A stretch of DNA of 64,000 nt from a virus. Taxonomy: Duplodnaviria; Heunggongvirae; Uroviricota; Caudoviricetes. Each line of letters begins with the position of its first letter. The stretch's first letter is position 1. The notes below the pieces were generated by a model. The model did not search any database. It worked only from the letters and a program-made list of their open reading frames with translations, and was not told where the DNA came from. The DNA is taken from IMG/VR virus record IMGVR_UViG_3300032007_000002; one strand, given 5' to 3'. The translations under genes and the position numbers were made by a program. Below are positions 1 through 64,000 of this stretch, piece by piece.

Positions 1-28
1 AACCGCGAACGGCAAGGAAATCCAGGTC

Positions 29-643
29 GTGGGCAACCCGGGCGGCATCAGGGATCTTGACGACTACGAGGCCCGCAGGTCCGCGAAGGAAATGCTGGAC
101 AATGAAATTATGCGTGAGATGACTGATCCGCTCGTAATCTCGCAGCAGCGCGGCCCGGCGCCGTTCGTAATGGTGCGGGGCGGCAACGGTTACAAGATGA
201 GTGACCCGAGGCCGGCAAGGGCCTGCGAAGGGCACGACTGGCGCCACGAGTTTCCCGGCCCGTACACCTTTGACGAAACAGTCGCCGACCTCGTATGGGA
301 CCGTGACTGCAACACTGTCCTCACCGCGATTACTGACGGATATGACGATATTCCCGATACAGTCATGCAGTCCCTCGTCAATGCGATGAACGGTAACGAA
401 GAGCTCGGCAAATTCCATCTCGGCGCACCGAAACTGGTTGCGTCGGAAAGCGACTGCTACATCGAATTTTGCGTGGATGGGGTGGTCAAGCGCCTGGATG
501 TCCGCGGATGGGGGCAGCTTACCGGCCCCAAGAAGTTCGAGCCGGCTGTCGCTGCCCAGTTGCAGGAGGACTTCGGCCAGTACGTCCTTATCTGCCTGAA
601 GCAAATCAACCTCGACGAACCTGAAACCAAGAAGGAAGCCTAA
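29..643 (+). CDS. Phage hypothetical protein (may start before the window)
   Basis: 204-aa ORF; C-terminal LDVRGWGQLTG...QEDFG motif resembles a recurrent phage hypothetical family; followed immediately by the next gene. Confidence 0.6.
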   Translation: MGNPGGIRDLDDYEARRSAKEMLDNEIMREMTDPLVISQQRGPAPFVMVRGGNGYKMSDPRPARACEGHDWRHEFPGPYTFDETVADLVWDRDCNTVLTAITDGYDDIPDTVMQSLVNAMNGNEELGKFHLGAPKLVASESDCYIEFCVDGVVKRLDVRGWGQLTGPKKFEPAVAAQLQEDFGQYVLICLKQINLDEPETKKEA

Positions 644-644
644 C

Positions 645-1043
645 ATGAAAAAATATATCATATTTGCTATTGCCCTGCTTGCCGTGGTCCTGTTCGCATG
701 CTGCCCGGAACCGGAAACGGGGGACACTGTCTCCGGCTCGTATGTGGTAATCACTGACAAGACTGATACGCTGTTCGTGTCTCCGTGCGGGAGGGTGTGG
801 ATTGAGAACCCTGTCGCCGCGGAAAACGGCGGTGGCGTGCTTTCCGGCGCCGCAGTGGATTCCCACCCGTTCGTTACGGTGATCTGGGCGAACAACTACA
901 GGGAAACGTATATGCGCGACCATTGGTATTATGGCCAGTTTGCGCAATACCATGAAATCGTGAAGAATATCCAGATGGACAAGCACATCACGATTGAACG
1001 GTTGCCGTGCATGGGCACAGTTACCCGTAAGCCGGGCAGGTAG
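645..1043 (+). CDS. Putative lipoprotein
   Basis: MKKYIIFAIALLAVVLFAC: basic N-terminus, hydrophobic core, lipobox-like Cys; AAGGAAG upstream. Confidence 0.6.
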   Translation: MKKYIIFAIALLAVVLFACCPEPETGDTVSGSYVVITDKTDTLFVSPCGRVWIENPVAAENGGGVLSGAAVDSHPFVTVIWANNYRETYMRDHWYYGQFAQYHEIVKNIQMDKHITIERLPCMGTVTRKPGR

Positions 1044-1046
1044 TCC

Positions 1047-1379
1047 ATGCAGCACAAGATTAAACCGCACTGGAAGTTCATTGAACACGCGAACCTGGAA
1101 ACGCTCCAGAAGAAAGTGAACGACTTTTCCGACGATTCCGAAGTCCAGGAAGTTCTCCTTACTACCCGCCAGGGTGGTACAGAGACCATCTTTGTCGCGA
1201 GCATCCGACATCTCGTCGATATTACCGATCTCGAAATCAAGCGTATGATGGCCAAGACTGCGGGTTTTACGGATTACATGAAGGATCCTGACCGATGGCC
1301 CAGCGAGAAGAAACAGAAATACGAAGAGCTGTATCACAAGTACGAGCGGGAACTGCTTGGCACCCCGGCTCCGTTCTAG
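1047..1379 (+). CDS. Hypothetical protein
   Basis: 110-aa ORF packed 3 nt after the previous gene. Confidence 0.65.
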   Translation: MQHKIKPHWKFIEHANLETLQKKVNDFSDDSEVQEVLLTTRQGGTETIFVASIRHLVDITDLEIKRMMAKTAGFTDYMKDPDRWPSEKKQKYEELYHKYERELLGTPAPF

Positions 1380-1410
1380 GATGCTGTTCCCTGATATAAT
1401 TGTATAAACG

Positions 1411-1436
1411 AAAAGGCTCCCATTCGGGAGCCTTTC
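1411..1436. terminator. Hairpin terminator between convergent genes, probably bidirectional
   Basis: AAAGGCTCCC-ATTC-GGGAGCCTTT, 10-bp stem with A/T flanks. Confidence 0.75.
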
Positions 1437-1437
1437 C

Positions 1438-1770
1438 TTATTGTTCTTCGGTCACGATTGCAAGCAGCTGGTCCAGCGCATTTTCGTATTGGACTGCGCA
1501 TGCAGGCACCCCGGGATTTTCGAAAAGGAAGGTCCAGGTAGTCTTGATGCCTTTCATTTCGGTATGCAGCAGCATTTCGTATTCGCTGAAGACACCGACT
1601 TCCTTGCGCTCGCCGGTTTCGTGGTCGTCGGCGAAGATGTTGTGGATGCCGGAATATTTCAGGCGTCCCGGTTCGAGCAAGAGGCCGTATTTTTCCAGGA
1701 GCTTCTTGGCGGTCTCCCTGGTGAGGGGTCGGCTCGCGGCCAACATCTGTGAGTTCAGTAGTCCGTTCAT
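1438..1770 (-). CDS. Hypothetical protein
   Basis: 110 aa, AAGGAGA RBS upstream. Confidence 0.7.
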   Translation of the reverse strand: MNGLLNSQMLAASRPLTRETAKKLLEKYGLLLEPGRLKYSGIHNIFADDHETGERKEVGVFSEYEMLLHTEMKGIKTTWTFLFENPGVPACAVQYENALDQLLAIVTEEQ

Positions 1771-1782
1771 GTGTGGGTCTCC

Positions 1783-2760
1783 TTAGCAGTAATACGCTTT
1801 GATTTCGATGATAAGGGTAACGAGGGCAGCAATTATCAACAGCCCCCACCCGATTTCTTTCATGGCCGTTTTTGTAAGCCACTTGAGTTTTGGCTTTTCC
1901 CATGGGTTCATCGGAAGCGACTGGACGAACTCCTCGTAGGTCTGTTCGCGCTTTCGATTATTTTCCCGTGCCGTTTTCTCCGCATCGAGAATCGCGGCAA
2001 GACGTTCCTGCCAGCGGGTAATCCAGCCGTCCGGGGAGTTCGCCCCATACATGCGGTTTCTGGCATAGTTCAGCATGTGGTCGACTGCGGCCGCAATGCC
2101 GTGGAATATGATGATTGACGAGGAGTATTCTGCACCTTGTCCAGTAAGCCGGCGGAACTGGTAGTCGAGCGCATACTTGTCGTCGAACGGGACCGGCAGG
2201 TGGTAGCACGTAATATCGCTCATCGCCTCTTCGGATTTATAACGGTTCGGATGGACATGGCCGCTTGTGACTGTCATGTCTACCGGGATAGGGATGTCGA
2301 CGCCATCCTTGCACACCGGTGCCGCATACATGTATAGACGGCTCCTGGCATGGTACACGACATAGACATAGTGCTTGTCGAGAACTCGGCCATTTATTGC
2401 CCGATTGAATATGTCTTGCAGTTTGCCAGGTTCGGCAATGGATACACATTCCGTCGTGCCCATCATGCAGCCGTCACGGTCGGGGATTGATGCAACGTGT
2501 ACGGTAGTGTCAATCAAACGGAAATCGTTGTTCCAGCAGCCCGGCTTGATCTGGTGGCATAGCACGAGCTCGGCGACAGGATATTGTATGAATTGGAACG
2601 GATCGTCTGTTGGGCGCTTCGCGTCGAATACGTCGGGATGATACCTGAACGCTTCCATGTCGTAACGGGTAAATGAGCTGTCTATTAGCGATGCCTGGCT
2701 CTTACTGAAATGATGTAGCGCGGCGAGCGTGCCAGTCTTGAAACCTAGATGGTAAGTCAT
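1783..2760 (-). CDS. Hypothetical protein with C-terminal transmembrane helix
   Basis: 325 aa; hydrophobic IGWGLLIIAALVTLII tail; downstream of a TTGCTATATTTC motif. Confidence 0.7.
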   Translation of the reverse strand: MTYHLGFKTGTLAALHHFSKSQASLIDSSFTRYDMEAFRYHPDVFDAKRPTDDPFQFIQYPVAELVLCHQIKPGCWNNDFRLIDTTVHVASIPDRDGCMMGTTECVSIAEPGKLQDIFNRAINGRVLDKHYVYVVYHARSRLYMYAAPVCKDGVDIPIPVDMTVTSGHVHPNRYKSEEAMSDITCYHLPVPFDDKYALDYQFRRLTGQGAEYSSSIIIFHGIAAAVDHMLNYARNRMYGANSPDGWITRWQERLAAILDAEKTARENNRKREQTYEEFVQSLPMNPWEKPKLKWLTKTAMKEIGWGLLIIAALVTLIIEIKAYYC

Positions 2761-2801
2761 TTTAAATTCCTATTATATTGGTTATATGTCTGAAATATAG
2801 C

Positions 2802-2826
2802 AAAAGGCGGGCATGCGCCCGTCTTT
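2802..2826 (-). terminator. Intrinsic terminator fused to class B promoter motif
   Basis: AAAAGGCGGGC-ATGC-GCCCGTCTTT hairpin with U-tract on the minus strand. Confidence 0.6.
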
Positions 2827-2842
2827 CGATACGTGGCAAAGG

Positions 2843-3505
2843 TTACCCGTGATTGCGGGCGTGTTCCTGTCTTTCACGGATCTTGCGTTCCGCGGTTTCC
2901 TTCGCGACACGCTCTTCGTATTTCTTCTTTGCTTCGAGCCGTTCGGCAAGCGCCCGTTCCAGCTTTTCCTGGTAGAGCGCGGGCAGCTTCTTGGAGTCCA
3001 TAGTGGCGCCGAGACCTTCCTGGACCTGTGACCACACGGGATATTCGTCCGGGTTGCCCACGCATGCGGTCAGCCAGATGCTGGGGGCGTCGCTCGCCGT
3101 GTTGTAGATGTCCGCCGAACAGTGAAGCGCGAGGACGCCCGCGACCGGGACCTTGCCTGCCGCCATGTGCTTGAACGGGAGATACATTTCGAGCTTCGGG
3201 ACGACGCGTTCGGCTTCCTGCTTTACGACCATTTTCTCGACAGACACTCCCGGGATTTCGGGAATGCGGCGGGCGTAGTCCAGGAATTTTCGGATATACT
3301 TGGTTGCGGTATGCTTGGTCGCCGACACGCGCTGGTCGAACAGCTCGTTGAACTTGGCGATGCTGTCGTCACGGATCGCGCCGTATTCGCTCTTGCCGTC
3401 TTCGGTAAGCAGCTCCAGCTTTTCCCGCTTCATCTTGGCGGTGACCTTCTTCATCTGGGCCAGCTGTTCCTTGAACTCGACCATGTAGGGTTTATTGTTG
3501 CTCAT
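2843..3505 (-). CDS. Hypothetical protein with coiled-coil termini
   Basis: 220 aa, GGAGG RBS, overlaps the upstream gene. Confidence 0.7.
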   Translation of the reverse strand: MSNNKPYMVEFKEQLAQMKKVTAKMKREKLELLTEDGKSEYGAIRDDSIAKFNELFDQRVSATKHTATKYIRKFLDYARRIPEIPGVSVEKMVVKQEAERVVPKLEMYLPFKHMAAGKVPVAGVLALHCSADIYNTASDAPSIWLTACVGNPDEYPVWSQVQEGLGATMDSKKLPALYQEKLERALAERLEAKKKYEERVAKETAERKIRERQEHARNHG

Positions 3506-3707
3506 GATTGACCTCCGCCATTGCCCGCTCGGTCATCAGCTTGATTTCGAGCACGGGCTCCTTGGTAATGATTACGCTGCCGGCAGCGTCGAACGTCCTG
3601 ATGACCGAGGGCGCGTCGGCATTGTCGGACGCGTTTTTGAGTTTCGGTTTCTGGCCGAAGCGGCGCTTGATGAGTTTCCAGTTTAACATGCGGTCCCAGA
3701 GGCTCAT
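3492..3707 (-). CDS. Hypothetical protein
   Basis: Start reassigned to MSLWDRM, coupled to the previous stop (TAATG). Confidence 0.55.
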   Translation of the reverse strand: MSLWDRMLNWKLIKRRFGQKPKLKNASDNADAPSVIRTFDAAGSVIITKEPVLEIKLMTERAMAEVNHEQQ

Positions 3708-4330
3708 TAGTTGCCCCCCTTGGAATATTCCTTCCACGCGCATTTGAGCGATTTGTTTTGCAGTACCAGCTGGCGGGCAAACCTGATAAGGTCGTTCATA
3801 ACGAGACTGTCGTGGTTTGCGGGATGCTCGAAAATCCACTTGCTCAGCTGTTCAAATCGTTCGGCGGGAAGGAGGGTTTCGATGTCCTTCTTGAGGAGTT
3901 CTTCCGGGGACAGCTGGACTGCCTCGTGATGGCCCTTCTTGCCCATTTCGACGATGCCGGTCTCGCGGAGGATGATGCTGCCTTCCGGGGTCACCACGCA
4001 TCCGCCATCATTGACAGTCGCGATTGCGATGTCATAGGGCTTGCCCTTGGCGGGGACGGTAAATTCCACGTTTCCGTCGAGAGAGGCCGGATCCAGGCTT
4101 CCGATGTACTCGCGGAGGGTCTTGCGGGTAATCTGTGCGGGAGCTTTCACGCTCGTGTCCGTGTGGGTGCGAAGGACAAGCAGTTTCACCGATCCGCCTT
4201 CATACGGGATGACGTAGTGGACGGGATATGTCATGCCGGTGCGGGCCCTTACGTAAATGGGCATGTCCTGGTTGCCGTTCACATCGAAGAGTTCCGGGTC
4301 AACAATTTTGTAAAGTTCGCTGGTTTGCAT
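3707..4330 (-). CDS. Hypothetical protein
   Basis: Start MQTSELY after AAGGAG RBS and class B motif. Confidence 0.7.
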   Translation of the reverse strand: MQTSELYKIVDPELFDVNGNQDMPIYVRARTGMTYPVHYVIPYEGGSVKLLVLRTHTDTSVKAPAQITRKTLREYIGSLDPASLDGNVEFTVPAKGKPYDIAIATVNDGGCVVTPEGSIILRETGIVEMGKKGHHEAVQLSPEELLKKDIETLLPAERFEQLSKWIFEHPANHDSLVMNDLIRFARQLVLQNKSLKCAWKEYSKGGN

Positions 4331-4361
4331 ACTTTGACTCCTTTGTTGTCTGAAATATAGC

Positions 4362-4390
4362 AAAAACGGTGGACACGCTTATCCACCGTT
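4362..4390 (-). terminator. Intrinsic terminator fused to class B promoter motif
   Basis: AACGGTGGA-CACGCTTA-TCCACCGTT hairpin plus U-tract. Confidence 0.6.
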
Positions 4391-4479
4391 CAGTAAAAAT
4401 GAAAGTATCGCCCAATGGTGCCCGGAATGGAGTTCACGAATACACCAAAGGGGCGGTGTATAGGGGAGACCTACCGGGA

Positions 4480-4866
4480 CTACCGGGACGGCTTCTCGGC
4501 CTTGACCTTGCCGACAATGTACTTGGACCGGAACTCCGCTGCATCGCTGTAGCGCTTGACGGCATTGTAGAAGTAGAAGACCTGCATGATGGGGTCGGTT
4601 ACCTTCACGTCCAGCGTATTGCCGAAAATTGCCCCATGCGACTCGGAGTCGTTGCTCACGATCTCTGTCCTGAACAGTCGCGGGTGCTGCGGTTCGTCCA
4701 TGTCCCTGTAGTTGTACAGGTGGCCGACTAATCTGTCGGTCGTGATGGTGATTTCGTCCCCGTTGACGATTTCGACGCCCTTCATCGCGCCGCAGTTGAT
4801 GAGGTCGGTGATGCGGTTGCGTTCCGTCGGTGTGAACTTGATATATCTCAGATTGCGTTTTGCCAT
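4480..4866 (-). CDS. Hypothetical protein
   Basis: 128 aa, AAGGA RBS. Confidence 0.7.
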   Translation of the reverse strand: MAKRNLRYIKFTPTERNRITDLINCGAMKGVEIVNGDEITITTDRLVGHLYNYRDMDEPQHPRLFRTEIVSNDSESHGAIFGNTLDVKVTDPIMQVFYFYNAVKRYSDAAEFRSKYIVGKVKAEKPSR

Positions 4867-4867
4867 G

Positions 4868-5410
4868 TTATTCCTTTTTATCGAGGCTGATTATGGCGCA
4901 AACAAGGTTCTTGCCATTGTTGGTGGTTTTGTGGGTGATCTTGAATTTCACGTCCGTGCCGATTGCGTCGAGCGTTTCCTGGTCCTGGACAACCACGCGT
5001 TCGAGCTGGTTCGGGCAGGATTCCTGGACCAGCTTGCGCAGCTTCGGCATGCCGGGGATGATACAGTCGCGCCACAGCATGAGCAGGGTATTTGCAGTGA
5101 CCGGCTTGGCGATGGGAGCCTTCGGAATTCCGTCGAACTGGCTGAACATGACTAGGCTGTCGTCGTAAAGGAAAGCAGTGCGCGGTTCCGTGGTCGCTTT
5201 CTTCCGTGCCTCCATGAACTTATCCTGGGCACGTTTCTTGCATAGCTCGGGGTTGTGGCTGTCCTGGACTTTGATTAGGTTGCGAAACTCTTTTGCATAC
5301 GTCGTGCACTTGGCAGTCTGGTCTCTGGCGACGGCGTCTACAACGCCGTAGAGGGCGTCGAGCAGTTCGCTGTCAACTATGAGGACGGTATCGCGATGCT
5401 TGTATTCCAT
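4868..5410 (-). CDS. Hypothetical protein
   Basis: 180 aa, operon packing. Confidence 0.7.
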   Translation of the reverse strand: MEYKHRDTVLIVDSELLDALYGVVDAVARDQTAKCTTYAKEFRNLIKVQDSHNPELCKKRAQDKFMEARKKATTEPRTAFLYDDSLVMFSQFDGIPKAPIAKPVTANTLLMLWRDCIIPGMPKLRKLVQESCPNQLERVVVQDQETLDAIGTDVKFKITHKTTNNGKNLVCAIISLDKKE

Positions 5411-5411
5411 G

Positions 5412-5732
5412 CTATACCACCATGATGCGCAGTACGTAGGTCGTCTGCTTTTCCTTGACGCGGTCGCCCACGCGGAAGGTGGTCTCGCCTTCGGCCAGGG
5501 CCGCGCAGACGTTCGCGACGGTGACTTCGTCGCCGGAGAGGACCTTGCCCAGCTTCAGGCAGCGGACGGTGGTCACGTTTCTCGGGTTGCCGTCCTCGCG
5601 GACGCCGGACTGGAACGATGCGAACGTGTCGGACACGGCTTCCACGATGCCGAGTTCGTCTTCCGCGTCGCCTTCCCAAATCTTTTCGACCGGCTTGTCT
5701 CCTTCGAGGATCAATACTGTCTTGTTTGCCAT
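5412..5732 (-). CDS. Hypothetical protein
   Basis: 106 aa, AAGGAGG RBS, class B motif upstream. Confidence 0.7.
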   Translation of the reverse strand: MANKTVLILEGDKPVEKIWEGDAEDELGIVEAVSDTFASFQSGVREDGNPRNVTTVRCLKLGKVLSGDEVTVANVCAALAEGETTFRVGDRVKEKQTTYVLRIMVV

Positions 5733-5761
5733 GTGGCCTCCTTTGATGTTTGAAATATAGC

Positions 5762-5789
5762 AAAAACGGCGGACGCCTGTCCGCCGTTT
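5762..5789 (-). terminator. Intrinsic terminator fused to class B promoter motif
   Basis: AAACGGCGGAC-GCCT-GTCCGCCGTTT hairpin directly after a stop codon. Confidence 0.7.
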
Positions 5790-5792
5790 AGC

Positions 5793-7217
5793 TTACTCCC
5801 GTAGTCCCTTGTACTGGACGAAGTCCGAAAGCGCCTTTATCTTGCCGGGAAGCGCCTTGATCCCGGCGATGACTTCGTGTGCCGACGATAGCCACCTCTG
5901 CGTGTTGTTGTCCTTGTACCAGTAGCTGTGGCGGGATGACGCCGGCTTGATCATCATGTCGCGGGTGGCGTCGTTCTCCCTGGCCGTCTGGAAGTCGTCG
6001 TATACGCCCCGCATTGTCTGGTATTTGGCAATCCTCGGGACATATATCGTGTATGACTCTTTCTCGATGCCGGGACACCCGGAGAAATCGACCTGCACGG
6101 TAGCCTCTGCCTTCCTCCACTTCACGCGCCCGCCGTCAACCTTCGGAAAGCGGTAGCTGAACTTGCAGTTGAGCATGCCGTTCTCGTAGGAGATTGTCGC
6201 GCCGGGGAGCATGGCTTCCAGGTCGATTTCCCTTGCCTTCAGGCGTTCGAGGATGTAGGCCTTGCGTTCGGCGTTGTGCTTGGTTTGCTTTGCATAGCGG
6301 TCTCGCTCCAGGCTTTCCTGTTCGGGGGAAAGCGGAAGATAGACCGGCCCTTCATCGGTCCACTTTACGGCCTTGTGCCAGTCTCTCGGCGCGTCGTTCT
6401 CCTTGGCGACCTCGTCGTAGTAGTCGTCCAGCCGTCGTGTCGCTGCCTCGATTTCCCTGGCGACCATTTCCGGGCTGTCGCACTCGACCACCAGGGCGGT
6501 GTTGTCGCGCCCGAACTTGCTGAACATTTCCGGCGCGGTTACCGCATCGGGGAACATCCGTTTGAGTATCTCGTATTCGTTGTACGAGTTGCGGAAGTCC
6601 GGCCCGATTACGATCCAGAGTTTCTTCGTGTCGTATGATGTCACCAGCGACACGTAGAAATAGGTGAGGTTGCTCGGGAGGCGGAAGTCCCGGAGTTCCT
6701 TGTCGTAGATGCGGAGTTTCCAGTGGTGGCGTTCCAGGCTGTAGGGATTCTGGTCCCACGGCCACGCGACCGTATGGCGGACAATCTCCGGCTTGTGAAT
6801 GAACATCGGGATGGTCTTCAGGCAGTGCTTGATGAAGTCCGCGTGGACGGTGTCCCATTCCTCCGGCCGCATGACGAGACGGCCGTCCCTGGCCTCCTCC
6901 GTGTCCAGCTTGCAGACGGAATGGAGCCAGGTGACCATGGCTGTGAGCGGGTCCAGGTAGCCGCTGTTCGTTTCCGAGTCGTAAATCTTGCCGTCCATCG
7001 TGGCGAGGTAGCGGTTATGGTAGGACTTGGCCTTGAATACCGTCACCTGGACGGTTGCAAGGCGCCCGTCGATTTCGCCGTCGAGGAATACGTCGCAGCT
7101 GCGGTCGCCCACTTCCGCCCGGGTGACTTTCAGTTCGGGAAGGCGGTCGATTTCCGCCTGCATCTGCTGGAGAAACGGTCCCGCCTTTACGAGCTCGCTT
7201 CCGGTATAGACTTTCAT
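5793..7217 (-). CDS. Hypothetical protein (474 aa)
   Basis: Long ORF with AAGGA RBS; no motif recognised. Confidence 0.8.
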   Translation of the reverse strand: MKVYTGSELVKAGPFLQQMQAEIDRLPELKVTRAEVGDRSCDVFLDGEIDGRLATVQVTVFKAKSYHNRYLATMDGKIYDSETNSGYLDPLTAMVTWLHSVCKLDTEEARDGRLVMRPEEWDTVHADFIKHCLKTIPMFIHKPEIVRHTVAWPWDQNPYSLERHHWKLRIYDKELRDFRLPSNLTYFYVSLVTSYDTKKLWIVIGPDFRNSYNEYEILKRMFPDAVTAPEMFSKFGRDNTALVVECDSPEMVAREIEAATRRLDDYYDEVAKENDAPRDWHKAVKWTDEGPVYLPLSPEQESLERDRYAKQTKHNAERKAYILERLKAREIDLEAMLPGATISYENGMLNCKFSYRFPKVDGGRVKWRKAEATVQVDFSGCPGIEKESYTIYVPRIAKYQTMRGVYDDFQTARENDATRDMMIKPASSRHSYWYKDNNTQRWLSSAHEVIAGIKALPGKIKALSDFVQYKGLRE

Positions 7218-7221
7218 TCGC

Positions 7222-7563
7222 TTATTCCTTGATGAGGAGGCTCTCCGCGATCGTGCTCGGGATGAGGAACTTGTCGTCGATGAAGCTGCCGATGCCGCGC
7301 ACGATCTTGTCCGTGATTACGAGCCTTACCGGCTTGCCCTTGATATCGGACCACCTGCTCACGCCGATTGTCTCCATGAGGGGGATGACGAACTCGGCGG
7401 GGAGGCCGAATTGGCTTCCTCCGCGGTCCGCGATCTTGAACGTGAAACGGACCTGCGGGCCGTCCTCGAGGTCGATGTCGGCCTCGGTGATGAGCGCGTT
7501 GGGGAAGGTTGCCCCGCGCTTGAAGGCGCACTGGCGGGCCGATGTTACGATGTCTGGTTTCAT
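7222..7563 (-). CDS. Hypothetical protein, paralogous to the C-terminal domain of 8695..9309
   Basis: Start MKPDIV after AAGGAGA; shares M-E-x-(I/V)-G...W-x-D...GIG...DKFL(I/V)PS. Confidence 0.65.
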   Translation of the reverse strand: MKPDIVTSARQCAFKRGATFPNALITEADIDLEDGPQVRFTFKIADRGGSQFGLPAEFVIPLMETIGVSRWSDIKGKPVRLVITDKIVRGIGSFIDDKFLIPSTIAESLLIKE

Positions 7564-7574
7564 GTGTGTTCTCC

Positions 7575-8429
7575 TTATTTTCCTTCGATGTATTTCTTGA
7601 GCGCCTGCGCTTCCGGGTGCTTCTGTTCTGCCTTTTTCAGGTAGTTCATCGTGTGCAGGGCGAGGCACTTGCAGAACCTGGCCGATACCCCGTGGTGCGA
7701 CTGGAGACTTTCGGACTGTTCCTCGAATGCCCTGCCGGTGATGCCGTGGCACGACTGTCTCTTCTGCTCGAAGCCGCGCCATAAGCGGTCGTACATGTTG
7801 CAGCACTCGATGTTCGTTTCGGAGCGGCCGATAATCATGCCGTCCTTTTCCAGGTTGCCGCCATAGATGTCCTTCGGCTCCGACCATCCGCAGGGGATGA
7901 CGACACAGGAGTGCGCCTTGCCTTCCGTGTCGAACGCGAGGCCGTTCACTTCGGAGAAGCGGATCGATTCCGGCTTGATGCGGTAGGCGTTGTCGTCGTC
8001 CCAGTCCGCCTTTTCCAGCGTCTTCGCCTTGAAGCGGACGGAGAAGTTCTCGCCCCACCCGTCCGAAATCTGGCCGTCCAGGTCCCTGATAAGGTTGTCG
8101 ATGTAGGGTTTCAGCTCGGCGAACGTGCGGATATCCTCGTTGATTGTCGCCGTGAAGCAGACATACAGGTCCCCGTAGCGCATGGTGACGTGCTGGGTGA
8201 TTTCGATAATCTTTTCCTGGAGTTCCTTTGGCGTGTGGTGGAGGCAGGTCGCCAGGGAGAGCTGCGTGTCGAAGTCGAAGTTTGCCATCTTCGTTTCGAG
8301 GAGCTCGATAAGTTTCAGTTTCTTCTCGGCGGTGACGTCGATGTATTCCAGGTCGGCCACCCTGTTGATGAAGAGCGGGGAAAAGAAACGGATTTGCGTC
8401 TGGTAGAAAGATCTTCCAATTCTTCCCAT
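7575..8429 (-). CDS. Hypothetical protein
   Basis: 284 aa; contains a GQISDGWGENF motif seen in phage hypothetical proteins. Confidence 0.7.
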   Translation of the reverse strand: MGRIGRSFYQTQIRFFSPLFINRVADLEYIDVTAEKKLKLIELLETKMANFDFDTQLSLATCLHHTPKELQEKIIEITQHVTMRYGDLYVCFTATINEDIRTFAELKPYIDNLIRDLDGQISDGWGENFSVRFKAKTLEKADWDDDNAYRIKPESIRFSEVNGLAFDTEGKAHSCVVIPCGWSEPKDIYGGNLEKDGMIIGRSETNIECCNMYDRLWRGFEQKRQSCHGITGRAFEEQSESLQSHHGVSARFCKCLALHTMNYLKKAEQKHPEAQALKKYIEGK

Positions 8430-8457
8430 TTGGTCATGTCCTCATAAAAATGTTTCG

Positions 8458-8676
8458 TTACTTGACTTCCACGCACTGGTAGTTGAAAAACACTGACCGT
8501 TCACGGCTGTTGCCGTTTGCCTTTGTAAGAAAAATTTCCGTTCCGGCATCCTTGATGTACTGTTCGCCGGCCCTTATGCACGTCGCCTTGGAGCTGAACC
8601 CGGGCACGGTTACCGAAGTGGCTGCATCGCTGGATTGCGGCATCCACCAAAATGCTAAAATGACTAAAGTCCACAT
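8458..8676 (-). CDS. Small secreted or membrane protein
   Basis: Hydrophobic N-terminus; F-S-S-x-x-x-C and terminal Cys. Confidence 0.55.
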   Translation of the reverse strand: MWTLVILAFWWMPQSSDAATSVTVPGFSSKATCIRAGEQYIKDAGTEIFLTKANGNSRERSVFFNYQCVEVK

Positions 8677-8694
8677 ATACGGATTGCCTCCCTG

Positions 8695-9309
8695 TTATGC
8701 CTTCTTCATGCTGCTGGGGACGAGGAACTTGTCTTCCGTGGCGTGGCCGATTCCGTAGACGAAGCCGTCCACGGACACCGCGCGGATGCGGACGCGGCCC
8801 ATGTCGGTCCAGTGTTCGGCGCCCACGGCTTCCATTACCGGGAACAGCATGTCCGACCAGAGACGGTAGACCACGTCGCGGTGGGTGTCGAGGGTGAGTT
8901 TGAGGTTGACGGTCTTCTCGCTGAAGTCGAACGCCGAGATGGATCCGTCGATGAGCTCGAACCCCTCCGCGATGTCCGCCAGCTTGCAGACGGGGGAGCT
9001 GGCCTTGCCCTGGAGGTCCACGAGCATGTACTCGACCGGGGTGTTGTCGTCAAGGTTGTCGAAGGCCTCGACGGACGACGAGTTCAGCTTGAACGCGTCC
9101 ACGATGTCCTTCGCCGTCGGGTGTTCGCCCGTGCCGAGGCCGCGGTCTTCCGAGCCGTTGGCGCCCCAGGCCCACATGCCGGTGAAGTAGGCACGCTTGC
9201 ATTCCCCGGCGTAGTCCTTTTCCACCGCGTCGATGAAGTCCTGGTTGATGGCGTAGCCGGTCCAGAGGACTTCCGGCTTGCCCGTGCTTTTCTTGATGAG
9301 TGCCTTCAT
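8695..9309 (-). CDS. Hypothetical protein
   Basis: Start MKALIKK after AAGGA; class B motif upstream. Confidence 0.7.
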   Translation of the reverse strand: MKALIKKSTGKPEVLWTGYAINQDFIDAVEKDYAGECKRAYFTGMWAWGANGSEDRGLGTGEHPTAKDIVDAFKLNSSSVEAFDNLDDNTPVEYMLVDLQGKASSPVCKLADIAEGFELIDGSISAFDFSEKTVNLKLTLDTHRDVVYRLWSDMLFPVMEAVGAEHWTDMGRVRIRAVSVDGFVYGIGHATEDKFLVPSSMKKA

Positions 9310-9369
9310 GTTAAAATTCCTTTTCTCCGGGAGGACCACTCCTCCCTTTGGTTTGAAATATAGCAAAAA

Positions 9370-9951
9370 CTATTTGACGGCCTCGATGGACACGATCGCC
9401 TCCTTGACGAACCGGTCCGCGTTCTTGTTTTCCAGGTAGTCCTTCACCATCGGCCGGAGGAGGTCCGGGTTGAAGTCGACGAGCCGGAGGATGAACGTGT
9501 TGAACTCCTGCTCGCTCATCTTCCCCCTCCGCCGCTTCTTGGTCGCCTCGTCCATGATGCGCCGGACCGCGTAGGACGGGTCCTTGACGTTCCCCGTCCA
9601 CCGGGAGACGTCCCCGAGCTTGATCGTCCCGAAGCGTCCCGTGTGGAACGCCTTCAGCTCCCCGAGCACGACCATGTCCCCGCCGATTAAGTATGTGCCG
9701 CCGGTGCCCGGCCCCATCGGCCGCAGGGCCGCGTTGAAGCAGAGGGCGGTACCGGTGCTCAGCACCTTCCCCTTGAGGTCCTTCCCGAACTGCTCCATGT
9801 CGGCCTCGTGGATCCGGTCAATTATGGCGTCGCGCTGTTCGTCCAGCTTCCGCATTTCGTCTTCCAGCAGGTTGGCCTCGCCGAGCATTTCGGCCCTGGC
9901 CTTCCTGTATTCCTCGTCGCCCGATACGGCGTAGTCAATCTCTTTCAGCAT
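9370..9951 (-). CDS. Hypothetical protein
   Basis: 193 aa, GGGAG RBS. Confidence 0.7.
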   Translation of the reverse strand: MLKEIDYAVSGDEEYRKARAEMLGEANLLEDEMRKLDEQRDAIIDRIHEADMEQFGKDLKGKVLSTGTALCFNAALRPMGPGTGGTYLIGGDMVVLGELKAFHTGRFGTIKLGDVSRWTGNVKDPSYAVRRIMDEATKKRRRGKMSEQEFNTFILRLVDFNPDLLRPMVKDYLENKNADRFVKEAIVSIEAVK

Positions 9952-9952
9952 G

Positions 9953-10195
9953 TCACAGCTCCCTTGTAGATGCGATACCGAACAGCTTCTTGTACAGATG
10001 CTGCCAGTCCAGACGCCCGGCGATGCCCGTCACCGGGTCCCCGTAGGTTATCCAGTCCACCTCGGACTTGTATATGGTCGTCCCGCCGAGCGTGATGTGG
10101 CTGTCCGTGTGCAGGACGGCGTCCGGGTTGACGAAGCGGGCCATCCGCCCGTCCCCCTTCCCGTCCTTGAACTTGATGAGTATGGTCTCGTTCAT
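9953..10195 (-). CDS. Hypothetical protein
   Basis: Start MNETILIK coupled to the upstream stop. Confidence 0.55.
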   Translation of the reverse strand: MNETILIKFKDGKGDGRMARFVNPDAVLHTDSHITLGGTTIYKSEVDWITYGDPVTGIAGRLDWQHLYKKLFGIASTREL

Positions 10196-11061
10196 CACTT
10201 CCCGCCCTTCCATCCCGGGAACCCGGCCATGTCGAATACGCGGGCCGTCGAGAAGTACGCCACCTCGTTGGCGCATGCCTTCCCCGTCTCCGGGTTCATC
10301 CATGAGTCGTTCCCGCGGTAGATGGACTCGCACGCCTTGGACGCGTTTCTGAACACCGTGAGGTAGGTCTCCCCTTCCGAGAGGTTCCTGCGGCTCTCCT
10401 CCGTGTTCGGGATGAAGAACGTGCTGAAGCTGCCCGGGTAGACTTCCCCTGTGGCTTCCGCGATGATGCCGTCCGCGCCCTTCTCCGCGAAGTGCTCCGC
10501 GAGCCTCTCCCCGTCCGCCCGGCATATACTCGCCGCGATCGCCTCGGAGAGGAGGGACTTCACCCCGTCCATCATCTCCTCCGCCGTCTTCCCGGCAGCG
10601 GCCAGACCCGAGAGCCGTGCGCAGATTGTCCCGGCGAACTCCCTGATGGCTTCCTTCGCCTTCTCCGGCTTGTCTATCCTGACGCTCCCGTCCGTGAGGC
10701 CCTTGAAGAAGTCCGACGCGAATGCGAGGATCTCCGGGGTCTCCTTCCCCTCGCTCGTCAGCCGCCTGTACTGGTCGAACATGTCCTTCGCGAAGTCCCG
10801 GACGGTGTCCTCCTTCGGCGTCTGCCCGTCCAGGTCCTCCAGCGCCCCGAGGAGGACTTCCCTGATGCAGTCCGGGCAGAGGTCCGGGTCCGGGGTGCTG
10901 CCCCCGTGCCAGATGTCCAGCGTGAACCTCACCTCGCAGTAGTTCGCCCTGCCCATCGCGTAGGGGAGTATCTTCGGCCACGAGTGCCTCACCTTGATGC
11001 GCTTCTCGAAGACCTTGCCGCACTTGTCGCAGCTGTATGTGGGATGGTTGATTGTCGCCAT
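10195..11061 (-). CDS. Hypothetical protein with N-terminal Zn-ribbon
   Basis: CDKC...CPDC pairs; AAGGA RBS. Confidence 0.7.
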   Translation of the reverse strand: MATINHPTYSCDKCGKVFEKRIKVRHSWPKILPYAMGRANYCEVRFTLDIWHGGSTPDPDLCPDCIREVLLGALEDLDGQTPKEDTVRDFAKDMFDQYRRLTSEGKETPEILAFASDFFKGLTDGSVRIDKPEKAKEAIREFAGTICARLSGLAAAGKTAEEMMDGVKSLLSEAIAASICRADGERLAEHFAEKGADGIIAEATGEVYPGSFSTFFIPNTEESRRNLSEGETYLTVFRNASKACESIYRGNDSWMNPETGKACANEVAYFSTARVFDMAGFPGWKGGK

Positions 11062-11091
11062 TGTACGTTTCCTTTTGTAAAAAATTTTTAA

Positions 11092-11829
11092 CTATGTCTC
11101 TTTGGTTGTCAGTTCGTTCCACCGCGTGACCAGCAGCTCGGGATAGCAGGCCTCCATGCCCTCGTACATCCCCACGCTGAACGCGTCGTTCACTTCAACC
11201 AGGGCGGTCTCCCCGGTCTCCAGCACCCCCACGTCCAGGCAGTATGCGCCCGGCGCCCCGGCCTCCCCGTAGTCCCTGGCCATCTGCCCGACTACGCCCA
11301 TGTCCACTTTGGCTCCCCGGTCCCCGTCATACCAGCAGCAGCCCCGGGCTTCCCCACGGATCACCGGGACCCGGTATTCCGACACCCAGCGCACCGGCTC
11401 CGAGCAGTAGATTTCCACGCTCCCGCCCACGGTCCCCAGCGGGGCCAGGTCGTCCATGGTGCCCACCATCCGCCCGGTGAAGCGCTTCACCCTGCGGAGG
11501 GGCTTGATGAACACCGGGGCTATCTCCCCGTCCTCCTCCACCTTCTCCCGGATGCGCTTCAGGCTGGACTGCCACACGTTCCGGTAGAGGTACTTGGAGA
11601 GGCTCGCCGGGTAGTCGTCGTGCCGGTAGTCGTACACCCCTAACTGTTTCAGCGCCGGTAGCGTCACCTGCAGTCCGCCCGCAACGAAGTCCCCGGGGAA
11701 AAGGATTATCCTCCGCTGCCGGATCTCCTTCGCGTGGAACGGGACGTAGTTCCCCTCGCCGAAGAACTCGGCAAGGCGGGCCTCCTCCCTGGCGAACGTC
11801 GAGTTGTCATTCACCTGGAGGTAGTTCAC
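11092..11829 (-). CDS. ATP-grasp domain protein (DUF4343-like)
   Basis: FIKP...KRFTG, SEPVRWVSEYRV and YCLDVG...LVEVNDAFSVGMY motifs; GTG start after GAGGAGG. Confidence 0.7.
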   Translation of the reverse strand: MNYLQVNDNSTFAREEARLAEFFGEGNYVPFHAKEIRQRRIILFPGDFVAGGLQVTLPALKQLGVYDYRHDDYPASLSKYLYRNVWQSSLKRIREKVEEDGEIAPVFIKPLRRVKRFTGRMVGTMDDLAPLGTVGGSVEIYCSEPVRWVSEYRVPVIRGEARGCCWYDGDRGAKVDMGVVGQMARDYGEAGAPGAYCLDVGVLETGETALVEVNDAFSVGMYEGMEACYPELLVTRWNELTTKET

Positions 11830-12131
11830 AGCATCCTCCTCTTGCCTTCCGCGACGCCCTTCATCCGTTCCACCTCCCGGTCCAGGTATTCCGACAGCCC
11901 GTTGATGGACCCGAACGCCGCCAGCGCCAGGACGCCCCCGAGGAGGTCCACCGACGCCATCATGTAGCCGACGCCCGCTCCCCCGCACATGTAGTACATC
12001 CCCGTCAGCCACGCCGACAGCTTCCTCCACCCACGCTTCCTCGCCCGCCTTCCCGGGGCGTAGAGCGCGAGCAGCGCACAGGTGTAGATGAACTCCGACA
12101 AAAGCATCGCCCCTATTCCAGGATCCCTCAT
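11826..12131 (-). CDS. Membrane protein
   Basis: Start MRDPGIG overlapping the upstream stop; several hydrophobic segments. Confidence 0.5.
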   Translation of the reverse strand: MRDPGIGAMLLSEFIYTCALLALYAPGRRARKRGWRKLSAWLTGMYYMCGGAGVGYMMASVDLLGGVLALAAFGSINGLSEYLDREVERMKGVAEGKRRML

Positions 12132-12490
12132 TCCAGTACCTCCTTCATTGCGCCGAAACCGGCATATACCCCGTATGGCCACGCCAGGGCCGCGCCGAGT
12201 GCCGGCCACAGGCCCCCCGCGTCGTACATGGACCCTATCCACGCCCCCTCCGCGCAGAAACCCGCGCAGATTGCAAGCAGCCCGGCCCAACCGTGTCCCC
12301 GGAAAGGACGCCTGCACAGCCACATCCCCCAGGAATACCAGAGGAACAGCAGGAGGACCGTGACCAGCACCGTGAGCCCGTTCACCCCGGAACAGTACGC
12401 CGGGGAAAGCGCCAGCACGTCCCCGATGCCGCAGGGGCACGACTCCACCGCCGACCCCGAACTGTATGCTACCGACTGTACCGACATCAT
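12128..12490 (-). CDS. Membrane protein
   Basis: Three hydrophobic segments; operon overlap. Confidence 0.5.
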   Translation of the reverse strand: MMSVQSVAYSSGSAVESCPCGIGDVLALSPAYCSGVNGLTVLVTVLLLFLWYSWGMWLCRRPFRGHGWAGLLAICAGFCAEGAWIGSMYDAGGLWPALGAALAWPYGVYAGFGAMKEVLE

Positions 12491-12921
12491 AACTCCCTCA
12501 CGGGGACGGCGCCCTTCCACCCGTCCGCCTTCAGCTTGCCGAGGGTGGCACAGAGGCCCTTCTCCCCCAGGTCGTCCACGTCGTTACTATTTGTCCCTAT
12601 CCCCGGGACGAGGCTGACCGGCATGCGGAGACCGTGCGCGTATGTGCTCACCTTCCCAGACCCGCAGTCGAGCCGGACGGTGAAGCTGTGGGGGAACAGG
12701 TTGCCGTGGATGACTGTCGCGTGGCGGTATTCCCTGCCGTCCTTGACGACGCTGGCTATCTGTATATCCGGGTAGTAGGCCCGGACGCATGTGGCAAACT
12801 GCTCTCCGTTCATATATTCACCTCCGTTCATATATCCATCCTTCTTCACCGCGGGATGGTTGCCGAGTCTCTCCCTCACCGCCCCTACCATGCGCTTGCT
12901 GTATTCCATCAGGTCCTTCAT
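12487..12921 (-). CDS. Hypothetical protein
   Basis: Start MKDLMEY overlapping the upstream stop (ATGA). Confidence 0.6.
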   Translation of the reverse strand: MKDLMEYSKRMVGAVRERLGNHPAVKKDGYMNGGEYMNGEQFATCVRAYYPDIQIASVVKDGREYRHATVIHGNLFPHSFTVRLDCGSGKVSTYAHGLRMPVSLVPGIGTNSNDVDDLGEKGLCATLGKLKADGWKGAVPVREL

Positions 12922-13313
12922 CCCTTCGCCTCCTCGTCGGAAAACCACGTGAAGCCCTCCCCGCGGAGGAACTGCTTCAAGTTCCATATAGTAGCCGAAC
13001 ACTTCCCCAGGCTGTCACGGGGGACCTGCCCCATGTACCTGTTGTACAGGGCCACCGCCTCCGAACCGCACGTATAGGTCCCGTCCTTCACCGCGACGAT
13101 CCCGCACTCCGTATTCTCCAGCTTCACCGCCGTCCACGGCTTCCTGACCCCCATGTCCGAACCGGCGGACGATACCACGGAGAGCATGGCAGTCCCCCAT
13201 CCACAGAAGTCAGTGCCCGCGTTCATCTCGGGGTCGAGACCCACGTCTATCCCGCTGAGGTAGGCGGTACCCTCCCGGGAGAAACGGTCGTACCAGTATG
13301 CTTGTGTGGCCAT
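12918..13313 (-). CDS. Hypothetical protein
   Basis: Start MATQAYW after AGGAG; class B motif at 13400. Confidence 0.6.
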   Translation of the reverse strand: MATQAYWYDRFSREGTAYLSGIDVGLDPEMNAGTDFCGWGTAMLSVVSSAGSDMGVRKPWTAVKLENTECGIVAVKDGTYTCGSEAVALYNRYMGQVPRDSLGKCSATIWNLKQFLRGEGFTWFSDEEAKG

Positions 13314-13349
13314 ATAGTATGCAGCTCCTGTTGCGTAGTGTAAGCGGAA

Positions 13350-14040
13350 TTTCAAAAAATTTCCCACGGCACCGGCAGGACGCCGACACCGGGCAGCACG
13401 AAATATAGCAAATATCTCCCCCGCAGGGACGGACAGCTTGCCGGGTACTTGCAGGGTGCTTGTCGGGTGGCTGCCGGGTGCGCGGGGAGGAAAATTGAAA
13501 AATTTCCGGCCGCCCGGCCCGCCAGGGCCGCGGCGGCCACCAAGTTCGGTCGCTGGCTCGGGACTCGGAAGATCGATCCCTGGCTCGGGACTCGCCTTGG
13601 ACCCCTCCAGATGGCGATTTTGAAGCGTAAAGGGCATGTTTGCCGGAGGCAAGGGGCGTTTTGAAGTCGGAAAAAGGCCGTTCTAGGATGGAAATAAAAA
13701 CGGAAAGTTAAATGTGCGCGTGTCCGTATGAGCACTTGTGCACTTCTGGACCACTGCACCCCCGTGCACCGGCACCCCGCTCCGCGGGACTGGCACTGCA
13801 CAACTGGGCACCCTCCGGGCCACGACTTCGCCAGCCCTCCGGGGGACGCCTTCGGGAGGTCTTCCCACGGTGTTGATAGGGCGTTGACAGTGTTGATACG
13901 GCTTCGGGGGTGTTGATAAGTCGTCGAGAAGGCGTTGAGAGGTCCGTGAGACGGATGTGAGACGGCCGTTGTACGGAGTTGACAGAGCAGTCTCGCGGAG
14001 CGCCGGTTGAGAAGGGTGTCCCGGAGGGGTGGGGCGGAGC
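13350..14040. other. Non-coding region, candidate replication origin (or genome terminus junction)
   Basis: Largest gene-free gap; G/C skew inverts here; phased GTTGA(T/C/G)A repeats 13870-14013; GCAC repeats 13730-13815; GGCTCGGGACTCG direct repeat near 13555 and 13582. Confidence 0.5.
13870..14013. repeat. Iteron-like G(T/C)GTTGA(T/C/G)A repeats with roughly 10-11 bp period
   Basis: GTGTTGATA at 13870, 13890, 13910; GCGTTGACA 13881; GCGTTGAGA 13932; GAGTTGACA 13976; degenerate copies between. Confidence 0.6.
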
Positions 14041-14240
14041 CCTATGTGACGTGGGGAGGGTGTGGGGAGGTTTCCCGTGATTCCGGCGGAGCCGGGAAGA
14101 CGTGGGAAGGGGTCCCCCATGTGACGGGGGATCGGTCGGGAGGGAGTTCCCGTGATTCCGACGGGGTTGTTGGGGTCGGATTTGGGGGAGGTTTACATGT
14201 GACGGGGGGAGGGTCGGGAAGGAGTTCCCGTGATTCCCCT
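14041..14240 (-). repeat. Three tandem class A elements with no RBS or ORF
   Basis: ATGTGAC...CCCGTGATTCC three times, with CCCGTGATTCC at 14074, 14149, 14227. Confidence 0.85.
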
Positions 14241-14244
14241 GCCC

Positions 14245-14469
14245 CTACTTCTTCTTGGACGGGGGGAGTTTGCAGAGGATGTCCATGACACCCTTGTAAG
14301 TCCGGTCGAGCTCCCTGGTCTTGAGGTCCAGGTTACGGCGGAGCCGGACGATGTATTCGGCGAGGTCCCTGGGTGTCTGTGTCTCGAGCTGGGCGAGGGA
14401 CATGGAGTCCATGTCGGGGCCGGTGAACTTCTGGGCGAGCCAGTTTCCTAGTTTCGTGAATCCTTCCAT
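14245..14469 (-). CDS. Hypothetical protein
   Basis: 74 aa, AAGGA RBS. Confidence 0.6.
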   Translation of the reverse strand: MEGFTKLGNWLAQKFTGPDMDSMSLAQLETQTPRDLAEYIVRLRRNLDLKTRELDRTYKGVMDILCKLPPSKKK

Positions 14470-14486
14470 AGGGTTCCTTTCATTTG

Positions 14487-14513
14487 AAAAGGGGCCCGGC
14501 GATGCCGGGCCCC
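14487..14513 (-). terminator. Intrinsic terminator
   Basis: GGGGCCCGGC-GAT-GCCGGGCCCC stem with U-tract on the minus strand. Confidence 0.75.
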
Positions 14514-14530
14514 GATAATGTAGAAACAGT

Positions 14531-14959
14531 TTAGGGATCTGTCAACAGCGGGGGTTCCTTGTGGAACTGCTTTATCGTGATCGGGGAGAAGCGTTCCCCC
14601 AGTCTGAGGGCTGCGCACTCCGTACAGAAGGGGAGGCGCCATCCGCCCCTGGTTTCGAGTTCGGGGGTCTTTCCGCATGAGCAGCAGTGGTCCCAGGAGT
14701 CCCTCCACGCTGCGAGGGCGAGTTCGGAGATTTCCGGTCGGAGGTGATCGGGGACGTTTCGGAGGTCGGGAACGAGAAGAAGCCGTCCGAGGTATTCACG
14801 GACGGCTGCGATCTTGGTTTCCGGGGAGATTTCCGCTGCCCTGGCGCAGAAGGAGTCGAACAGTTCCTTCCAGCCGTCGGGGACGTCGTCCCGGAACGAT
14901 TTCCCGTCGGGGCGGGCGGCTATCTCGGGATACGGAGTTTTGTTCCGCATTTGGGGCAC
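14531..14959 (-). CDS. Conserved-type phage protein with C-terminal CxxC...GW...CxxC
   Basis: DGWKELF...VREYLGRL...CCSCG...GGW...CTEC pattern; start uncertain. Confidence 0.6.
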   Translation of the reverse strand: MPQMRNKTPYPEIAARPDGKSFRDDVPDGWKELFDSFCARAAEISPETKIAAVREYLGRLLLVPDLRNVPDHLRPEISELALAAWRDSWDHCCSCGKTPELETRGGWRLPFCTECAALRLGERFSPITIKQFHKEPPLLTDP

Positions 14960-15129
14960 CGGAGGATGGTTTCCTTCAGTCGGGCGATTTCCTCGTCCTT
15001 GGCCTTCAGCTGTTCCTTGAGGGCCTGGACCTGCTGCTCTTTGGCGATGTCGGCGATGGTCGGCTTCTTGGGGCCGCCGAAGATGCCGTTGCCGCCGAAG
15101 ATGTCGTTGAAGTTGAACTGGTCTGGCAT
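14920..15129 (-). CDS. Small coiled-coil/Zn-ribbon protein
   Basis: Start MPDQFNF; CPKCG near the C-terminus. Confidence 0.55.
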   Translation of the reverse strand: MPDQFNFNDIFGGNGIFGGPKKPTIADIAKEQQVQALKEQLKAKDEEIARLKETILRCPKCGTKLRIPR

Positions 15130-15130
15130 T

Positions 15131-15592
15131 TTACTTCTTCCTGATGATTGCGACGCCGAGGATGGGGCCGTACTTTTCGAAGACGCCGGGAAACTGGGCG
15201 CGGAGGCGGTCGTATTCGGACGGCTGCTGCTGACGGGATTTCCAGCTGCGGATGAACTCTTCGATGGCGGGGATGAAGTCGCCGCAGTCGATGGCGGCCT
15301 TGGCACGTTCGGTGTTGAGGTCGAGGCCGAACATGCGCTTGAAGTTGCCTGCGAAGTCGCGGGAGAGTTCTTCTTCGGCCTTCTTGGGATCGGGCTGGGC
15401 CTGTTCGGGCTGTGCCTGTTCCTTGTGGTCGAGGTTCATCTGGTGGACCGCGGTGCGGAGGGTGTTGACTTCGGTTTCGAGGGCTTCGATCTGTTTAGCC
15501 TGCGCTGCGTTGGCGAGCTTGAGCGTCTCGTTCTCGCGGACGAGGGCGTCAATCTTGTCGAGCATCTGTTTCGTGATTTCGTTGTTTTCCAT
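15131..15592 (-). CDS. Coiled-coil hypothetical protein
   Basis: 153 aa, GAGGTG RBS. Confidence 0.7.
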   Translation of the reverse strand: MENNEITKQMLDKIDALVRENETLKLANAAQAKQIEALETEVNTLRTAVHQMNLDHKEQAQPEQAQPDPKKAEEELSRDFAGNFKRMFGLDLNTERAKAAIDCGDFIPAIEEFIRSWKSRQQQPSEYDRLRAQFPGVFEKYGPILGVAIIRKK

Positions 15593-15608
15593 AGGTACAC
15601 CTCAAAAG

Positions 15609-15872
15609 TTAAAAATTGTTTACGACATACCATGCGGTCTTGTAGCAGACGTAGATCCAGTTGAGCGCCGTGTGGACGATCGCCCAGGGCCACGAGTGGT
15701 TGAACACCCACGACATCGAGAAGGCTGCGAGGGCGCCTACCATCCCGGTGAAGAGGCATCCGCATGGGAACCGGATTGTAAATCCGGGTTTACGTTCCTG
15801 CTGTGAAATATAGCAATTTCGGGGGTCAGTCGGCTGGGTAGCCGTGTTCCCGGCAGATTCTCTGGACTGCAT
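15609..15872 (-). CDS. Small membrane protein (start uncertain)
   Basis: SWVFNHSWPWAIVH hydrophobic segment; a class B motif lies inside the 5' part, so the true start may be later. Confidence 0.45.
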   Translation of the reverse strand: MQSRESAGNTATQPTDPRNCYISQQERKPGFTIRFPCGCLFTGMVGALAAFSMSWVFNHSWPWAIVHTALNWIYVCYKTAWYVVNNF

Positions 15873-16026
15873 CCTTGATCTCCTGCGCCGTAGCGACGTC
15901 CATGTTGTGGATAGTGTTTAGGAAGCCGATCCCGATGTGGTCGACGGTGGTGAGTTCCACGCAGTCGTCACCGTCGCCGTATTTTTCGTTAGCGCGTTCG
16001 CGGAGTTCGCTTGCTGTATCGCACAT
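15826..16026 (-). CDS. Hypothetical protein
   Basis: 66 aa, AGGAGA RBS. Confidence 0.55.
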   Translation of the reverse strand: MCDTASELRERANEKYGDGDDCVELTTVDHIGIGFLNTIHNMDVATAQEIKDAVQRICREHGYPAD

Positions 16027-16068
16027 TGTAAAATTCTCCTGGTTTTTTTGGAAAAATTGAAAAAAAAT

Positions 16069-16266
16069 CTAGCGCCGGATTTCGGGTGGCGCCTTAAAAC
16101 TAGGTTTCTCGACCGTCACGCCGTCCTTCGGCGCCTTGAAATCTAGCAAAATTTCGTGGGAGGGCGCCTCGATGGCGGATTCCGCCACCATGGCGACGCC
16201 GAGGGTGAACAGGAAGATCAGCGCCGCTGCCATGGCGATGATGCTGATGGCTCTGGCTCCGCTCAT
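16069..16266 (-). CDS. Small membrane protein
   Basis: Start MSGARAIS overlapping the NADAR stop; one transmembrane segment. Confidence 0.5.
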   Translation of the reverse strand: MSGARAISIIAMAAALIFLFTLGVAMVAESAIEAPSHEILLDFKAPKDGVTVEKPSFKAPPEIRR

Positions 16267-16787
16267 TTTCCGTTCACCAGCTTGTAGGCGATGTCGTTCG
16301 CCACCCTCGTGAGGATGTTGCCGAGTTCGTTCTTGCCCTTCCACTTCGCCGGGTCGCCGATGTCGGGGTCGTCGAGGTTCATTCCGATTCCCCAGTAGGT
16401 GTCGGTCAGGGACGCTTCGACGAGGGTAATCCCGTCGGAGACGAGCATGACCAGCTTGTTGGCGAGGAAGACGTTGCCTTCGTACTTTTCCCGGACGGCG
16501 AGGCGCATCGTGGGGCTCTTGACCTTGTCCCAGGACTTCGCGTCGAAGTTCCTCACCCGGTTGCCGAGGAGGAGGCACGTCTGTGGGTCCTTGGTATGGA
16601 GGATGAGGTCGGCCATTTCCATGTCGCGGAAGTACCGGGCCTTGTCCAGCTGGTATGCCTGCTCGGATGTGTAGCATACCACGTCTTCCGGGGACGGGCC
16701 GAACGGGGTGTGGTGGACGAACTCGGACTGGTGGAAGTTGGCGACCCAGTCCTTGTAGAAGAAGGTGTACTTGCCGAGTGTTTTCAT
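16263..16787 (-). CDS. NADAR family (YbiA-like) protein
   Basis: NFH...SEQAYQLDKA..F.D, LGNRVRNFD...W, LVEASLTDTYWGIG and WKGKNELGNIL motifs. Confidence 0.85.
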   Translation of the reverse strand: MKTLGKYTFFYKDWVANFHQSEFVHHTPFGPSPEDVVCYTSEQAYQLDKARYFRDMEMADLILHTKDPQTCLLLGNRVRNFDAKSWDKVKSPTMRLAVREKYEGNVFLANKLVMLVSDGITLVEASLTDTYWGIGMNLDDPDIGDPAKWKGKNELGNILTRVANDIAYKLVNGK

Positions 16788-17278
16788 TTCTTGCATCCTT
16801 CCCTGATTTCTGTCCAGGGGAACTTGAGGCGGTAGTCTAGCTGCCGGAGGTAGTTGGGGAGCTGTCTGAGGGATTCCCCGGAGTGCTTGAGCGTCTGGTC
16901 GATGATGTGGCAGGGGGAGCCGTAGAAGTCCCTCATGTCGTGCCCGTCGTGGAAGTAGATGCCGCCGAGGACCTGGCCGCCGTAGACGAAGAGGACGTCC
17001 TTGCACTCGCGCATGTTGCCGAGGTCGATGGCGGGTTCCCCGTTGCGCTTGCGCTCGTACTGGCAGTGGAGGTAGGAATACTTCCCTGCGGAGAGGACGG
17101 GCTCGGCCTGGGATAGGCGCCACGTGGTGACGGAGGGGCAGTTGCCCTGGGCGTCGGCCGTGATTCCGATGTCGGTCCCGGCGTAGAGGCAGGCGGGGCC
17201 GTCGGGTACCCCGGGGAGGGATCCGGCGGCGAAGGCGATGGCCGCGAGGGCGAGGGCTAGGCATGTGACAGTGCGCAT
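16784..17278 (-). CDS. Secreted Cys-containing protein
   Basis: Signal peptide MRTVTCLALALAAIAFA; AAGGA RBS. Confidence 0.55.
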   Translation of the reverse strand: MRTVTCLALALAAIAFAAGSLPGVPDGPACLYAGTDIGITADAQGNCPSVTTWRLSQAEPVLSAGKYSYLHCQYERKRNGEPAIDLGNMRECKDVLFVYGGQVLGGIYFHDGHDMRDFYGSPCHIIDQTLKHSGESLRQLPNYLRQLDYRLKFPWTEIREGCKK

Positions 17279-17526
17279 CTGTACTTGTTCCTTATGTTGG
17301 AGATTGTCTTTTCCGGGGTGGCGCCTATGCAGTCCAGGTCGTCGGGGAGGATGTTGCGGTCGAGGAAGGAGACCATCTCCCTGGGGTTGGCGCACCGGAT
17401 CTCCGGTTCGAGCGTGACGAGGCCCTGCTGTACGGCGCTGTTGAGAAGCTGTGAATATCTTGTGGAATCGTCGTGGTTCCATTTGTCCAGGGATGCCTGG
17501 ACGAGGTCTGTGTAGGAAGTTGCCAT
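17257..17526 (-). CDS. Hypothetical protein
   Basis: Start MATSYTD directly after a TTTGTTATAT motif. Confidence 0.55.
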   Translation of the reverse strand: MATSYTDLVQASLDKWNHDDSTRYSQLLNSAVQQGLVTLEPEIRCANPREMVSFLDRNILPDDLDCIGATPEKTISNIRNKYRCALSHA

Positions 17527-17601
17527 ATATAACAAAATTTAAAAAATTGGCCGGACCGGCGGTGCCGGTCCGGTGCCGAGTTTGGAGCAAAATTGGGAAA
17601 A

Positions 17602-18342
17602 TTAAAGAATTTCTTCGGCGGTTTCCATGAGGACGGTGCGGTTGCGCATCTTGGTGACCACCGTCTTGGTGACCCTGCGGATGTAGGCGGTGGAGTTCCC
17701 GGTGCGGGATGCGTAGTCCGCGGCGGAGTTCCAGTCCGGGGAGAGCATGGCGTCGAAGAGCTGGCGTTCCGCGTCGTTTTCGAGGGCTGCGTCTGCCTGT
17801 TCCTTGAGGATGCTGCGGACGCGGTGGAGGTCGATGTCGTCGGCGATGTCGGACGCGTCGTCGTGGTTGAGGAGGATGTCCATGACCGGGGCGTTCGGGC
17901 GCTTTTCCTGTTCGGATCCGGGTGCGGCGAAGGCGACGGCGGTGACGGTCTCCCCTGCGCGGAGGCGGTTTTCCGGCCAGTGCACGAGGTTGTCGGCGAA
18001 GATGGCCTTGTTCAGCGCGTTGAAGATGCGGGCGTTGAAGAAGGTGATGAAGCGGGTGCCCTCTTTGAGGTCGAAGTCCTGGATTGCTGCCGGGAGGTGG
18101 AGCATGACTTCGGAGACGAGTTCGCCGTAGTCGCCCTTGAAGCGGCGGTAGCGCGGGTTGCTCGTCGCCACGCGGACGATGGTCGGGTAGCAGAGGCCGG
18201 CGATGAGGCGGAGGGCCTCGGAGGAACCCTGGCGGGCGAGGAGGATGTACTGGACTTCGGTGTCGCGGTTGGGGATGGCGGCCTTCGCGGCCTTGTATTC
18301 GCGGTCCATGTCTGCGAAGAATTTTGTGCTGAACAGTGACAT
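17602..18342 (-). CDS. Phage-encoded sigma-70 family RNA polymerase sigma factor
   Basis: Region 1.2/2-like EVQYILLARQGSSEALRLI...IVRVA...AIQDFDLKEGTRFITF...I...LNKAI...VHWP; C-terminal region 4-like HTH ADYASRTGNSTAYIRRV. Confidence 0.8.
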   Translation of the reverse strand: MSLFSTKFFADMDREYKAAKAAIPNRDTEVQYILLARQGSSEALRLIAGLCYPTIVRVATSNPRYRRFKGDYGELVSEVMLHLPAAIQDFDLKEGTRFITFFNARIFNALNKAIFADNLVHWPENRLRAGETVTAVAFAAPGSEQEKRPNAPVMDILLNHDDASDIADDIDLHRVRSILKEQADAALENDAERQLFDAMLSPDWNSAADYASRTGNSTAYIRRVTKTVVTKMRNRTVLMETAEEIL

Positions 18343-18401
18343 AGTTTTTTGCTCCGTGGCTACGATGTTGTCTTGGTTCGTATGGAAAAATAAAAAATTT
18401 T

Positions 18402-19862
18402 TTATGCGATGAGTTTGAGCGCCCTCGCCGCGGCCATGATTTCGGCCTCGTTACGGGTGTCCGCGAGGAGTTTCCCCGCGAGGCCGAGGTTCACCATGGC
18501 GGGGGCGTCCTTCGCCCAGGACGGGATGCCGTTGATGGTCGGCGCGAACGGCTCGGCGAAGTTCACGTCGAGGAAGTTCCCCGCGTCCTCGTAGTCCATG
18601 CGGTCGGCCTTCGCGGCCAGGGCGAGGATCGCTTCGAGTTCCCGGTCGGTGAGGAGGCACCCGTGGAGGCGGCGGAGGGACCCGTCGTTCCCCACGATCA
18701 TGTCGCCGTAGCCGAGGAGCTTCTCCGCCCCGCCGTAGCCGAGGATGGTCATGGAGTCCGTGGCCGATGCGACCTTGAACGCGATGCGGGTGGGGATGTT
18801 GCACTTGAGGTCGCCCGTCACCACCTTGGTCGAGGGGCGCTGGGTGGCGAGGACGAGGTGGATGCCGACGGCGCGGGCCTTCTGCGCGATGCGCATGACG
18901 AACGCGGTCAGCTCGGCGGAGGCGGTCATCATGAGGTCGGCGAACTCGTCAACCACCGCGACCACGTAGGGCATCTTCCTGCGCTGTCCTGCCGGAATTG
19001 TAAAAATTTTTTCACAGTTCTCGACGGCGGCGTTGAAGTCCTTGATGTTTCGGAAGCCGAGTTCCGCGAGGACGGAATAGCGGTATTCCATGAGGGAGAC
19101 GAGCCACCCGATCGAGAGCACGGCCTCCATGGGGTCCGTGATGGCCCTGCCGTTGATTACGTTGGGGAGGGCCTCGTAGGGTTTCAGTTCCACCTGCTTC
19201 GGGTCGATGAGGAGGAAGCGCACCATGTCCGTCGGCATGGAGAGATAGACCGAGGAAATGATGGAGTTGATGCAGACGGACTTGCCGGAGCCGGTCTGTC
19301 CCGCGACGAGCATGTGCGGCGCCTTGGCGAGGTCGATGCGGACGGGGTTGCCCACCGGGTCCACGCCGACGACCGCGGGGATTGCCATGTCTGCGCAGGG
19401 GGAGTTGAAGATGTTTCCGAACGGGACCACCTTGCGGTCCTTGACCGGGATGCTGATGGAGCAGCAGCGGGTCTTTTGGAGTCCGGTGTAGGGGTCGGTG
19501 GACGGGAAGTAGTCGTTGCCGTTCACCTCGATGGATGCGCAGTCGAGGTCCCTGGCGAGGTCCTTGGCGATCGCTTCGAGGGCGGAAGCCTTCGTGCCCG
19601 GCTTCAAGTGCATGAAGATCTTGGAGATGACCGGGCCGGACTGGGAACCCGCGACGGTGCAGGCCACTCCGTATGCGGAGCACACCTTTTCCACGCCACT
19701 CGCACGGGCATCCTGGCCCACGGTGAACGCGGTGGACGTGAAGGCGGGGGCCTTCGGCTTGCGTTCGGCGCGGCCGCGGTAGGAGAAGTAGTCAGCGAAC
19801 GGGGCCGCGACCGGGTTGGTTGCCACGCGGAGGAGTTCGACTGTCTTTTTGGAAATTGCCAT
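18402..19862 (-). CDS. ftsK: FtsK/SpoIIIE-family DNA translocase ATPase (motor domain only)
   Basis: DLAKAPHMLVAGQTGSGKS (Walker A), LIDPKQVEL, VVDEFADLM (Walker B), ARAVGIHLVLATQRPS, GAEKLLGYGDM; no N-terminal transmembrane domain and no obvious gamma domain. Confidence 0.9.
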   Translation of the reverse strand: MAISKKTVELLRVATNPVAAPFADYFSYRGRAERKPKAPAFTSTAFTVGQDARASGVEKVCSAYGVACTVAGSQSGPVISKIFMHLKPGTKASALEAIAKDLARDLDCASIEVNGNDYFPSTDPYTGLQKTRCCSISIPVKDRKVVPFGNIFNSPCADMAIPAVVGVDPVGNPVRIDLAKAPHMLVAGQTGSGKSVCINSIISSVYLSMPTDMVRFLLIDPKQVELKPYEALPNVINGRAITDPMEAVLSIGWLVSLMEYRYSVLAELGFRNIKDFNAAVENCEKIFTIPAGQRRKMPYVVAVVDEFADLMMTASAELTAFVMRIAQKARAVGIHLVLATQRPSTKVVTGDLKCNIPTRIAFKVASATDSMTILGYGGAEKLLGYGDMIVGNDGSLRRLHGCLLTDRELEAILALAAKADRMDYEDAGNFLDVNFAEPFAPTINGIPSWAKDAPAMVNLGLAGKLLADTRNEAEIMAAARALKLIA

Positions 19863-19892
19863 TGTTTCTTCCTTTTGGATGTTCGTGCTATG

Positions 19893-20534
19893 TTACTTGG
19901 AGGCGGCTTCCGCCATCTGTTCCCGTGATTCCGCCTGGTTGATCTTCTCGAACACGGAGGCGTATTCACCGCGGGAGACCACGACAGAGTCGCGGAGGCG
20001 GAACCCTACCAGGCGCCCGGCCTGGTCCATGTACTTCGCGACCTGGATGTCGGTGTCGGACGGGGTGGCGATGCCCTGCGGGTGGTTGTGGACGATGTAG
20101 AAGGACGAGGCGTCCACGGAGGAGAGGAAGCTCCATACTGTGTGGACGGGGACCCCGGTGCCGGAGGCGGTGCCGAGGGACACTTCGCGGATGGCGAGGA
20201 TCCTGCGGGCGCCGTCGAGGGCGATGATGTACTGCGACTCGATGTTGCGGTACTTGAGGCGGGCCATCACCGCGGCGACTTCCCTGGCTCCCGTGAGGCG
20301 GAGGCCGACCGGGTCCAGGAGGAAGGTGCCGGACATCCTGATGAGCGCACGCACGACTTCGAGCTCGGAACCGGAGAACACTTCGTCCGGCGGGACCGGG
20401 TTGCTGCCACGGAGGTAGCCGACTACGCGCGAGTAGAACGCGATGCCGTAGGGACGGCATAGCACTTCCACGGCGGAGAGGTCCGCGGCGTTGTCTTCTT
20501 CGAGGTTTCCCATGTACTGTGCGAGGTAGCTCAT
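19893..20534 (-). CDS. radC: RadC-like JAB domain protein
   Basis: ESQYIIALD...VSLGT...IVHNHPQGIATPSDTD...AGRLVGFRLRDSVVV (HxH...S..D JAB motif). Confidence 0.85.
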   Translation of the reverse strand: MSYLAQYMGNLEEDNAADLSAVEVLCRPYGIAFYSRVVGYLRGSNPVPPDEVFSGSELEVVRALIRMSGTFLLDPVGLRLTGAREVAAVMARLKYRNIESQYIIALDGARRILAIREVSLGTASGTGVPVHTVWSFLSSVDASSFYIVHNHPQGIATPSDTDIQVAKYMDQAGRLVGFRLRDSVVVSRGEYASVFEKINQAESREQMAEAASK

Positions 20535-20609
20535 TTTCTTGTCTCCTTTGTAGCCCTGCTATGTGATCGCCGGGGAGGGCGCCCGGGTGTCTCCCGTGAT
20601 TCCGTCGGG

Positions 20610-20617
20610 TATAAACT
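20610..20617 (+). promoter_or_regulatory. TATAAACT motif (class C, late-promoter-like); also on the minus strand at 25858-25865 and 39915-39922
   Basis: Three copies, each just upstream of a gene lacking the class A leader; resembles the T4 late promoter TATAAATA. Confidence 0.45.
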
Positions 20618-20643
20618 GTAGCCGTATCTCCCCAGGGAACGAC

Positions 20644-21084
20644 ATGGAAGAAGAACAGATCGACTTCGAGAACATCGAGGAACTCGACGGCCTCACGGAG
20701 GCTATATGCCGGGGGAGCGACGACCCTGCGCTGAACGACGCAGTCGGGCAGGCGATGGGTGCCATATTCCAGGAAGGGGTGATGGACAAGGCCGGGAAGG
20801 TCCTCGCTGGTGTCGCCCTGGCTGCCGGGCTTGCGCACGGGGCCATAAACCACAAGGCCGCACATAACGTGCAGCCCAGGAACACGAAGACGTGCTCTGC
20901 GGTAGTGAAGAACGCGTGGAACAATCCTAAATACCAGGAACTAGAGGAAAAATACTTGCAGGAGGAGTTGCAGCGGCAGCAGGACCTCGTAAAGCAGGGG
21001 AAGCGCAAGTCCGTTGACGAGCAGGGCGCCTACGAGAAGGCACAGAGCAGGGCGATGTACGAACTCGCCTGCGGGTCTAAATAA
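20644..21084 (+). CDS. Hypothetical protein with acidic N-terminus and hydrophobic helix (possible virion-internal protein)
   Basis: The only plus-strand gene I support after 1.4 kb; MEEEQIDFENIEE...LTEA...IFQEG then LAGVALAAGLAHG. Confidence 0.6.
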   Translation: MEEEQIDFENIEELDGLTEAICRGSDDPALNDAVGQAMGAIFQEGVMDKAGKVLAGVALAAGLAHGAINHKAAHNVQPRNTKTCSAVVKNAWNNPKYQELEEKYLQEELQRQQDLVKQGKRKSVDEQGAYEKAQSRAMYELACGSK

Positions 21085-21772
21085 ATTTGTCGATTACGGA
21101 CTGAATGTCGCCCGCCGAGCCTGGAACGCTTTCCAGGCCCGTTTCGTATGCGGGGTCCGGGATGAGGAAGCCGACGGCCTGGGCGCGGGTGTTCGGGTCG
21201 AGCCAGAGCGTGAACGGGCAGATGTGCGGCTTGGTGGACGGGCTGACCTGGTTGTCGAACACCATCCAGGGGCCGACGAGCTCCCCGTGCTTCTCGATGA
21301 ACTTCTTCACGGGGATTTCGCGGTCCGCCGGGAAGTTGACGAAGCGCTCGGCCTTGACCGGGCGGCTGCCGTTGTGCGGGCGGAGCATGAGCGCCATGCA
21401 CGGGTAGGACTTGTCGGAGCGGTAGTGGCCGTTTACGAGGCTGACCGTCATGTGGCCCATCACCCGGAGCATGTCCATCGCGTTGGTCGCGTATTCCGGG
21501 GAGGTGTCCTTGCTGAACATGAGGACCTGGGTCTTCGCCATGGTCGCCATGAACGCGTCGGTGTTCGGTCCGGGCGGGAGGGAGACTATCACGCCCTTCT
21601 TTCCGTCGGTGGAGCAGACCGTGTAGTTGCGCTTGTCGTAGGAGATGCAGTGGATTGCATCTTCGAGGCGCGGGTCCGCGTCGGTGGAGAGTGTGGCGAG
21701 GTCCTTGATGAAGTCCTTGAGGCGGGAGACGCCTTTCGGGGAGCACCAGGGATCGTTAGTCTTCTTTATCAT
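21077..21772 (-). CDS. Hypothetical protein, weak beta-clamp-like N-terminal motif
   Basis: DPRLEDAIHCISYD...VCSTDGKK. Confidence 0.55.
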   Translation of the reverse strand: MIKKTNDPWCSPKGVSRLKDFIKDLATLSTDADPRLEDAIHCISYDKRNYTVCSTDGKKGVIVSLPPGPNTDAFMATMAKTQVLMFSKDTSPEYATNAMDMLRVMGHMTVSLVNGHYRSDKSYPCMALMLRPHNGSRPVKAERFVNFPADREIPVKKFIEKHGELVGPWMVFDNQVSPSTKPHICPFTLWLDPNTRAQAVGFLIPDPAYETGLESVPGSAGDIQSVIDKFI

Positions 21773-21932
21773 CTTTAACTCCTGCCGGGACGGGTTCCCA
21801 GAGAACTGTCAGTTCGGCCTTGACCCCTTCCGGCGTGATGTCGAAAGCGTCCTTGAAGCTGTCGACAATCCCGGCGGGAACGAGGCCGAGCACGGGGTCG
21901 TAGTGCTCGACCAGGAACTTGCAGCGTCTCAT
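21756..21932 (-). CDS. Small hypothetical protein
   Basis: 58 aa MRRCKFLVEH..., GGAGG RBS; hand-translated. Confidence 0.5.
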   Translation of the reverse strand: MRRCKFLVEHYDPVLGLVPAGIVDSFKDAFDITPEGVKAELTVLWEPVPAGVKDDKED

Positions 21933-21960
21933 GGGGCGCCTCCGTGAAATTTAGCAAAAA

Positions 21961-22116
21961 TTACTTGGATCTGTCCCGGGCGCACTTGATTACTTGCAGT
22001 CCGGGGTGTGTCTGTTTCGCGTCTTCCTTTGCGGACGCGGGGTCCGTCGCGGTGACGCGGACTGTCTCGCCCCCTTCCAGGGTGACGATGAACGGGAAAG
22101 TCCTTCCTTCCTTCAT
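21961..22116 (-). CDS. Small hypothetical protein (class A cassette)
   Basis: 51 aa MKEGRTFPFIVTL..., AAGGAGG RBS after a class A element; hand-translated. Confidence 0.6.
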   Translation of the reverse strand: MKEGRTFPFIVTLEGGETVRVTATDPASAKEDAKQTHPGLQVIKCARDRSK

Positions 22117-22187
22117 GGTGCCTCCTTTTGGCTGTCCCGGCTATGTGACGGCCGGGGGTGTCTGCAGGGGGTTCCCCGTGATTCCGG

Positions 22188-22295
22188 TCAGCGGTGGCCG
22201 AAGAAGAACCCGGCGACCATGCCGAGGCCGATCAGCATCAGCACGATCTTGAATATGAGGTCGTCGAGGGAGAAGTCTTTGTTATGTTTCCGCAT
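22188..22295 (-). CDS. Small membrane peptide
   Basis: MRKHNKDFSLDDLIFKIVLMLIGLGMVAGFFFGHR directly after a class B variant. Confidence 0.4.
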   Translation of the reverse strand: MRKHNKDFSLDDLIFKIVLMLIGLGMVAGFFFGHR

Positions 22296-22338
22296 ATAGG
22301 GAAATATAACAAATTTTCTCCTCAACCTTACGAAAAAC

Positions 22339-22521
22339 TTACGAATCATACTCCCGCCCCATGCAGCGGCAGGAATACTCCACCTTCTCGCAGATTTCGC
22401 GGGTGGCCACGCCGTCGCGGTAGAGCCGCTGGGTGAAGCGCTTGTCCTCCTCGTCGAGGAAGTAGAAGCCGCGCTCGCGGCAGTGGTCGCATACGATGTC
22501 CCAAACTTTCTCGAAGTCCAT
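22339..22521 (-). CDS. Hypothetical protein
   Basis: 60 aa, operon packing. Confidence 0.55.
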   Translation of the reverse strand: MDFEKVWDIVCDHCRERGFYFLDEEDKRFTQRLYRDGVATREICEKVEYSCRCMGREYDS

Positions 22522-22530
22522 GGTCGCATC

Positions 22531-22845
22531 CTATTCCTTGAGGACCTTCTTTCCTGCGAGGCGGTTGTATGCCTGCCAGGCGAGAAGCTCGTTGTTGACT
22601 CGTTCCTGGCTGTCCTCCTTGCCGAAGACGTCGAGGCTCGTCGGCCAGGGCTTGCCCTTCGTGTCGTTCCACACGAACGCGCAGTCGCGGTAGAAGAACG
22701 GCGGCTCGAAGAGGAGCCATGCGCGTTTGTCGGACTTGCGGACTACGCGCACGCCTTCCAGGGGCCAGTCCTTGTGGATCTTGCTGACTTTGAACATGCC
22801 GGAAACTTTGATGTAGTTGAGAAGTGTCTTGAATTGCGTTGCCAT
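22531..22845 (-). CDS. Hypothetical protein (class A cassette)
   Basis: Element plus AAGGAGA RBS. Confidence 0.7.
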   Translation of the reverse strand: MATQFKTLLNYIKVSGMFKVSKIHKDWPLEGVRVVRKSDKRAWLLFEPPFFYRDCAFVWNDTKGKPWPTSLDVFGKEDSQERVNNELLAWQAYNRLAGKKVLKE

Positions 22846-22929
22846 GTTAGGTCTCCTTGTTGCTGGTCCCTGTATGTTACGGAGGGGGCGCCTGGGGTGG
22901 CGCCTCCCGTGATTCCGGCGGATAGCCCG

Positions 22930-23262
22930 CTACGGGACGTGTTTTTTGCCGTTCGTAGCGCCGTTTCGGTATTTTTTATTACGTTTCGGGCGTTGACCGG
23001 GGTATTTCTGCCGGATTTCCCTCGCGATGGTCGAAATTGGCTTGTGGCGCTCGTCGTGCATCTCCTTGACCCAGGCATAGGTCTTGACGATGAAGTAGAG
23101 GGCGTGGCCCACGACCGCGGAGAGGACGAGGTAGGCGATGGTCCCCTTGAGGGTCGGGCCCTGCTGCGGTGGGTAGATCCAAAGGAGGGGTCCCACGATG
23201 AAGCAGCCCGCGCAGAGGATTGCGATGAAGTTGGAAGCGATGGTCATGATTTTTGCGAGCAT
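22930..23262 (-). CDS. Membrane protein
   Basis: Two transmembrane segments and a basic tail. Confidence 0.6.
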   Translation of the reverse strand: MLAKIMTIASNFIAILCAGCFIVGPLLWIYPPQQGPTLKGTIAYLVLSAVVGHALYFIVKTYAWVKEMHDERHKPISTIAREIRQKYPGQRPKRNKKYRNGATNGKKHVP

Positions 23263-23272
23263 GAAAAATCCT

Positions 23273-24076
23273 TTACTTTTGGGAGTTGCTGATTGCTTCG
23301 ATGATTGCGGCGACGGTCTCGCGCTTTCCGCCGGAGTAGTTCTGTTCCTGGTAGCCGCCGGGGAGGGGCATGATGCCCGCTATCATCCTGGCGCCGTTTT
23401 CCGGGCAGAACATGATTTCGCCGACGGTCACGTTGCAGATGCTCGGGGTGCGGGGGTCTTCTGCATCGGGGGTGATGGTGTAGAAGTAGCCCATGTCCTG
23501 CGTACCGAACCACCTGGAAATGAAGTCGGTGATGCGGTAGAGCGCAGTCGGGTCGAAGCGGGCGCCGGATGCGGGTTGCAGGCTGAACTTTTCCGGGGTC
23601 ATGTCCTTGAAGAGCACTTCGAACGCGTCCGGGTAGTGGACGGTGTAGCCGCCGCGGACCTTGTAGAAGTCCGTAAGCATCGCGCTGTTCATCGGGCGGT
23701 TGTCGAGGGCGCCCTTGAACGGGACGGTGACTTCGCCTTCCTCGAACTTGGAGAGGGCGTAGGTGATGAGGTCGGGAGAACCTACGCAGAATTCGCGCAC
23801 CTGGCGATCGATGAGGGCGCGGACGATGTTGTGGGCATACGGGCCGAAGAACTGCAAGGCGAGGACCTTGGTGCCGTCGGAGCACTGCATAGTCATGAGG
23901 TCGCCCTTGCGGGTGTAGTGGACGGCGTAGAGGTGCTGGCGGTCATCCTTGCCCTGCGCGTTGGTGCAGAAGCCGTGCACGGAGTAGAGGAAGCTGCGGA
24001 GCTTCTTGTGCTGTGCCTGGCCGGCGAGGTCGGGGATGTTGCCTTTTTCGTTGAGGATGTAAACGGACTTTGACAT
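23273..24076 (-). CDS. Beta-clamp-like protein (class A cassette)
   Basis: Start MSKSVY; DDRQHLYAVHY...MQCSDGTKVL...YPDAFEV...FDPTAL...GIMPL resembles DnaN middle and C-terminal motifs. Confidence 0.55.
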   Translation of the reverse strand: MSKSVYILNEKGNIPDLAGQAQHKKLRSFLYSVHGFCTNAQGKDDRQHLYAVHYTRKGDLMTMQCSDGTKVLALQFFGPYAHNIVRALIDRQVREFCVGSPDLITYALSKFEEGEVTVPFKGALDNRPMNSAMLTDFYKVRGGYTVHYPDAFEVLFKDMTPEKFSLQPASGARFDPTALYRITDFISRWFGTQDMGYFYTITPDAEDPRTPSICNVTVGEIMFCPENGARMIAGIMPLPGGYQEQNYSGGKRETVAAIIEAISNSQK

Positions 24077-24154
24077 GGTGTCTCCTTTTCTGATATTCCC
24101 CGTATATGACGGAGGGGACCCGTGAGGATCCCCTTCCCGTGATTCCGTTGATAG

Positions 24155-24226
24155 TACACCCGTCCGGACTCGAACCGGAATTATCGGCTTCGGGGGCCGA
24201 TGTGCTATCCATTGCACTACGGATGC
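24155..24226 (-). tRNA. tRNA-Arg(CCG)
   Basis: Cloverleaf GCATCCG...TGGATAGCAC-TCGGC-CCCCGAA-GCCGA...GGTTCGAGTCC-CGGGTGT-A; C at position 33; followed by CTA rather than CCA. Confidence 0.85.
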
Positions 24227-24233
24227 GTCAACC

Positions 24234-24506
24234 TTATTTGTCCCTGGACGGGCAGTATGCCGGGTGGACGGTGAGCCATTCGTACTCCGGGACCCTCTTC
24301 GCGAGAAGTGCCGGGTGGGCGACTGCGGCCTCCTTTCCGTCCTTGCTGCAGATTGAGGCGATTTTCACGTTCTTCAACTTGCGCAGCTGCATGAGTTCTG
24401 TGGCCTTGGCCTTGGCGCCTTCGACGGCGGACGCTTCCACCTGCCCGGCGCAGAGTCGGAGTTCCTTTCCTCCGATTACCGTAGTATAGTTCACGGTGAA
24501 GATCAT
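24234..24506 (-). CDS. Hypothetical protein
   Basis: Start MIFTVNY after AAGGAGA. Confidence 0.6.
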   Translation of the reverse strand: MIFTVNYTTVIGGKELRLCAGQVEASAVEGAKAKATELMQLRKLKNVKIASICSKDGKEAAVAHPALLAKRVPEYEWLTVHPAYCPSRDK

Positions 24507-24787
24507 AGGGGTCTCCTTAGTTTTTCGATTGATGTCTCGACCTGGGAGGCGACGCGTTCCAGCACGTCGGAGAGCTGGTTGTACTCGTCCGTGACGATGT
24601 ACCAGGTCTTGAAGGGGGTTTTCTCGTTTTCCCGGTAGAGTTCGATGGCGGGGAGTTCCACCTTGCCGTCGTTGCGATACCCTGCGATGAGTTTCACTCC
24701 GGGGCGGTAGAAGTCCATGTCCTCGTGGCCTTCGCGGAGGTCGGCGAGTGCTACCTTGATGTCTCGATAAAGGGTGTTGTCTGCCAT
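24503..24787 (-). CDS. Hypothetical protein
   Basis: 94 aa between tRNA genes. Confidence 0.6.
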   Translation of the reverse strand: MADNTLYRDIKVALADLREGHEDMDFYRPGVKLIAGYRNDGKVELPAIELYRENEKTPFKTWYIVTDEYNQLSDVLERVASQVETSIEKLRRPL

Positions 24788-24802
24788 ATATGTTGGGGGT
24801 AG

Positions 24803-24876
24803 TAGCGCATACCGGGGTCGAACCGGTGATTTTCGGAATGAGAATCCGCTGTCCTGGGCCTCTAGACGAATGCGCC
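24803..24876 (-). tRNA. tRNA-Glu(CTC)
   Basis: GGCGCAT-TCGTCTAGAGGCCCAGGAC-CGGA-TTCTCAT-TCCG...GGTTCGACCCC-ATGCGCT-A; followed by CTA. Confidence 0.85.
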
Positions 24877-25851
24877 GTGTTCAATAAAAGTTAAGAGTTT
24901 GTTAAATTCTGTTTGAACCTTTGTTTTGCTGGCCTTGCCCATGTCTTTAATGACGTATGGTGTGAAACCAGCTTTGGTGATTTCTGCGATTTTAATTCTG
25001 TCGCGGTTTTGGATGCAAGCCAATGAAGATTGTGTTGATATTTGCTTGTAGTGCCATGCGCCGTTCCATAATATAGCAATTTTCTGATCTAATAGGATGA
25101 TATCGGCATCCCAACCGTTAAAAAGTTGTAAATTGTTCTTTACATTGTTGAACCGGGTTTTGCATAACTCACAGAATGCGATTTCATTTTTGCTTCGGCG
25201 GTTGGTTGACTGTTGGGCAACACTTTTAAGGGCGGCAATGCGTAGCTTTTCCCTGGTTTGCTGGCTGAGGTTTGCGGCAACAATGGAATGAACGCAGGTT
25301 TTGCAGTAGCCAAGTTTTGAGCGTGGGTGTATTGGCTTTCCGCAATTTTTACATTGCCTCGTTGGACGAGGTAATTGTTTGCGTTTGTAGTGTTTTCTAC
25401 ACAGCCCGGTTTTATTGTCCTTACATAATGTCGCCCCGCATATATAGCAGTGTTTCAGTGGTTTGGGTGATTGAAAATTGTTCTTTCTTGCAAGTGTGCG
25501 GTATAAAGTGCTTGCTCGTTTTTTGTTAGACTCTTCTGTTGGTGTTCTGCGATTTGCACATGTCCTGGAACAGAAAAACTTTTCCTTTTTAGAAAACTCG
25601 CGCTCGGTACATGTTATGGTAAATGTTTTGCCGCAGTTTGCACAAGATACGATATACTCATGCCTGGGCAATGTGTTATTTTTGTTATACAGTGTGCATT
25701 TGCGCGAACCGCCCTTTTTAAGCGATTGGATAATTTCATCGTGCTTTGGGTTTTGGGGGCAAAGGCGGCAATGCGCATTGAACTTACCGCGGGTGGTAGT
25801 AAATACTTCTCCGCAATATTTACAGCTATATGTAGAAATTTGATTATTCAT
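24862..25851 (-). CDS. Free-standing putative homing endonuclease (CxxC Zn-ribbons plus Vsr/DUF559-like nuclease domain)
   Basis: Many CxxC pairs including FCSRTCAN; C-terminal SKNE...WDADIILLDQKIAILWNGAWHY...RDRIK...GFTPYVI; visibly AT-rich; inserted between tRNAs. Confidence 0.7.
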   Translation of the reverse strand: MNNQISTYSCKYCGEVFTTTRGKFNAHCRLCPQNPKHDEIIQSLKKGGSRKCTLYNKNNTLPRHEYIVSCANCGKTFTITCTEREFSKKEKFFCSRTCANRRTPTEESNKKRASTLYRTLARKNNFQSPKPLKHCYICGATLCKDNKTGLCRKHYKRKQLPRPTRQCKNCGKPIHPRSKLGYCKTCVHSIVAANLSQQTREKLRIAALKSVAQQSTNRRSKNEIAFCELCKTRFNNVKNNLQLFNGWDADIILLDQKIAILWNGAWHYKQISTQSSLACIQNRDRIKIAEITKAGFTPYVIKDMGKASKTKVQTEFNKLLTFIEHGAFV

Positions 25852-25863
25852 ACATATAGTTTA

Positions 25864-25939
25864 TAGCGGGAGCGGGACTCGAACCCGCAACAACTCACGG
25901 GTTATGGGCCCGGCGAGCTACCAGTTGCTCCATCCCGCG
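25864..25939 (-). tRNA. Initiator tRNA-fMet(CAT)
   Basis: Unpaired C1:U72, three consecutive G-C pairs in the anticodon stem, loop CCCATAA, TTCGA T-loop; no encoded CCA. Confidence 0.85.
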
Positions 25940-25983
25940 ATAAACTACATGGCGAACTATCGCTAACTGAAATATAGCAAAGT

Positions 25984-26319
25984 TTAGAAATTCTGTACAG
26001 TCGTGATGCCGTGTTTTTTCAATTTTTCCTCGTCGAACATGTCCTCGGGTTTGAGGCCGTGCCTGTCCATGACCATCTTGTTGTGCTGGGCCTTCGCCAT
26101 TTCCTTCGCGAAGAAGGCTTCGGTCTCCTTGGTGGCCGGGATCTTGATTCCGCTGTCCGGGCCGCCGAAGGAGTGGGGCCTGGTGTGGTGGAAGGACGGG
26201 TCCCCGACGAAGCGGATCGTGACGGACATGCCGTCCGGCTTGAACATCTTCATGGTGTCGTGCAGGAACGTTTCCCGGCGTTTCATCTTTTCCTGCATCT
26301 TTTCTTCCGTCGTGCTCAT
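25984..26319 (-). CDS. Hypothetical protein
   Basis: Start MSTTEEK coupled to the upstream stop. Confidence 0.6.
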   Translation of the reverse strand: MSTTEEKMQEKMKRRETFLHDTMKMFKPDGMSVTIRFVGDPSFHHTRPHSFGGPDSGIKIPATKETEAFFAKEMAKAQHNKMVMDRHGLKPEDMFDEEKLKKHGITTVQNF

Positions 26320-26729
26320 TAGATGCCCTCCTTCGCGAGGCGTTCGGCGATGGTGCCTTTCTTTTTGAGGTTCTTGTCGCGCTTGGCAACCCAGCGTGCA
26401 TAGTATTGGTTCAGCTTGTCGGCGAACTCCTGGCACTTTTCCTTCTTGGCGAAGTAGGCGTCGATGAGGATGTGGGCCGGGCCGTTGTGGGACACGTAGG
26501 CATGGCAGAAGGCGCCGGGCTCGATCTCTTCGAGCATCTCCACCACCTTGACCTGGCGGCTGTGGAGCGTACCGCTGATGCGGAGCTCGTCGGCGATGCC
26601 TTCGAGGGACATGCCTTCGGCGTAGGTGCCGGGTCCCGCGATTTCGTAGAGTTTCTTGTTGAGGCCGGGGAAGTTCGCCTTGACGACTTCCTGGGGCGCC
26701 TCGATTACGCAGAAATACTTGTCGTTCAT
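26319..26729 (-). CDS. Hypothetical protein (class A cassette)
   Basis: Element plus RBS. Confidence 0.7.
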   Translation of the reverse strand: MNDKYFCVIEAPQEVVKANFPGLNKKLYEIAGPGTYAEGMSLEGIADELRISGTLHSRQVKVVEMLEEIEPGAFCHAYVSHNGPAHILIDAYFAKKEKCQEFADKLNQYYARWVAKRDKNLKKKGTIAERLAKEGI

Positions 26730-26825
26730 CTGATGTCTCCTTTTGATAACCCGTGTATGTTACGGGCGGGGTGCCCGGGGAGGCGCCTCCCGTGATTCCG
26801 TTGGCCCGGAATTTGAAAATTTTAT

Positions 26826-26895
26826 GTGCCCAAATATGGGCACTTAACCGTCATAAAAGCAACGGTTAGCCCATATTTGGGCACTTAACCGTTGC
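26826..26895. repeat. Nested inverted and direct repeat
   Basis: GTGCCCAAATATGGGC (26826-26841) inverted at 26869-26884; TGGGCACTTAACCGT direct repeat at 26837 and 26878. Confidence 0.7.
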
Positions 26896-26906
26896 ATTTG
26901 CGAGGG

Positions 26907-27308
26907 TTAGAAGCAGGGGTCCCGGTATTCCTCCGCCTTGCCCAGGAACCATTCGGAACTTTCGAGTTTCCTGGTGAGGCGGTTTTCCCACTTTTGGTTC
27001 CCGAGATACACTTCCTCCACCTTGCGGGAACGCCAGCGCCCGTTTCGGAAGACGAGGTGCTTGACTTCGCCGTCGGGGTTGGAGGTGTACTTGTAGGACT
27101 GCGATTCGGAGATTCCGTTGCTGTCGGTCCTCTCGTACTTCAACGCGCGGATCTTGCAGTGGGTCTTGTCCTGGACCTCGATGACCTCGTAGGCGTGGCG
27201 GTCGCTCCAAAGGAGTTCGGTGACCCCCATGCCGACTGTCGGCTCGGGCATCTTGGAAGCGGCCATCAGCCTGCTTTGGACACATCCGTACCATTTCATC
27301 TTGGCCAT
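26907..27308 (-). CDS. Conserved-type phage hypothetical protein
   Basis: Start MAKMKWY; PTVGMGVT..LWSDRHAYEV...YRDPCF pattern. Confidence 0.7.
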   Translation of the reverse strand: MAKMKWYGCVQSRLMAASKMPEPTVGMGVTELLWSDRHAYEVIEVQDKTHCKIRALKYERTDSNGISESQSYKYTSNPDGEVKHLVFRNGRWRSRKVEEVYLGNQKWENRLTRKLESSEWFLGKAEEYRDPCF

Positions 27309-27310
27309 GG

Positions 27311-27592
27311 TTACATCCCCTTCCAATCGTAGTTGTCGTGTTCGATCTTGGTGTCCTTCTTCGCGGCGAGGAGCTGGTCGTAGGTGCCGGTCTGCTTGGC
27401 GAACTCGACCACGTGGCGGTAGGTGGTCGGGGAGGAGTTCCACGCCGGGAGCAGGGTGAGCTTGTTGCCGGAGAACTTGGCGACTTCGGTCGTGTAGGAG
27501 ATGAGGGTCTTGGTCGTGCCGTCATCTTCGACGATGGCCTTGTGGCAGAAGCTCTTGCGGGGATCATATTTTGTAGCGAGTTCGTAACGCAT
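27311..27592 (-). CDS. Conserved-type phage hypothetical protein (class A cassette)
   Basis: RKSFCHKA...LISYTTEVA...SPTTYRHV.EF pattern. Confidence 0.7.
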   Translation of the reverse strand: MRYELATKYDPRKSFCHKAIVEDDGTTKTLISYTTEVAKFSGNKLTLLPAWNSSPTTYRHVVEFAKQTGTYDQLLAAKKDTKIEHDNYDWKGM

Positions 27593-27667
27593 TGCTGTCT
27601 CCTTTTGTTTTGATGCTCCCCTTATGTGATGGCAGGGCGCCTGGGGGAGGCGCCTCCCGTGATTCCG

Positions 27668-28096
27668 TCAGTCCTTGTCTTCGACGCGCTTGACGATCTT
27701 GTTGGCCTCGTCAATCCACTTTTTCGTGTCGCTGGCATAGCGGAAGATGTGCTCGGCGCGGTCGATGAGGAGGTCCAGGTCGGTGAAGTGATCCGGCAGG
27801 TTCCACTTGCGGAGGCTGATGCACTTCGTATAGATGTTGGTCCACCCTTCGCACACGGAAATCGTGAGGATGTTGTCGAACTTGCGGATTTGAAAGCTGA
27901 CGTTGTGCTCGTCCTCGATCTTGAAGTCCGTGGTGTCCGCGAGGACTACGCGGAAGCGGTAGGAGTTGTTGCGGAGGTTGCTGCACACGCTTCGGACGCA
28001 GCTTCGGAGGCTTTCGTCCCCGAGGATGTTTTCCATGCTCGTTTCGAGCGCGGTGCTTTCCTTGCGGTATTGGTCGAACTGTTCATCGGTCCACAT
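27668..28096 (-). CDS. Hypothetical protein
   Basis: Start MWTDEQF after GGAGG; stop abuts the next element. Confidence 0.65.
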   Translation of the reverse strand: MWTDEQFDQYRKESTALETSMENILGDESLRSCVRSVCSNLRNNSYRFRVVLADTTDFKIEDEHNVSFQIRKFDNILTISVCEGWTNIYTKCISLRKWNLPDHFTDLDLLIDRAEHIFRYASDTKKWIDEANKIVKRVEDKD

Positions 28097-28098
28097 TG

Positions 28099-28530
28099 TT
28101 ATGCCTCCATTGCTTCGGCAAAAGCGCTGATGACGTTGGTGATGTCCTTGAAGTGGTCCAGGGCCACCTTGGCGTATTCGGGGAATACCTTGATTGTGTC
28201 GCTGTCGGGCACGGGTGTCCATCCGGCGATGGCCGTCTTGAGGACATCGAGCGCGGCGATTTCCGGCTGTTCCGGGTTGCTCACGGAGAAGCACATCGTC
28301 CCCTGGCCTTTCCCGAAGGCGAGTTCGAGGACGGCCACGAAGCGGTGGGTCTTCTTGACGAGGTGGGAGTAGCCGTTCACCTGGGCCCAGGTCTTCCAGA
28401 ACTTGTCCTTCTTGAGGACCTCGAACTTCCTGACGAAGGGGAACTTGCCGCGCACCTTCTCGCAGGCCGCGTTGGTCTTTGTGAACTGCTGTTCTCTGAA
28501 AGCGATTTGATCCTGTTCTGCTTTGGTCAT
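28099..28530 (-). CDS. Hypothetical protein (class A cassette)
   Basis: Element plus RBS. Confidence 0.7.
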   Translation of the reverse strand: MTKAEQDQIAFREQQFTKTNAACEKVRGKFPFVRKFEVLKKDKFWKTWAQVNGYSHLVKKTHRFVAVLELAFGKGQGTMCFSVSNPEQPEIAALDVLKTAIAGWTPVPDSDTIKVFPEYAKVALDHFKDITNVISAFAEAMEA

Positions 28531-28602
28531 GCCGTTGTCTCCTTTTGATGTTCCCTCTATGTGATCGGCTGGCGCCTGGGGGAGGTGCCTCCCGTGATTC
28601 CG

Positions 28603-28938
28603 TCACTTCAACCCGAAGATTGCGTCCATGCACTCGCGGATGGTGAGCTTGAACTCCTGCGGTTTTTCCTGGTTCTTGTTGAGGAAGGTGACGGTGGAAC
28701 CCTCGACGGACTTGACCTCGACTTCCTCCCCGTCGCAGCAGGCGTATTCGGTCGCGCCGTTGTTGAGGTCGTAGTATTCGGATCCGTCGTCCTCCGTCGA
28801 ACGGCGGATTTCGTGGCCGACATCCGTCTTGTGGATGTCCCCGTTGTGCAGGGTCTCGAAGAGGGTCTTCAGCGAGATGCACACCTTGTTGCCGGGAGTG
28901 AGCATTTTAAATTTTTTCATAGGGTCCTCGAAATTCAA
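28603..28938 (-). CDS. Hypothetical protein
   Basis: Stop abuts an element; start uncertain. Confidence 0.6.
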   Translation of the reverse strand: MNFEDPMKKFKMLTPGNKVCISLKTLFETLHNGDIHKTDVGHEIRRSTEDDGSEYYDLNNGATEYACCDGEEVEVKSVEGSTVTFLNKNQEKPQEFKLTIRECMDAIFGLK

Positions 28939-28944
28939 AAATTT

Positions 28945-29604
28945 TTAACGGAACATGAGGTTGCGGGCTTCGCGTTCGGCGACATCGCCGTCCCACACGA
29001 TGCGTTCGTTTTCCTCGTCGGAGTGCCATGTGCGTACAGCCAGGCGGCTTTCGTCATGCGGTTCGCGGGGAGCGGCCATGATGCGCATGTCCTCGGAGCA
29101 CTCGTACCCGAAGCGCTTCGCGTCCTCGCTGATGAGCGGATATTCGAAGCAGATGCTTCCGTGGTAGCGGAAGATGAGGTTGCGGTCCACGTCGAGCACC
29201 CAGGTAACCGAGAAGTCGTTCTCGTATTGGAAGTCGCGCTTGCGGGCCATGAGCCACAACTGCGTGAGGAGGTCGGATTCCGCTCTCGGGACGAACGGCA
29301 TCGGGATCTCGAAGCAGCTCACGGTCGAGCCGCGGGTTTCCACCTCGAACGGGGGGAAGTCGTAGCCGCGCTTCTTGTTTTCCTCGGTGTCGGCCTCGCT
29401 GTGGAAGGAATGGAGCCAGGCGCGGCTCATCTTGAAGCCGTACTCGTCCGGGGGGCAGAGCTGGCCGAGGAGGTCCCAAAACTTTTTGATTTCGCCGTCG
29501 GACATGCTGCGGAGCTTGTCCCCGATGTCGTAGGCGTCGTCCAGGACGAATGTGCCGCGGGCGGTGTCGCCCTTCTTCAAGAATATGTAACCGCGTGTTC
29601 CCAT
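28945..29604 (-). CDS. Hypothetical protein (class A cassette)
   Basis: Start MGTRGYI after element and RBS. Confidence 0.7.
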   Translation of the reverse strand: MGTRGYIFLKKGDTARGTFVLDDAYDIGDKLRSMSDGEIKKFWDLLGQLCPPDEYGFKMSRAWLHSFHSEADTEENKKRGYDFPPFEVETRGSTVSCFEIPMPFVPRAESDLLTQLWLMARKRDFQYENDFSVTWVLDVDRNLIFRYHGSICFEYPLISEDAKRFGYECSEDMRIMAAPREPHDESRLAVRTWHSDEENERIVWDGDVAEREARNLMFR

Positions 29605-29677
29605 GATGTTGTCTCCTTTTGATGGTCCCTCTATGTGACCTGGGTGGCGCCTGGGGTAGGCGCCTCCCGTGATTCCG

Positions 29678-30010
29678 TTACGCCTTCGACGCTTTCCAGC
29701 AAGTTTCCTCGTTGCCGTAACGGAGCAGATAGATCGGGTCGCCGCTGACCAGGTCGGGAAGCGTTTCGACAAACTCGGCCATGTTCATTGCGTCGGTCTT
29801 GTTTTCCCCGATTTCGTGACAGCAGGCGTTGCTGCAGTCGAAACCTTTCGGGAGGAGGACAAGACGACAGTCGTTGTTGACATCGAGCCCTATATGATAA
29901 CCTTTCTTGGAAAGTTTTTCCTGCAGGGCCTTGACGTCGGTGAGAATTTCTGCAAAATCCTGGTCATAGTTGGGGCCCTTGATTGTGCTGGCAATGCTAG
30001 ACTGTTCCAT
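29678..30010 (-). CDS. Hypothetical protein (class A cassette)
   Basis: Bounded exactly by two elements. Confidence 0.7.
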   Translation of the reverse strand: MEQSSIASTIKGPNYDQDFAEILTDVKALQEKLSKKGYHIGLDVNNDCRLVLLPKGFDCSNACCHEIGENKTDAMNMAEFVETLPDLVSGDPIYLLRYGNEETCWKASKA

Positions 30011-30084
30011 GCTGTTGTCTCCTTTTCGTTGTTCCCTCTATGTGACGGAGGGAGGCGCCCGCCTCCCCCGTTCCCGTGATTCCG

Positions 30085-30414
30085 TTATGCCTTCGCCAGG
30101 GCGATCATCTTCATTGTCAAGTCCATAGCCTCGGCGAGGTTGTCGAAGTATGCGTAGGTTCCCCGTCCATTGAACGAGTAATAGACCTCGAAGCAGTCCC
30201 GGAGTACCTTTTCCCCGATGTTCTGTGCGGCCGTGGAGAACCTTATGCCGTCCTTGTAGAGGGCCGTGAGCCGGATGGTTGCGCCGAGTCCGGCCTTGGT
30301 TTCAAACTCTTTCATGAGCCAGGGGAAGAGCAGCTGATCGGAGCACCTCTCGAAGGTTTTGTCGGAAATCTTTTCTGACTTCTTGGAATAACATTCGGTC
30401 CATTGAAGTTCCAT
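30085..30414 (-). CDS. Hypothetical protein
   Basis: AAGGAGG RBS; stop abuts an element. Confidence 0.65.
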   Translation of the reverse strand: MELQWTECYSKKSEKISDKTFERCSDQLLFPWLMKEFETKAGLGATIRLTALYKDGIRFSTAAQNIGEKVLRDCFEVYYSFNGRGTYAYFDNLAEAMDLTMKMIALAKA

Positions 30415-30426
30415 TGGGGCGCCTCC

Positions 30427-30855
30427 TTACTTGGTGTAGAATGTTTGGTTCATGAGGTCGGCGACGAGGGTGTCGGCGATACGGGCCTCTTCCTGGTTCT
30501 TGCGTTCCTTGCAGGCGTCGCGCAGCTTCTTGACCGCGTTGATGGCGCAGCACTCCGGCACGTCGCCGTAGAAGTAGTCCCAAATCGTGCCCGTGCCGAG
30601 CTTCTCGGCGAGTTCGGGTTCGCACTTGATGCGGACCGCGCCGACGAACCGGGAGTTGGCGACCTTTTCGCGTTCGCCGAACCAGGGGTAGGTGTACCCT
30701 GCGGTCTCGACCATGCGGCTGTCGGTGTCCTTTACGAACTGCGCCCCCGTGGTGACGGTCAGTTCGACGACCCGGTCGTGTCTCGCCTTGACCCGGTCGA
30801 GGACGGCCTGGACGCGGTCGATTGCGGACTTGGAGTTTTCTTTCTTGATAGCCAT
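30427..30855 (-). CDS. Hypothetical protein (class A cassette)
   Basis: Element plus RBS. Confidence 0.7.
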   Translation of the reverse strand: MAIKKENSKSAIDRVQAVLDRVKARHDRVVELTVTTGAQFVKDTDSRMVETAGYTYPWFGEREKVANSRFVGAVRIKCEPELAEKLGTGTIWDYFYGDVPECCAINAVKKLRDACKERKNQEEARIADTLVADLMNQTFYTK

Positions 30856-30998
30856 TTGCTGTCTCCCTATTAACGTTGACGCCCCCTCTATGTTACTGAG
30901 GGGGCGGGCTGTTTAGGTGGTCCCGTGATTCCGGGCGAGGCGCTGGGTGTTTGGGTGTTATATTTCGAGAATACGCCGCCCGGCCTGTCGCGGGTGTA

Positions 30999-31280
30999 TT
31001 AGTCTTTCTTGTGCACGGGTGCGTAGTTCTCGCACTTCTTGTTGCGGCAGTGGCCGTCGTTGCGCAGGAGGTGGTTCCTGCACTTGGGGCAGATGTCGCT
31101 CCACTTGCCGTCGTGCGTGAGGATTTGTTCGGAAATCAGCTTCCCGTTGTCCTCCGGGTCCATGGGGATGTCGGTGAGTATCAGCCCGCGCTCGTCATCG
31201 ACGAACACTTCCGCCTGGATTTCGACGCCGTTTTCCCACTTGGACTTGTAGATTGCCTTGAAAGTCGTTTTTCTGCTCAT
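30999..31280 (-). CDS. Small Zn-ribbon protein
   Basis: CPKC...CRNKKC; AAGGAGG RBS. Confidence 0.65.
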   Translation of the reverse strand: MSRKTTFKAIYKSKWENGVEIQAEVFVDDERGLILTDIPMDPEDNGKLISEQILTHDGKWSDICPKCRNHLLRNDGHCRNKKCENYAPVHKKD

Positions 31281-31292
31281 GTGTGCACCTCC

Positions 31293-31805
31293 TTAATTTT
31301 TCTTTTCCGGGACACCCCATTCGCCACTGTTGTCCTCGTTCCCTTCCTGGTCGAGGTAGATGGGAAGGATTCGGGTCTGGAACGCGTCTTTCCAATACGG
31401 GAGCGGGGCGTGCTTGAAGATGGGGAGCTTGTTCCTGCGCTTCGTGTCGTTGCGTGCCTTGACGAGGGCGATTGCCAGGCGGGCGAACCCGGCGAGGTCC
31501 ATGTTGGCGATTTCGCCGTTCGAGAGCTTGACGGAGTCGGACTTGCAGATGTCGTCGACCAGGTCGTAGGGGGTCTTGTGGACATCTTCGAGGCGCCCGT
31601 AGTTGCCGTTGCCGTGGTTGGCCAGGTAAACGTTGCAGCAGATGTAGTTGGTGTCCTCGCCGTCGATGCAGAGCTCGATGCGGGCATTGCCGAACACGAT
31701 CGCCCCGAAGTAGTTGTTGCTCGGGAACTTGCCGTCGGCGACGGCCTTCTTGTAGCGGTTGAATTCCTTTTCCGAAACTGTGGTGAATACGGGCTGTGTC
31801 TGCAT
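31293..31805 (-). CDS. Hypothetical protein (class A cassette)
   Basis: Element plus RBS. Confidence 0.7.
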   Translation of the reverse strand: MQTQPVFTTVSEKEFNRYKKAVADGKFPSNNYFGAIVFGNARIELCIDGEDTNYICCNVYLANHGNGNYGRLEDVHKTPYDLVDDICKSDSVKLSNGEIANMDLAGFARLAIALVKARNDTKRRNKLPIFKHAPLPYWKDAFQTRILPIYLDQEGNEDNSGEWGVPEKKN

Positions 31806-31835
31806 TGTCTGTCTCCTTTCGATGTCCCTTATATG

Positions 31836-32117
31836 TTACGTGAGAGGCGCCCCCGGAAGCGTCACCCGTGATTCCGCCGGGGCTGCCGCTGTCGCGCGGG
31901 GGATCTTGTCCAGGGGGACCACCTTCGTGTCGGGGTCGTACCAGGGTGTTTCCGGGAACTTCTCGAACTCGTCCTGGGTGTAGATGAACCCGTAGTCCCT
32001 CCCCCTGCGTTCCCGGACCATGCGTTCGGCCTCGGTGAAGGAAGGCGCCTCCACCCTGGCGAGGGTTGACATGGGGATTTGCGGGTCGTTCGCGGCGAAG
32101 GATACGTAGAAGTTCAT
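31836..32117 (-). CDS. Hypothetical protein (3' end runs through an element)
   Basis: AAGGA RBS; C-terminus AESRVTLPGAPLT is encoded by the element. Confidence 0.6.
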   Translation of the reverse strand: MNFYVSFAANDPQIPMSTLARVEAPSFTEAERMVRERRGRDYGFIYTQDEFEKFPETPWYDPDTKVVPLDKIPRATAAAPAESRVTLPGAPLT

Positions 32118-32189
32118 GATGGTTCCTTTTGTAAAATTTTAAAAATAAAAGCGGTCCCGGCGGCTACCGGGACCGTGATGGGAGACATT

Positions 32190-33152
32190 TTAAGGTTTTT
32201 TAATCGTTTCGATATAGCGGTTGCAGATTTCGTCGAGGTCCTTCTTGGCCTTGTCGAAGATTGCCTCCATTTCGGCCCTGGCCTGCACGAACGGGTCCTT
32301 TTCCGTTTCGGCGTTGGTCGGCTTGGCGGAGGAACTCTTCATCCAGGTTTCCCATCCGGGTTCGACGTAGGTGAGCATGTCCGCCGGGGCTTCGCCCTTG
32401 GCAATCGCGTCTTCGACCGTTTTCAGCACTTCCGCGTTGTCCAGGACCCATTCTTCCATGCGGTCCTTGAAGACCGGGAAGGTGAGCTTGGAGATGTCTT
32501 CCGGGCAATCGCCGATTTCGTAGAGGCCGCGCATCCATTCTTCAAAATTTTGGAATACGAGGTCGGTCAGCGAGGTGTAGCGGACTCCGTTGTCGAGTTC
32601 CCCGCAGAAGGCTTTGCCGTTGGGGATGCCCGCGAGGTAGAGGGTGCCGATACGGTGGTTTTCCGGGCCGTACCCGTTGAGTTCGCGGTCGCGGCGGCTT
32701 TCCATGTTGAAGAGGAAGAGGAAGCGGCCAACCTGGACTGCGCCGAAGTCGCCGATGGTGTCGGGACAGTCGAGCTTGCGGACATGGTCCTGGAAGGACT
32801 TGTACTGTTCCGGGGTCATGAACCACTTGACGTTCTTTCGGTCCGTGTGCTTCTTGATGAGGTCCGGGAGCAGGTCGCGGCGGTGTTCGTAGGTGAAGTA
32901 GGTCTTGACATCCTTGTCGCGTTCGACGCGGATGCCGCACATGTACTTGATGTCGCCTTCCGGGAAGAAGGATTCAAATACCTGGATTTCCTGGTCGTTG
33001 CGGCGGAGGGTGAGTTCGGTGTCGATCCTCTCGCTCTTCACCGTGGTGACCGGCGTGACGGTGACCGCGACCTTGGGAACCTTGCAGACGAGGTTGTAGA
33101 GGGCAAGTTGCGAATTGCGGATGTCTTTGTAAGAGTTGTCAAGATTAGCCAT
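32190..33152 (-). CDS. Hypothetical protein (class A cassette)
   Basis: Start MANLDNS after element and RBS. Confidence 0.75.
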   Translation of the reverse strand: MANLDNSYKDIRNSQLALYNLVCKVPKVAVTVTPVTTVKSERIDTELTLRRNDQEIQVFESFFPEGDIKYMCGIRVERDKDVKTYFTYEHRRDLLPDLIKKHTDRKNVKWFMTPEQYKSFQDHVRKLDCPDTIGDFGAVQVGRFLFLFNMESRRDRELNGYGPENHRIGTLYLAGIPNGKAFCGELDNGVRYTSLTDLVFQNFEEWMRGLYEIGDCPEDISKLTFPVFKDRMEEWVLDNAEVLKTVEDAIAKGEAPADMLTYVEPGWETWMKSSSAKPTNAETEKDPFVQARAEMEAIFDKAKKDLDEICNRYIETIKKP

Positions 33153-33252
33153 GTTGTCTCCTTTTCTTGGTGCTCCCTCTATGTGACCGGGGAGGGATAA
33201 AAGGGGGCGCCTCCCGTGATTCCGCAGGCGCCCCCGGATTTTCAAAAATTTT

Positions 33253-33864
33253 CTAGCGGTCGTAGAGGGAGTCGAGCTGCTTCTGCACCGTGTAGAGGAA
33301 CGAGCCGAGGTCGCGGTCCCTATACTTTTCTTGGAGCTTGTGGAACTCGTTGGCGACCGCGATCGCTTCCTGCATGAAGGTGTCGAGGTTCGCCAAGTCC
33401 TCTTCGAGGTCCGCGAGGTCCTTTTCCATTGCGGGGATGAGTTCCGCGTGGATGAGGTTCACGATGGCGAGCGTCCCGGCCTTTTCTTCGAGGACCTTGG
33501 TTTTCGGGGCGTAGCGGTTCAGCCCGAAGCGCCAGTCGACATACTTGGTCGGCCCGGGGAGTCCGGCCTTCGCGGCCTGCTCCTCGTCCATGCTGTCCAC
33601 CTTGATGTCGATGTAGTCGGTCTTGCCGTCGTTGAAGTGCGGAATGACCGTCACCCACGGGTAGGTGTCCCCGAAACGGGTGGTGTAGCGTTCGCCGAGG
33701 CCCTTGAGGGCGAAGTTCGCCTCGAAACGGCTGCGGTCGGTGCCGTCCTTCTTCGGGTTGTGGACGATGCAGCCGAGGGCCGCGATGATGTTCTTGCGCT
33801 CGGCGATACGGGATTCGAGCTTTTCCTTGAAGTTCTTTTTGATGTCAGATTGCCACATGTTCAT
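33253..33864 (-). CDS. Hypothetical protein (class A cassette)
   Basis: Element plus RBS. Confidence 0.7.
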   Translation of the reverse strand: MNMWQSDIKKNFKEKLESRIAERKNIIAALGCIVHNPKKDGTDRSRFEANFALKGLGERYTTRFGDTYPWVTVIPHFNDGKTDYIDIKVDSMDEEQAAKAGLPGPTKYVDWRFGLNRYAPKTKVLEEKAGTLAIVNLIHAELIPAMEKDLADLEEDLANLDTFMQEAIAVANEFHKLQEKYRDRDLGSFLYTVQKQLDSLYDR

Positions 33865-33942
33865 GGTGTTGTCTCCTTTTGATGCTCTCTGTATGTGATC
33901 GGCGGGGGCGCCTCCGGGGAGGCTCCCCGTGATTCCGTCGGC

Positions 33943-34644
33943 CTAGAAGTTCTTCGCCATGTCGGTCCAGGTCTTGACGAGGGAGTTTTCCGGGGCCTTG
34001 CAGGGGGCGACCTTGACCCAGTTTTCGCCGATTTGCGGGTCGGCCGGGTCGTAACGCTTCGGCATGATGACGAGGGCGGCTTCGAGCGCCCCCTTCTTCG
34101 CGTAGTGGATGAGGGGACAGTCGGGGCGGTTCTTCGACGTGTGGAGCGTCACCGGGACACCCGTGAAACTTTCAAAGGACTTAACCACCTTGCCCATCAG
34201 TTCGCCGTCGTAGTATGCGGTGACTTCATCCAGGTCGCTGTGCATCCCGAACGGGATTGTGCTGAAGATGGACGGGTACGGGTAGGGGAAGTATTTCCAA
34301 CCGCCGTCCTTCTTGCCCGCGTTGGTGATGACCACGCAGTCCGGGAGGCCGTCGTTGTAGGTGTTCACGTTCGGGACCCACTTGCCCTTGACTTCTTCGT
34401 GCATGGTGCGGAAGTAGCCGCTCGCGACTTCCATGGACGGTTTCGGGAGGCCCTTTGCCTCGGCGAGGATTTCGGCGTAGTGGAACGGGTCGTCGCACTT
34501 GACGAAGATGGCGCGGAAGGCGTCGGTCGCGATGATTACGCCCCTGGCGCGGTCGAACATGACGCCGCAGAGCGACAGCTGGGAAGTGTCCTTGCCGACG
34601 AACTTGAGGACGGTGGTGAGAAGGCGGGGAAGTGTCTTAGCCAT
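33943..34644 (-). CDS. Beta-clamp-like protein (class A cassette)
   Basis: Start MAKTLPR; SLCGVMFD...IIATDAFRA...YPSIFSTIP...LVIMPKR match DnaN-type L.GV / ATDGHRL / YP....IP / IMP.R motifs. Confidence 0.6.
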   Translation of the reverse strand: MAKTLPRLLTTVLKFVGKDTSQLSLCGVMFDRARGVIIATDAFRAIFVKCDDPFHYAEILAEAKGLPKPSMEVASGYFRTMHEEVKGKWVPNVNTYNDGLPDCVVITNAGKKDGGWKYFPYPYPSIFSTIPFGMHSDLDEVTAYYDGELMGKVVKSFESFTGVPVTLHTSKNRPDCPLIHYAKKGALEAALVIMPKRYDPADPQIGENWVKVAPCKAPENSLVKTWTDMAKNF

Positions 34645-34781
34645 GTTGTTATCTCCTTTTGATACTCTCTGTATGTGATCGGCGGGGCGCCTCCGGGGGC
34701 GTTCCCCGTGATTCCGCCGCGCCCGGATCCGAAAAAACTCCCCGGCGGGGGTTACCCGCCAGGGAGGGGAGACATTAGATT

Positions 34782-36206
34782 TTAGAGGGGCTTGTTGCAG
34801 AGGGGGCAAGCGTGGATGGTGAACTTGGCCTGGGCCACGCCGTCCGGGCGGTAGATGACCATGGTCTTCCCGTCGCCCTTCTGCATGTAGCTGTCGCCGA
34901 AGTCCTCCTTGACGCGTTCGCCTTCGCAGAAGGGGCACGGCTTCGGCTTGTAGAGGGCGTCGAAGAGCTTGTCCGCTTCCTCCTGGACATCAGTGAGCTT
35001 CTCGCCCTGGATGTTGGTTTTCCAGGTTTCGTATGCGTCGGCCCCGTAGAAGGAGACATAGTAGCCGACAATCTCGTAGGACTTGCAGGTTTCCTGGAAG
35101 ATGCTGTTCCAATCGTCCGCGTCGCCTTCGCGTCTTGCACGGTTGATGCAGTCGGCCTCCTTGGCGCGGTACACGGCGAGGTAGTCTTCGGGCGTGGTGT
35201 CCTTGCCCGGGAAGTCCACCATCGTCATGCGGGTGAGGAAGGTGCCGAGGTCGAGGAGGGAGCCGAGGACATGGGGCTGATGGTACTCCTTGCCGTAGGT
35301 GCCGCTCTTCGCGATGATACAGCTTTCATGGTCCCCGGCATAGCGCTTGAACTTGATTACGTAGCGGCGACCGTTGTACTGTATGCCGAGCTTGACGATA
35401 TCGGCGCCGTTGCCGTCGAACTCGTCGAAGTAGTGGCCCTTCTCGATGAGTTGGGCGCCCGGGATGAAGCGGCCGAGGAACGCCTTGGCGACTTCGGTCA
35501 CGGCGCGGTCGCGGTCCTCGCCCGGAAATTCAAAAATTTTCTTGCAGACGTTTTCGGCGTATTCCCTCGGGTCCGGGCCGATTTCGTCAACCTTGTCGTT
35601 CACCCATTCGACAAAGCCCTTCATGCCGTCCGGGGAGAAGATGTTGAAGTAGCCGTTGGTGTCCGCGAGTTCCTCGCCGCGCTTGCCGAAAAGCTGTGCG
35701 CTGACGGTGGCGCAGGTCTTGCCGTCCTGGTCCACCCCGGTGTCATAGGTGCGGACCGTGACGGCGACGATGTACTCGTCTTGGTCCACGGTGTAGGAAC
35801 CCTTGATTTCAAACTCCTGGCTACCCATGTCGTGCACGGCGTATTGGAGGAACTTGAACGGGGAGCCGAGGGCGAGTTCGACGCGCTTGCGGTACTTGCT
35901 GAAGTAGTTTTCGATGACGAAGTCGATGAGGCCGTGTTCGCGGCGGTTCAGCGGGACATCCACGCAGTTGCCGTCGTGCATGATTTCCACGATTTCCTGG
36001 TTCGAGGTGGACGGGACGAAGAAGCGGAGGGTGAACGTTTCGCCGAGGAAGTCGAACTCGCAGTCATACCACGGGGAGGACTTGTCGAAGGAAGCCTCGC
36101 AGTGCGTAATCTTGGCGCCCGGACAGTCAATCATCTGCAACGCGACTGCTTCGGCGACGCTGTCGATGGTCTTGACGGATTTGAGAAAGCTGAAAATTCG
36201 GTTCAT
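34782..36206 (-). CDS. Multi-domain hypothetical protein with C-terminal Zn-ribbon (class A cassette)
   Basis: 474 aa; CPFCE...CPLC. Confidence 0.75.
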   Translation of the reverse strand: MNRIFSFLKSVKTIDSVAEAVALQMIDCPGAKITHCEASFDKSSPWYDCEFDFLGETFTLRFFVPSTSNQEIVEIMHDGNCVDVPLNRREHGLIDFVIENYFSKYRKRVELALGSPFKFLQYAVHDMGSQEFEIKGSYTVDQDEYIVAVTVRTYDTGVDQDGKTCATVSAQLFGKRGEELADTNGYFNIFSPDGMKGFVEWVNDKVDEIGPDPREYAENVCKKIFEFPGEDRDRAVTEVAKAFLGRFIPGAQLIEKGHYFDEFDGNGADIVKLGIQYNGRRYVIKFKRYAGDHESCIIAKSGTYGKEYHQPHVLGSLLDLGTFLTRMTMVDFPGKDTTPEDYLAVYRAKEADCINRARREGDADDWNSIFQETCKSYEIVGYYVSFYGADAYETWKTNIQGEKLTDVQEEADKLFDALYKPKPCPFCEGERVKEDFGDSYMQKGDGKTMVIYRPDGVAQAKFTIHACPLCNKPL

Positions 36207-36380
36207 TGTGTGTCTCCTTTTGATATGCCGTCTATGTGACGGCGGGTGGCGCCTGGGTCACCCTCTCCCGTGATTCCGTAAGGGGAAAGACCCCCGCCCG
36301 TCCCCCGTTCAGTGTGTGTTGTGGTAAACTGTGTCGGGGGGATTGGAACGCGGAGGGAGGCCGCGTGGGCGGGGGAAATA

Positions 36381-36893
36381 TTATGCGTCGTCCGGGTCCA
36401 TGCCTTCCGCGATGTGCTTGTCGTATTCGGCCTTTCGGGCGTCGTACTTCTCGCGGACCTTGTTGAGCATGGCGGTGACGGGGAACTGTTCGGCCTCGAC
36501 TTGCTTGGAGGTGAACTCTACTGTACCCCAGTCCTCGATTTCGCCGTCGTTGCAGTCCACGACCATCATCATGTACCAGGAGCCGGGATTTTCGAGGTCG
36601 ATGGAGAGCTGTGTCTTGACCTGGTGGTCATCCTTCGACCACTTGCACCATTCGGGCTTGAGGGCCACGCGGATGTCGATGTAGGTAATGTTGTTTTCAC
36701 CCCAGGAGGTAATCACCGCGTCCTTGATGTCCGGGTGTTCCTGGGCAAAGAGCGCCTGGACCAGGTTGGTGATGTTGTCCAGGTCTTCTGTATGCTTCTT
36801 GCGGAAGCCGACTGCATCAACGTTGCCGAGCGCGACCTTGTAGTTTTCGTCGAGGTGGGCAAGTACGTTTGCAAATGTGGCGAGATTGTTCAT
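36381..36893 (-). CDS. Hypothetical protein (class A cassette)
   Basis: Start MNNLATF after element and RBS. Confidence 0.7.
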   Translation of the reverse strand: MNNLATFANVLAHLDENYKVALGNVDAVGFRKKHTEDLDNITNLVQALFAQEHPDIKDAVITSWGENNITYIDIRVALKPEWCKWSKDDHQVKTQLSIDLENPGSWYMMMVVDCNDGEIEDWGTVEFTSKQVEAEQFPVTAMLNKVREKYDARKAEYDKHIAEGMDPDDA

Positions 36894-36964
36894 CGTGTCT
36901 CCTTTTGATACCCGGACTATGTGATCGGGGTGGCGCCTGGGGTGGCGCCTCCCGTGATTCCGCC

Positions 36965-37375
36965 CTACGCCTTGTCGTATTCGTTGGTGATGATGCTGAT
37001 GTCGTAGCACATCGCGAGGAAGCCGTGGCGGAGGCTGATGTAGCGCGGCATGTCGTAGAATACCATCTTCCAATTAGCGCCGAGTGCGTTCGCGGCGGTC
37101 TTGAAGCCTTTTTCGCCGGGATGTACTGTGAGGTCATCCATGCCGTTTTCGGCGACGGACGTCGCGTAGGATTCGGGTTCCTCGGAAATCCATGCCTTGA
37201 CAGCGGAGCGGACAGCCTTTTTGAAGGTCGCGTCCGTCTTGTACTTCGTGTGGAACGGGAGGACTTCGCGGTTCGGGGCGTCCATTTCGTCCCCGTTGGG
37301 GTCGATTTTCAAGGTGATGAACGCGCAGTAGGGAAGGTCGTTGAGGTTGACATTTACGGTGTCTTTCTTTGCCAT
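36965..37375 (-). CDS. Hypothetical protein
   Basis: Start MAKKDTV after AAGGA. Confidence 0.65.
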   Translation of the reverse strand: MAKKDTVNVNLNDLPYCAFITLKIDPNGDEMDAPNREVLPFHTKYKTDATFKKAVRSAVKAWISEEPESYATSVAENGMDDLTVHPGEKGFKTAANALGANWKMVFYDMPRYISLRHGFLAMCYDISIITNEYDKA

Positions 37376-37398
37376 TTGTAAACTTCCTTTTTCAAAAA

Positions 37399-38001
37399 TT
37401 AAATATTTTTCATCATCGGCTTGAACCAATCCGGGACCTTGACCGCGATACGGTCGCCGTCGGCATAGACGGGAACGAGGGTGAGGACTTCGGGTGTCCT
37501 GGCGATGAACGACCCGGCTTCTTCCCCGCAGTCCCATTTGGTGAAACGGTCATCCTCGAAGTCCACATCTTCCGGGATGGCGTGGACGGCGGTGGCGTCG
37601 CCGCAGGTGTCGAATACGAGCTTGAAGCCGCCTTCCTTGAGGAGTTCCTCGGCTTCCTTCATCTTGGCGCGGGCCATCTTGATGAAGCCTTCCTTAGTGG
37701 ACGGGGTGCTTTCGTCCTCGACGAGGTTCCAATCGTCCTTCGTGTCCTGGAAGCGCTTGTAGTTCCCGAAGCAGACGTCCTTCACGACGGAGAGGATGGC
37801 TTCCGGGTTCAGCAGGTCGTCGGAGTGGCAGTTGAAGTGGCGGAAGAAGGTGTCGTCGGTCTCTTCCGCTGTGACGGCCGTGTAGGTGTCGCTTTCGCCC
37901 GCTTCGTAGAGGATGCGCATGGTGTCCGCGCCGTCCGGGATGATGACTGTGAGGGTCGCGGTGGTGTCCGACACGTTGCGGTAAACATATTCTTTTTTCA
38001 T
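37399..38001 (-). CDS. Hypothetical protein (class A cassette)
   Basis: Element plus RBS. Confidence 0.7.
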   Translation of the reverse strand: MKKEYVYRNVSDTTATLTVIIPDGADTMRILYEAGESDTYTAVTAEETDDTFFRHFNCHSDDLLNPEAILSVVKDVCFGNYKRFQDTKDDWNLVEDESTPSTKEGFIKMARAKMKEAEELLKEGGFKLVFDTCGDATAVHAIPEDVDFEDDRFTKWDCGEEAGSFIARTPEVLTLVPVYADGDRIAVKVPDWFKPMMKNI

Positions 38002-38025
38002 TCTTGTCTCCTTTTGATGCGCACC

Positions 38026-38496
38026 TTATGTGAAGTCCACGGTGTCGTGGACCTCCGGGTCCGTGATTCCCTTGGGCATCTTGACCTTGATGAGGTCGTA
38101 TTCGCGGCGGGAGGTGTAGTTCTCCCATCCGTTGTTCGGGGTCTCGATATACGGGTAGCCGAGGGACTTCAGGCGCTTGACATCTTCGTGCAGGTCTTTC
38201 AGCTGTTCGTGGTCGAGGTGGTGGAGGTGCTTGGGGTTCCACTTCTTGTAGAAGCCCACGAAGGAACATCCGCGACCGTTGGCCTTGGCCTCGTCGTTGG
38301 CGATGGCGAGCGCGGTTTCCTGGCACTGGCCTCCGTGGGAGGTCCCGCGGTGGTTCGGCCAGAACACATGGGCCGCGGTGGAGAAATACGGCTTATCGTT
38401 GTCGCCGCAGCGGTAGTAGTCGATCGTGAGGGTCGCATCCTTGGAAATCTTGAAGCAGATGCAAAATTCTTTTTTCTTGTAGCAGATGTTTGCCAT
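38026..38496 (-). CDS. Hypothetical protein (class A cassette; 3' end encodes the next element)
   Basis: YFST...GGQCQE...KWNPKHL motif. Confidence 0.7.
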   Translation of the reverse strand: MANICYKKKEFCICFKISKDATLTIDYYRCGDNDKPYFSTAAHVFWPNHRGTSHGGQCQETALAIANDEAKANGRGCSFVGFYKKWNPKHLHHLDHEQLKDLHEDVKRLKSLGYPYIETPNNGWENYTSRREYDLIKVKMPKGITDPEVHDTVDFT

Positions 38497-38568
38497 GTCG
38501 GTATCTCCTTTTGATGGTCTCTCTATGTTATCGCCCCGTGGGCGGGTTTTGTAAACCCCGTGATTCCG

Positions 38569-39009
38569 CTACCACACGATCTTGCGGTAGCTGAACCCGT
38601 CCTCGTCGGTCACCCCGGCGGGAACGACCTTCGCGGACAGCATGCGGTGGCGCTGTGCCTCGAAGATGGCATCCAGTTCCTCGATGGTGAGGGCGTGGGC
38701 CTGGCGCTGTATGTCCGAGGGGTTGAAGCGCGGTTCCTTGCTGTTGTAGCAGTTGTTGGGGAGGAGGAAGGTCGTGCTGTATGTCGGCCAGGAACCGCCG
38801 AGGCGGTCGTAGCAGAGGCAGGTGTTGGCGGTCTCCATCGCCGAGAGGATGCGCAGGCGGTGGATTTCTTCCGGCGTCTCCAGGTAGGTGTAGGCGATGT
38901 TGTTCGCCTTGGCCTCCGGGTCGCGTTCCATGACGGCCGCCTGGATGGATGCCTTTTCCGCTTCAATTTCCGGGGTGGACAGCCCGAGCTTTCCCATGAC
39001 GTATGCCAT
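38569..39009 (-). CDS. Hypothetical protein (class A cassette)
   Basis: Bounded by elements. Confidence 0.7.
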   Translation of the reverse strand: MAYVMGKLGLSTPEIEAEKASIQAAVMERDPEAKANNIAYTYLETPEEIHRLRILSAMETANTCLCYDRLGGSWPTYSTTFLLPNNCYNSKEPRFNPSDIQRQAHALTIEELDAIFEAQRHRMLSAKVVPAGVTDEDGFSYRKIVW

Positions 39010-39092
39010 AATCGAATCTCCTTTTGATATGCCGTATATGTGAAGAGGGGGACCCGATTGGATCCCCCTCCCGTGATTCCGTCACGTTGTCC

Positions 39093-39890
39093 CTAGCGGC
39101 GTACCGCGACCGGGATTTCGTCCCAAAGGGCGAAGATTTCGCCGTCGGCGCCCCTTCTGCGCATTTCGCCCATGGTGCAGGGCGGCGGGTTCACGAAGAG
39201 GTTCACCGCGTCGGTCATCGCCTGCGGTTCAGTTCCGGGGGTGAACGAGAAACGCTTGAGGCGGTCGGGGTTCTGCTCGTCGTAGTGCTTTGACTTGATG
39301 AGGGACGAGAAGTATTCCTGGCCGAGGTCGTTCTTGACCACGGGGCCGCCGAGGTCGAACACGTTGGTCCCGTTCTTGTCGATGTAGCGCGGGCCTTCGC
39401 CTGGGGGTTGGATGAGCACGGAGTCCTGGTCGTACTTCCCGCACATTTCCTTCGCGAACTGTTCCATCTTGGACCATTCCACGGGCTTGCCGTCGCGGTA
39501 ATGCGCGGGGATGACGAAGGAGGTTTCGCCGTTCGCAGTCTTCGGCGGGTTGGTCTGCATGTCGCGGTAGCCGCCATAGACCACGATGTAGGAAAGCCCC
39601 TGGGCCTTGATGTCGGCGAGAAGCTCATGGCGCTTTTGGTAGTTTTCCGCTTCCGAGCGTTCGACTCGGTCCGCAGAGAGGATAATCATGCCGTCCTTGC
39701 CGTGTTGGATGATGCGGTCGACGGTCGCTTCGGTGAGCGGTTGGAGCCTTGAATGGTTGGATTCGTAACCGTACATGGCCATCGGTTCGCGGTCGCGCAC
39801 ACTTTCGATATACGCGGAAAGTTCCTGGCCCATGTCGGGGTGGGCGCCCATCATGCGCACCCTTGCGTTAAGTTCGTTTGCTGTGGACAT
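39093..39890 (-). CDS. Conserved myophage-type hypothetical protein (DUF3293-like)
   Basis: LTEATVDRI...ILSADR...EN..R..L...I...GLSY..V.GGY...ETSFVI...KYDQDSVL pattern. Confidence 0.65.
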   Translation of the reverse strand: MSTANELNARVRMMGAHPDMGQELSAYIESVRDREPMAMYGYESNHSRLQPLTEATVDRIIQHGKDGMIILSADRVERSEAENYQKRHELLADIKAQGLSYIVVYGGYRDMQTNPPKTANGETSFVIPAHYRDGKPVEWSKMEQFAKEMCGKYDQDSVLIQPPGEGPRYIDKNGTNVFDLGGPVVKNDLGQEYFSSLIKSKHYDEQNPDRLKRFSFTPGTEPQAMTDAVNLFVNPPPCTMGEMRRRGADGEIFALWDEIPVAVRR

Positions 39891-40013
39891 ATATGTTAAT
39901 CCTCTGATTTCAATAGTTTATATCGTCCGGCACTGAAATATAGCAACTTCCGGTAGCCACCGTATGTGACCGGGGTGGCGCCTCGGGTGGCGCCTCCCGT
40001 GATTCCGACGGGC

Positions 40014-40436
40014 CTAGATGCCCTTCATCGCCCTTTCGAGGAGCCGGGCGTAGTCGAGGGCGAGCTTGTGGAGGCGGTCCAGGGTGTCGTGGGAGATATG
40101 CCCGTTCACGCCGGGGACGACGCTAGTGAGGACGGTCCCGCTGAACACGGTCTTCTTGCCTTCAGTGAGCTTCCAGTCGACGCAACCTTCCCCGCCCTGG
40201 GTGAGCTTCATCTCAATGACGGAGGGGGAAAGGTAGTTGATGCAGGGGGACACGGTGAACCCGGCCACGCGGAACGACACGATGCGGGTAATGCCGTCCT
40301 TCTTGGCCACGCGGCCGTAGACCGGGTAATACTCGCTGAAGCAGGTTTCCCTGATGGGCGGGGTCTTCTCGCGCTTCTTGACCCACTGGTCGATGGAGTA
40401 GACGTTTTCTTCTGCGAGGGTAAGCTGTTTCTTCAT
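40014..40436 (-). CDS. Hypothetical protein (class A cassette)
   Basis: Start MKKQLTL after element and RBS. Confidence 0.7.
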   Translation of the reverse strand: MKKQLTLAEENVYSIDQWVKKREKTPPIRETCFSEYYPVYGRVAKKDGITRIVSFRVAGFTVSPCINYLSPSVIEMKLTQGGEGCVDWKLTEGKKTVFSGTVLTSVVPGVNGHISHDTLDRLHKLALDYARLLERAMKGI

Positions 40437-40583
40437 GGGGTATCTCCTTTTTACATCCGCCCTATGTGACCGGGGAGGGCGCCCGGATCCCCTTCCCCGT
40501 GATTCCGTCACGGATCACGAAAAAACTGTCACGAAAAGCGTACACTTTCCGTGACAGAGAAGGAGATACGAAAATCAAAAAAT

Positions 40584-41168
40584 TTAATATTCCTGGACAA
40601 GTTCGCACTTCATGGCGAAACGGAGCGGGACATTTGCCGGGACGGGGAGCTTTCCGTCCGGGGCGACGATGCAGTTGTAGCCGTCCGTTGCGGTTTCCTT
40701 CGCTACATCGGAAATGAAGACCACGTATTCGCCATCGCGGCGGTTGTAGCACCGGGTCCCGCGCTTGATTTTCTGCTTGTCGAGGTCAGCGTCGTATTCC
40801 GCGCCGAACTTGGAGACGAGGAGGTTTTCTTCTTCCTTGAAGAGGAAGTCGAAGAGGGTCTCGTCCTCGGACGGGGTGTTCTCGGTGTGCTGCTTGACGA
40901 GCTGGTCGATGTTGGCGTACTTTTCGAGTTCCGCCTTGACGAGCTGTGCCAGGAGTTCCATCGCGGAGTCGGAGAGAATACTCGTGCACATGGACACGTC
41001 GGCATATTCGAAATCGGCGCGTTCCACGTCAAGCGTCACGCCCTTGATCGTGAACGGGAACTTTTTGTGACAGTGTGCTTCTTCCTGCTTGGTGTGCGGG
41101 ATGTTCGGCGCGGCGCCGATGACCTGCTGAAGTTCGTTGAACGGGATGCAATATTCTTTCTTTGCCAT
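40584..41168 (-). CDS. Hypothetical protein (class A cassette)
   Basis: Element plus RBS. Confidence 0.7.
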   Translation of the reverse strand: MAKKEYCIPFNELQQVIGAAPNIPHTKQEEAHCHKKFPFTIKGVTLDVERADFEYADVSMCTSILSDSAMELLAQLVKAELEKYANIDQLVKQHTENTPSEDETLFDFLFKEEENLLVSKFGAEYDADLDKQKIKRGTRCYNRRDGEYVVFISDVAKETATDGYNCIVAPDGKLPVPANVPLRFAMKCELVQEY

Positions 41169-41260
41169 TGGGATGTCTCCTTTCGATATGCCTCTTATGT
41201 TACCCCCGGAGGGGAGGGGCGGGAGGCGCCCCGTGATTCCGTCAGCCCTGGGGTCCGCCC

Positions 41261-41533
41261 CTAGATAAAGCGTTCGTATGCCCTGGTGAACACGTCGTAG
41301 AACGCGGCGGGGACGGAGTCCGAGGCTACGTTCACGGTGATGAGGTCATCGTTGGCGAATTCGTGCTCGGTGCCCTTGTTGTGGACGATGCCGACCTTGA
41401 TTTCGCCCTTGGCGTAGTCCACCTTCGAGACGAAGGCGTTGGGTTCGACGACCTGGATGGCCTTTTCGAGGGTGTCGAGCTGTTCCTTGCTGAACTCGGT
41501 GAACGCTTTCTTTTCTGCTTCGATAATCTGCAT
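41261..41533 (-). CDS. Hypothetical protein (class A cassette)
   Basis: Element plus RBS; VNVASDS motif. Confidence 0.7.
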   Translation of the reverse strand: MQIIEAEKKAFTEFSKEQLDTLEKAIQVVEPNAFVSKVDYAKGEIKVGIVHNKGTEHEFANDDLITVNVASDSVPAAFYDVFTRAYERFI

Positions 41534-41619
41534 TGGGTGTCTCCTTTTCTTGATGTGCCCTCTATGTTATCGCCGGGATCGGGGGATTTGTAAACCCCCG
41601 TGATTCCGTAGGCGCCACC

Positions 41620-42435
41620 TTATTTGTGGATGTGCTCCTGGATGACCACGTTCACGTTGTGGTTCGTCACGGAGAAGTGAAAGCCGGTATCGCAACAATC
41701 GTCCACGGTGATGAGGGGCTGTTCGTTTTCGAGGTGGTTTTCCTTGATGATGTCGTTCACGATTTCAACGACCGCCGGGTAGGCTTCCTGGGGGGTGTCG
41801 TAGGAGGCGTTGGAAAGGATGGGGTCGGTATCGTCGAACACTCTGTCATGAAAACCGCAAATTGTAAAATATTTTACGGGTTCCGGGTCCACGACCGCGC
41901 CATAGCGTTTTGCAAACTTTTTCACCACATCGTACACCTTGGCGAAGCAGTTGGCCGTATCGGAGGAGTCTTCGAGCGTTTCGGTATAGTGGCGGAGTTC
42001 CTTGATGCCATCGTCGGTAATCTTGTTCACCTGCTCGAGGAGCTTCTTGACGGCTTCCGTCGGTTCCGGCTTTTTCCTGGGCTTGGATTCCTGGATGCGG
42101 TAGTCGGTCTGGTCAGACATGTAGCCGGACCACTCGTCGTTGTAGTAGCCCATGCTCGTAATCTTCTCGATGCCGTGTTCCTTCTTGAAGGCTTCCATGC
42201 CTTCCTTGCGCAGTTCGGCGACGGCCTCGTCGTTGCCGACAATATCATAGTAGTCATCGTTCACGAACAGACGCTGTTCGTAGCCGGCGGAAATCTCGCC
42301 GAGAACCTTGTCCCACAGTTCCTGTTCCGGGTTATCGCCCTTCACCATGATTTTGCCGCACTTGGTTTCCTTGCCGGACTCTTCGTCCTGGCCACCGCGG
42401 ATGCAGTATTCCTGGATGTAAACATTCTTTTTCAT
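41620..42435 (-). CDS. Acidic hypothetical protein (class A cassette)
   Basis: Element plus RBS. Confidence 0.75.
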   Translation of the reverse strand: MKKNVYIQEYCIRGGQDEESGKETKCGKIMVKGDNPEQELWDKVLGEISAGYEQRLFVNDDYYDIVGNDEAVAELRKEGMEAFKKEHGIEKITSMGYYNDEWSGYMSDQTDYRIQESKPRKKPEPTEAVKKLLEQVNKITDDGIKELRHYTETLEDSSDTANCFAKVYDVVKKFAKRYGAVVDPEPVKYFTICGFHDRVFDDTDPILSNASYDTPQEAYPAVVEIVNDIIKENHLENEQPLITVDDCCDTGFHFSVTNHNVNVVIQEHIHK

Positions 42436-42520
42436 TTCGTGTCTCCTTTCGATATGCCCTCTATGTTACGGGGAGGGCGCCTCCAGGGAGGCTACCCGTG
42501 ATTCCGTTGGGGCTTTAACA

Positions 42521-42991
42521 TCAAATGTTTTTCTTACCTGCGAGTTCGGTAATCGTTTTGATGTAATGTTGCATATCCATCGTTGATTTGAACAAGGAAA
42601 CGTAATAACGGATTATTTGCATCAGTTTGCGTGTGCTTTCCCCGTCCTTGGTATAATTGGCGATGTTAAGGACATGCCCGCAGACTACTTTACTTCCTTG
42701 CATGACCCCGATGGAGAGGGAACCTTGGTAATACTCCATTGCAAAGAAAGACACCTTATTGTAGTCTGTGAGGAGGAACTCTGTCGCACACGGCATGTGT
42801 TCAATAGGCTTGATTTCCAACTGCACGAAGTAATGGTCGCGAACGACGGCCCCACACGCGTCCTTGAGTTCCGCGGTGATGTTATTGTTCCCGAACAGGA
42901 TCTTATCGGAGGATTTGCGGAACTCGGCGATTTTAGGTTTGAACTCGGTTTCAAACTTGATGTCCCATTCAGATTTTGTCATCTTTTTCAT
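42521..42991 (-). CDS. Hypothetical protein, lower GC (class A cassette)
   Basis: Between two near-identical elements. Confidence 0.7.
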   Translation of the reverse strand: MKKMTKSEWDIKFETEFKPKIAEFRKSSDKILFGNNNITAELKDACGAVVRDHYFVQLEIKPIEHMPCATEFLLTDYNKVSFFAMEYYQGSLSIGVMQGSKVVCGHVLNIANYTKDGESTRKLMQIIRYYVSLFKSTMDMQHYIKTITELAGKKNI

Positions 42992-43067
42992 TTCGTGTCT
43001 CCTTTTCGATATTCCCCCTATGTTACGGGGAGGGCGCCTCCGGGGAGGCTACCCGTGATTCCGGGTG

Positions 43068-43772
43068 TTACGGGTTTATTCCGCGGTCATCGAGCTTCTT
43101 GACCTTGATGTTGAGCAGTCGGGTTCTTTCTTTGCCCGTCCATCCGCTTTCGCCGAAAATCTTGTTTCCGAGGGAGATTTCGAGCGGGTTGCCGTCTTTG
43201 TCCTTGGCGGTTTCCCACTTGTTGTATTCGGGAAGCGTTTCGGGTTCCGGGTATTCGCCCTTGAACGGGTCGATGGCAATTTTCAACTTTTTGCCGTCGG
43301 TGACAAGGGCGAAGAACTTCGTGACATTCTCGGACACATAGTATGTGGTCCACGTTTCCACATATACCGGGATGCGTTTGCTGTCATTAAACACTTCACT
43401 GTGGTTGCGCTTGGCGAGTTCGCGGTTCACGCTGAATGTGCAGAGCAGGTTGTTGACTTCCCACGGGCGGAAAAAGTCCGGGATGCGTTTGCTGTCATGA
43501 TAGTTTCGCTGGTACATGTCCTCGTGGTGGTAACGGAAGATTGCGCCGAGAACATCGCGTTCGGACAGGTAGCGGTCGTTGCACTCGCAGTCGCGGACCC
43601 AGTAATGAGGGAGACCGCACGGGGCTACATTCGCGAGGAGGAACACGCCCTCGCCGAGGTCGATTTCTTCGGTCTTGTCGTTGTATGCTTCCACCGTCGG
43701 GTTCTTGTAGCCGAGGGCCTTGAGCAGGCTGATGTCGCGCTGTGTGAAGAACTTGCTTTCCTTGATGTCCAT
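43068..43772 (-). CDS. Hypothetical protein (class A cassette)
   Basis: Element plus RBS; internal repeat RNYHDSKRIP / RNHSEVFNDSKRIP. Confidence 0.7.
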   Translation of the reverse strand: MDIKESKFFTQRDISLLKALGYKNPTVEAYNDKTEEIDLGEGVFLLANVAPCGLPHYWVRDCECNDRYLSERDVLGAIFRYHHEDMYQRNYHDSKRIPDFFRPWEVNNLLCTFSVNRELAKRNHSEVFNDSKRIPVYVETWTTYYVSENVTKFFALVTDGKKLKIAIDPFKGEYPEPETLPEYNKWETAKDKDGNPLEISLGNKIFGESGWTGKERTRLLNIKVKKLDDRGINP

Positions 43773-43925
43773 GTCGTATCTCCTTTCGATATGCCCTCTA
43801 TGTGAAGAGGGAGGCGCCTTTACACGCCTCCCCCGTGATTCCGGCGGCTTACCCGAACACCAGGACGGCGAACGCGATAAGGGCCAGTATCAGTTGCAGG
43901 GTTGCCATTTGGCCTCCTTACGGGC

Positions 43926-44420
43926 CTACTTGGACCCGTCCCATGCGGCGAGCTTGAGTCTGTAGTTCGAGGCATCGTCGCAGTCGAAGTCCGTCATGTT
44001 CCCGGCCTCATCGCGGTAGTGGACATGGGTTTCCACATAGACAAAGGGGTCCGTGATGGTGGAACCGTCTTCGTCGATGGTGCAGACGGTGGCGTAAAGG
44101 CCGCAGTTCTTGTCATCCGGCCCGTACAGATAGAGGTCGAAGATGTTGAGGTCGAAGTCCAGGCCGTCCGCCTTGAAGCCAACCCAGGTGTCCTCGAAGT
44201 CCGGGGTCTCGTTGGCCTTGTATCTGTAATCCGCCTCGGTGTCCGTGTTGATTTCCGCCTTGATGCCCGTCTTGCGGTCGGAGAGTTCGAGGCGGTATTC
44301 GTCGCGTTTGCCCTTGCGGGTCTTGTAGATATGCAGGACCGGGTCCTGGAAGATGCGCTTGAGGTCATCCACATCGCTCGGATGAATTTCGATGTTGTCA
44401 ACCTTGGTAGTCTTTGCCAT
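43926..44420 (-). CDS. Hypothetical protein (class A cassette)
   Basis: Start MAKTTKV after element and RBS. Confidence 0.7.
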   Translation of the reverse strand: MAKTTKVDNIEIHPSDVDDLKRIFQDPVLHIYKTRKGKRDEYRLELSDRKTGIKAEINTDTEADYRYKANETPDFEDTWVGFKADGLDFDLNIFDLYLYGPDDKNCGLYATVCTIDEDGSTITDPFVYVETHVHYRDEAGNMTDFDCDDASNYRLKLAAWDGSK

Positions 44421-44491
44421 ATTAGTGTCTCCTTTTGATATGCCCTCTATGTGAAAAGGGAGGGCGCCTCCTACGCCTCCCCCGTGATTCC

Positions 44492-44971
44492 CTAGCCGAT
44501 GCGCTTCGGCCATGCGTAGAGGATTTGGTAGCAGGCGGGCGCCTTCTTCATCTTCCAAAGGTTCGCGTTCACACCGAAAACGATGGGCTTGCCCGTGTTG
44601 CCGTCGATAAATGAAATATTTTTCTCGTCAACCCCGACGGACTCATTCGCGCCGTTCTCGTTAATCCAAAGGATTTCCATGTTGAAATGGTGGTCCTCGA
44701 CGGTTTGGCAGCTTTCGTCGTTGTCGAAGTTGATTGCCAACGGGTAGCCGTCGTAGATGAAGTACACCCATGCGTCGAAAAGATCGACACTGCGGTCGGT
44801 GAACTGCGCGGAGACGCTGTCCCCGTTCTTCAACGTGATGGTCGCCACGTAGAACGCCTTGGTGACCTTGTCTCCCGTCTTGGTGTAGAACTTGCGGATG
44901 GCGACCTTCGCCCCCTTGAACTTCTCCACCACCTTTTCCATGATTTCCGGTGTAATCTTTGTCTTTGCCAT
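44492..44971 (-). CDS. Hypothetical protein (truncated element upstream)
   Basis: Leader and RBS present but promoter boxes missing. Confidence 0.7.
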   Translation of the reverse strand: MAKTKITPEIMEKVVEKFKGAKVAIRKFYTKTGDKVTKAFYVATITLKNGDSVSAQFTDRSVDLFDAWVYFIYDGYPLAINFDNDESCQTVEDHHFNMEILWINENGANESVGVDEKNISFIDGNTGKPIVFGVNANLWKMKKAPACYQILYAWPKRIG

Positions 44972-44997
44972 GTTGGTATCTCCTTTTGATATGCCCT

Positions 44998-45104
44998 TGA
45001 CGGTTATTGGCGTAAGTGTTATATTTAGACTATGCTCGACCTAATTAGTTACTGATTAGTGACAGCGTGAGGTTCAGTTTTGCTCATACGGATGCCTTGT
45101 TCAT
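44998..45104 (-). pseudogene. Cassette remnant: full element and RBS driving a 6-residue ORF (MNKASV) followed by AT-rich debris
   Basis: ATG at 45104, TGA at 45084-45086. Confidence 0.5.
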
Positions 45105-45190
45105 TTGTGTCTCCTTGTTGATATTCCCCCTATGTGAACGGGGGAGGCGCCTTTTACACCTCCCCCGTGATTCCAGGAGATACAAATTTT

Positions 45191-45559
45191 TTATCTGACG
45201 AAGCTCTCGGCACCCTCGAAGAGCGGGATGCAGATGCTTTCGTGGTTGTCATCGTCCGGCAAATCGACAAAATCGACGATTTTCAAAGAAATCCTGCCCT
45301 TAATGTAGTAGAACATGCTGTCGAAGTTGTTCGGTTCGTGCGGCCACTTGGGATCGTCGACCTTCTTCATTACATCGTTCACGATGTCGAGGGCCGCCCA
45401 GAGCCGTGCGACGGGAACCTTCAGCAGTTCGAGGTCGGCTTCGGTCTTGGGGTAGTCGTAGATGTAGAACATGGCGGAAAGGGCCTTCGCAAGCGCTTCC
45501 GAGAAAGAAGTGAAGTCGTTGTCGCCGATGCGGACGACGAGGTAGGGTGCCTTGGACAT
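45191..45559 (-). CDS. Hypothetical protein
   Basis: Coupled to the upstream stop (TAATG). Confidence 0.65.
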   Translation of the reverse strand: MSKAPYLVVRIGDNDFTSFSEALAKALSAMFYIYDYPKTEADLELLKVPVARLWAALDIVNDVMKKVDDPKWPHEPNNFDSMFYYIKGRISLKIVDFVDLPDDDNHESICIPLFEGAESFVR

Positions 45560-45765
45560 TATTCCACCTCCACGTTGAGGGTGAGGACCATCGTGGGTTC
45601 GGTCAGGTTGTCCACGGACTGGATTTCGAGGTCTTGGTAGTCGCCCGGGAGGTTATCGCGGGTGCCGCGGAAAACTTCCTTGTTGGTCTTGAGGTCGTAG
45701 AGCGCAAATTCCTGTGTGTCGGAGTCTGCGAAGATGTCGAAAAAATCGTAAACAGTTTGGTTCAT
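45559..45765 (-). CDS. Small acidic protein (class A cassette)
   Basis: Element plus RBS. Confidence 0.65.
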   Translation of the reverse strand: MNQTVYDFFDIFADSDTQEFALYDLKTNKEVFRGTRDNLPGDYQDLEIQSVDNLTEPTMVLTLNVEVE

Positions 45766-45880
45766 GTTGTGTCTCCTTTTTGATGTTCCCCCTATGTTAC
45801 GGGGAGGGCGCCTCCGGGGAGGCTACCCGTGATTCCGTCGGGCTATCTTACCCTTGCCAAGGGTCGCCGGGCTGAAATAC

Positions 45881-46372
45881 TTATGCCGTCTCCGAGAGGA
45901 AGAAGCCAGGGACGATCGGTTCGCGGTTCGCGTCGCGCCTGCCCTTGAGGTAGTAGCGCTTGCGATTGAACAGCACATACTGGTTGCCGTCGTCGGTTTC
46001 CAGGTCCCCCTTCGTGAGGCACTCCTTGAGCTGGATGCTGTCTCCGACGAGGAGCTTGCCGTAGGGGATGGCGTGGCGGTTGCCGAACATGGGCTGCACC
46101 CAGTAGATGACCTTCATGACGGCGGGCTTGATGTCGAACGCCAGGCGCACCGCGTCGTGGTAGTTCACATCCTTGGCCCATTCCTGGCATTGTTGCAGGC
46201 AATACTGCCGGTAGGACTTGCGTTCGTCCTCGTCCTTGCACTTGGCGAGCTGCGAACGGATCCATTCGAGGTAGGCCTTGACCTTCGCCTTGTTGTGGGC
46301 GACGGTGTTCTTCCCGTTGGAAGGCTTCGCATTGGCGAAGGGCTTGGCGCCGATGTGGTGAAGTGTGCTCAT
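45881..46372 (-). CDS. Hypothetical protein (class A cassette)
   Basis: Element plus RBS. Confidence 0.7.
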   Translation of the reverse strand: MSTLHHIGAKPFANAKPSNGKNTVAHNKAKVKAYLEWIRSQLAKCKDEDERKSYRQYCLQQCQEWAKDVNYHDAVRLAFDIKPAVMKVIYWVQPMFGNRHAIPYGKLLVGDSIQLKECLTKGDLETDDGNQYVLFNRKRYYLKGRRDANREPIVPGFFLSETA

Positions 46373-46449
46373 GTCGTGTCTCCTTTCGATATTCCCCCTA
46401 TGTTACGGGGAGGGAGCCTCCGGGGAGGCCACCCGTGATTCCGTCGGCC

Positions 46450-46857
46450 CTATCGGATGAGGCCGAGGTGCCCTGCTTGTCCCTTGGAGTTGAAGCGCCA
46501 TTCGATGCGGTAGCCCTTGCGCCTGACCTCTTCGAGGGCCGTGTCGATTTCGTTCTCCGTCGGGCTGAACCATTCGTCGATGTTCGGGTAGATTGCGGGG
46601 TTCCTGGCATGGGCCTCCCTGCAATAGTCCATGTTGCTCTTGCAACCGATTCCGCAGGTGTAGGTGGAGCAGAACCCGCGCAGTACGCCGTCCTTGTCCG
46701 GCGACGCCCCGCAACAGATATGGTTGAAGTGGCGGCTGTAGGTTTCCTCCTTCTTGGAGAGGACGAAGGAAGCGACGAGCATCTTCACGTGCTTGTCGAA
46801 GGTTGCCTTTTCGGCGGTTTCGTTGAAATTGGGTACTTCGGGAACTTCGTATGCCAT
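46450..46857 (-). CDS. Hypothetical protein (class A cassette)
   Basis: Element plus RBS. Confidence 0.7.
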   Translation of the reverse strand: MAYEVPEVPNFNETAEKATFDKHVKMLVASFVLSKKEETYSRHFNHICCGASPDKDGVLRGFCSTYTCGIGCKSNMDYCREAHARNPAIYPNIDEWFSPTENEIDTALEEVRRKGYRIEWRFNSKGQAGHLGLIR

Positions 46858-46932
46858 GTTGTATCTCCTTTTGATATGCCCTCTATGTTACGGGGAGGGC
46901 GCCTCCGGGGAGGCTTCCCGTGATTCCGGCGG

Positions 46933-47937
46933 TTAGGCAATTTTTGCTAATAGCTTGCCCCAAAACCCTAAACGTGGTTTGGTTTCGTTCACCTCGGACT
47001 TTGATGGTTGCTGATATATTGCCGGAGCATCGGAGCATCGTTGGTCCACGTATTCATTATTAGGCGGGCGCGTTACCATTGATGCAGTATCATTAGGGTT
47101 AATATTAGTATTGGGGGTGGCATCAACTTTTACCGGGGTTATTTTCAATGGTTCAGTAAATGCTACGCCAAAATCTTTCATTTCGTTACGCCGTTTGGCC
47201 ATACGGGAGGCAGCTTCTGCATCTCGTCGAGCAATGAAATCAAGTTCGGTTATTGCCGGATAGTTCCAATTACCCCACCCAACATAGTTTTCGAGACCAG
47301 TTGCCCAATATTCGGCAGAGCTAATTTTATTGCCGTTTGGGTCAAAAAACTCAGTATTGTTGTGCCCAGGACGTTCAATTTTGCCAATTACCCCGGAAAG
47401 GTAAAAATGGGTCGATTTAATGAAAATGCCATCTTCGTTGGACACATATTGAACAGTAGGAATTCCGTTGTCAAGCCGATACTCAGTATTGATAATTGTT
47501 CCGTTAGCGTTTTTAACAATGGTTCTACTAGGGGTTCCGTTTTTGTGGTATTCATGCAAATCGGTGTTATCAAGTTTTCCATTGTGAAACAGTTTTTTTG
47601 CTGCTATTACACCATTGGGATGATAAATAATCTCAATGCCATCCTTTTTCCCATTTGCGTAAGCGGTCTCCGATTTCTTCACGCCATTCTCGAACAGAAC
47701 ACAGGTACCTTCTTTTTTGCCATTGAAGTACGGGATTTTACTTACTATTTGTCCCTTATAGAAAGTTTCTTCGTATATTCGCGTATTGTTTTCATACGTG
47801 GTAATTTTTGCCGGGTTGCCATCGGGGTCATAGCATGTTTGTAAGCCATGTTTTTTCCCATCAACATATTCAGTTTCTTTAATTATTTTACCTTGCGGCC
47901 CGAGTTCTTGAATTAGCCCGTTTTTCTTAGTTGCCAT
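46933..47937 (-). CDS. MORN-variant repeat protein (YwqK antitoxin-like), low GC
   Basis: Repeats YVDGKKHG, YFNGKKEG, YANGKKDG, FHNGKLD with Y.xNG spacing. Confidence 0.75.
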   Translation of the reverse strand: MATKKNGLIQELGPQGKIIKETEYVDGKKHGLQTCYDPDGNPAKITTYENNTRIYEETFYKGQIVSKIPYFNGKKEGTCVLFENGVKKSETAYANGKKDGIEIIYHPNGVIAAKKLFHNGKLDNTDLHEYHKNGTPSRTIVKNANGTIINTEYRLDNGIPTVQYVSNEDGIFIKSTHFYLSGVIGKIERPGHNNTEFFDPNGNKISSAEYWATGLENYVGWGNWNYPAITELDFIARRDAEAASRMAKRRNEMKDFGVAFTEPLKITPVKVDATPNTNINPNDTASMVTRPPNNEYVDQRCSDAPAIYQQPSKSEVNETKPRLGFWGKLLAKIA

Positions 47938-47951
47938 CTTGTATCTCCTGG

Positions 47952-48449
47952 TTAATTGCAATAATACGGATCGTTTACTCGTTTTATTACATTGATTCCA
48001 TTAGCATCGTAACACATTATATCTGTGGAGCCATAATTAGGTCGTGACCATTTTAATGTTCCGTCAGTTCGATAGCCATTTAGATCAGTAAATTTTACTC
48101 CGCTTCTCCAAAATTGGGTTCGCTCCGTTACAGAGCAGTCTATTGTTATAACATAGCAGGTTTCTATTCCACCATCTGGTTCATATTGATAAACATGCTC
48201 AATGTCGGATATTGAACATGAAACAGAATGGTATTCATAAAACGAATCATCTTTCCACGCATCACGATAAATTCCTAGTCCAACCGCCATTACAGTCCCA
48301 TTGGAAAATACATCCTGGTTTGAAATGTGTGTATAGGTTCCTGTTTTGTGCGGCGCGTGTAATATTGGAAAATTATCATTCCAATAATCACATTTTCCGG
48401 CAAACCCTATTCCTATTGCGCATAATGTTATAATAATGATACGTTTCAT
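47952..48449 (-). CDS. Secreted Cys-containing protein, low GC (class A cassette)
   Basis: Signal peptide MKRIIIITLCAIGIGFA after element and RBS. Confidence 0.65.
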   Translation of the reverse strand: MKRIIIITLCAIGIGFAGKCDYWNDNFPILHAPHKTGTYTHISNQDVFSNGTVMAVGLGIYRDAWKDDSFYEYHSVSCSISDIEHVYQYEPDGGIETCYVITIDCSVTERTQFWRSGVKFTDLNGYRTDGTLKWSRPNYGSTDIMCYDANGINVIKRVNDPYYCN

Positions 48450-48581
48450 TTCGTGTCTCCTTTTTGATATTCCCCCTATGTGATCCGCAGGCGCCACCCG
48501 GAGGGCGTTCCCGTGATTCCGGCGCCGGATAATAAAAAATTTGGGAGGGGATCGACCCCTCCCTGCCAGGAGATACAAAAC

Positions 48582-48671
48582 TTACTTCTTGCGTTCTACC
48601 TTGGCCGCCACGAGTTCCGAGGGATTGCTCGGGTTCGGGACGAGCATCGGGGCTGAATATGTTTCGTTCAT
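48582..48671 (-). CDS. Possible 29-aa peptide
   Basis: MNETYSAPMLVPNPSNPSELVAAKVERKK, GAGGA RBS; hand-translated. Confidence 0.35.
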   Translation of the reverse strand: MNETYSAPMLVPNPSNPSELVAAKVERKK

Positions 48672-48749
48672 GAAATCCTCTAAAATTGAAAATTAAAATT
48701 TACTGAAAGGGGCGGGGGTGGCCCGCCCCTGTTATCGGAGATACGAAGA

Positions 48750-49454
48750 TTAAATTTTTTCGTAGTGGTAGCCGTCCGCCATCTTCGGATGGAATTCGCC
48801 CGTGGAGCGGTAGCCTGCACGCTTGATGATGCGGTTGTGGCACTCGTAGCCGACAGCGTCGTCGAAGCGGAAGCCCGTGTAGCCCACATGGTAGCCGTAG
48901 GTCTTCGATTCGCTCCCCGTGGCCTTGCTTTCCTTCATGTCGAGCCAGGCGCAGGTCGCCACGATGCGGTCGAAAACAATATTTTCCTTGAAGGCGGTGG
49001 CGGTGGCCGTGCTTTCCTTGTCGAAGCCGCACCCGCCGATGGACGGGCTGGAGGTGTAGCCGTCGGCCCACACTTCCGCGGTCGGGTTGCTTCCCCACAT
49101 GCGGCTCTTCTTCCAGTTCACCTCGACCCTGATGGAGGCCGGGAGGTTGCGGGAGAAGGCGTCCGTGAGGCGCTTGATGGCGGTTTCGGCATCCTTCGCG
49201 TCGTTCTCGTTTTCCTTCGCGATACGGGCCTTGCGGAGTTCCGCGATGGTGGTCTTGCCCGCTTCGAGCTTGTTGAGTTCGCGCTTGCCGAAACTGCGCT
49301 TCACGTCTTCGTCGGTGAGCTTGCCGACGTATTCCGCGTTGCGCTTCTGCGCCTTCTTCAGTTCGTCGCGGATGGCCTTCACCGCCCATGCGAGGATGGT
49401 GGCCGGGTTGGCGCGGCGGAGGGTCTTTGCTGCATCAAACTTCTTCTGTTCCAT
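48750..49454 (-). CDS. Conserved-type phage hypothetical protein (class A cassette)
   Basis: WKKSRMWGSNP...GGCGFDKESTA...YG...AVG pattern. Confidence 0.75.
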   Translation of the reverse strand: MEQKKFDAAKTLRRANPATILAWAVKAIRDELKKAQKRNAEYVGKLTDEDVKRSFGKRELNKLEAGKTTIAELRKARIAKENENDAKDAETAIKRLTDAFSRNLPASIRVEVNWKKSRMWGSNPTAEVWADGYTSSPSIGGCGFDKESTATATAFKENIVFDRIVATCAWLDMKESKATGSESKTYGYHVGYTGFRFDDAVGYECHNRIIKRAGYRSTGEFHPKMADGYHYEKI

Positions 49455-49541
49455 GGTGTATCTCCTTTGTTGATTGGGAACAACCCCTCTATGTGACGCC
49501 GGGGAGGCGCCGGGGGTTCGTTCCCGTGATTCCGTCGGCCC

Positions 49542-49946
49542 CTACCAGTTCCGGCAGATGCCTGCGGGAACGATCATCGGGTTGACCTCGATGCCCAGGA
49601 TGGACAGCTGGAGGCTCACGTTGACCTTCGCTCCCGCCATCGAGGTAATGACGAGGGCCTTGCGTTCGCTCAGCCTTTTCGCGAGGGTGTTGACAAATTT
49701 TTCGTCCTGCCAATACTTCCCGGAGAGCAACACGGGGTTGTGGACGGGTTCCCCCTTCTTGCCCGTGACGATGGCGGCGGGTTCCATGCGGACGCTTCCG
49801 AGTTCCACCACGGGGGAGGTGCATTTCTTCAATACTTTCACGATTTCCACGGCGGCCTTCCTGCGGGTTGCTTCGAGGGATGCCGGGGCGGTATGGGTAA
49901 TCCTGCCCGGGAACGATTCGTTGAACGCGAGGATGTATTCTTTCAT
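49542..49946 (-). CDS. Hypothetical protein (class A cassette)
   Basis: Element plus RBS. Confidence 0.7.
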   Translation of the reverse strand: MKEYILAFNESFPGRITHTAPASLEATRRKAAVEIVKVLKKCTSPVVELGSVRMEPAAIVTGKKGEPVHNPVLLSGKYWQDEKFVNTLAKRLSERKALVITSMAGAKVNVSLQLSILGIEVNPMIVPAGICRNW

Positions 49947-50113
49947 TCCGTATCTCCTTTGGATATGCCCTCTATGTTACGGGGAGGCGCCTTTCCCGAT
50001 CCGTTCCCGTGATTCCGGCGACGTAAAGAAAAAATCCGGGGCGGGCCATCGGGGCCAATCCGATCCCATCGGGGACCTTTGACCGCAGCCCGGTTGCCGT
50101 CCCGGGAGGGAAA

Positions 50114-50515
50114 TTAGAAGCCGTGCTCGAACATGCGGTTCACGCAATCGCCGATCTGTTCAAACGAGCAGTAGTTGTTGGAGCCGCCCGTCCAGTCCTT
50201 TTCGTGGGCCATTGTGCGGTAGAGGACCTGGTCGTACCACGTTCCACGGCCACCGTCGCGGATGTCGCTGATATGGACATAGACGTGCTTGCCGTCCTTC
50301 TTGAACACGGCGGAGCAGTCGAAGTAGTTGTATTCAACCTTCGCCTCGGCGCCGATCTTCTTGGCCATGGCCTTCAGTTCGCGGCGGAGGACCGGGGCGA
50401 ACTCGCCCTTTGCGTAGTTGGCGTGCGGGTAGTCGCCCCAATACTTTTCGGGCACGTCGCAGTTGTTGAAGTCGTAATGCTTGAAGCTGAGGACTGTTTT
50501 CTTGGAAGTAGCCAT
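50114..50515 (-). CDS. Conserved-type phage hypothetical protein (class A cassette)
   Basis: YVHISDIR...LYRTM.HEKDWTGGSNNY pattern. Confidence 0.7.
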   Translation of the reverse strand: MATSKKTVLSFKHYDFNNCDVPEKYWGDYPHANYAKGEFAPVLRRELKAMAKKIGAEAKVEYNYFDCSAVFKKDGKHVYVHISDIRDGGRGTWYDQVLYRTMAHEKDWTGGSNNYCSFEQIGDCVNRMFEHGF

Positions 50516-50602
50516 TTCGTATCTCCTTGTTGCTGTTGGCTGATGTTCCCTCTATGTGACCGGGGGAGGGCAAGGGGATCGCTCCCCCGTGATTCCGTCG
50601 CC

Positions 50603-50854
50603 CTATGCGGAGTATATGTCGATGAAGTTGTCGGGGCCGTCGAGTTTCGTCTTGTCCACCTTGCGGCTCACGTAGTAGGTTCCCCACTTGTAGTCGACGC
50701 GGTGTCGCCCCCTTCCCCGTGCCGATGCAGGCTCGTTCACTTTGTGAAAACTTCCTTCCCCGCGCACCATGTAGGCCACGATTTCGCGGTCGCGCTTGTC
50801 CGCTAGGGCCTTTATGTCTTCGGGGTCGTTGTAATATCCGAGATGGGTCGCCAT
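50603..50854 (-). CDS. Hypothetical protein
   Basis: GGAGG RBS. Confidence 0.6.
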   Translation of the reverse strand: MATHLGYYNDPEDIKALADKRDREIVAYMVRGEGSFHKVNEPASARGRGRHRVDYKWGTYYVSRKVDKTKLDGPDNFIDIYSA

Positions 50855-50878
50855 GAGGTTCCTCCAAAATTGTAAATT

Positions 50879-51436
50879 TTATTTATCCTTTTCGTCGTCG
50901 TAGTCGGAGAGGGCCTCTTCCGCGTCGTTCATGGCCTGGTCGAGTTCCCCGGCGGCTTCCGCGAGGTCGCGCAGTACCTTTTCCGGGTCGTGGGTTTCCG
51001 GGTAGTGGTAGCCCTCGATGATGGCCTTGTCGCCTTCCGCGTTCTCGTCGAGCAGACGGATGGAGCGGTCTTCCGGGTCGATTACGCCGCGGACATAGGA
51101 ATAGTTGGCGAGGTATTCGACGCGCCCGGCGTAGATGGAGAACGACATGCCCTCGTCGGCGAGGCTCTTGATGGTTTCCGGGGGGAAGTCGCGGACGATG
51201 CGGGCCAGCTGCATGAGGTCCTCGAAGGTGTGCATCTTCGGGGTGAGGGCCACTTCCCCGCAATAGTTCGCGTCGGCGAACAGGTCCTTCCCGTCGAGGG
51301 ATGCGGAAAGCAGTTCCGTGTCGTTGGGCGGGCAGTGCATGGCTTCGCCTTCCCAATCTTTTAAAAGGTCGAGAAGTTCAATTTCGCGGGTTTCGATTTC
51401 GTCGCTGTGGGCGTTTTTAAAAGAAATTTTCAACAT
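50879..51436 (-). CDS. Acidic hypothetical protein (class A cassette)
   Basis: Element plus RBS. Confidence 0.7.
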   Translation of the reverse strand: MLKISFKNAHSDEIETREIELLDLLKDWEGEAMHCPPNDTELLSASLDGKDLFADANYCGEVALTPKMHTFEDLMQLARIVRDFPPETIKSLADEGMSFSIYAGRVEYLANYSYVRGVIDPEDRSIRLLDENAEGDKAIIEGYHYPETHDPEKVLRDLAEAAGELDQAMNDAEEALSDYDDEKDK

Positions 51437-51559
51437 TTCAGTATCTCCTTTCTGATACGCTGAATATGTGACGGCGGGGGCCGGATCAGGCCGGGATTCC
51501 GTGATTCCGGTCCCGTCCGGTGGTTTGCGGGCATACGGGTAAGCCCTCCCCTGCCGTCT

Positions 51560-51943
51560 TTAATTGCTGTTCCCCGGCGCCTTCGGCATGTACGCGCCGA
51601 GCTTCTTGACTTCCTGCACGGGGCCGCATGGGTCGTTCTCGTCGCACTCGGCCTGGTAGTGCTCCACAATGGCCTTCACATGTTCCGGGTCGCACTTGTC
51701 CGTTCCCGGGCGGCTGATGCTCGTATAGTCGGACTTCGCCTCGTCGTGGTAGTAGCTGCTGCCCGTTTCGGTGCAGAGGCACTCCATCCATCGGCGCGAC
51801 CCGTCGCAGTTCCAGTAGAAGATTACCGGGAACCATGCCTTCTGATACTTGTTGTATTCCTGGCGGAGGGCGAAGACGTTTTTCCAAGTTTTCTTGATCT
51901 TGGCGCCTTTCTTGAGAATTTTGAAAATTAAACTTTTTGCCAT
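51560..51943 (-). CDS. Hypothetical protein (class A cassette)
   Basis: Element plus RBS. Confidence 0.7.
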   Translation of the reverse strand: MAKSLIFKILKKGAKIKKTWKNVFALRQEYNKYQKAWFPVIFYWNCDGSRRWMECLCTETGSSYYHDEAKSDYTSISRPGTDKCDPEHVKAIVEHYQAECDENDPCGPVQEVKKLGAYMPKAPGNSN

Positions 51944-52021
51944 TGTCGTATCTCCTTTCTGACAACCCCCCTATGTGACGGGGGAAGGAAGGGGGAGAGG
52001 TCTCCCCCGTGATTCCGTCGG

Positions 52022-52432
52022 CTATGCGATTTCCTGCATCTTCTCGATTTCGTCCGCTGTCCACATGCTCGAGACATGCTTCCATTCCTTGCAGACGGCC
52101 TTGTAGATGCTTTCGACCTTGCGGGAATCGCTGTCGTACCCGAACTCCCCGCAGAAGTTCTCGAAGGAACCCGGGTCGTTCTTTGTGAGGCAGGCAAGCA
52201 CGTCGTAGGCGTTCGGGGCCTTGTCTCCGGCGTCGTAGGACTGGCCGAAGGTGAGCTTGAAGCGCTTCTTTCCGCGCTTGAAGGTCACGGGGAAGCGGTA
52301 GCGGGGCTTCTTGTCGTCGTTGAAGTGCAGGCCGAATTCCGGCTCGCCAACTTCCATGGTGGTTCCCGTCTCTTCGAGGAACTGCTTGCCCTGGAGTTCA
52401 AATTCTGCGGTGGTCTTGGGATCTTTAATCAT
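52022..52432 (-). CDS. Conserved-type phage hypothetical protein (class A cassette)
   Basis: PNAYDVLACL...FENFCGEFGYDSDSRK...Y pattern. Confidence 0.75.
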   Translation of the reverse strand: MIKDPKTTAEFELQGKQFLEETGTTMEVGEPEFGLHFNDDKKPRYRFPVTFKRGKKRFKLTFGQSYDAGDKAPNAYDVLACLTKNDPGSFENFCGEFGYDSDSRKVESIYKAVCKEWKHVSSMWTADEIEKMQEIA

Positions 52433-52593
52433 GTCGTGTCTCCTTGTTGGTGATGTTCCCCCTATGTGACACGGGGGAGGCGCCTGTACACCTCCCCCGT
52501 GATTCCGGGAGATACAAAAGTCAAAAGATGGCGCGGCCTATTGGTACCAGGTTGGTACCAGTCCGGGTCGCGCCGGAGGGGAGATACTAAATT

Positions 52594-53133
52594 CTAAAAG
52601 TGGTCGGCGCAGGTGAGCCACCTTTCCGCGCTTTCCCACCCGGTATTCCCGGCGCGGTTCCAGGGCTTGTCGAGGGTGGAACCGATGCAGAGGGCGAAAG
52701 TGTCGGAAGCCTTCGCGGCTTCGTCCTTTGCGCGGTCGAGTTCGTCCTCGTTACAGCTCTCGGAGACGGCTGTCACGCTGTGGCCGTTGGTGTAGAGGTC
52801 GTAGTAGTTGAGTTCCTCGTCGCCGGAGAGGTGGGCGATGTCGCGTTCCCATTCGACGCGTTCCTTGCTCATGCTGTCGATGTCCGGGAGCCATTCGAGG
52901 GCTACGACGTGGGTCTTGCCGTCGCTGGTGAGCTCCCCGCTCATTTCCTCCACGTTCGAGACCACGATGGCGAGGCGCAGGGCGATCTTGCCGGACTTGG
53001 TCTCAACTTCGGTCGTGGTCTTGCAGGGGTAAACGTCCTCGGAACAGCCACCGCAAAAGATGCTGTCGTCGAACTTTTCTGTAAACGGGGCGAGCTGTTC
53101 GTTCTCGTCGATGAGGATGCCAAATCTTTTCAT
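52594..53133 (-). CDS. Hypothetical protein (class A cassette)
   Basis: Start MKRFGIL; LDKPWNRAGNTGW motif. Confidence 0.7.
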   Translation of the reverse strand: MKRFGILIDENEQLAPFTEKFDDSIFCGGCSEDVYPCKTTTEVETKSGKIALRLAIVVSNVEEMSGELTSDGKTHVVALEWLPDIDSMSKERVEWERDIAHLSGDEELNYYDLYTNGHSVTAVSESCNEDELDRAKDEAAKASDTFALCIGSTLDKPWNRAGNTGWESAERWLTCADHF

Positions 53134-53249
53134 GTCGTATCTCCTGTTGGTGCTCCCTCTATGTGACGGCCCGGAAAATGAAAAAATATTTCCCGTGATT
53201 CCGGCGCCGGGTGGCAAAAAATAAATCCCGCCGGGTGGCGGGGTTGGGG

Positions 53250-53780
53250 TTAGGACTTTGAAGTCTTTACGGCGTAGATTTGGCGCCATCCGTTGCTGTC
53301 GACAAACGAGATGTATTGTTCGCCGTTGGTTTGCAGCTTGTCAAGGTATTTTGCCTTGATGTCGTTGAAGAGTTCCATGCAATACTCTTCATCGCCGATG
53401 CGGATGATGGCGGTGTCCGGTAAGGTTTCGCCGTTGTTGTAGTCGGTCGTATGGCAGAGGGCATAGTTCGCGTTGTCGCGGGCTTTCTTGATTTCGCCAT
53501 CAACATGTGTGCTGAACTTTTCGAGAACACAGTTCTCGATATGTTCGCGCAGCTGGCGCGTTACCGGGAAGACGATGGAACGCGGGATGTCGTCGCGCAT
53601 TTCCTTCGGATAGCTCACGTAGTAGCCGTTCGGGCCATTACATACGCAGAGCTCGCGGATTATGATCTGGTCGTTGAGGACGACGGTTGCGAGGGCGACA
53701 ACCTTGCCCACTGCGGTCTTGGGAAGGGCGCTGATGGTGACGGCGGTAACTGCGAGGCAGTCGAAAGCAGAATTTTCCAT
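53250..53780 (-). CDS. spoVG: SpoVG-family nucleic-acid-binding protein with C-terminal extension (class A cassette)
   Basis: ALATVVLNDQIIIREL.V.NGPNGYYVSYP...SIVFPVTRQLREHIENCVLEKF. Confidence 0.75.
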   Translation of the reverse strand: MENSAFDCLAVTAVTISALPKTAVGKVVALATVVLNDQIIIRELCVCNGPNGYYVSYPKEMRDDIPRSIVFPVTRQLREHIENCVLEKFSTHVDGEIKKARDNANYALCHTTDYNNGETLPDTAIIRIGDEEYCMELFNDIKAKYLDKLQTNGEQYISFVDSNGWRQIYAVKTSKS

Positions 53781-53867
53781 AAGTATCTCCTTTTGGTGAT
53801 GTTCCCCCTATGTGACCGGGGGAAGGCAGGGGGATCGCTCCCCCGTGATTCCGTGGCTTACCCTACA

Positions 53868-54239
53868 TTATGCCCAAAACTGGAAGCTGTAGGTCATGCC
53901 GTCGCAGAACGCGATGTATTCCGTCTTGTCCGCGTTGGACGGGGCGCAGGTGAGCTTGCCCTCGGCGAACTTCTTGAGGAGTTCGACGGCCTCTTTCGCC
54001 GCGTCCCCGTGTTCATCGTCGAGCACGGCGATGCAGTTGCGGGTGCGGTCGGGGCCGATGGCCACCTTGACGCCGCGGATGTAAACATAGTGCTGTTCGC
54101 CTTCCATGCCGTCGAGGATGTCATCTTGGGAAAGGCCCTCGAAGAGTTCCCCGCCGGGGATGTCGTCGCCGAACACGCGGAAGATGATTTGGTTGTTGGG
54201 GGCGAATGGATTTTCGTGGGACTGCTTGAAAGCGTTCAT
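53868..54239 (-). CDS. Hypothetical protein (class A cassette)
   Basis: Element plus RBS. Confidence 0.7.
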   Translation of the reverse strand: MNAFKQSHENPFAPNNQIIFRVFGDDIPGGELFEGLSQDDILDGMEGEQHYVYIRGVKVAIGPDRTRNCIAVLDDEHGDAAKEAVELLKKFAEGKLTCAPSNADKTEYIAFCDGMTYSFQFWA

Positions 54240-54358
54240 AGGTATCTCCTTTTGATGCTCCCCCTATGTTACGGGGAAAGGACCACGGGGGATGTTCCCC
54301 GTGATTCCGGGTCGCGGGTGGCGGGCGCCACGGCATTTAAGTCGCCCGCTCCCCCCGC

Positions 54359-54673
54359 TTAGTCCATGTTGACGGGGTCGACGCACTGGTTTTCCTCGTA
54401 CATGGAGTTCACTTCCGTGTCGAGGATAACCCCGTAAAGCCCTAAAGATTGAAGTTCGCCCACGTCGATGCTTTCTGCTTCCTCGTCGGCCTTGGCGTCA
54501 TATACCCCGCGTTCGCCCATTTCAAGCTCGCAGGGGACGACCTTGAGGTCGGTTGACCAGCCCACGTGGTCGCTGTGGGCGATTATACGGCAGTTCTCGG
54601 CGCGGATCAAGTCCATCAGCTCGGATGCCTTGTCCTGGATTTTCTTCAAGGTTTCTTCGGAAAGTTTTCTCAT
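54359..54673 (-). CDS. Hypothetical protein (class A cassette)
   Basis: Start MRKLSEE after element and RBS. Confidence 0.7.
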   Translation of the reverse strand: MRKLSEETLKKIQDKASELMDLIRAENCRIIAHSDHVGWSTDLKVVPCELEMGERGVYDAKADEEAESIDVGELQSLGLYGVILDTEVNSMYEENQCVDPVNMD

Positions 54674-54717
54674 GGTATCTCCTTTGATGCTCCCCCTATG
54701 ATACGGGGAAAGGAAAA

Positions 54718-55242
54718 TTATTTTTCCTCCCCGTGATTCCGCTGCCACGGCCAGGTTCTGTGGGTAAGGCCGAATTTCTCGAAGTCGTTGAGGTTTTCGC
54801 CCTTCTCGATGGCCTCCACCATCTCCGCGAGGCCGGTTTCCGCATAGGTGACGTTGTGGTCTATCATCCTCTGTACGGACTCCTTGTCGCTCTTCCCGTC
54901 GAGATGGTAGGAATGAGCGCAGAGCGTGAAGTGGTTGAGTTTCCCGTCGGTGCAGTAGTCGTGGTCGAGCTTGCGGATTACCGACACGTAGACGCTGTGC
55001 CTGCTGAAGGGCTCGATGACGAGCTCGATGCGGGGGTAGTAGCCGCGGTCGCCGCGTTGCCAGTTCCCGCCCTTCACGATGCGGTGGAAGTGCAGGACGA
55101 ACTTCTCCTTGCGGTTCAGGTGGCGCCCGCTGATTTGGTTGAGGTCGGGGTGCTTTTGGCACATCATGAGTTCCGGCCACGGATCGCCGCTGATGAGCGG
55201 TTCGAGAATTTTGCGCTGGGGAAGTGTAAAGCGTTCGGGCAT
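54718..55242 (-). CDS. Hypothetical protein (class A cassette; stop inside the next element)
   Basis: Element plus RBS; ends RNHGEEK. Confidence 0.7.
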   Translation of the reverse strand: MPERFTLPQRKILEPLISGDPWPELMMCQKHPDLNQISGRHLNRKEKFVLHFHRIVKGGNWQRGDRGYYPRIELVIEPFSRHSVYVSVIRKLDHDYCTDGKLNHFTLCAHSYHLDGKSDKESVQRMIDHNVTYAETGLAEMVEAIEKGENLNDFEKFGLTHRTWPWQRNHGEEK

Positions 55243-55311
55243 GTCGTATCTCCTTTTGATGTTCCCCCTATGTTACGGGGGAGCGGAACCGGGGAGCGCT
55301 CCCCGTGATTC

Positions 55312-55776
55312 CTAGATCCATGCGTTGCCGTCGATGTCGTCGGCAATTTTCTTGCACCACAGAAGGTGGTCGGCGAAGTCCGCGACGCTTTCGGTGAGGG
55401 AGCAGGCGTCCTGCGGGGTCTCGATGGTGGCCTTGCCCGTGAGACGGGTCTCGGCGAACACGTTGCGGGAACCGCCTGGCACCGAGGGTTCGCTGTCGAG
55501 CTTGACGGAGTGGACGGCGTATTCCACCTCGTTCGGGTTCGAGGACGGGCGGAAGGTGATTTCGAGACGCGGGTATTCGTGCGGGGTCCCGATGTTGTGG
55601 CCGTTGGTGCGGTTCTGCGGGAGGCAGATGCAGCTGAACTTTCGGACACCGCCGGACGGGGACTTGACGGCGACGAGTTCGCCCGTGCCCCAGTGGTCGG
55701 TGGCCACCTTGTTGAACACGCGGGTGTTCTTTCCGGCGGTTTCAAAAGCGCTCTGAATGTTCGGCGTAAATTCCAT
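55312..55776 (-). CDS. Hypothetical protein (class A cassette)
   Basis: TAG stop shares a base with the GGAATC box. Confidence 0.7.
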   Translation of the reverse strand: MEFTPNIQSAFETAGKNTRVFNKVATDHWGTGELVAVKSPSGGVRKFSCICLPQNRTNGHNIGTPHEYPRLEITFRPSSNPNEVEYAVHSVKLDSEPSVPGGSRNVFAETRLTGKATIETPQDACSLTESVADFADHLLWCKKIADDIDGNAWI

Positions 55777-55902
55777 AGTATCTCCTTTGATGCTCCCCCT
55801 ATGTGATCGGCGGGGCGCCTTCGGGGGAGTTCCCCGTGATTCCGGGACGTTATAGTGAACAGAAAGGCAGTGCCCTTGTGAGCACCACCCCGGAAATTAA
55901 AA

Positions 55903-56538
55903 TTATTTTTTCATGTCCTTTCCGCACTGCGGGCACTTGGGGAACGTGAAGGCGCCCTGAAAGAAGCCTTCGCGGTAAATGTTCACTTCCCCGCCGTCGT
56001 CGAGCTGCATGTGGCAATCTTCGGAACCGAAAGAAATTTCCTGTTTCAGTTCGCAGAACGGGCATTTTTCGGGTTCTGCGGGGTTCTGCTGGTCGGCATT
56101 TTCCGATTTGATCTTGCTGATATTGTCGAGGATGGCCTGCGTGTCGGGGGACGGCTCGTACTTGGCCTTCGGGTCACCGCCGTTAAAGGTGATGTCATTC
56201 TTATATTCGGCGATAACGGGTTCGAGGGCGGCGTAGTCGTCAACTTCGCAGTCTGCGAGGACGATGAGCGTGGCCTCGTTCTTGTCCCAGTTGACCTTCC
56301 CGATCGCTGCGTGGCAGGTGACGCTGCGCTTCTTGTCAATCAGGACGCGCTTTTCCAGCGAACGGGCGTAGAAGTATTCGAGAGTGTTGTGCCCGTGGTC
56401 GGTGCTGTCGTTCGCCGGGCTAAACAGGTCGAGTTCTTCGCAGTAGGGGCAGTTGAAGCCCTGCGCTTCGAGGTAGTCGGAAACCGAGCCGATGTCGGGG
56501 TGGTTCTTGATGCCGGTAACGTCGAGGATAATCTTCAT
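55903..56538 (-). CDS. Hypothetical protein with C-terminal Zn-ribbon (class A cassette)
   Basis: CPFCE...CPQC domain shared with 34782..36206. Confidence 0.7.
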   Translation of the reverse strand: MKIILDVTGIKNHPDIGSVSDYLEAQGFNCPYCEELDLFSPANDSTDHGHNTLEYFYARSLEKRVLIDKKRSVTCHAAIGKVNWDKNEATLIVLADCEVDDYAALEPVIAEYKNDITFNGGDPKAKYEPSPDTQAILDNISKIKSENADQQNPAEPEKCPFCELKQEISFGSEDCHMQLDDGGEVNIYREGFFQGAFTFPKCPQCGKDMKK

Positions 56539-56616
56539 TTTCGTATCTCCTTATTGGTGATATGCCGTATATGTGAAGAGGGGGCGCCTACGGCAGGCGC
56601 CACCCGTGATTCCGGG

Positions 56617-57078
56617 TCAGTTATTCTTTTCAAGGACTTTGGCAACTTCCTTGATGCGCTTGCGTTCCACAAGCTCATAATCGCCTTCGGTGTCGTAGAT
56701 TTCAACGATACCGAACATCTTGGCCATCGGGAGCGTGAGAAGGTCGTGGCGCGGGTTCTTTTCCTCGTCGGGGTAAGCATCCGCGGCCGCATCGGTGCGG
56801 CGGGGGTCCAAGCGGTTCGGACAGATGTGGAGGTAGTGTTCCGGCCATTCGTGGTCAATGGAAATAAGGCTGCACTTGTTCTTTTTGAGGACTTTCGCGA
56901 AGGTCTTGGCAGCCGCCATGACTTCCTTCAACGCGTTGACTTCTTCCTTGCTGATGGGGAGGGTGTCGAACGCCTTCTGTTCGGCTTCGTGTTCAGCTTC
57001 AATTTCCTTTTCAACATCCGTGAGCGGGCGGCTCTGCTTCTTTGCGGTGGTTTTCTTTGCGGTGGGCTTCTTGGCCAT
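56617..57078 (-). CDS. Hypothetical protein (class A cassette)
   Basis: Between two near-identical elements. Confidence 0.7.
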   Translation of the reverse strand: MAKKPTAKKTTAKKQSRPLTDVEKEIEAEHEAEQKAFDTLPISKEEVNALKEVMAAAKTFAKVLKKNKCSLISIDHEWPEHYLHICPNRLDPRRTDAAADAYPDEEKNPRHDLLTLPMAKMFGIVEIYDTEGDYELVERKRIKEVAKVLEKNN

Positions 57079-57152
57079 AGTTGTCTCCTTATTGGTGATA
57101 TGCCGTATATGTTACAAAAGGGCGCCTACGGCAGGCGCCACCCGTGATTCCG

Positions 57153-57266
57153 TTACTTGCGCTTCTTCCCGTTCTTGTGTCGGGGTTTGAGTGTCTTCGC
57201 AAAGTCCGTGACCTTGACGAAAGCCATGTCTTCGAGAAACTGCTTTACTTCTGCGGGAACTATCAT
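57153..57266 (-). CDS. Small basic peptide
   Basis: 37 aa MIVPAEVKQFLEDMAF...KKRK, AAGGAGA RBS; stop abuts an element; hand-translated. Confidence 0.5.
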   Translation of the reverse strand: MIVPAEVKQFLEDMAFVKVTDFAKTLKPRHKNGKKRK

Positions 57267-57327
57267 CTTGTCTCCTTTTTGGAAAATTAAAAATTTAAAA
57301 TGATGGTGCTCGGGTGAGCACCGATTT

Positions 57328-57861
57328 TTAGGCTTCCCCGTAGGGGGTTTCTTGGTCGCGGAGTTCGTTCAGTGCCCAAATGGTCACTTCCTGCGCATCC
57401 ATGACTTGTGTTTCTTTGGACTTCAAGTCAACGAGGGCGTCAAGGCCGTCGCAGGTGAACACGAGGACGGAACGGGGTACGCGCCTGTCGAAGATTTCGA
57501 TGCGGTTCGTCACCGCGTGGGTCTTGCCGTCGGGGTCGGTGAAGTCCATCTTCTGCGTGACGGGTTCCACGCGGAACTCGAAGCGGTGCTTCAAGAGGAG
57601 CATCATGAGTTCCTGCAAGTTGGTGAGGTTGAGGTCAACCTCGACCATGTCGAAGCTGTGGGTGCATCCGCAGTTGTCCACGGAATACTTCCCGTCGCCC
57701 GGCTCGATCAGCTCCTTGCTGCAACCTTCGTCGTCGCAGTAGGATTCTGTCGTGCGCAGGGCTTCGGCCATGCCCTCTTCCGGGGTGTCCTTGAGGTCGC
57801 CGACGAGGCCGGGGATGCAGCTTGCATCGTCGCAGTAGTTGATTACGCCAAACTTTTTCAT
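57328..57861 (-). CDS. Hypothetical protein (class A cassette)
   Basis: Element plus RBS. Confidence 0.7.
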   Translation of the reverse strand: MKKFGVINYCDDASCIPGLVGDLKDTPEEGMAEALRTTESYCDDEGCSKELIEPGDGKYSVDNCGCTHSFDMVEVDLNLTNLQELMMLLLKHRFEFRVEPVTQKMDFTDPDGKTHAVTNRIEIFDRRVPRSVLVFTCDGLDALVDLKSKETQVMDAQEVTIWALNELRDQETPYGEA

Positions 57862-57906
57862 TTCGTATCTCCTTGTTGGTGCTCCCCCTATGTGATAGGC
57901 GGGCGC

Positions 57907-58281
57907 CTAGACGGCCACCCTCCCGTGATTCCGCTTCTGCTCCGGGGTCTCGTCCTCCACCCAATACTGGTGGTCGAAGTCCTGCTCCTTGAAGTAAACG
58001 AGGTTCATCGCAGTCCTTACCTTGTGGCCTTCCCCGTCCGTGTAGCTCACGGATGCGGACATCTTGCCGAGACGGGCGCGGAACTTTATGCCGTCCTCGG
58101 AGAGCTGCTTCGTCGCCTTGCCGAGCCATTTCCTGACGGGCTTCATCGCGGTTTCTATGTCGGGCGCCTTCTTGCCCCCGCCAAGGCAGGAATAGCTTTC
58201 ATGCCCGTCCACGAACTTCTTCAAATGGGTGGTGTAGTGCGCGGGGGAGTGATGATGGATGACTTTCCATGCCATAGACAC
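57907..58281 (-). CDS. Hypothetical protein (stop inside the next element)
   Basis: Ends RNHGRVAV. Confidence 0.6.
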   Translation of the reverse strand: MSMAWKVIHHHSPAHYTTHLKKFVDGHESYSCLGGGKKAPDIETAMKPVRKWLGKATKQLSEDGIKFRARLGKMSASVSYTDGEGHKVRTAMNLVYFKEQDFDHQYWVEDETPEQKRNHGRVAV

Positions 58282-58284
58282 CCC

Positions 58285-58530
58285 CTACGCGATATATCCG
58301 GCCGTTTTGAGGTCGGCATCCGCGTGCATCGCGTTTTGTAGGTCAAAGAACTTTCTGTTGGCTTCCACAAATTCCTTGCCCCATACGTTGCCGTCGCCGA
58401 GGTTTACACCCCCCGCAGTGACTACGTGGGCGAACTTGTGCGGATTGCCCTCGAAGGGATCCTTCCAAGTCCTTACGCGGATGCTCCCGCCGAGTTCCTT
58501 CGCCTTCTTTCGGTAATCCTTCAAATCCAT
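58285..58530 (-). CDS. Hypothetical protein (class A cassette)
   Basis: Element plus RBS. Confidence 0.7.
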   Translation of the reverse strand: MDLKDYRKKAKELGGSIRVRTWKDPFEGNPHKFAHVVTAGGVNLGDGNVWGKEFVEANRKFFDLQNAMHADADLKTAGYIA

Positions 58531-58670
58531 AAAAATATCTCCTTGCTGGTATGCCCCCTATGTGATCGGCGGGGCGCCTGCCCATATCCTTCCCGTGATT
58601 CCGGCACCCCCAGGGGAGCAGAAAACGGGGAGAGGGACTTGCCCTCTCCCCACCAACCGGGAGTAAAAAA

Positions 58671-59240
58671 TTATTTATCGAGCCTGTCGAGCTTGACTGC
58701 TTCATCGAAACTCAATTTTCCGAAGCGGCCCGAGACGGGGGTGAGACATACCGCGTGTTTCGTCTCGAACTCAATTCGGCAGGCTTCTCTGAGGGAAAGG
58801 ATGCCGATATCCTCGTATTCGCCCTTCTCGTTCTTTTGGCGGACGAGGAACTGCTTGGCGGGCTGGCTTGTGCGGAGCTTTTCGACGACCTTGCGGATGC
58901 GTTCCGGCAGGTCGGCAGGGTTGTCGCACTCGAACTCGTCAACGACACTCTCGAACGGCTTGCCCTCGTAGAACTTCACATGGAAGTAGGAGCTGGTTGC
59001 GCATACGCCCCAAATGATTTCGATGAACACGCCGTTCCACACGAAACGGGCGACCACGTCGTTCCCGTCCACGTCGCAGAGGACGCCGAGGGTGCCGGAA
59101 GCGCAGTTCGTGTTGTCGAACGGGCGGTGCATTACGAGACCGGGAAATTCGTGGAGGAGCCAGTCCTTGAAACCCTTGCGGGCTTCGGAAAGAAGGTCAA
59201 GTGCCTTGGCGAGCTTGTCGTCCCAATATTCTTTTTGCAT
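58671..59240 (-). CDS. Hypothetical protein (class A cassette)
   Basis: Element plus RBS. Confidence 0.7.
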   Translation of the reverse strand: MQKEYWDDKLAKALDLLSEARKGFKDWLLHEFPGLVMHRPFDNTNCASGTLGVLCDVDGNDVVARFVWNGVFIEIIWGVCATSSYFHVKFYEGKPFESVVDEFECDNPADLPERIRKVVEKLRTSQPAKQFLVRQKNEKGEYEDIGILSLREACRIEFETKHAVCLTPVSGRFGKLSFDEAVKLDRLDK

Positions 59241-59309
59241 ATCGTATCTCCTTGTTGATGTTCCCTCTATGTTATCGGCGGGAGCGGCCGGATTGTAAAG
59301 CCCGTGATT

Positions 59310-59412
59310 CCGAAATGCGCAATATATTTCCTATTTTGCGAAAATATACTGCACAGGTGAGCAGAAAAATCTATTTCTGACACCGAAATGCGCAATATAT
59401 TGCTTATTTTGC
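59310..59412. repeat. 30-bp AT-rich direct repeat
   Basis: CCGAAATGCGCAATATATT(T/G)C(C/T)TATTTTGC at 59310 and 59383. Confidence 0.75.
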
Positions 59413-59420
59413 CGTCAAGA

Positions 59421-59873
59421 TTAGAGCCATTGGGCCAATACCTTGCTCACATCCTGCAAGCAGGCACTCTTCTCGGCGGGGAGAGAGAAGTCGATGGACA
59501 CGAACGGGGTGTTCCACTTGTCGCGGGACACGAAGATCGTGATGCCGTCCTCGTCGGTGCAGTCTATATGGAGCAGCGCTCCCCCGAGGTGGCCTGCGGC
59601 CAGGTCGGCGATTGTATCGGCGAGCTTACCCGTCACGGGGTTGTCGTGGTGCGGGCAGATGTCCACGACCGCGTCGGCGGGGTTGAAGATGACGAGGATG
59701 TCTGGGTTCCCGTAACGCTGGGACAGCTCGGAAATGGCGGTGGCGACGGCTTCCGGGGTGACCTTTGCCTTGTCACTCGCCGGGCGGATATGGGATATGA
59801 TTGTATCGCCGTTGTCGCGGACTGCGAGGGTTCCACGGCATCCGAAACTAAAATCTGCAATGACCTTTTTCAT
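59421..59873 (-). CDS. Hypothetical protein (class A cassette)
   Basis: Element plus RBS. Confidence 0.7.
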   Translation of the reverse strand: MKKVIADFSFGCRGTLAVRDNGDTIISHIRPASDKAKVTPEAVATAISELSQRYGNPDILVIFNPADAVVDICPHHDNPVTGKLADTIADLAAGHLGGALLHIDCTDEDGITIFVSRDKWNTPFVSIDFSLPAEKSACLQDVSKVLAQWL

Positions 59874-60006
59874 CGTAACTCCTTGTTGGTGCTCCCCCTA
59901 TGTGACGGGGGTGGCGCCTTCGATCCGGGTTTCCGTGATTCCGTCGGCCCGGAAATTAAAAAATTTGGGAGGGGTGTCACCCCTCCCCCAACGGAGATTA
60001 AAAATT

Positions 60007-60567
60007 CTACGCGGTTTTTTTGAGCTGTTCGCGGATGTCTTCCTTGATGTCCTCGATGTCAACATCGGTGACGCTTTCGAGGTCCACGCCATCCGTGCGG
60101 TCGTAGAGTTCGATATATTCGGAGGTGATGGAGGGGGTCGCCGCGATGTCGTGACCGTCTACCTCGATGGACACGGAGTCCGCGTAATACTCCTGCACGT
60201 TGTCGATGAACGAGCCTTCGACGACGACGAGGTCGGAGTAGTTGCTGCGGATGTCACCGCCGAGGTGGATCTGCAATGCGCAGTAGTCGTTGCCCTTGTA
60301 GGTGAAGTCGAAGCCCTGCAGGTCGTTGGTGCAGTTGCCGCCCCAGTTGTAGGTGTTGAACGACTTGATTTCATCCACCTTGAGCAGTTCCTGGATGCGG
60401 TCGGTGAGGGCGCAGAAGGAACGGCTGCGGAAGAGCCACTGCACTGCGTGGGTGAGCTTTTCGTGGCAGGTGAGGCTTTCGAGGAATTTGCCCGTGGGTA
60501 CATAGACGGAGCCTTCAATCTTTTCGTTGCAGGCATCGGCGAGGTTCTGAAGAGTGGTAAAACGCAT
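60007..60567 (-). CDS. Conserved-type phage hypothetical protein (class A cassette)
   Basis: NTYNW...DLQG...QIHLGGDIRSNYS pattern; start moved to the second Met for RBS spacing. Confidence 0.7.
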   Translation of the reverse strand: MRFTTLQNLADACNEKIEGSVYVPTGKFLESLTCHEKLTHAVQWLFRSRSFCALTDRIQELLKVDEIKSFNTYNWGGNCTNDLQGFDFTYKGNDYCALQIHLGGDIRSNYSDLVVVEGSFIDNVQEYYADSVSIEVDGHDIAATPSITSEYIELYDRTDGVDLESVTDVDIEDIKEDIREQLKKTA

Positions 60568-60646
60568 AAGCATCTCCTTTTGGTTGGTGCTCCCCCTATG
60601 TGACGGGGGAGGCTCCTCTGGTACGGGTTCCCGTGATTCCGTCTGT

Positions 60647-61087
60647 TTATTTTCCTTCCGCGACCATCTTCACGTTTCTGATTAGGTGTTCAAGTGTGCA
60701 GTCTTCGCGGATTACCACCCCTTCGGGGGTCGCCACGTCGAACGAGTTGATGTCGAGGTTCGGCGAGCAGTAGATGTCGCTGATATGGTGGTGGGAGCTG
60801 ATGCGCACCATGTCCACCTTTGGCGCGTTGTCACCGAGCCAATGGACTTCTATGTCGGGGTTGACCTTTCCCGAGCAGAAGACGAGTTCCCCGTTGATTT
60901 CGATGTCCACTTTGAGCGCTTCCGACACCCTCTTGTAGAGGCCGAAGCCGGAGCGGTCTATGATGGCCGGAGCGGTGCGCAGTTCCGTGAGCTTGTGCTG
61001 CAATTCCGCGAGGTCGCAGAGGGCGAGCATTTCGGTCTTGCTTTCTTCGTTGATATATCTGTTGTTGGCGAGGTTCTTGGCAGCCAT
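60647..61087 (-). CDS. Hypothetical protein (class A cassette)
   Basis: Element plus RBS. Confidence 0.7.
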   Translation of the reverse strand: MAAKNLANNRYINEESKTEMLALCDLAELQHKLTELRTAPAIIDRSGFGLYKRVSEALKVDIEINGELVFCSGKVNPDIEVHWLGDNAPKVDMVRISSHHHISDIYCSPNLDINSFDVATPEGVVIREDCTLEHLIRNVKMVAEGK

Positions 61088-61212
61088 GTCGTATCTCCTT
61101 GTTGGTTGGTGCTCCCCCTATGTTACGGGGAGGGCGCCCCCGAACCTGGGCGCCGTGATTCCGTGGCCCTAGCGGGGTGCAGATGAAGGGGAGGGTTTAC
61201 CCCTCTCCCCGC

Positions 61213-61818
61213 TTACTTGGGAGTTTCTATGTTGACTGCTGCTTCGAGCGACTTGAAAAACCCCGCATGAAGGCATTTAACCCTGCCCCAATCCTTGCCC
61301 TTGTTGCGTCCACGATACGGCATGCGGAAAAATTCAATCCCGTCATATTTTACATGGGTGTATCTATGGTCAAACGCCACCCATCCATTCTTGACAAAAC
61401 GCCATCGGTCGGCGAAGGTTACAAATACACGCGGCTTGTTCGAGTATGCGCTGTTTTCGTCATAGAACGGGGATTGTTCCAGTTCGGTGGTCCATTCCTT
61501 TAAGTACGGGTTTTGCCAAAAATAGCTTTCGTTTAATGTTGCCGTGAACGTGATGAGGTTAAACCCGAGCTTCTTCCCGAGCGCGAGAACCCCCTCGCGT
61601 GTTTTCTTGCTGTCTATGCAGTCAACGCCAACTTCGCATAGTCTGTTCAGCGCGTCAAATATGGACTTGGGGAGCAGAACCTTGTCCGTGTCAGGATCGA
61701 CTATCTCGGGGTCTTCCAATAGCTTGGTTACTTCCTGCATGTCATAGCCCATTGTCTTGTGCAACGGGTCATACGTATTCTTCCATGCAATCAAGTCAAA
61801 CAGTTTGTCGCTCTTCAT
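61213..61818 (-). CDS. Hypothetical protein, lower GC (class A cassette)
   Basis: Element plus RBS. Confidence 0.7.
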   Translation of the reverse strand: MKSDKLFDLIAWKNTYDPLHKTMGYDMQEVTKLLEDPEIVDPDTDKVLLPKSIFDALNRLCEVGVDCIDSKKTREGVLALGKKLGFNLITFTATLNESYFWQNPYLKEWTTELEQSPFYDENSAYSNKPRVFVTFADRWRFVKNGWVAFDHRYTHVKYDGIEFFRMPYRGRNKGKDWGRVKCLHAGFFKSLEAAVNIETPK

Positions 61819-61989
61819 ATCGTATCTCCTTGTTGGTATTCCCCCTATGTTATCGGGGTGGCGCCTGCAGTCCCCAGGCCCGTGATTCCGGCTTTCCCTA
61901 GCCCGTTACTCGGATCTTGTACATAATCCTCCAAATAGCTGAAACGAGGGGAAGGGCACCCGCCCATCCCCGATTTTGAAAATTAAAAT

Positions 61990-62247
61990 TTACTTTTTCA
62001 TCATTGCCCTCTTCTTTGCTTCGGCGCGGATGTCCTTAACGCGGGCGACGACCTTGCCCTTGTTGTCCTCATAGACTTCCGTTGCCTTGTTCACTGCGGT
62101 GTCCCCCGCGTTGCCGAGGGCATCGTTGACCACGTTCGCGATGGCGTGGCCTGCCGCGTCCTTGGTTTCCTTGCTCGCGAAATACGCGGTTCCCGCGATG
62201 AAGGCCACGATGACCGCGAGGATGAAGAGCTTGATGAGCTTGAACAT
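61990..62247 (-). CDS. Membrane-anchored protein
   Basis: Start MFKLIKLFILAVIVAFIAG after AAGGAGA. Confidence 0.65.
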   Translation of the reverse strand: MFKLIKLFILAVIVAFIAGTAYFASKETKDAAGHAIANVVNDALGNAGDTAVNKATEVYEDNKGKVVARVKDIRAEAKKRAMMKK

Positions 62248-62263
62248 GGTGTGTCTCCTTTTG

Positions 62264-62506
62264 TTATGGTAAGATGTTGGTGCTGTCGCCGAACCATATC
62301 CGGTTCGGTCGGTAGTGGGTCCCGTCCTGCTCGGTCGTTCCCGTCTGCATGGTGACGCTGAGCTTTTGGCCGGGGAAGATTTTCCCGATGCGGTCGAGGA
62401 AGCGGGCCTTGACCTCGGGATAGTGCTCGCCGCACACGGAAAGGTTCTCGGTGTCGATGAGGCCGGCGGTGGGGTGGTTGGAAGCGGAAATAGTAAAAAC
62501 GACCAT
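62264..62506 (-). CDS. Hypothetical protein (class A cassette)
   Basis: Element plus GAGGT RBS. Confidence 0.6.
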   Translation of the reverse strand: MVVFTISASNHPTAGLIDTENLSVCGEHYPEVKARFLDRIGKIFPGQKLSVTMQTGTTEQDGTHYRPNRIWFGDSTNILP

Positions 62507-62666
62507 TGCATTACCTCTTGGTTGGTAGTCTCCCTATGTTATCGACGGTTCCGCCCGTTTTGTAAATCCCGTGATTCCCCGATTATAACATTTTTTATTT
62601 AACATAACATTCCGAAATGTTAGGATCAAGAAAAATGTTATGAAAAGGGGGCTTTGCGCCCCCTAG

Positions 62667-63101
62667 CTAGGCCTTGATTACGTAGGTGGGGCTGTCCACG
62701 TTCACCTTGTAACACTTGACACGGATTTTCGCCGTGGCCTGCGGGAAGCACTCCTTGATGACGGCCACGACCTTTTCAAGGTCATCCTTGATTTTGTTGC
62801 CGTAGTTGTGCCCCTCGTTTTCCGTAATGCAGTTGGGGCAGCTTTGGCAGTCGCCCGCAATTTCCATCGGGTGGGCATAGGCATAGAAGCGTTCGCCGAT
62901 GAAACTTGGGGATGTGCGGGAAATTCCGAGGTTGGTTCCCTCATGCAGCGCTGCCGTTTTAAAGCCGTCAATATTGGCGGCCTTAATCTTCTTGCAACAT
63001 TCGAGCCACTGTTCCTCGCCGTTTCCGAGTACGTAGCCACGGCCCCATTCGTAGATGCCGTCGATGAGGATTTGGAAGTTCGCGAAAGTCTTAAACATCA
63101 T
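62667..63101 (-). CDS. Hypothetical protein (class A cassette)
   Basis: YEWGRG...YAHPMEIAG motif; element plus RBS. Confidence 0.7.
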   Translation of the reverse strand: MMFKTFANFQILIDGIYEWGRGYVLGNGEEQWLECCKKIKAANIDGFKTAALHEGTNLGISRTSPSFIGERFYAYAHPMEIAGDCQSCPNCITENEGHNYGNKIKDDLEKVVAVIKECFPQATAKIRVKCYKVNVDSPTYVIKA

Positions 63102-63206
63102 ATTGTATCTCCTTGTTGGTGCTCCCCCTATGTGATCGGGGTAAGGAAGGGGGCCTGCACCCCCGTGATTCCGGCGCCGCAGGGCAAAGGGGAAGGCCCC
63201 GAGGGG

Positions 63207-63590
63207 CTAACCCCTCGCGGCTTCCAAGGCGGCTTCGCGCTTGGCCTTGCGGGCGGCCAAGTCGTCGCGGTCCCAATGGGAGTGGATCCATTCCTTCGCC
63301 TCGTCCACATTCTTGCAGTGGATGCTGAACTCGGGGCTGAAAATCTCGCTCCAATGGGTGATGTAGCCCTCGTGCTGTTCCACTTCCGAGCGGAAGATCG
63401 AGACGCAACCCCATTCAGTGTCCCAATAGATAGTGAAGCGGTTGTGGTCGTGGTCCTTGAAGTGGACTTCGGACTTGTACTCCATGTGCCCGTACTTGTT
63501 GTAGGAACGCTTCGGCTTGCTCATTTCGGCGGCTTCGCCGATAGAAGCGATAATGTTTTCAAATTGCTTGGAAAGAGAAACTTTTGCCAT
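63207..63590 (-). CDS. Hypothetical protein (class A cassette)
   Basis: Element plus AAGGAGG RBS. Confidence 0.7.
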   Translation of the reverse strand: MAKVSLSKQFENIIASIGEAAEMSKPKRSYNKYGHMEYKSEVHFKDHDHNRFTIYWDTEWGCVSIFRSEVEQHEGYITHWSEIFSPEFSIHCKNVDEAKEWIHSHWDRDDLAARKAKREAALEAARG

Positions 63591-63671
63591 ATTGGCCTCC
63601 TTGTTGGTTGGTATTCCCCCTATGTGACGGGGGTAAGGAAGGGGGCCTGCGCCCCCCGTGATTCCGTGGGG

Positions 63672-64000
63672 CTATTTCAGCTCCACCACCTGATAGACGA
63701 CAGCCTTGCCGTTGGGGAGGACTTCGCCGTCCATGGCCTCTATGCTGGCCTCGGAGCTTGTGCAGCCGTCTTCCCCAGTGAACCCGCCCGCAACGATGGC
63801 GGCTTCTTTCCAGTTCTTGCAATCTGTGCCGTGCTTTGCGTTGAACGCGGCCAACCCCTTCGGGTCTTCATACACTTCAAACTCGCCAACATAGCAATAG
63901 AAGTGCAGGGAAATGCCACCTTCAACGAGGTTCATGTTGTCATTTTCAAGCACCTTCGCGAACTCTTCCTTCGCCTTCTGCTCATCCGCCGTCCACAACT
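63672..64000 (-). CDS. Hypothetical protein (5' end outside the window)
   Basis: Open frame to the window edge; stop 6 nt from an element. Confidence 0.6.
   Translation of the reverse strand, partial: LWTADEQKAKEEFAKVLENDNMNLVEGGISLHFYCYVGEFEVYEDPKGLAAFNAKHGTDCKNWKEAAIVAGGFTGEDGCTSSEASIEAMDGEVLPNGKAVVYQVVELK

What the first reader, a model, noticed from the sequence alone, without database searches (positions are those of the whole stretch)
9370..17500. Sharp G/C skew inversion at about 13.4-13.9 kb with no change in coding strand: candidate replication origin
Seen: genes on both sides are minus-strand, yet the + strand is C-rich on the left (12001-12060: 32 C, 13 G) and G-rich on the right (14161-14220: 32 G, 5 C; coding 17161-17220: 28 G, 16 C). 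These are single hand-counted lines, not a full profile. The switch lies in the largest non-coding gap. Established: a C-to-G skew switch on the + strand marks bidirectional origins. Alternative: the junction of the genome termini in a circularised assembly.
Basis: partly seen in the sequence, partly recalled or inferred. Interest (0 to 1): 0.7.

Follow-up and report, generated by a model that had tools for sequence, protein, structure and literature searches.

The report
Edge of giant phage terminal repeat
In a 432-kb cattle-rumen phage the G/C strand bias flips at a conserved gene-free gap where sequencing depth doubles, so the spot is most likely one end of a roughly 62-kb duplicated genome end where DNA copying starts locally, not an ordinary whole-genome replication origin.

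Summary
The skew switch is real (changepoint 13.2-13.85 kb, in the largest non-coding gap, 13,314-14,244, minus-strand genes on both sides). But the C-rich side is only about 4 kb long, so it is not a replichore-scale origin. It is no chimera: 12 independent assemblies span it. Contig depth is about twice as high right of the gap in three independent samples. An array of early-type promoter cassettes starts exactly there and ends at a second gap near 76 kb. Best reading: the left edge of a ~62-kb direct terminal repeat of an uncultured rumen jumbo phage, as in XacN1 and PA5oct; the far edge was not tested by depth. The bias is positional: a 424-kb sister species has the same gap and C-rich arm over unrelated genes, and strain polymorphisms flip strand polarity here, also in non-coding DNA. 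That polarity is what divergent DNA synthesis from the gap would leave, with a 4-5 kb reach to the left. Priming by the three gene-less promoters, or a role in duplicating the repeat, is inference. The scan proposed a long terminal repeat on another jumbo phage before (e1-5335461), without depth data.

The parts
13314..14244 (.). Gene-free gap holding the skew switch; inferred left edge of the terminal repeat (exact end not mapped)
   Evidence: Largest gap; spanned by all relatives with frame-breaking 1, 10 and 11 bp indels; same ~915-bp gap in sister species L088; depth step bracketed to 12.3-15.8 kb
13515..13850 (.). Conserved non-coding core
   Evidence: 7.7% polymorphic sites against 36% at fourfold sites, p=1e-27; no Rfam family above chance; RNA fold z=-1.9, not significant
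13555..13594 (.). Pair of 13-bp direct repeats, 27 bp apart; candidate protein-binding sites
   Evidence: Only two copies in the window; kept in sister species, 81% over 54 bp
13664..13805 (.). AT-rich patch (32 of 50) followed by a GCAC-rich tract; candidate unwinding and recognition element
   Evidence: Nearly invariant among strains; 13,709-13,777 is 75% identical in sister species; function inferred
13870..13918 (.). Three 9-bp repeats at 20-bp period, inside an imperfect inverted repeat (13,778-13,804 / 13,977-14,003)
   Evidence: variable among strains and absent in the sister species, so probably not essential
14040..14237 (-). Three tandem early-type (P1) promoter elements with no ribosome site or gene, pointing into the gap
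   Evidence: not matched by the pattern that includes the ribosome site; 3-4 copies also in the sister species; promoter activity inferred
13401..13411 (-). Second promoter-like motif (P2) heading the C-rich operon
   Evidence: 9 copies, all one orientation, upstream of genes; conserved in relatives
9370..13313 (-). C-rich arm: 8-gene operon (includes an R2K ATP-grasp gene, 11,092-11,829) with G-ending codons and reversed polymorphism polarity
9356..9366 (-). Next P2 motif; the C-rich arm ends here
   Evidence: Step fitted at 9,393
14245..19862 (-). G-rich side: conserved gene run (74-aa gene, NADAR 16,263-16,787, sigma-like 17,602-18,342, FtsK-like 18,402-19,862)
   Evidence: same order in sister species at 36-90% protein identity
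14040..64000 (-). P1 cassette array of small genes, the inferred terminal repeat; continues past the window to 75,882 and a second gap at about 75.9-76.25 kb
   Evidence: 61 copies in the window, none left of 14,040 or on the other strand; extension; double depth shown to 56.6 kb

Best explanation
The gap is the left edge of a long (~62 kb) direct terminal repeat of a ~432-kb rumen jumbo phage. The repeat carries the early-type cassette genes and is collapsed to one copy in the assembly. One virion end lies in or near the gap, while the other copy is joined to the C-rich operon by real DNA. DNA synthesis starts at this junction and diverges from it, exposing the minus strand for 4-5 kb to the left and the plus strand to the right, which leaves the local skew. 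SHOWN: local skew, positional conservation, polymorphism flip, depth step, array boundaries. INFERRED: that the double-depth region ends at the second gap (repeat reading alone about 0.72); that the asymmetry comes from local initiation (about 0.55); that the three gene-less promoters prime it through an R-loop and that it serves to duplicate the repeat in concatemers (about 0.3 each).
For: Depth left vs right: X2 8.1-8.4 vs 17.2-18.9; X3 8.4-9.1 vs 17.3; X4 35-39 vs 61-74; X1 18.9 for a 40-kb contig mostly left of the gap vs 30.9-31.9. Three samples from three studies; mixing estimates put the step at 12.0-15.8 kb. Depth is flat from 23 to 56.6 kb. The same twofold signal revealed the XacN1 repeat (PMC5852040). 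P1 cassettes occur only between the two gaps. Sister species L088 has the same dipole over genes with no match to ours. G>T:C>A among strains is 26:59 in the arm, 141:35 to the right (p=1e-14) and 43:14 further left; it holds in every strain covering the arm and in non-coding DNA, 1:13 vs 35:11, p=5e-6.
Against: Depths are contig means, not read pile-ups; no read starts were available and no depth was obtained beyond the second gap. X1 and X2 may be the source sample. Much of the polymorphism polarity follows the coding strand: plus-strand genes give 25:38 and 10:11, so only the excess near the gap is positional, and the reach of the right arm is uncertain (4.6 kb by polymorphism, tens of kb by composition). 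The arm's ATA and AGG codon enrichment is not predicted by a G/T bias, and its left edge coincides with an operon end. No initiator or terminase gene lies nearby, and the two gaps share only short motifs.
Confidence: 0.58

Rival explanations
1. A pac-type packaging start or a unidirectional replication origin: depth jumps at the gap and declines gradually round the genome, with no fixed second end.
For: It also gives a one-sided depth step. Earlier scan notes describe T4-like genes, and T4 packages by headful (own knowledge). About 30% of huge phages show unidirectional skew (PMC7162821).
Against: The ratio is close to 2 in three unrelated samples and depth is flat over 34 kb. The promoter array has a second sharp boundary with a conserved gap, also in distant relatives. 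Skew is about 0 over -9 to +9 kb rather than uniform.
Confidence: 0.15
2. The gap is a terminal-repeat edge, but the skew comes from something other than initiation: persistent R-loops or transcription-linked damage over the operon driven by the three tandem promoters, or 3'-to-5' trimming on both sides of the terminase cut.
For: The arm ends at the next promoter (9,393 vs 9,356-9,366) and near one in L088. Polarity partly follows the coding strand. Trimming of 3' ends would expose the same strands as divergent forks (reasoning).
Against: Other promoter-driven minus-strand genes show the opposite polarity. The excess is of similar size and opposite sign on both sides of the gap.
Confidence: 0.17
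3. A classical bidirectional origin with two long replichores.
For: Correct sign of the switch; repeats and an AT-rich patch; bidirectional skew is known in huge phages (PMC7162821).
Against: The C-rich arm ends after 4.3 kb (4.6 kb in L088); the strand component is about +0.05 further left. Depth is a step, not a symmetric peak. No DnaA boxes.
Confidence: 0.06
4. An assembly chimera, or a foreign or inverted gene island that keeps old codon usage.
For: Distinct codon style in the arm (GGG, GAG, AGG, ATA) and variable gene content.
Against: 12 independent assemblies are collinear; no flanking long inverted repeats; unrelated genes at the same position in L088 carry the same bias; current polymorphisms and non-coding DNA flip too.
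Confidence: 0.04

Closest known systems
Xanthomonas jumbo phage XacN1, 65,875-bp direct terminal repeat (PMC5852040)
   Same: Similar length; recognised by a twofold depth step in a collapsed assembly; many small genes and tRNAs inside the repeat.
   Different: XacN1 ends were confirmed by long reads and gel sizing; here only one edge has depth support. That paper does not mention skew. Relatedness to this phage was not tested.
Pseudomonas jumbo phage PA5oct, 39,080-bp repeat (PMC7318152); SPO1 13,185 bp and CBB 22,456 bp (as cited in PMC5852040)
   Same: The repeat holds early host-takeover genes.
   Different: Early expression is measured there and only inferred here from the promoter-like cassettes.
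T4 origins ori(uvsY) and ori(34); T7 right-end promoter and repeat duplication; T5 injection-stop region (own knowledge, not checked in papers)
   Same: Promoters firing into a non-coding stretch; repeats at the inner edge of a terminal repeat.
   Different: No sequence similarity tested; T7 repeats are 160 bp; a strand bias limited to 4-5 kb is not known to me from these systems.
Bidirectional GC-skew origins of bacteria and huge phages (10.1101/808410; PMC7162821)
   Same: C-to-G sign change at a repeat-containing gap.
   Different: Those have long replichores; here the left arm is about 1% of the genome.
PeSL regulatory cassettes of T4-type phages (PMC2839356, PMC4122927; abstracts only)
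   Same: A repeated promoter cassette heading small variable genes, with gains and losses between strains.
   Different: Different sequence; here the array spans 62 kb and coincides with the double-depth region.

Membership tests
Long direct terminal repeat (XacN1/PA5oct/SPO1 type) | About twofold depth over a contiguous region starting at a sharp edge | tested here: met
   three samples; step at 12.0-15.8 kb by contig means
Long direct terminal repeat (XacN1/PA5oct/SPO1 type) | Depth halves again at a second fixed edge | not tested
Long direct terminal repeat (XacN1/PA5oct/SPO1 type) | Fixed molecule ends shown by read starts or long reads | not testable with these tools
   Only contigs were offered; no pile-up listed (table 6)
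Long direct terminal repeat (XacN1/PA5oct/SPO1 type) | Region carries early-expressed small genes | tested here: inconclusive
   Promoter-like cassettes confined to the region; timing of expression not measured
Bidirectional replichore origin | C-to-G skew switch independent of coding strand | tested here: met
Bidirectional replichore origin | Opposite skew sustained over long arms to a distant terminus | tested here: not met
   Left arm ends at 9.39 kb; near zero out to -9.3 kb; the rest of the genome was not available
Bidirectional replichore origin | Symmetric depth peak at the site | tested here: not met
   One-sided step
T4-type R-loop origin | Promoter directly upstream of an unwinding element | tested here: inconclusive
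   Three gene-less promoter-like elements point at an AT-rich patch 330-370 bp away; activity untested
T4-type R-loop origin | Persistent RNA-DNA hybrid that primes DNA synthesis | not testable with these tools
   Needs infected cells
Assembly chimera | Join absent from independent assemblies | tested here: not met
   Present in 12 assemblies and a sister species

The most novel reading that the evidence does not exclude
The 4-5 kb strand-bias footprint records a dedicated round of DNA synthesis, primed by gene-less early promoters at the repeat edge, that regenerates a ~62-kb terminal repeat from concatemers. Its leftward arm stops after a few kb. Such local skew dipoles could then locate repeat edges and their duplication origins in other jumbo phages from sequence alone.
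Probability: 0.22. Interest if true: 0.78.

Novelty: new variant of a known kind. Interest (0 to 1): 0.5.

Why it matters
Long terminal repeats vanish in metagenome assemblies, so this phage's packaged DNA is probably about 495 kb rather than 432 kb, with a repeat close to the 66-kb XacN1 record of 2018. It also warns that a skew minimum in a huge phage can mark a genome end rather than a replichore origin. How repeats of tens of kb are duplicated during packaging is, to my knowledge, unresolved; a conserved 340-bp core with a measurable mutational footprint gives a defined place to test it. The phage is uncultured and its host unknown, which limits near-term experiments.

Tried and rejected
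No whole genome was held, and handle searches failed, so genome-wide skew could not be drawn. Viral and species-genome collections held no relative; L001 was an unrelated chance match. Contig ends at 9.50 kb (L002, L003) first suggested an end there; X1 runs through it and X2 breaks there at low depth, so rejected. Contig ends at 77.6 and 79.6 kb are not used as evidence for the right edge, because a repeat array lies there. A protein-coding frame in the gap is rejected by frameshifting indels. A structured RNA is unsupported. Reading G>T polarity as fork direction everywhere was dropped once plus-strand genes showed that the baseline follows the coding strand. An exponential decay of the left arm fits worse than a step here, though L088 looks more gradual. 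The host was not identified; a resemblance to Fibrobacter is from memory and untested. The SPO1 genome paper was not held, and searches for papers on repeat duplication found nothing useful.

Full report
Source. The window's proteins occur on 432,572- and 432,464-bp contigs, with relatives of 431-436 kb. Holder runs are mostly bovine gut metagenomes. Offsets in earlier notes place the window at the end of the 432,572-bp contig; neighbouring contigs extend it to -9.3 kb and 77.6 kb. It is an uncultured jumbo phage; the host was not identified.

Observation. The three hand counts are exact. Skew is -0.157 over 9,370-13,313 and +0.155 over 14,245-17,500, with a changepoint at 13,426 and a flat cumulative floor from 13.25 to 13.85 kb. 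All genes there are on the minus strand and the 931-bp gap is the largest in the window. At fourfold-degenerate sites the eight genes left of the gap prefer G (+0.20 on the coding strand) while nearly all other minus-strand genes prefer C; permutation p=5e-5. The C-rich side ends in a step at about 9.39 kb, beside the next P2 promoter motif. Comparing plus- and minus-strand genes further left gives a strand component of only about +0.05. The minimum is therefore local.

Not a chimera, not a gene island. Ten relatives at 94-98% identity, plus two near 90%, are collinear through the gap and show the same skew minimum. A sister species (L088, 424,647 bp, about 72% nucleotide identity) keeps the gene order on the right and a ~915-bp gap, but has genes on the left with no match to ours. 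These are again G-ending for about 5 kb and then revert. Strain polymorphisms also change polarity: G>T to C>A is 26:59 in the arm, 141:35 to the right and 43:14 further left, in each strain separately and in non-coding DNA, where the change falls near 13.8 kb. One caveat matters. Plus-strand genes show the reverse or no polarity, so the baseline follows the coding strand. After allowing for that, what remains is a dipole of similar size and opposite sign over roughly 4.5 kb on each side; composition suggests a longer tail to the right.

Anatomy of the gap. From left to right: a P2 promoter motif (13,401), a pair of 13-bp direct repeats, an AT-rich patch, a GCAC-rich tract, three 9-bp repeats at 20-bp period within an imperfect inverted repeat, and three P1 promoter elements without ribosome site or gene, pointing left. 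The core 13,515-13,850 is far more conserved than fourfold sites. The direct repeats, the GCAC tract and the gene-less P1 elements survive in the sister species; the 9-bp repeats do not. There is no conserved reading frame, no Rfam match and no DnaA box.

Depth. In three samples from three studies, contigs right of the gap are about twice as deep as those to the left: 8.1-8.4 vs 17.2-18.9, 8.4-9.1 vs 17.3, 35-39 vs 61-74. Contigs that straddle the gap have intermediate means that place the step at 12.0-15.8 kb. Contigs located by their loose ends show double depth out to 56.6 kb. P1 cassettes occur only from 14,040 to 75,882, all in one orientation, and stop at a second gap that is conserved in distant relatives. 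This matches how the 65,875-bp repeat of XacN1 was found (PMC5852040) and the early-gene content of the PA5oct repeat (PMC7318152). The repeat would be about 62 kb and the virion DNA about 495 kb. No depth was obtained beyond 76 kb, so a pac site or a unidirectional origin is not excluded.

Mechanism. A fork moving left exposes the minus strand and one moving right the plus strand; by the deamination model (10.1101/808410) this gives C-rich left and G-rich right, as seen. 5'-to-3' resection from a cut would give the opposite sign; 3'-to-5' trimming would give the same. I take local initiation at the repeat edge as most likely (about 0.55). The gene-less promoters are candidates for RNA priming as in T4 origins, and the synthesis may duplicate the repeat in concatemers as proposed for T7 (own knowledge; about 0.3 each). 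Why the left arm stops at an operon end, and why it is rich in ATA and AGG codons, is unexplained.

Verdict. A real, conserved feature. Long terminal repeats are a known kind; the short positional strand-bias footprint at the edge is the new aspect. Interest 0.5.

Noticed in passing
L077:1-950 (about 76.7-77.6 kb in extended window numbering): CRISPR-like array just beyond the second gap: at least 14 units of a 36-bp repeat with about 30-bp unique spacers; absent at this place in relative L043.
   Followed up: no
window 24,154-25,940: Three tRNAs (Arg CCG, Glu CTC, Met CAT). Their codons CGG and GAG, and ATA if the CAT tRNA is lysidine-modified, are those enriched in the C-rich operon. May be coincidence.
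   Followed up: no
window 14,040-63,665: 61 promoter-plus-ribosome-site cassettes heading small genes; strains gain and lose genes between cassettes, as with PeSL cassettes of T4-type phages.
   Followed up: partly
window 16,263-20,534: NADAR, sigma-factor-like (weak), FtsK-like and RadC genes next to the gap, in the same order in the sister species; a DNA translocase near an inferred genome end may be relevant.
   Followed up: no
L042, L052, L057 (JAEEGK010000007.1, 473 kb); L048, L060, L084 (LXOW01209552.1): More distant relatives with the same promoter cassette and a homologous second gap; the LXOW contig ends about 200 bp after it.
   Followed up: partly
L009, L079, L081, L083: IS605/TnpB-family insertions at several different positions in relatives.
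   Followed up: no
window 24,862-25,851 and 46,933-48,449: Low-GC genes (third-position GC 0.27-0.44) inside the array, probably recent imports.
   Followed up: no

Follow-up and report, generated by a model that had tools for sequence, protein, structure and literature searches.

A co-oriented array of gene cassettes headed by a repeated promoter-like element in a T4-like rumen jumbo phage

The modules termed PeSL and PmSL have been described among T4-like phages (RB49/phi1, T4/PST and KVP40/nt-1; PMC2839356, PMC4122927), where they combine a promoter, a G/C stem-loop and a ribosome binding site (RBS) in front of ORFans, with upstream stop codons abutting the module and with recombination between copies, of which there are about 50 or more, resulting in the gain, loss or swapping of cassettes. 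RB49 and phi1 possess about 52 PeSL each (PMC2839356). A comparable arrangement was identified on a 64,000-nucleotide stretch of DNA (referred to here as the window), the phage origin of which, as proposed in an initial annotation, was supported, its source being a rumen jumbo phage of approximately 430 kb belonging to a T4-like clade. No capsid gene was seen in the window, and a gp23-type capsid is encoded by its relative G003. Weak evidence points to Fibrobacter as the probable host. No papers on this clade or on the motif described below were found in the literature, the coverage of which was incomplete.

Within the window, GGAATCACGG (box 1) was found to have 61 exact matches against a chance expectation of 0.24, with all of these (61/61) being located on the minus strand and 57 of them falling within positions 19923-63665. 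The 57 exact boxes define a cassette array (19863..63665, minus strand), confirming the earlier description of one repeated bipartite element in 57 copies of a single orientation. The second box, T(A/C)ACATA, contains a CATA that is invariant in 57/57 copies, as is a G located 8 nt 3' of its C, with a T being present 3 nt 5' of CATA in 56 of the copies. The distance from the start of box 1 to the start of CATA was 40 bp for 47 copies, 41 bp for eight, 39 bp for one and 38 bp for one; the near-constant spacing reported previously stands, with its figure of 33-36 bp differing from ours (38-41 bp) due to the use of other end points. For the copy heading the ftsK gene, box 1 lies at 19923..19932 and box 2 at 19889..19895 (both minus strand), while the first element of the window occupies 63612..63665 (minus strand) with a spacing of 41 bp. 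The spacer had been described as often being a GC hairpin, which is a tendency only (mean folding z of -1.9, with z below -2 in 22/57 copies and above -1 in 17/57), the hairpins being variable in position and without a 3' U-tract. Likewise, the proximity of upstream stop codons to the GGAATC box applies to 18 of the 57 copies, in which the stop codon lies -3 to +8 nt from box 1. Separate, terminator-like hairpins were identified directly upstream of nine of the 57 elements, in comparison to four of 600 control windows, and the genes behind them would hence need the element.

Judged from its sequence, the element is very probably a promoter. When the C of CATA is taken as position -12, 56/57 copies (these being of the same array and not independent) have a pyrimidine-purine step at +1, compared to 0-15 of 57 at other offsets save for +3 nt (50/57), and type-A copies on other contigs show this step at +1 in 79 of 86 cases. 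The register is anchored by one copy in phage G003, in which TTGACA-17-TATATT surrounds the inner box, and would place CATA at -12 to -9 and box 1 at -52 to -43, with predicted +1 positions of 19880 for the copy heading ftsK and 63612 for the first element of the window. An alternative register with T(A/C)ACAT at -12 to -7 was ruled out, as the invariant G would land at -1. The layout suggested by this register is a -10 (CATA, with no T at -7), an absent -35 and a fixed upstream box; the -35 positions are variable, no host -35/-10 consensus is present, and box 1 is some 12 bp further upstream than ordinary contact with sigma region 4 would allow. The promoter role in the initial annotation is strongly supported by this geometry, with the start being a predicted one, and its translation-start role was upheld by the presence of an RBS and ATG within about 30 nt past the predicted start in 56 of the 57 copies (that at 40006 being the exception). 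For the element at 45174, the first ORF downstream consists of six codons. RNA contigs from three sheep-rumen libraries, which carry no information on start, strand or level and may include DNA, cover the array end, ftsK and an adjoining sigma factor gene.

The array extends past the 44 kb originally assigned to it. A near-identical contig carries 18 further copies in the 9.6 kb adjoining the window end and a close strain another 10, reaching the array start; in close strains the full array is continuous and co-oriented, with about 85 copies over about 58 kb (about 14 kb of it beyond the window). DNA contig depth (14.5 vs 18.1) showed no clear doubling with regard to the idea of a long terminal repeat. 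Copies had also been missed outside the array, namely three tandem copies without an RBS in a gene-poor stretch (14043..14237, minus strand; boxes at 14084, 14159 and 14237; spacing of 38 bp) and a lone box 1 in coding DNA (17126..17167, minus strand) that has GTCAC at the normal spacing without CATA. Both the tandem copies and the lone box at 17167 are retained in two other strains.

Gene calling assigned one gene to 37 cassettes, two to 14, three to three and none to two, largely as previously proposed, except that FtsK (486 aa) and a 474-aa ORF are not small. As is the case for PeSL, the elements carry an RBS in front of ORFans in a variable region, with only five Pfam families found among 95 ORFs. 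The FtsK/SpoIIIE motor (18402..19862, minus strand) is the last element-headed gene and adjoins the sigma factor gene on the upstream side of the latter. Other element-headed genes encode a RadC (JAB) protein (19893..20534, minus strand), present in 4/4 phage types compared, and a SpoVG-domain protein (53250..53780, minus strand). A SAM lyase, a known anti-restriction family (39093..39890, minus strand), lies in a cassette together with the shared TTGCTATATTT motif (39946) and a copy of ATAAACT (39921). Also within the array are genes for tRNA-Arg, -Glu and -Met with an HNH gene (24862-25851), together spanning 24154..25940 (minus strand) with a shared-class promoter motif at 25980, and a counter-strand gene for a 146-aa product (20611..21084, plus strand) with a T4-late-like ATAAACT motif in front. 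An Rfam search identified the tRNAs alone and no other family.

Comparison with close strains for gene gain and loss, as had been suggested, showed that 12 of about 28 differences run from element to element with matched offsets, although breakpoints at gene boundaries are inflated by selection for whole-gene indels. Cassettes are thereby shown to be gained, lost and reordered at the elements. The cassette at 54686..55312 (minus strand) is absent in strain L013 (junction +56) and in L110 (junction 0), and the SAM lyase cassette (39035..39960, minus strand) is missing element-to-element in L063 (junction +46). Crossovers were found at offsets of -8 to +9, +34-39, +46, +54-62 and +68-72, and adjacent copies of the element are more similar than remote ones (p<0.001). 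Transfer between types was also identified, with a 2395-bp block that is 93.6% identical to a type-A array now residing in phage G001 with its junctions at elements. With regard to minicircles, as associated with PeSL, a single back-joint, from 30855 to 29610, was found in two RNA assemblies (contigs only), and the order of genes in the strains would account for it as well. Shuffling of cassettes driven by homology is highly likely, and homologous recombination is favoured over a site-specific process because the crossover points vary.

Three related phages (G001, G002 and G003) were found to possess homologous arrays that differ in motif and retain this geometry. The spacing in G001 is fixed at 41 bp, with A at -11 in 25 of 30 copies and the pyrimidine-purine step in 26 of 30, four of the 30 being non-type-B matches; the corresponding values are 27/29 and 22/29 for G002, and 68/68 and 57/68 for G003, the -10 of which is host-like (TATT). 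Two other promoter-like classes, TTTGCTATATTT and ATAAACT, are common to the phages, unlike the element and the sigma factor, which both diverge between them. A further motif, AAACCTAGTT, occurs only rarely in the window and forms no evident class in the three relatives.

The gene at the array end (17602..18342, minus strand) encodes a divergent sigma-70-family factor of 246 aa with region 2 and region 4 domains and a shortened region 3 (PHROG 351). Its profile matches RpoS structures (E 1e-10), its structural model (pLDDT 80) has sigma-32 as the top Foldseek match (E 5e-6), and it is homologous to the sigma factors of G001-G003. As the only recognisable regulator common to all four phage types, it is a candidate reader of the element by co-occurrence and elimination only, and the odds that it takes part in reading are about even; we infer it to be the likeliest reader, perhaps with an activator. 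Its gene is preceded by an element and has no separate promoter that is clearly of host type, posing a chicken-and-egg problem unless read-through or virion delivery occurs. In G003 the sigma gene lies 34 kb from the array and a second sigma is present. Region 2.4 residues showed no clean mapping to -10 sequences, a sigma tree did not distinguish a motif that tracks the sigma from one that tracks the lineage, and no element was seen in sigma neighbourhoods L345 and L356, though arrays may lie elsewhere.

The chicken-and-egg problem would not arise if the host primary sigma acted with a phage or virion-injected protein on box 1, the array-end sigma serving another class. Such an activator-dependent promoter, which we consider rather unlikely, has parallels in T4 MotA and in Mu Mor, the latter acting together with sigma-70 from a 16-bp binding site with its centre at -43.5 (PMC4390567), and is consistent with the resemblance of the G003 -10 to the shared TATATT, with the one copy overlapping a full TTGACA promoter and with TCAC occurring in both boxes, 33 bp apart, and also in the L342 variant. 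However, CATA without T at -7 is a poor -10 for a primary sigma, and a scan of about 110 window ORFs revealed no activator family. It is improbable that the element is instead a promoter served by an alternative sigma or an activator of the host and open to any phage of this host. Perfect type-A copies do occur in G001 (two) and G002 (one), the arrays of which have other motifs, but those of G001 belong to the recently imported block, the motifs differ among phages sharing other promoter classes, and the matches listed from bacterial genomes were scattered single ones, although these genomes included no Fibrobacter and thus do not test the host.

An RNA-level signal that processes, stabilises or activates translation of long polycistronic transcripts would account for the tight coupling to the RBS and upstream stops, the hairpin bias and the continuous RNA-contig cover of the region. 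This is nevertheless very improbable in view of a helical-turn-like fixed spacing without conserved structure, the recurrence of A at -11 and the +1 step in four motifs, the terminators upstream of some copies and the existence of copies with no RBS. Least credible is an attC-like site at which a recombinase would act on cassettes expressed from promoters further upstream, to which the gain and loss of whole cassettes at elements and the folding of many spacers would lend themselves: crossovers occur at many offsets, the cores RYYYAAC and GTTRRRY were found in 2/57 and 0/57 elements, spacing is fixed yet the hairpin optional, and no tyrosine recombinase (PF00589) was found in window ORFs or in G001/G002, the records of which are perhaps fragments. 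Site-specific recombination is largely refuted, and the recombination-site role proposed initially survives as that of a homology block only.

The reading preferred here, to which we assign a probability of roughly 0.7 from the sequence, is that of a private promoter per cassette, homologous shuffling, and the array-end sigma as the likeliest reader. Each element would join a phage-specific promoter to an RBS through a leader of about 19 nt, giving each accessory gene or small group its own start. The host core polymerase, carrying the array-end sigma and possibly assisted by an activator, would melt the DNA at CATA and start 12 nt past its C, with box 1, bound by a phage factor, taking the place of the -35. 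The copies have two blocks of homology in common (box 1, and CATA to RBS), and hence homologous recombination can delete, insert or swap whole cassettes, and a complete promoter would always remain; the same process probably allowed the motif of an entire array to drift separately in each lineage. More tentatively, it is possible, if somewhat doubtful, that this is a lineage-private promoter code, in which a fast-evolving sigma recognises as many as 85 or so cassette promoters through a box about 12 bp beyond the -35, while recombination trades cassettes across lineages and rewrites arrays to the resident code. If the phage sigma reads the element, the array would be second-wave, in contrast to the early array proposed initially, and if sigma and motif form matched pairs, several orthogonal promoter systems of unusual geometry would exist. 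The locus offers a route to studying the joint change of a regulator and its dozens of target sites, and the array lists about 100 probable host-interaction genes in a phage whose host is likely a key degrader of cellulose in the rumen.

Among known systems, integron attC arrays share co-oriented single-gene cassettes with a repeated junction; here, in contrast, no attC cores or integrase were found, crossovers vary and each cassette apparently has its own promoter. In phage-encoded sigma cascades, accessory or takeover genes use host-sigma promoters, as in the takeover module of SPO1. These cascades likewise involve a gp23-capsid jumbo clade that itself encodes sigma-70-family factors and has several promoter classes (SPO1 gp28, PMC13401047; group 2 jumbo, PMC7824862), whereas the accessory genes here carry a private motif of non-standard geometry. 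A -10 without a -35 and with a fixed box located upstream, around -30 to -50, is also found for Mu Pm/Mor (PMC4390567), Mu late/C (PMC2582627) and T4 middle/MotA promoters, but these systems have few sites in comparison to one per gene here, box 1 is not a dyad and no Mor or MotA homologue was seen. PeSL explain more of this locus than the initial annotation allowed, and given the numbers in RB49 and phi1 its copy number, thought to match no precedent, is not exceptional; PeSL-type shuffling is hereby extended to a jumbo clade, with many strain-level events and a cross-type transfer at base resolution. Sequence and geometry differ, however, as PeSL possess a host sigma-70 -35/-10 with a 17-bp spacer and PmSL a Mot box and -10, in contrast to the absent -35, CATA and box at -52 to -43 described here, and the element forms one co-oriented array of about 58 kb with its motif replaced wholesale between lineages. 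The element works like a PeSL, yet is not one.

The box 1 sequence GGAATCACGG was identified 61 times as an exact match in the window, always on the minus strand (chance expectation 0.24), and 57 of these boxes fall within the range for which the initial annotation had reported 57 copies in one orientation. From box start to CATA start the distance was 40 bp in 47 copies and 38-41 bp across all; every copy keeps CATA and, eight bases past the C, a G, whereas spacer sequence is variable. Of the hairpin claimed for the spacer, a folding tendency stands (mean z -1.9) and a fixed structure does not, 17 copies folding no better than shuffles. A near-identical contig (10793/10794 matching) carries 18 further copies past the window end and a close strain has 10 more, reaching the array start, so that the full array, combined across two strains, comprises ~85 copies over ~58 kb. 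Three copies without an RBS, at 38-bp spacing, were found at 14043-14237 and are retained in strain contigs L075 and L091; they may act as decoy sites for binding or as promoters of a non-coding RNA. Another RBS-less copy begins the array (L352:5892). Contig L355 has insertions of 146-155 bp at three array sites, two within elements, and these three were not identified as a single mobile element.

Cassettes are shuffled at the elements. Comparison of 15 close strains with the window gave 42 differences of at least 100 bp, leaving ~28 events once repeats were removed by hand. Gene gain and loss with breakpoints inside the element, as had been proposed, was observed in 12 of these, whose two ends both lie in elements at matching offsets (13/30 by a coarse script); by our estimate random breakpoints would produce such junctions in ~0.1% of events. 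In several others the replaced stretch begins at an ORF's ATG and ends shortly ahead of the following box; the remainder are chiefly mobile inserts or indels at gene boundaries. Junctions lay at -8 to +9, +34-39, +46, +54-62 and +68-72 relative to the element, and one cassette is absent from two strains, with its junction at +56 in the first and at 0 in the second. Because offsets vary, they point to homologous recombination within two homology blocks. With attC cores missing, and no integrase found among window ORFs or in G001 and G002 (two of three related phages, G001-G003), the suggested recombination site is upheld as a homology block and not as one of the attC/integrase type. Gene order, whose conservation had been named earlier as counting against shuffling, changes as well: contig L362 holds three window cassettes (92-95% identity) in another order, and the 29 genes common with G001 keep broad order (tau 0.61) with only 4/28 adjacencies. 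Adjacent elements are more similar than distant ones in both spacer (0.46 vs 0.38) and leader (0.71 vs 0.57; p<0.001), a pattern expected from local conversion or duplication. In L075, a 1291-bp insertion at window position 21960 and the absence of an HNH gene (24893-25859) between tRNAs are mobile-element events unconnected with the repeat.

Judged from sequence, the element is most likely a promoter, with the C of CATA at -12. This register puts a pyrimidine at -1 and a purine at +1 in 56/57 window copies and in 79/86 copies of the same motif (type A) on other contigs, with predicted leaders of 15-29 nt (median 19). Arrays homologous to the window's were found in G001-G003 with different motifs: CCGTG, exactly 41 bp and CAnCGT in G001 (type B); CTAWCGGG and GGATGGGATGCC, then CA, in G002; GACTGG and CGGGRCTGC, then TATT, in G003 (68 copies). 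In every case A occupies -11 and the pyrimidine-purine step is positioned as in the window, the upstream boxes beginning between -48 and -56, and one G003 copy has a complete TTGACA-17-TATATT around the inner box, matching the predicted register. As copies within one array are non-independent, more weight falls on this concordance of four motifs. Terminator-like hairpins were found just before 9/57 elements, compared to 4/600 control windows. The element region is covered by RNA contigs, a data type that cannot reveal transcription starts.

A divergent sigma-70-family factor (17602-18342), encoded directly behind an element-headed ftsK, is the candidate reader. Its homologue lies at the array end in G001 and G002 and 34 kb off in G003, and only RadC, FtsK and this sigma are array-region genes present in all four types. 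Two other motifs are common to the four phages: TTTGCTATATTT, probably read by the host primary sigma, and ATAAACT, found before structural genes and resembling T4 late promoters. Element and sigma diverge between types (sigma identity 23-34%); a strain with 56% sigma identity retains motif A, and in another, at 33%, 3/4 copies show a related box with unchanged spacing. Against the sigma, box 1 lies farther upstream than ordinary region 4 binding would reach, and G003 encodes a second sigma. A strong rival is an activator like Mu Mor, whose site is centred at -43.5 (PMC4390567), working at box 1 instead. No clear host-type promoter was found for the window's sigma; a sister of the G002 sigma has one. 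Matched sigma-motif pairs across lineages are a tentative proposal, rather less probable than not.

Two type-A elements occur within the type-B array of G001, in a 2395-bp block with 93.6% identity to a type-A array. At its left junction a type-B element is fused via the leader to the incoming gene, and at its right six box 1 bases are left before the following type-B element. Such foreign copies are thus recent imports and no demonstration of reading by a host factor. The sole type-A cassette of G002 (L146:9345-10670) encodes a GmrSD_N/HNH protein and is flanked by two EcoRI-methylase-family genes.

Window proteins were also found on contigs of up to 432,572 bp; the samples containing them come from the gut of cattle and sheep, in 14 studies. 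The relative G003 encodes a T4-type major capsid protein and terminase. The host is probably Fibrobacter, on two indications: TTTGCTATATTT is common in that genus, and one member of the G003 sigma cluster was deposited under Fibrobacter sp. Array genes are mostly of unknown function, except SpoVG, SAM lyase, RadC and FtsK. The SAM-lyase cassette (39093-39960) has three promoter-like motifs (the element, TTGCTATATTT and ATAAACT) and is entirely missing in one strain. Downstream of the array are R2K ATP-grasp and NADAR domain genes (11092-12030 and 16263-17264).

Outside the window, just upstream of the array start, a CRISPR array was identified (L352:1664-5475, also L353 and L355) with 36-nt repeats, ~30-nt spacers and 15-18 repeats matched. 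The adjoining 894-aa gene has a weak Cas12f/TnpB zinc-finger match (E 0.002); similar genes of 892 and 835 aa occur in G001 and G002, the latter adjoining its own CRISPR array. Together these possibly constitute a phage-encoded type V system. An L355 spacer at 3413 matches L346:8610-8639, in a cassette array of the window phage's type, at 28/30 positions, which suggests that related phages target one another. A second CRISPR array in the G001 array region (27.8-28.4 kb; L129:7850-8420) lies beside a 426-aa gene judged TnpB-like on visual inspection.

PeSLs, the cassette elements of T4-like phages RB49/phi1, already unite a promoter, a stem-loop and an RBS; each genome has ~52 of them, and they drive the exchange of cassettes (PMC2839356, PMC4122927). 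The present system works in the PeSL manner, but its element departs from the host consensus that defines PeSLs. Of the initial annotation's view that motif, spacing and copy number match neither PeSL cassettes nor attC arrays, motif and geometry hold good, while the copy number is paralleled by PeSLs. The system's novelty lies in a private motif and geometry, in the copies forming one long array, in the wholesale replacement of motifs between lineages and in the candidate sigma.
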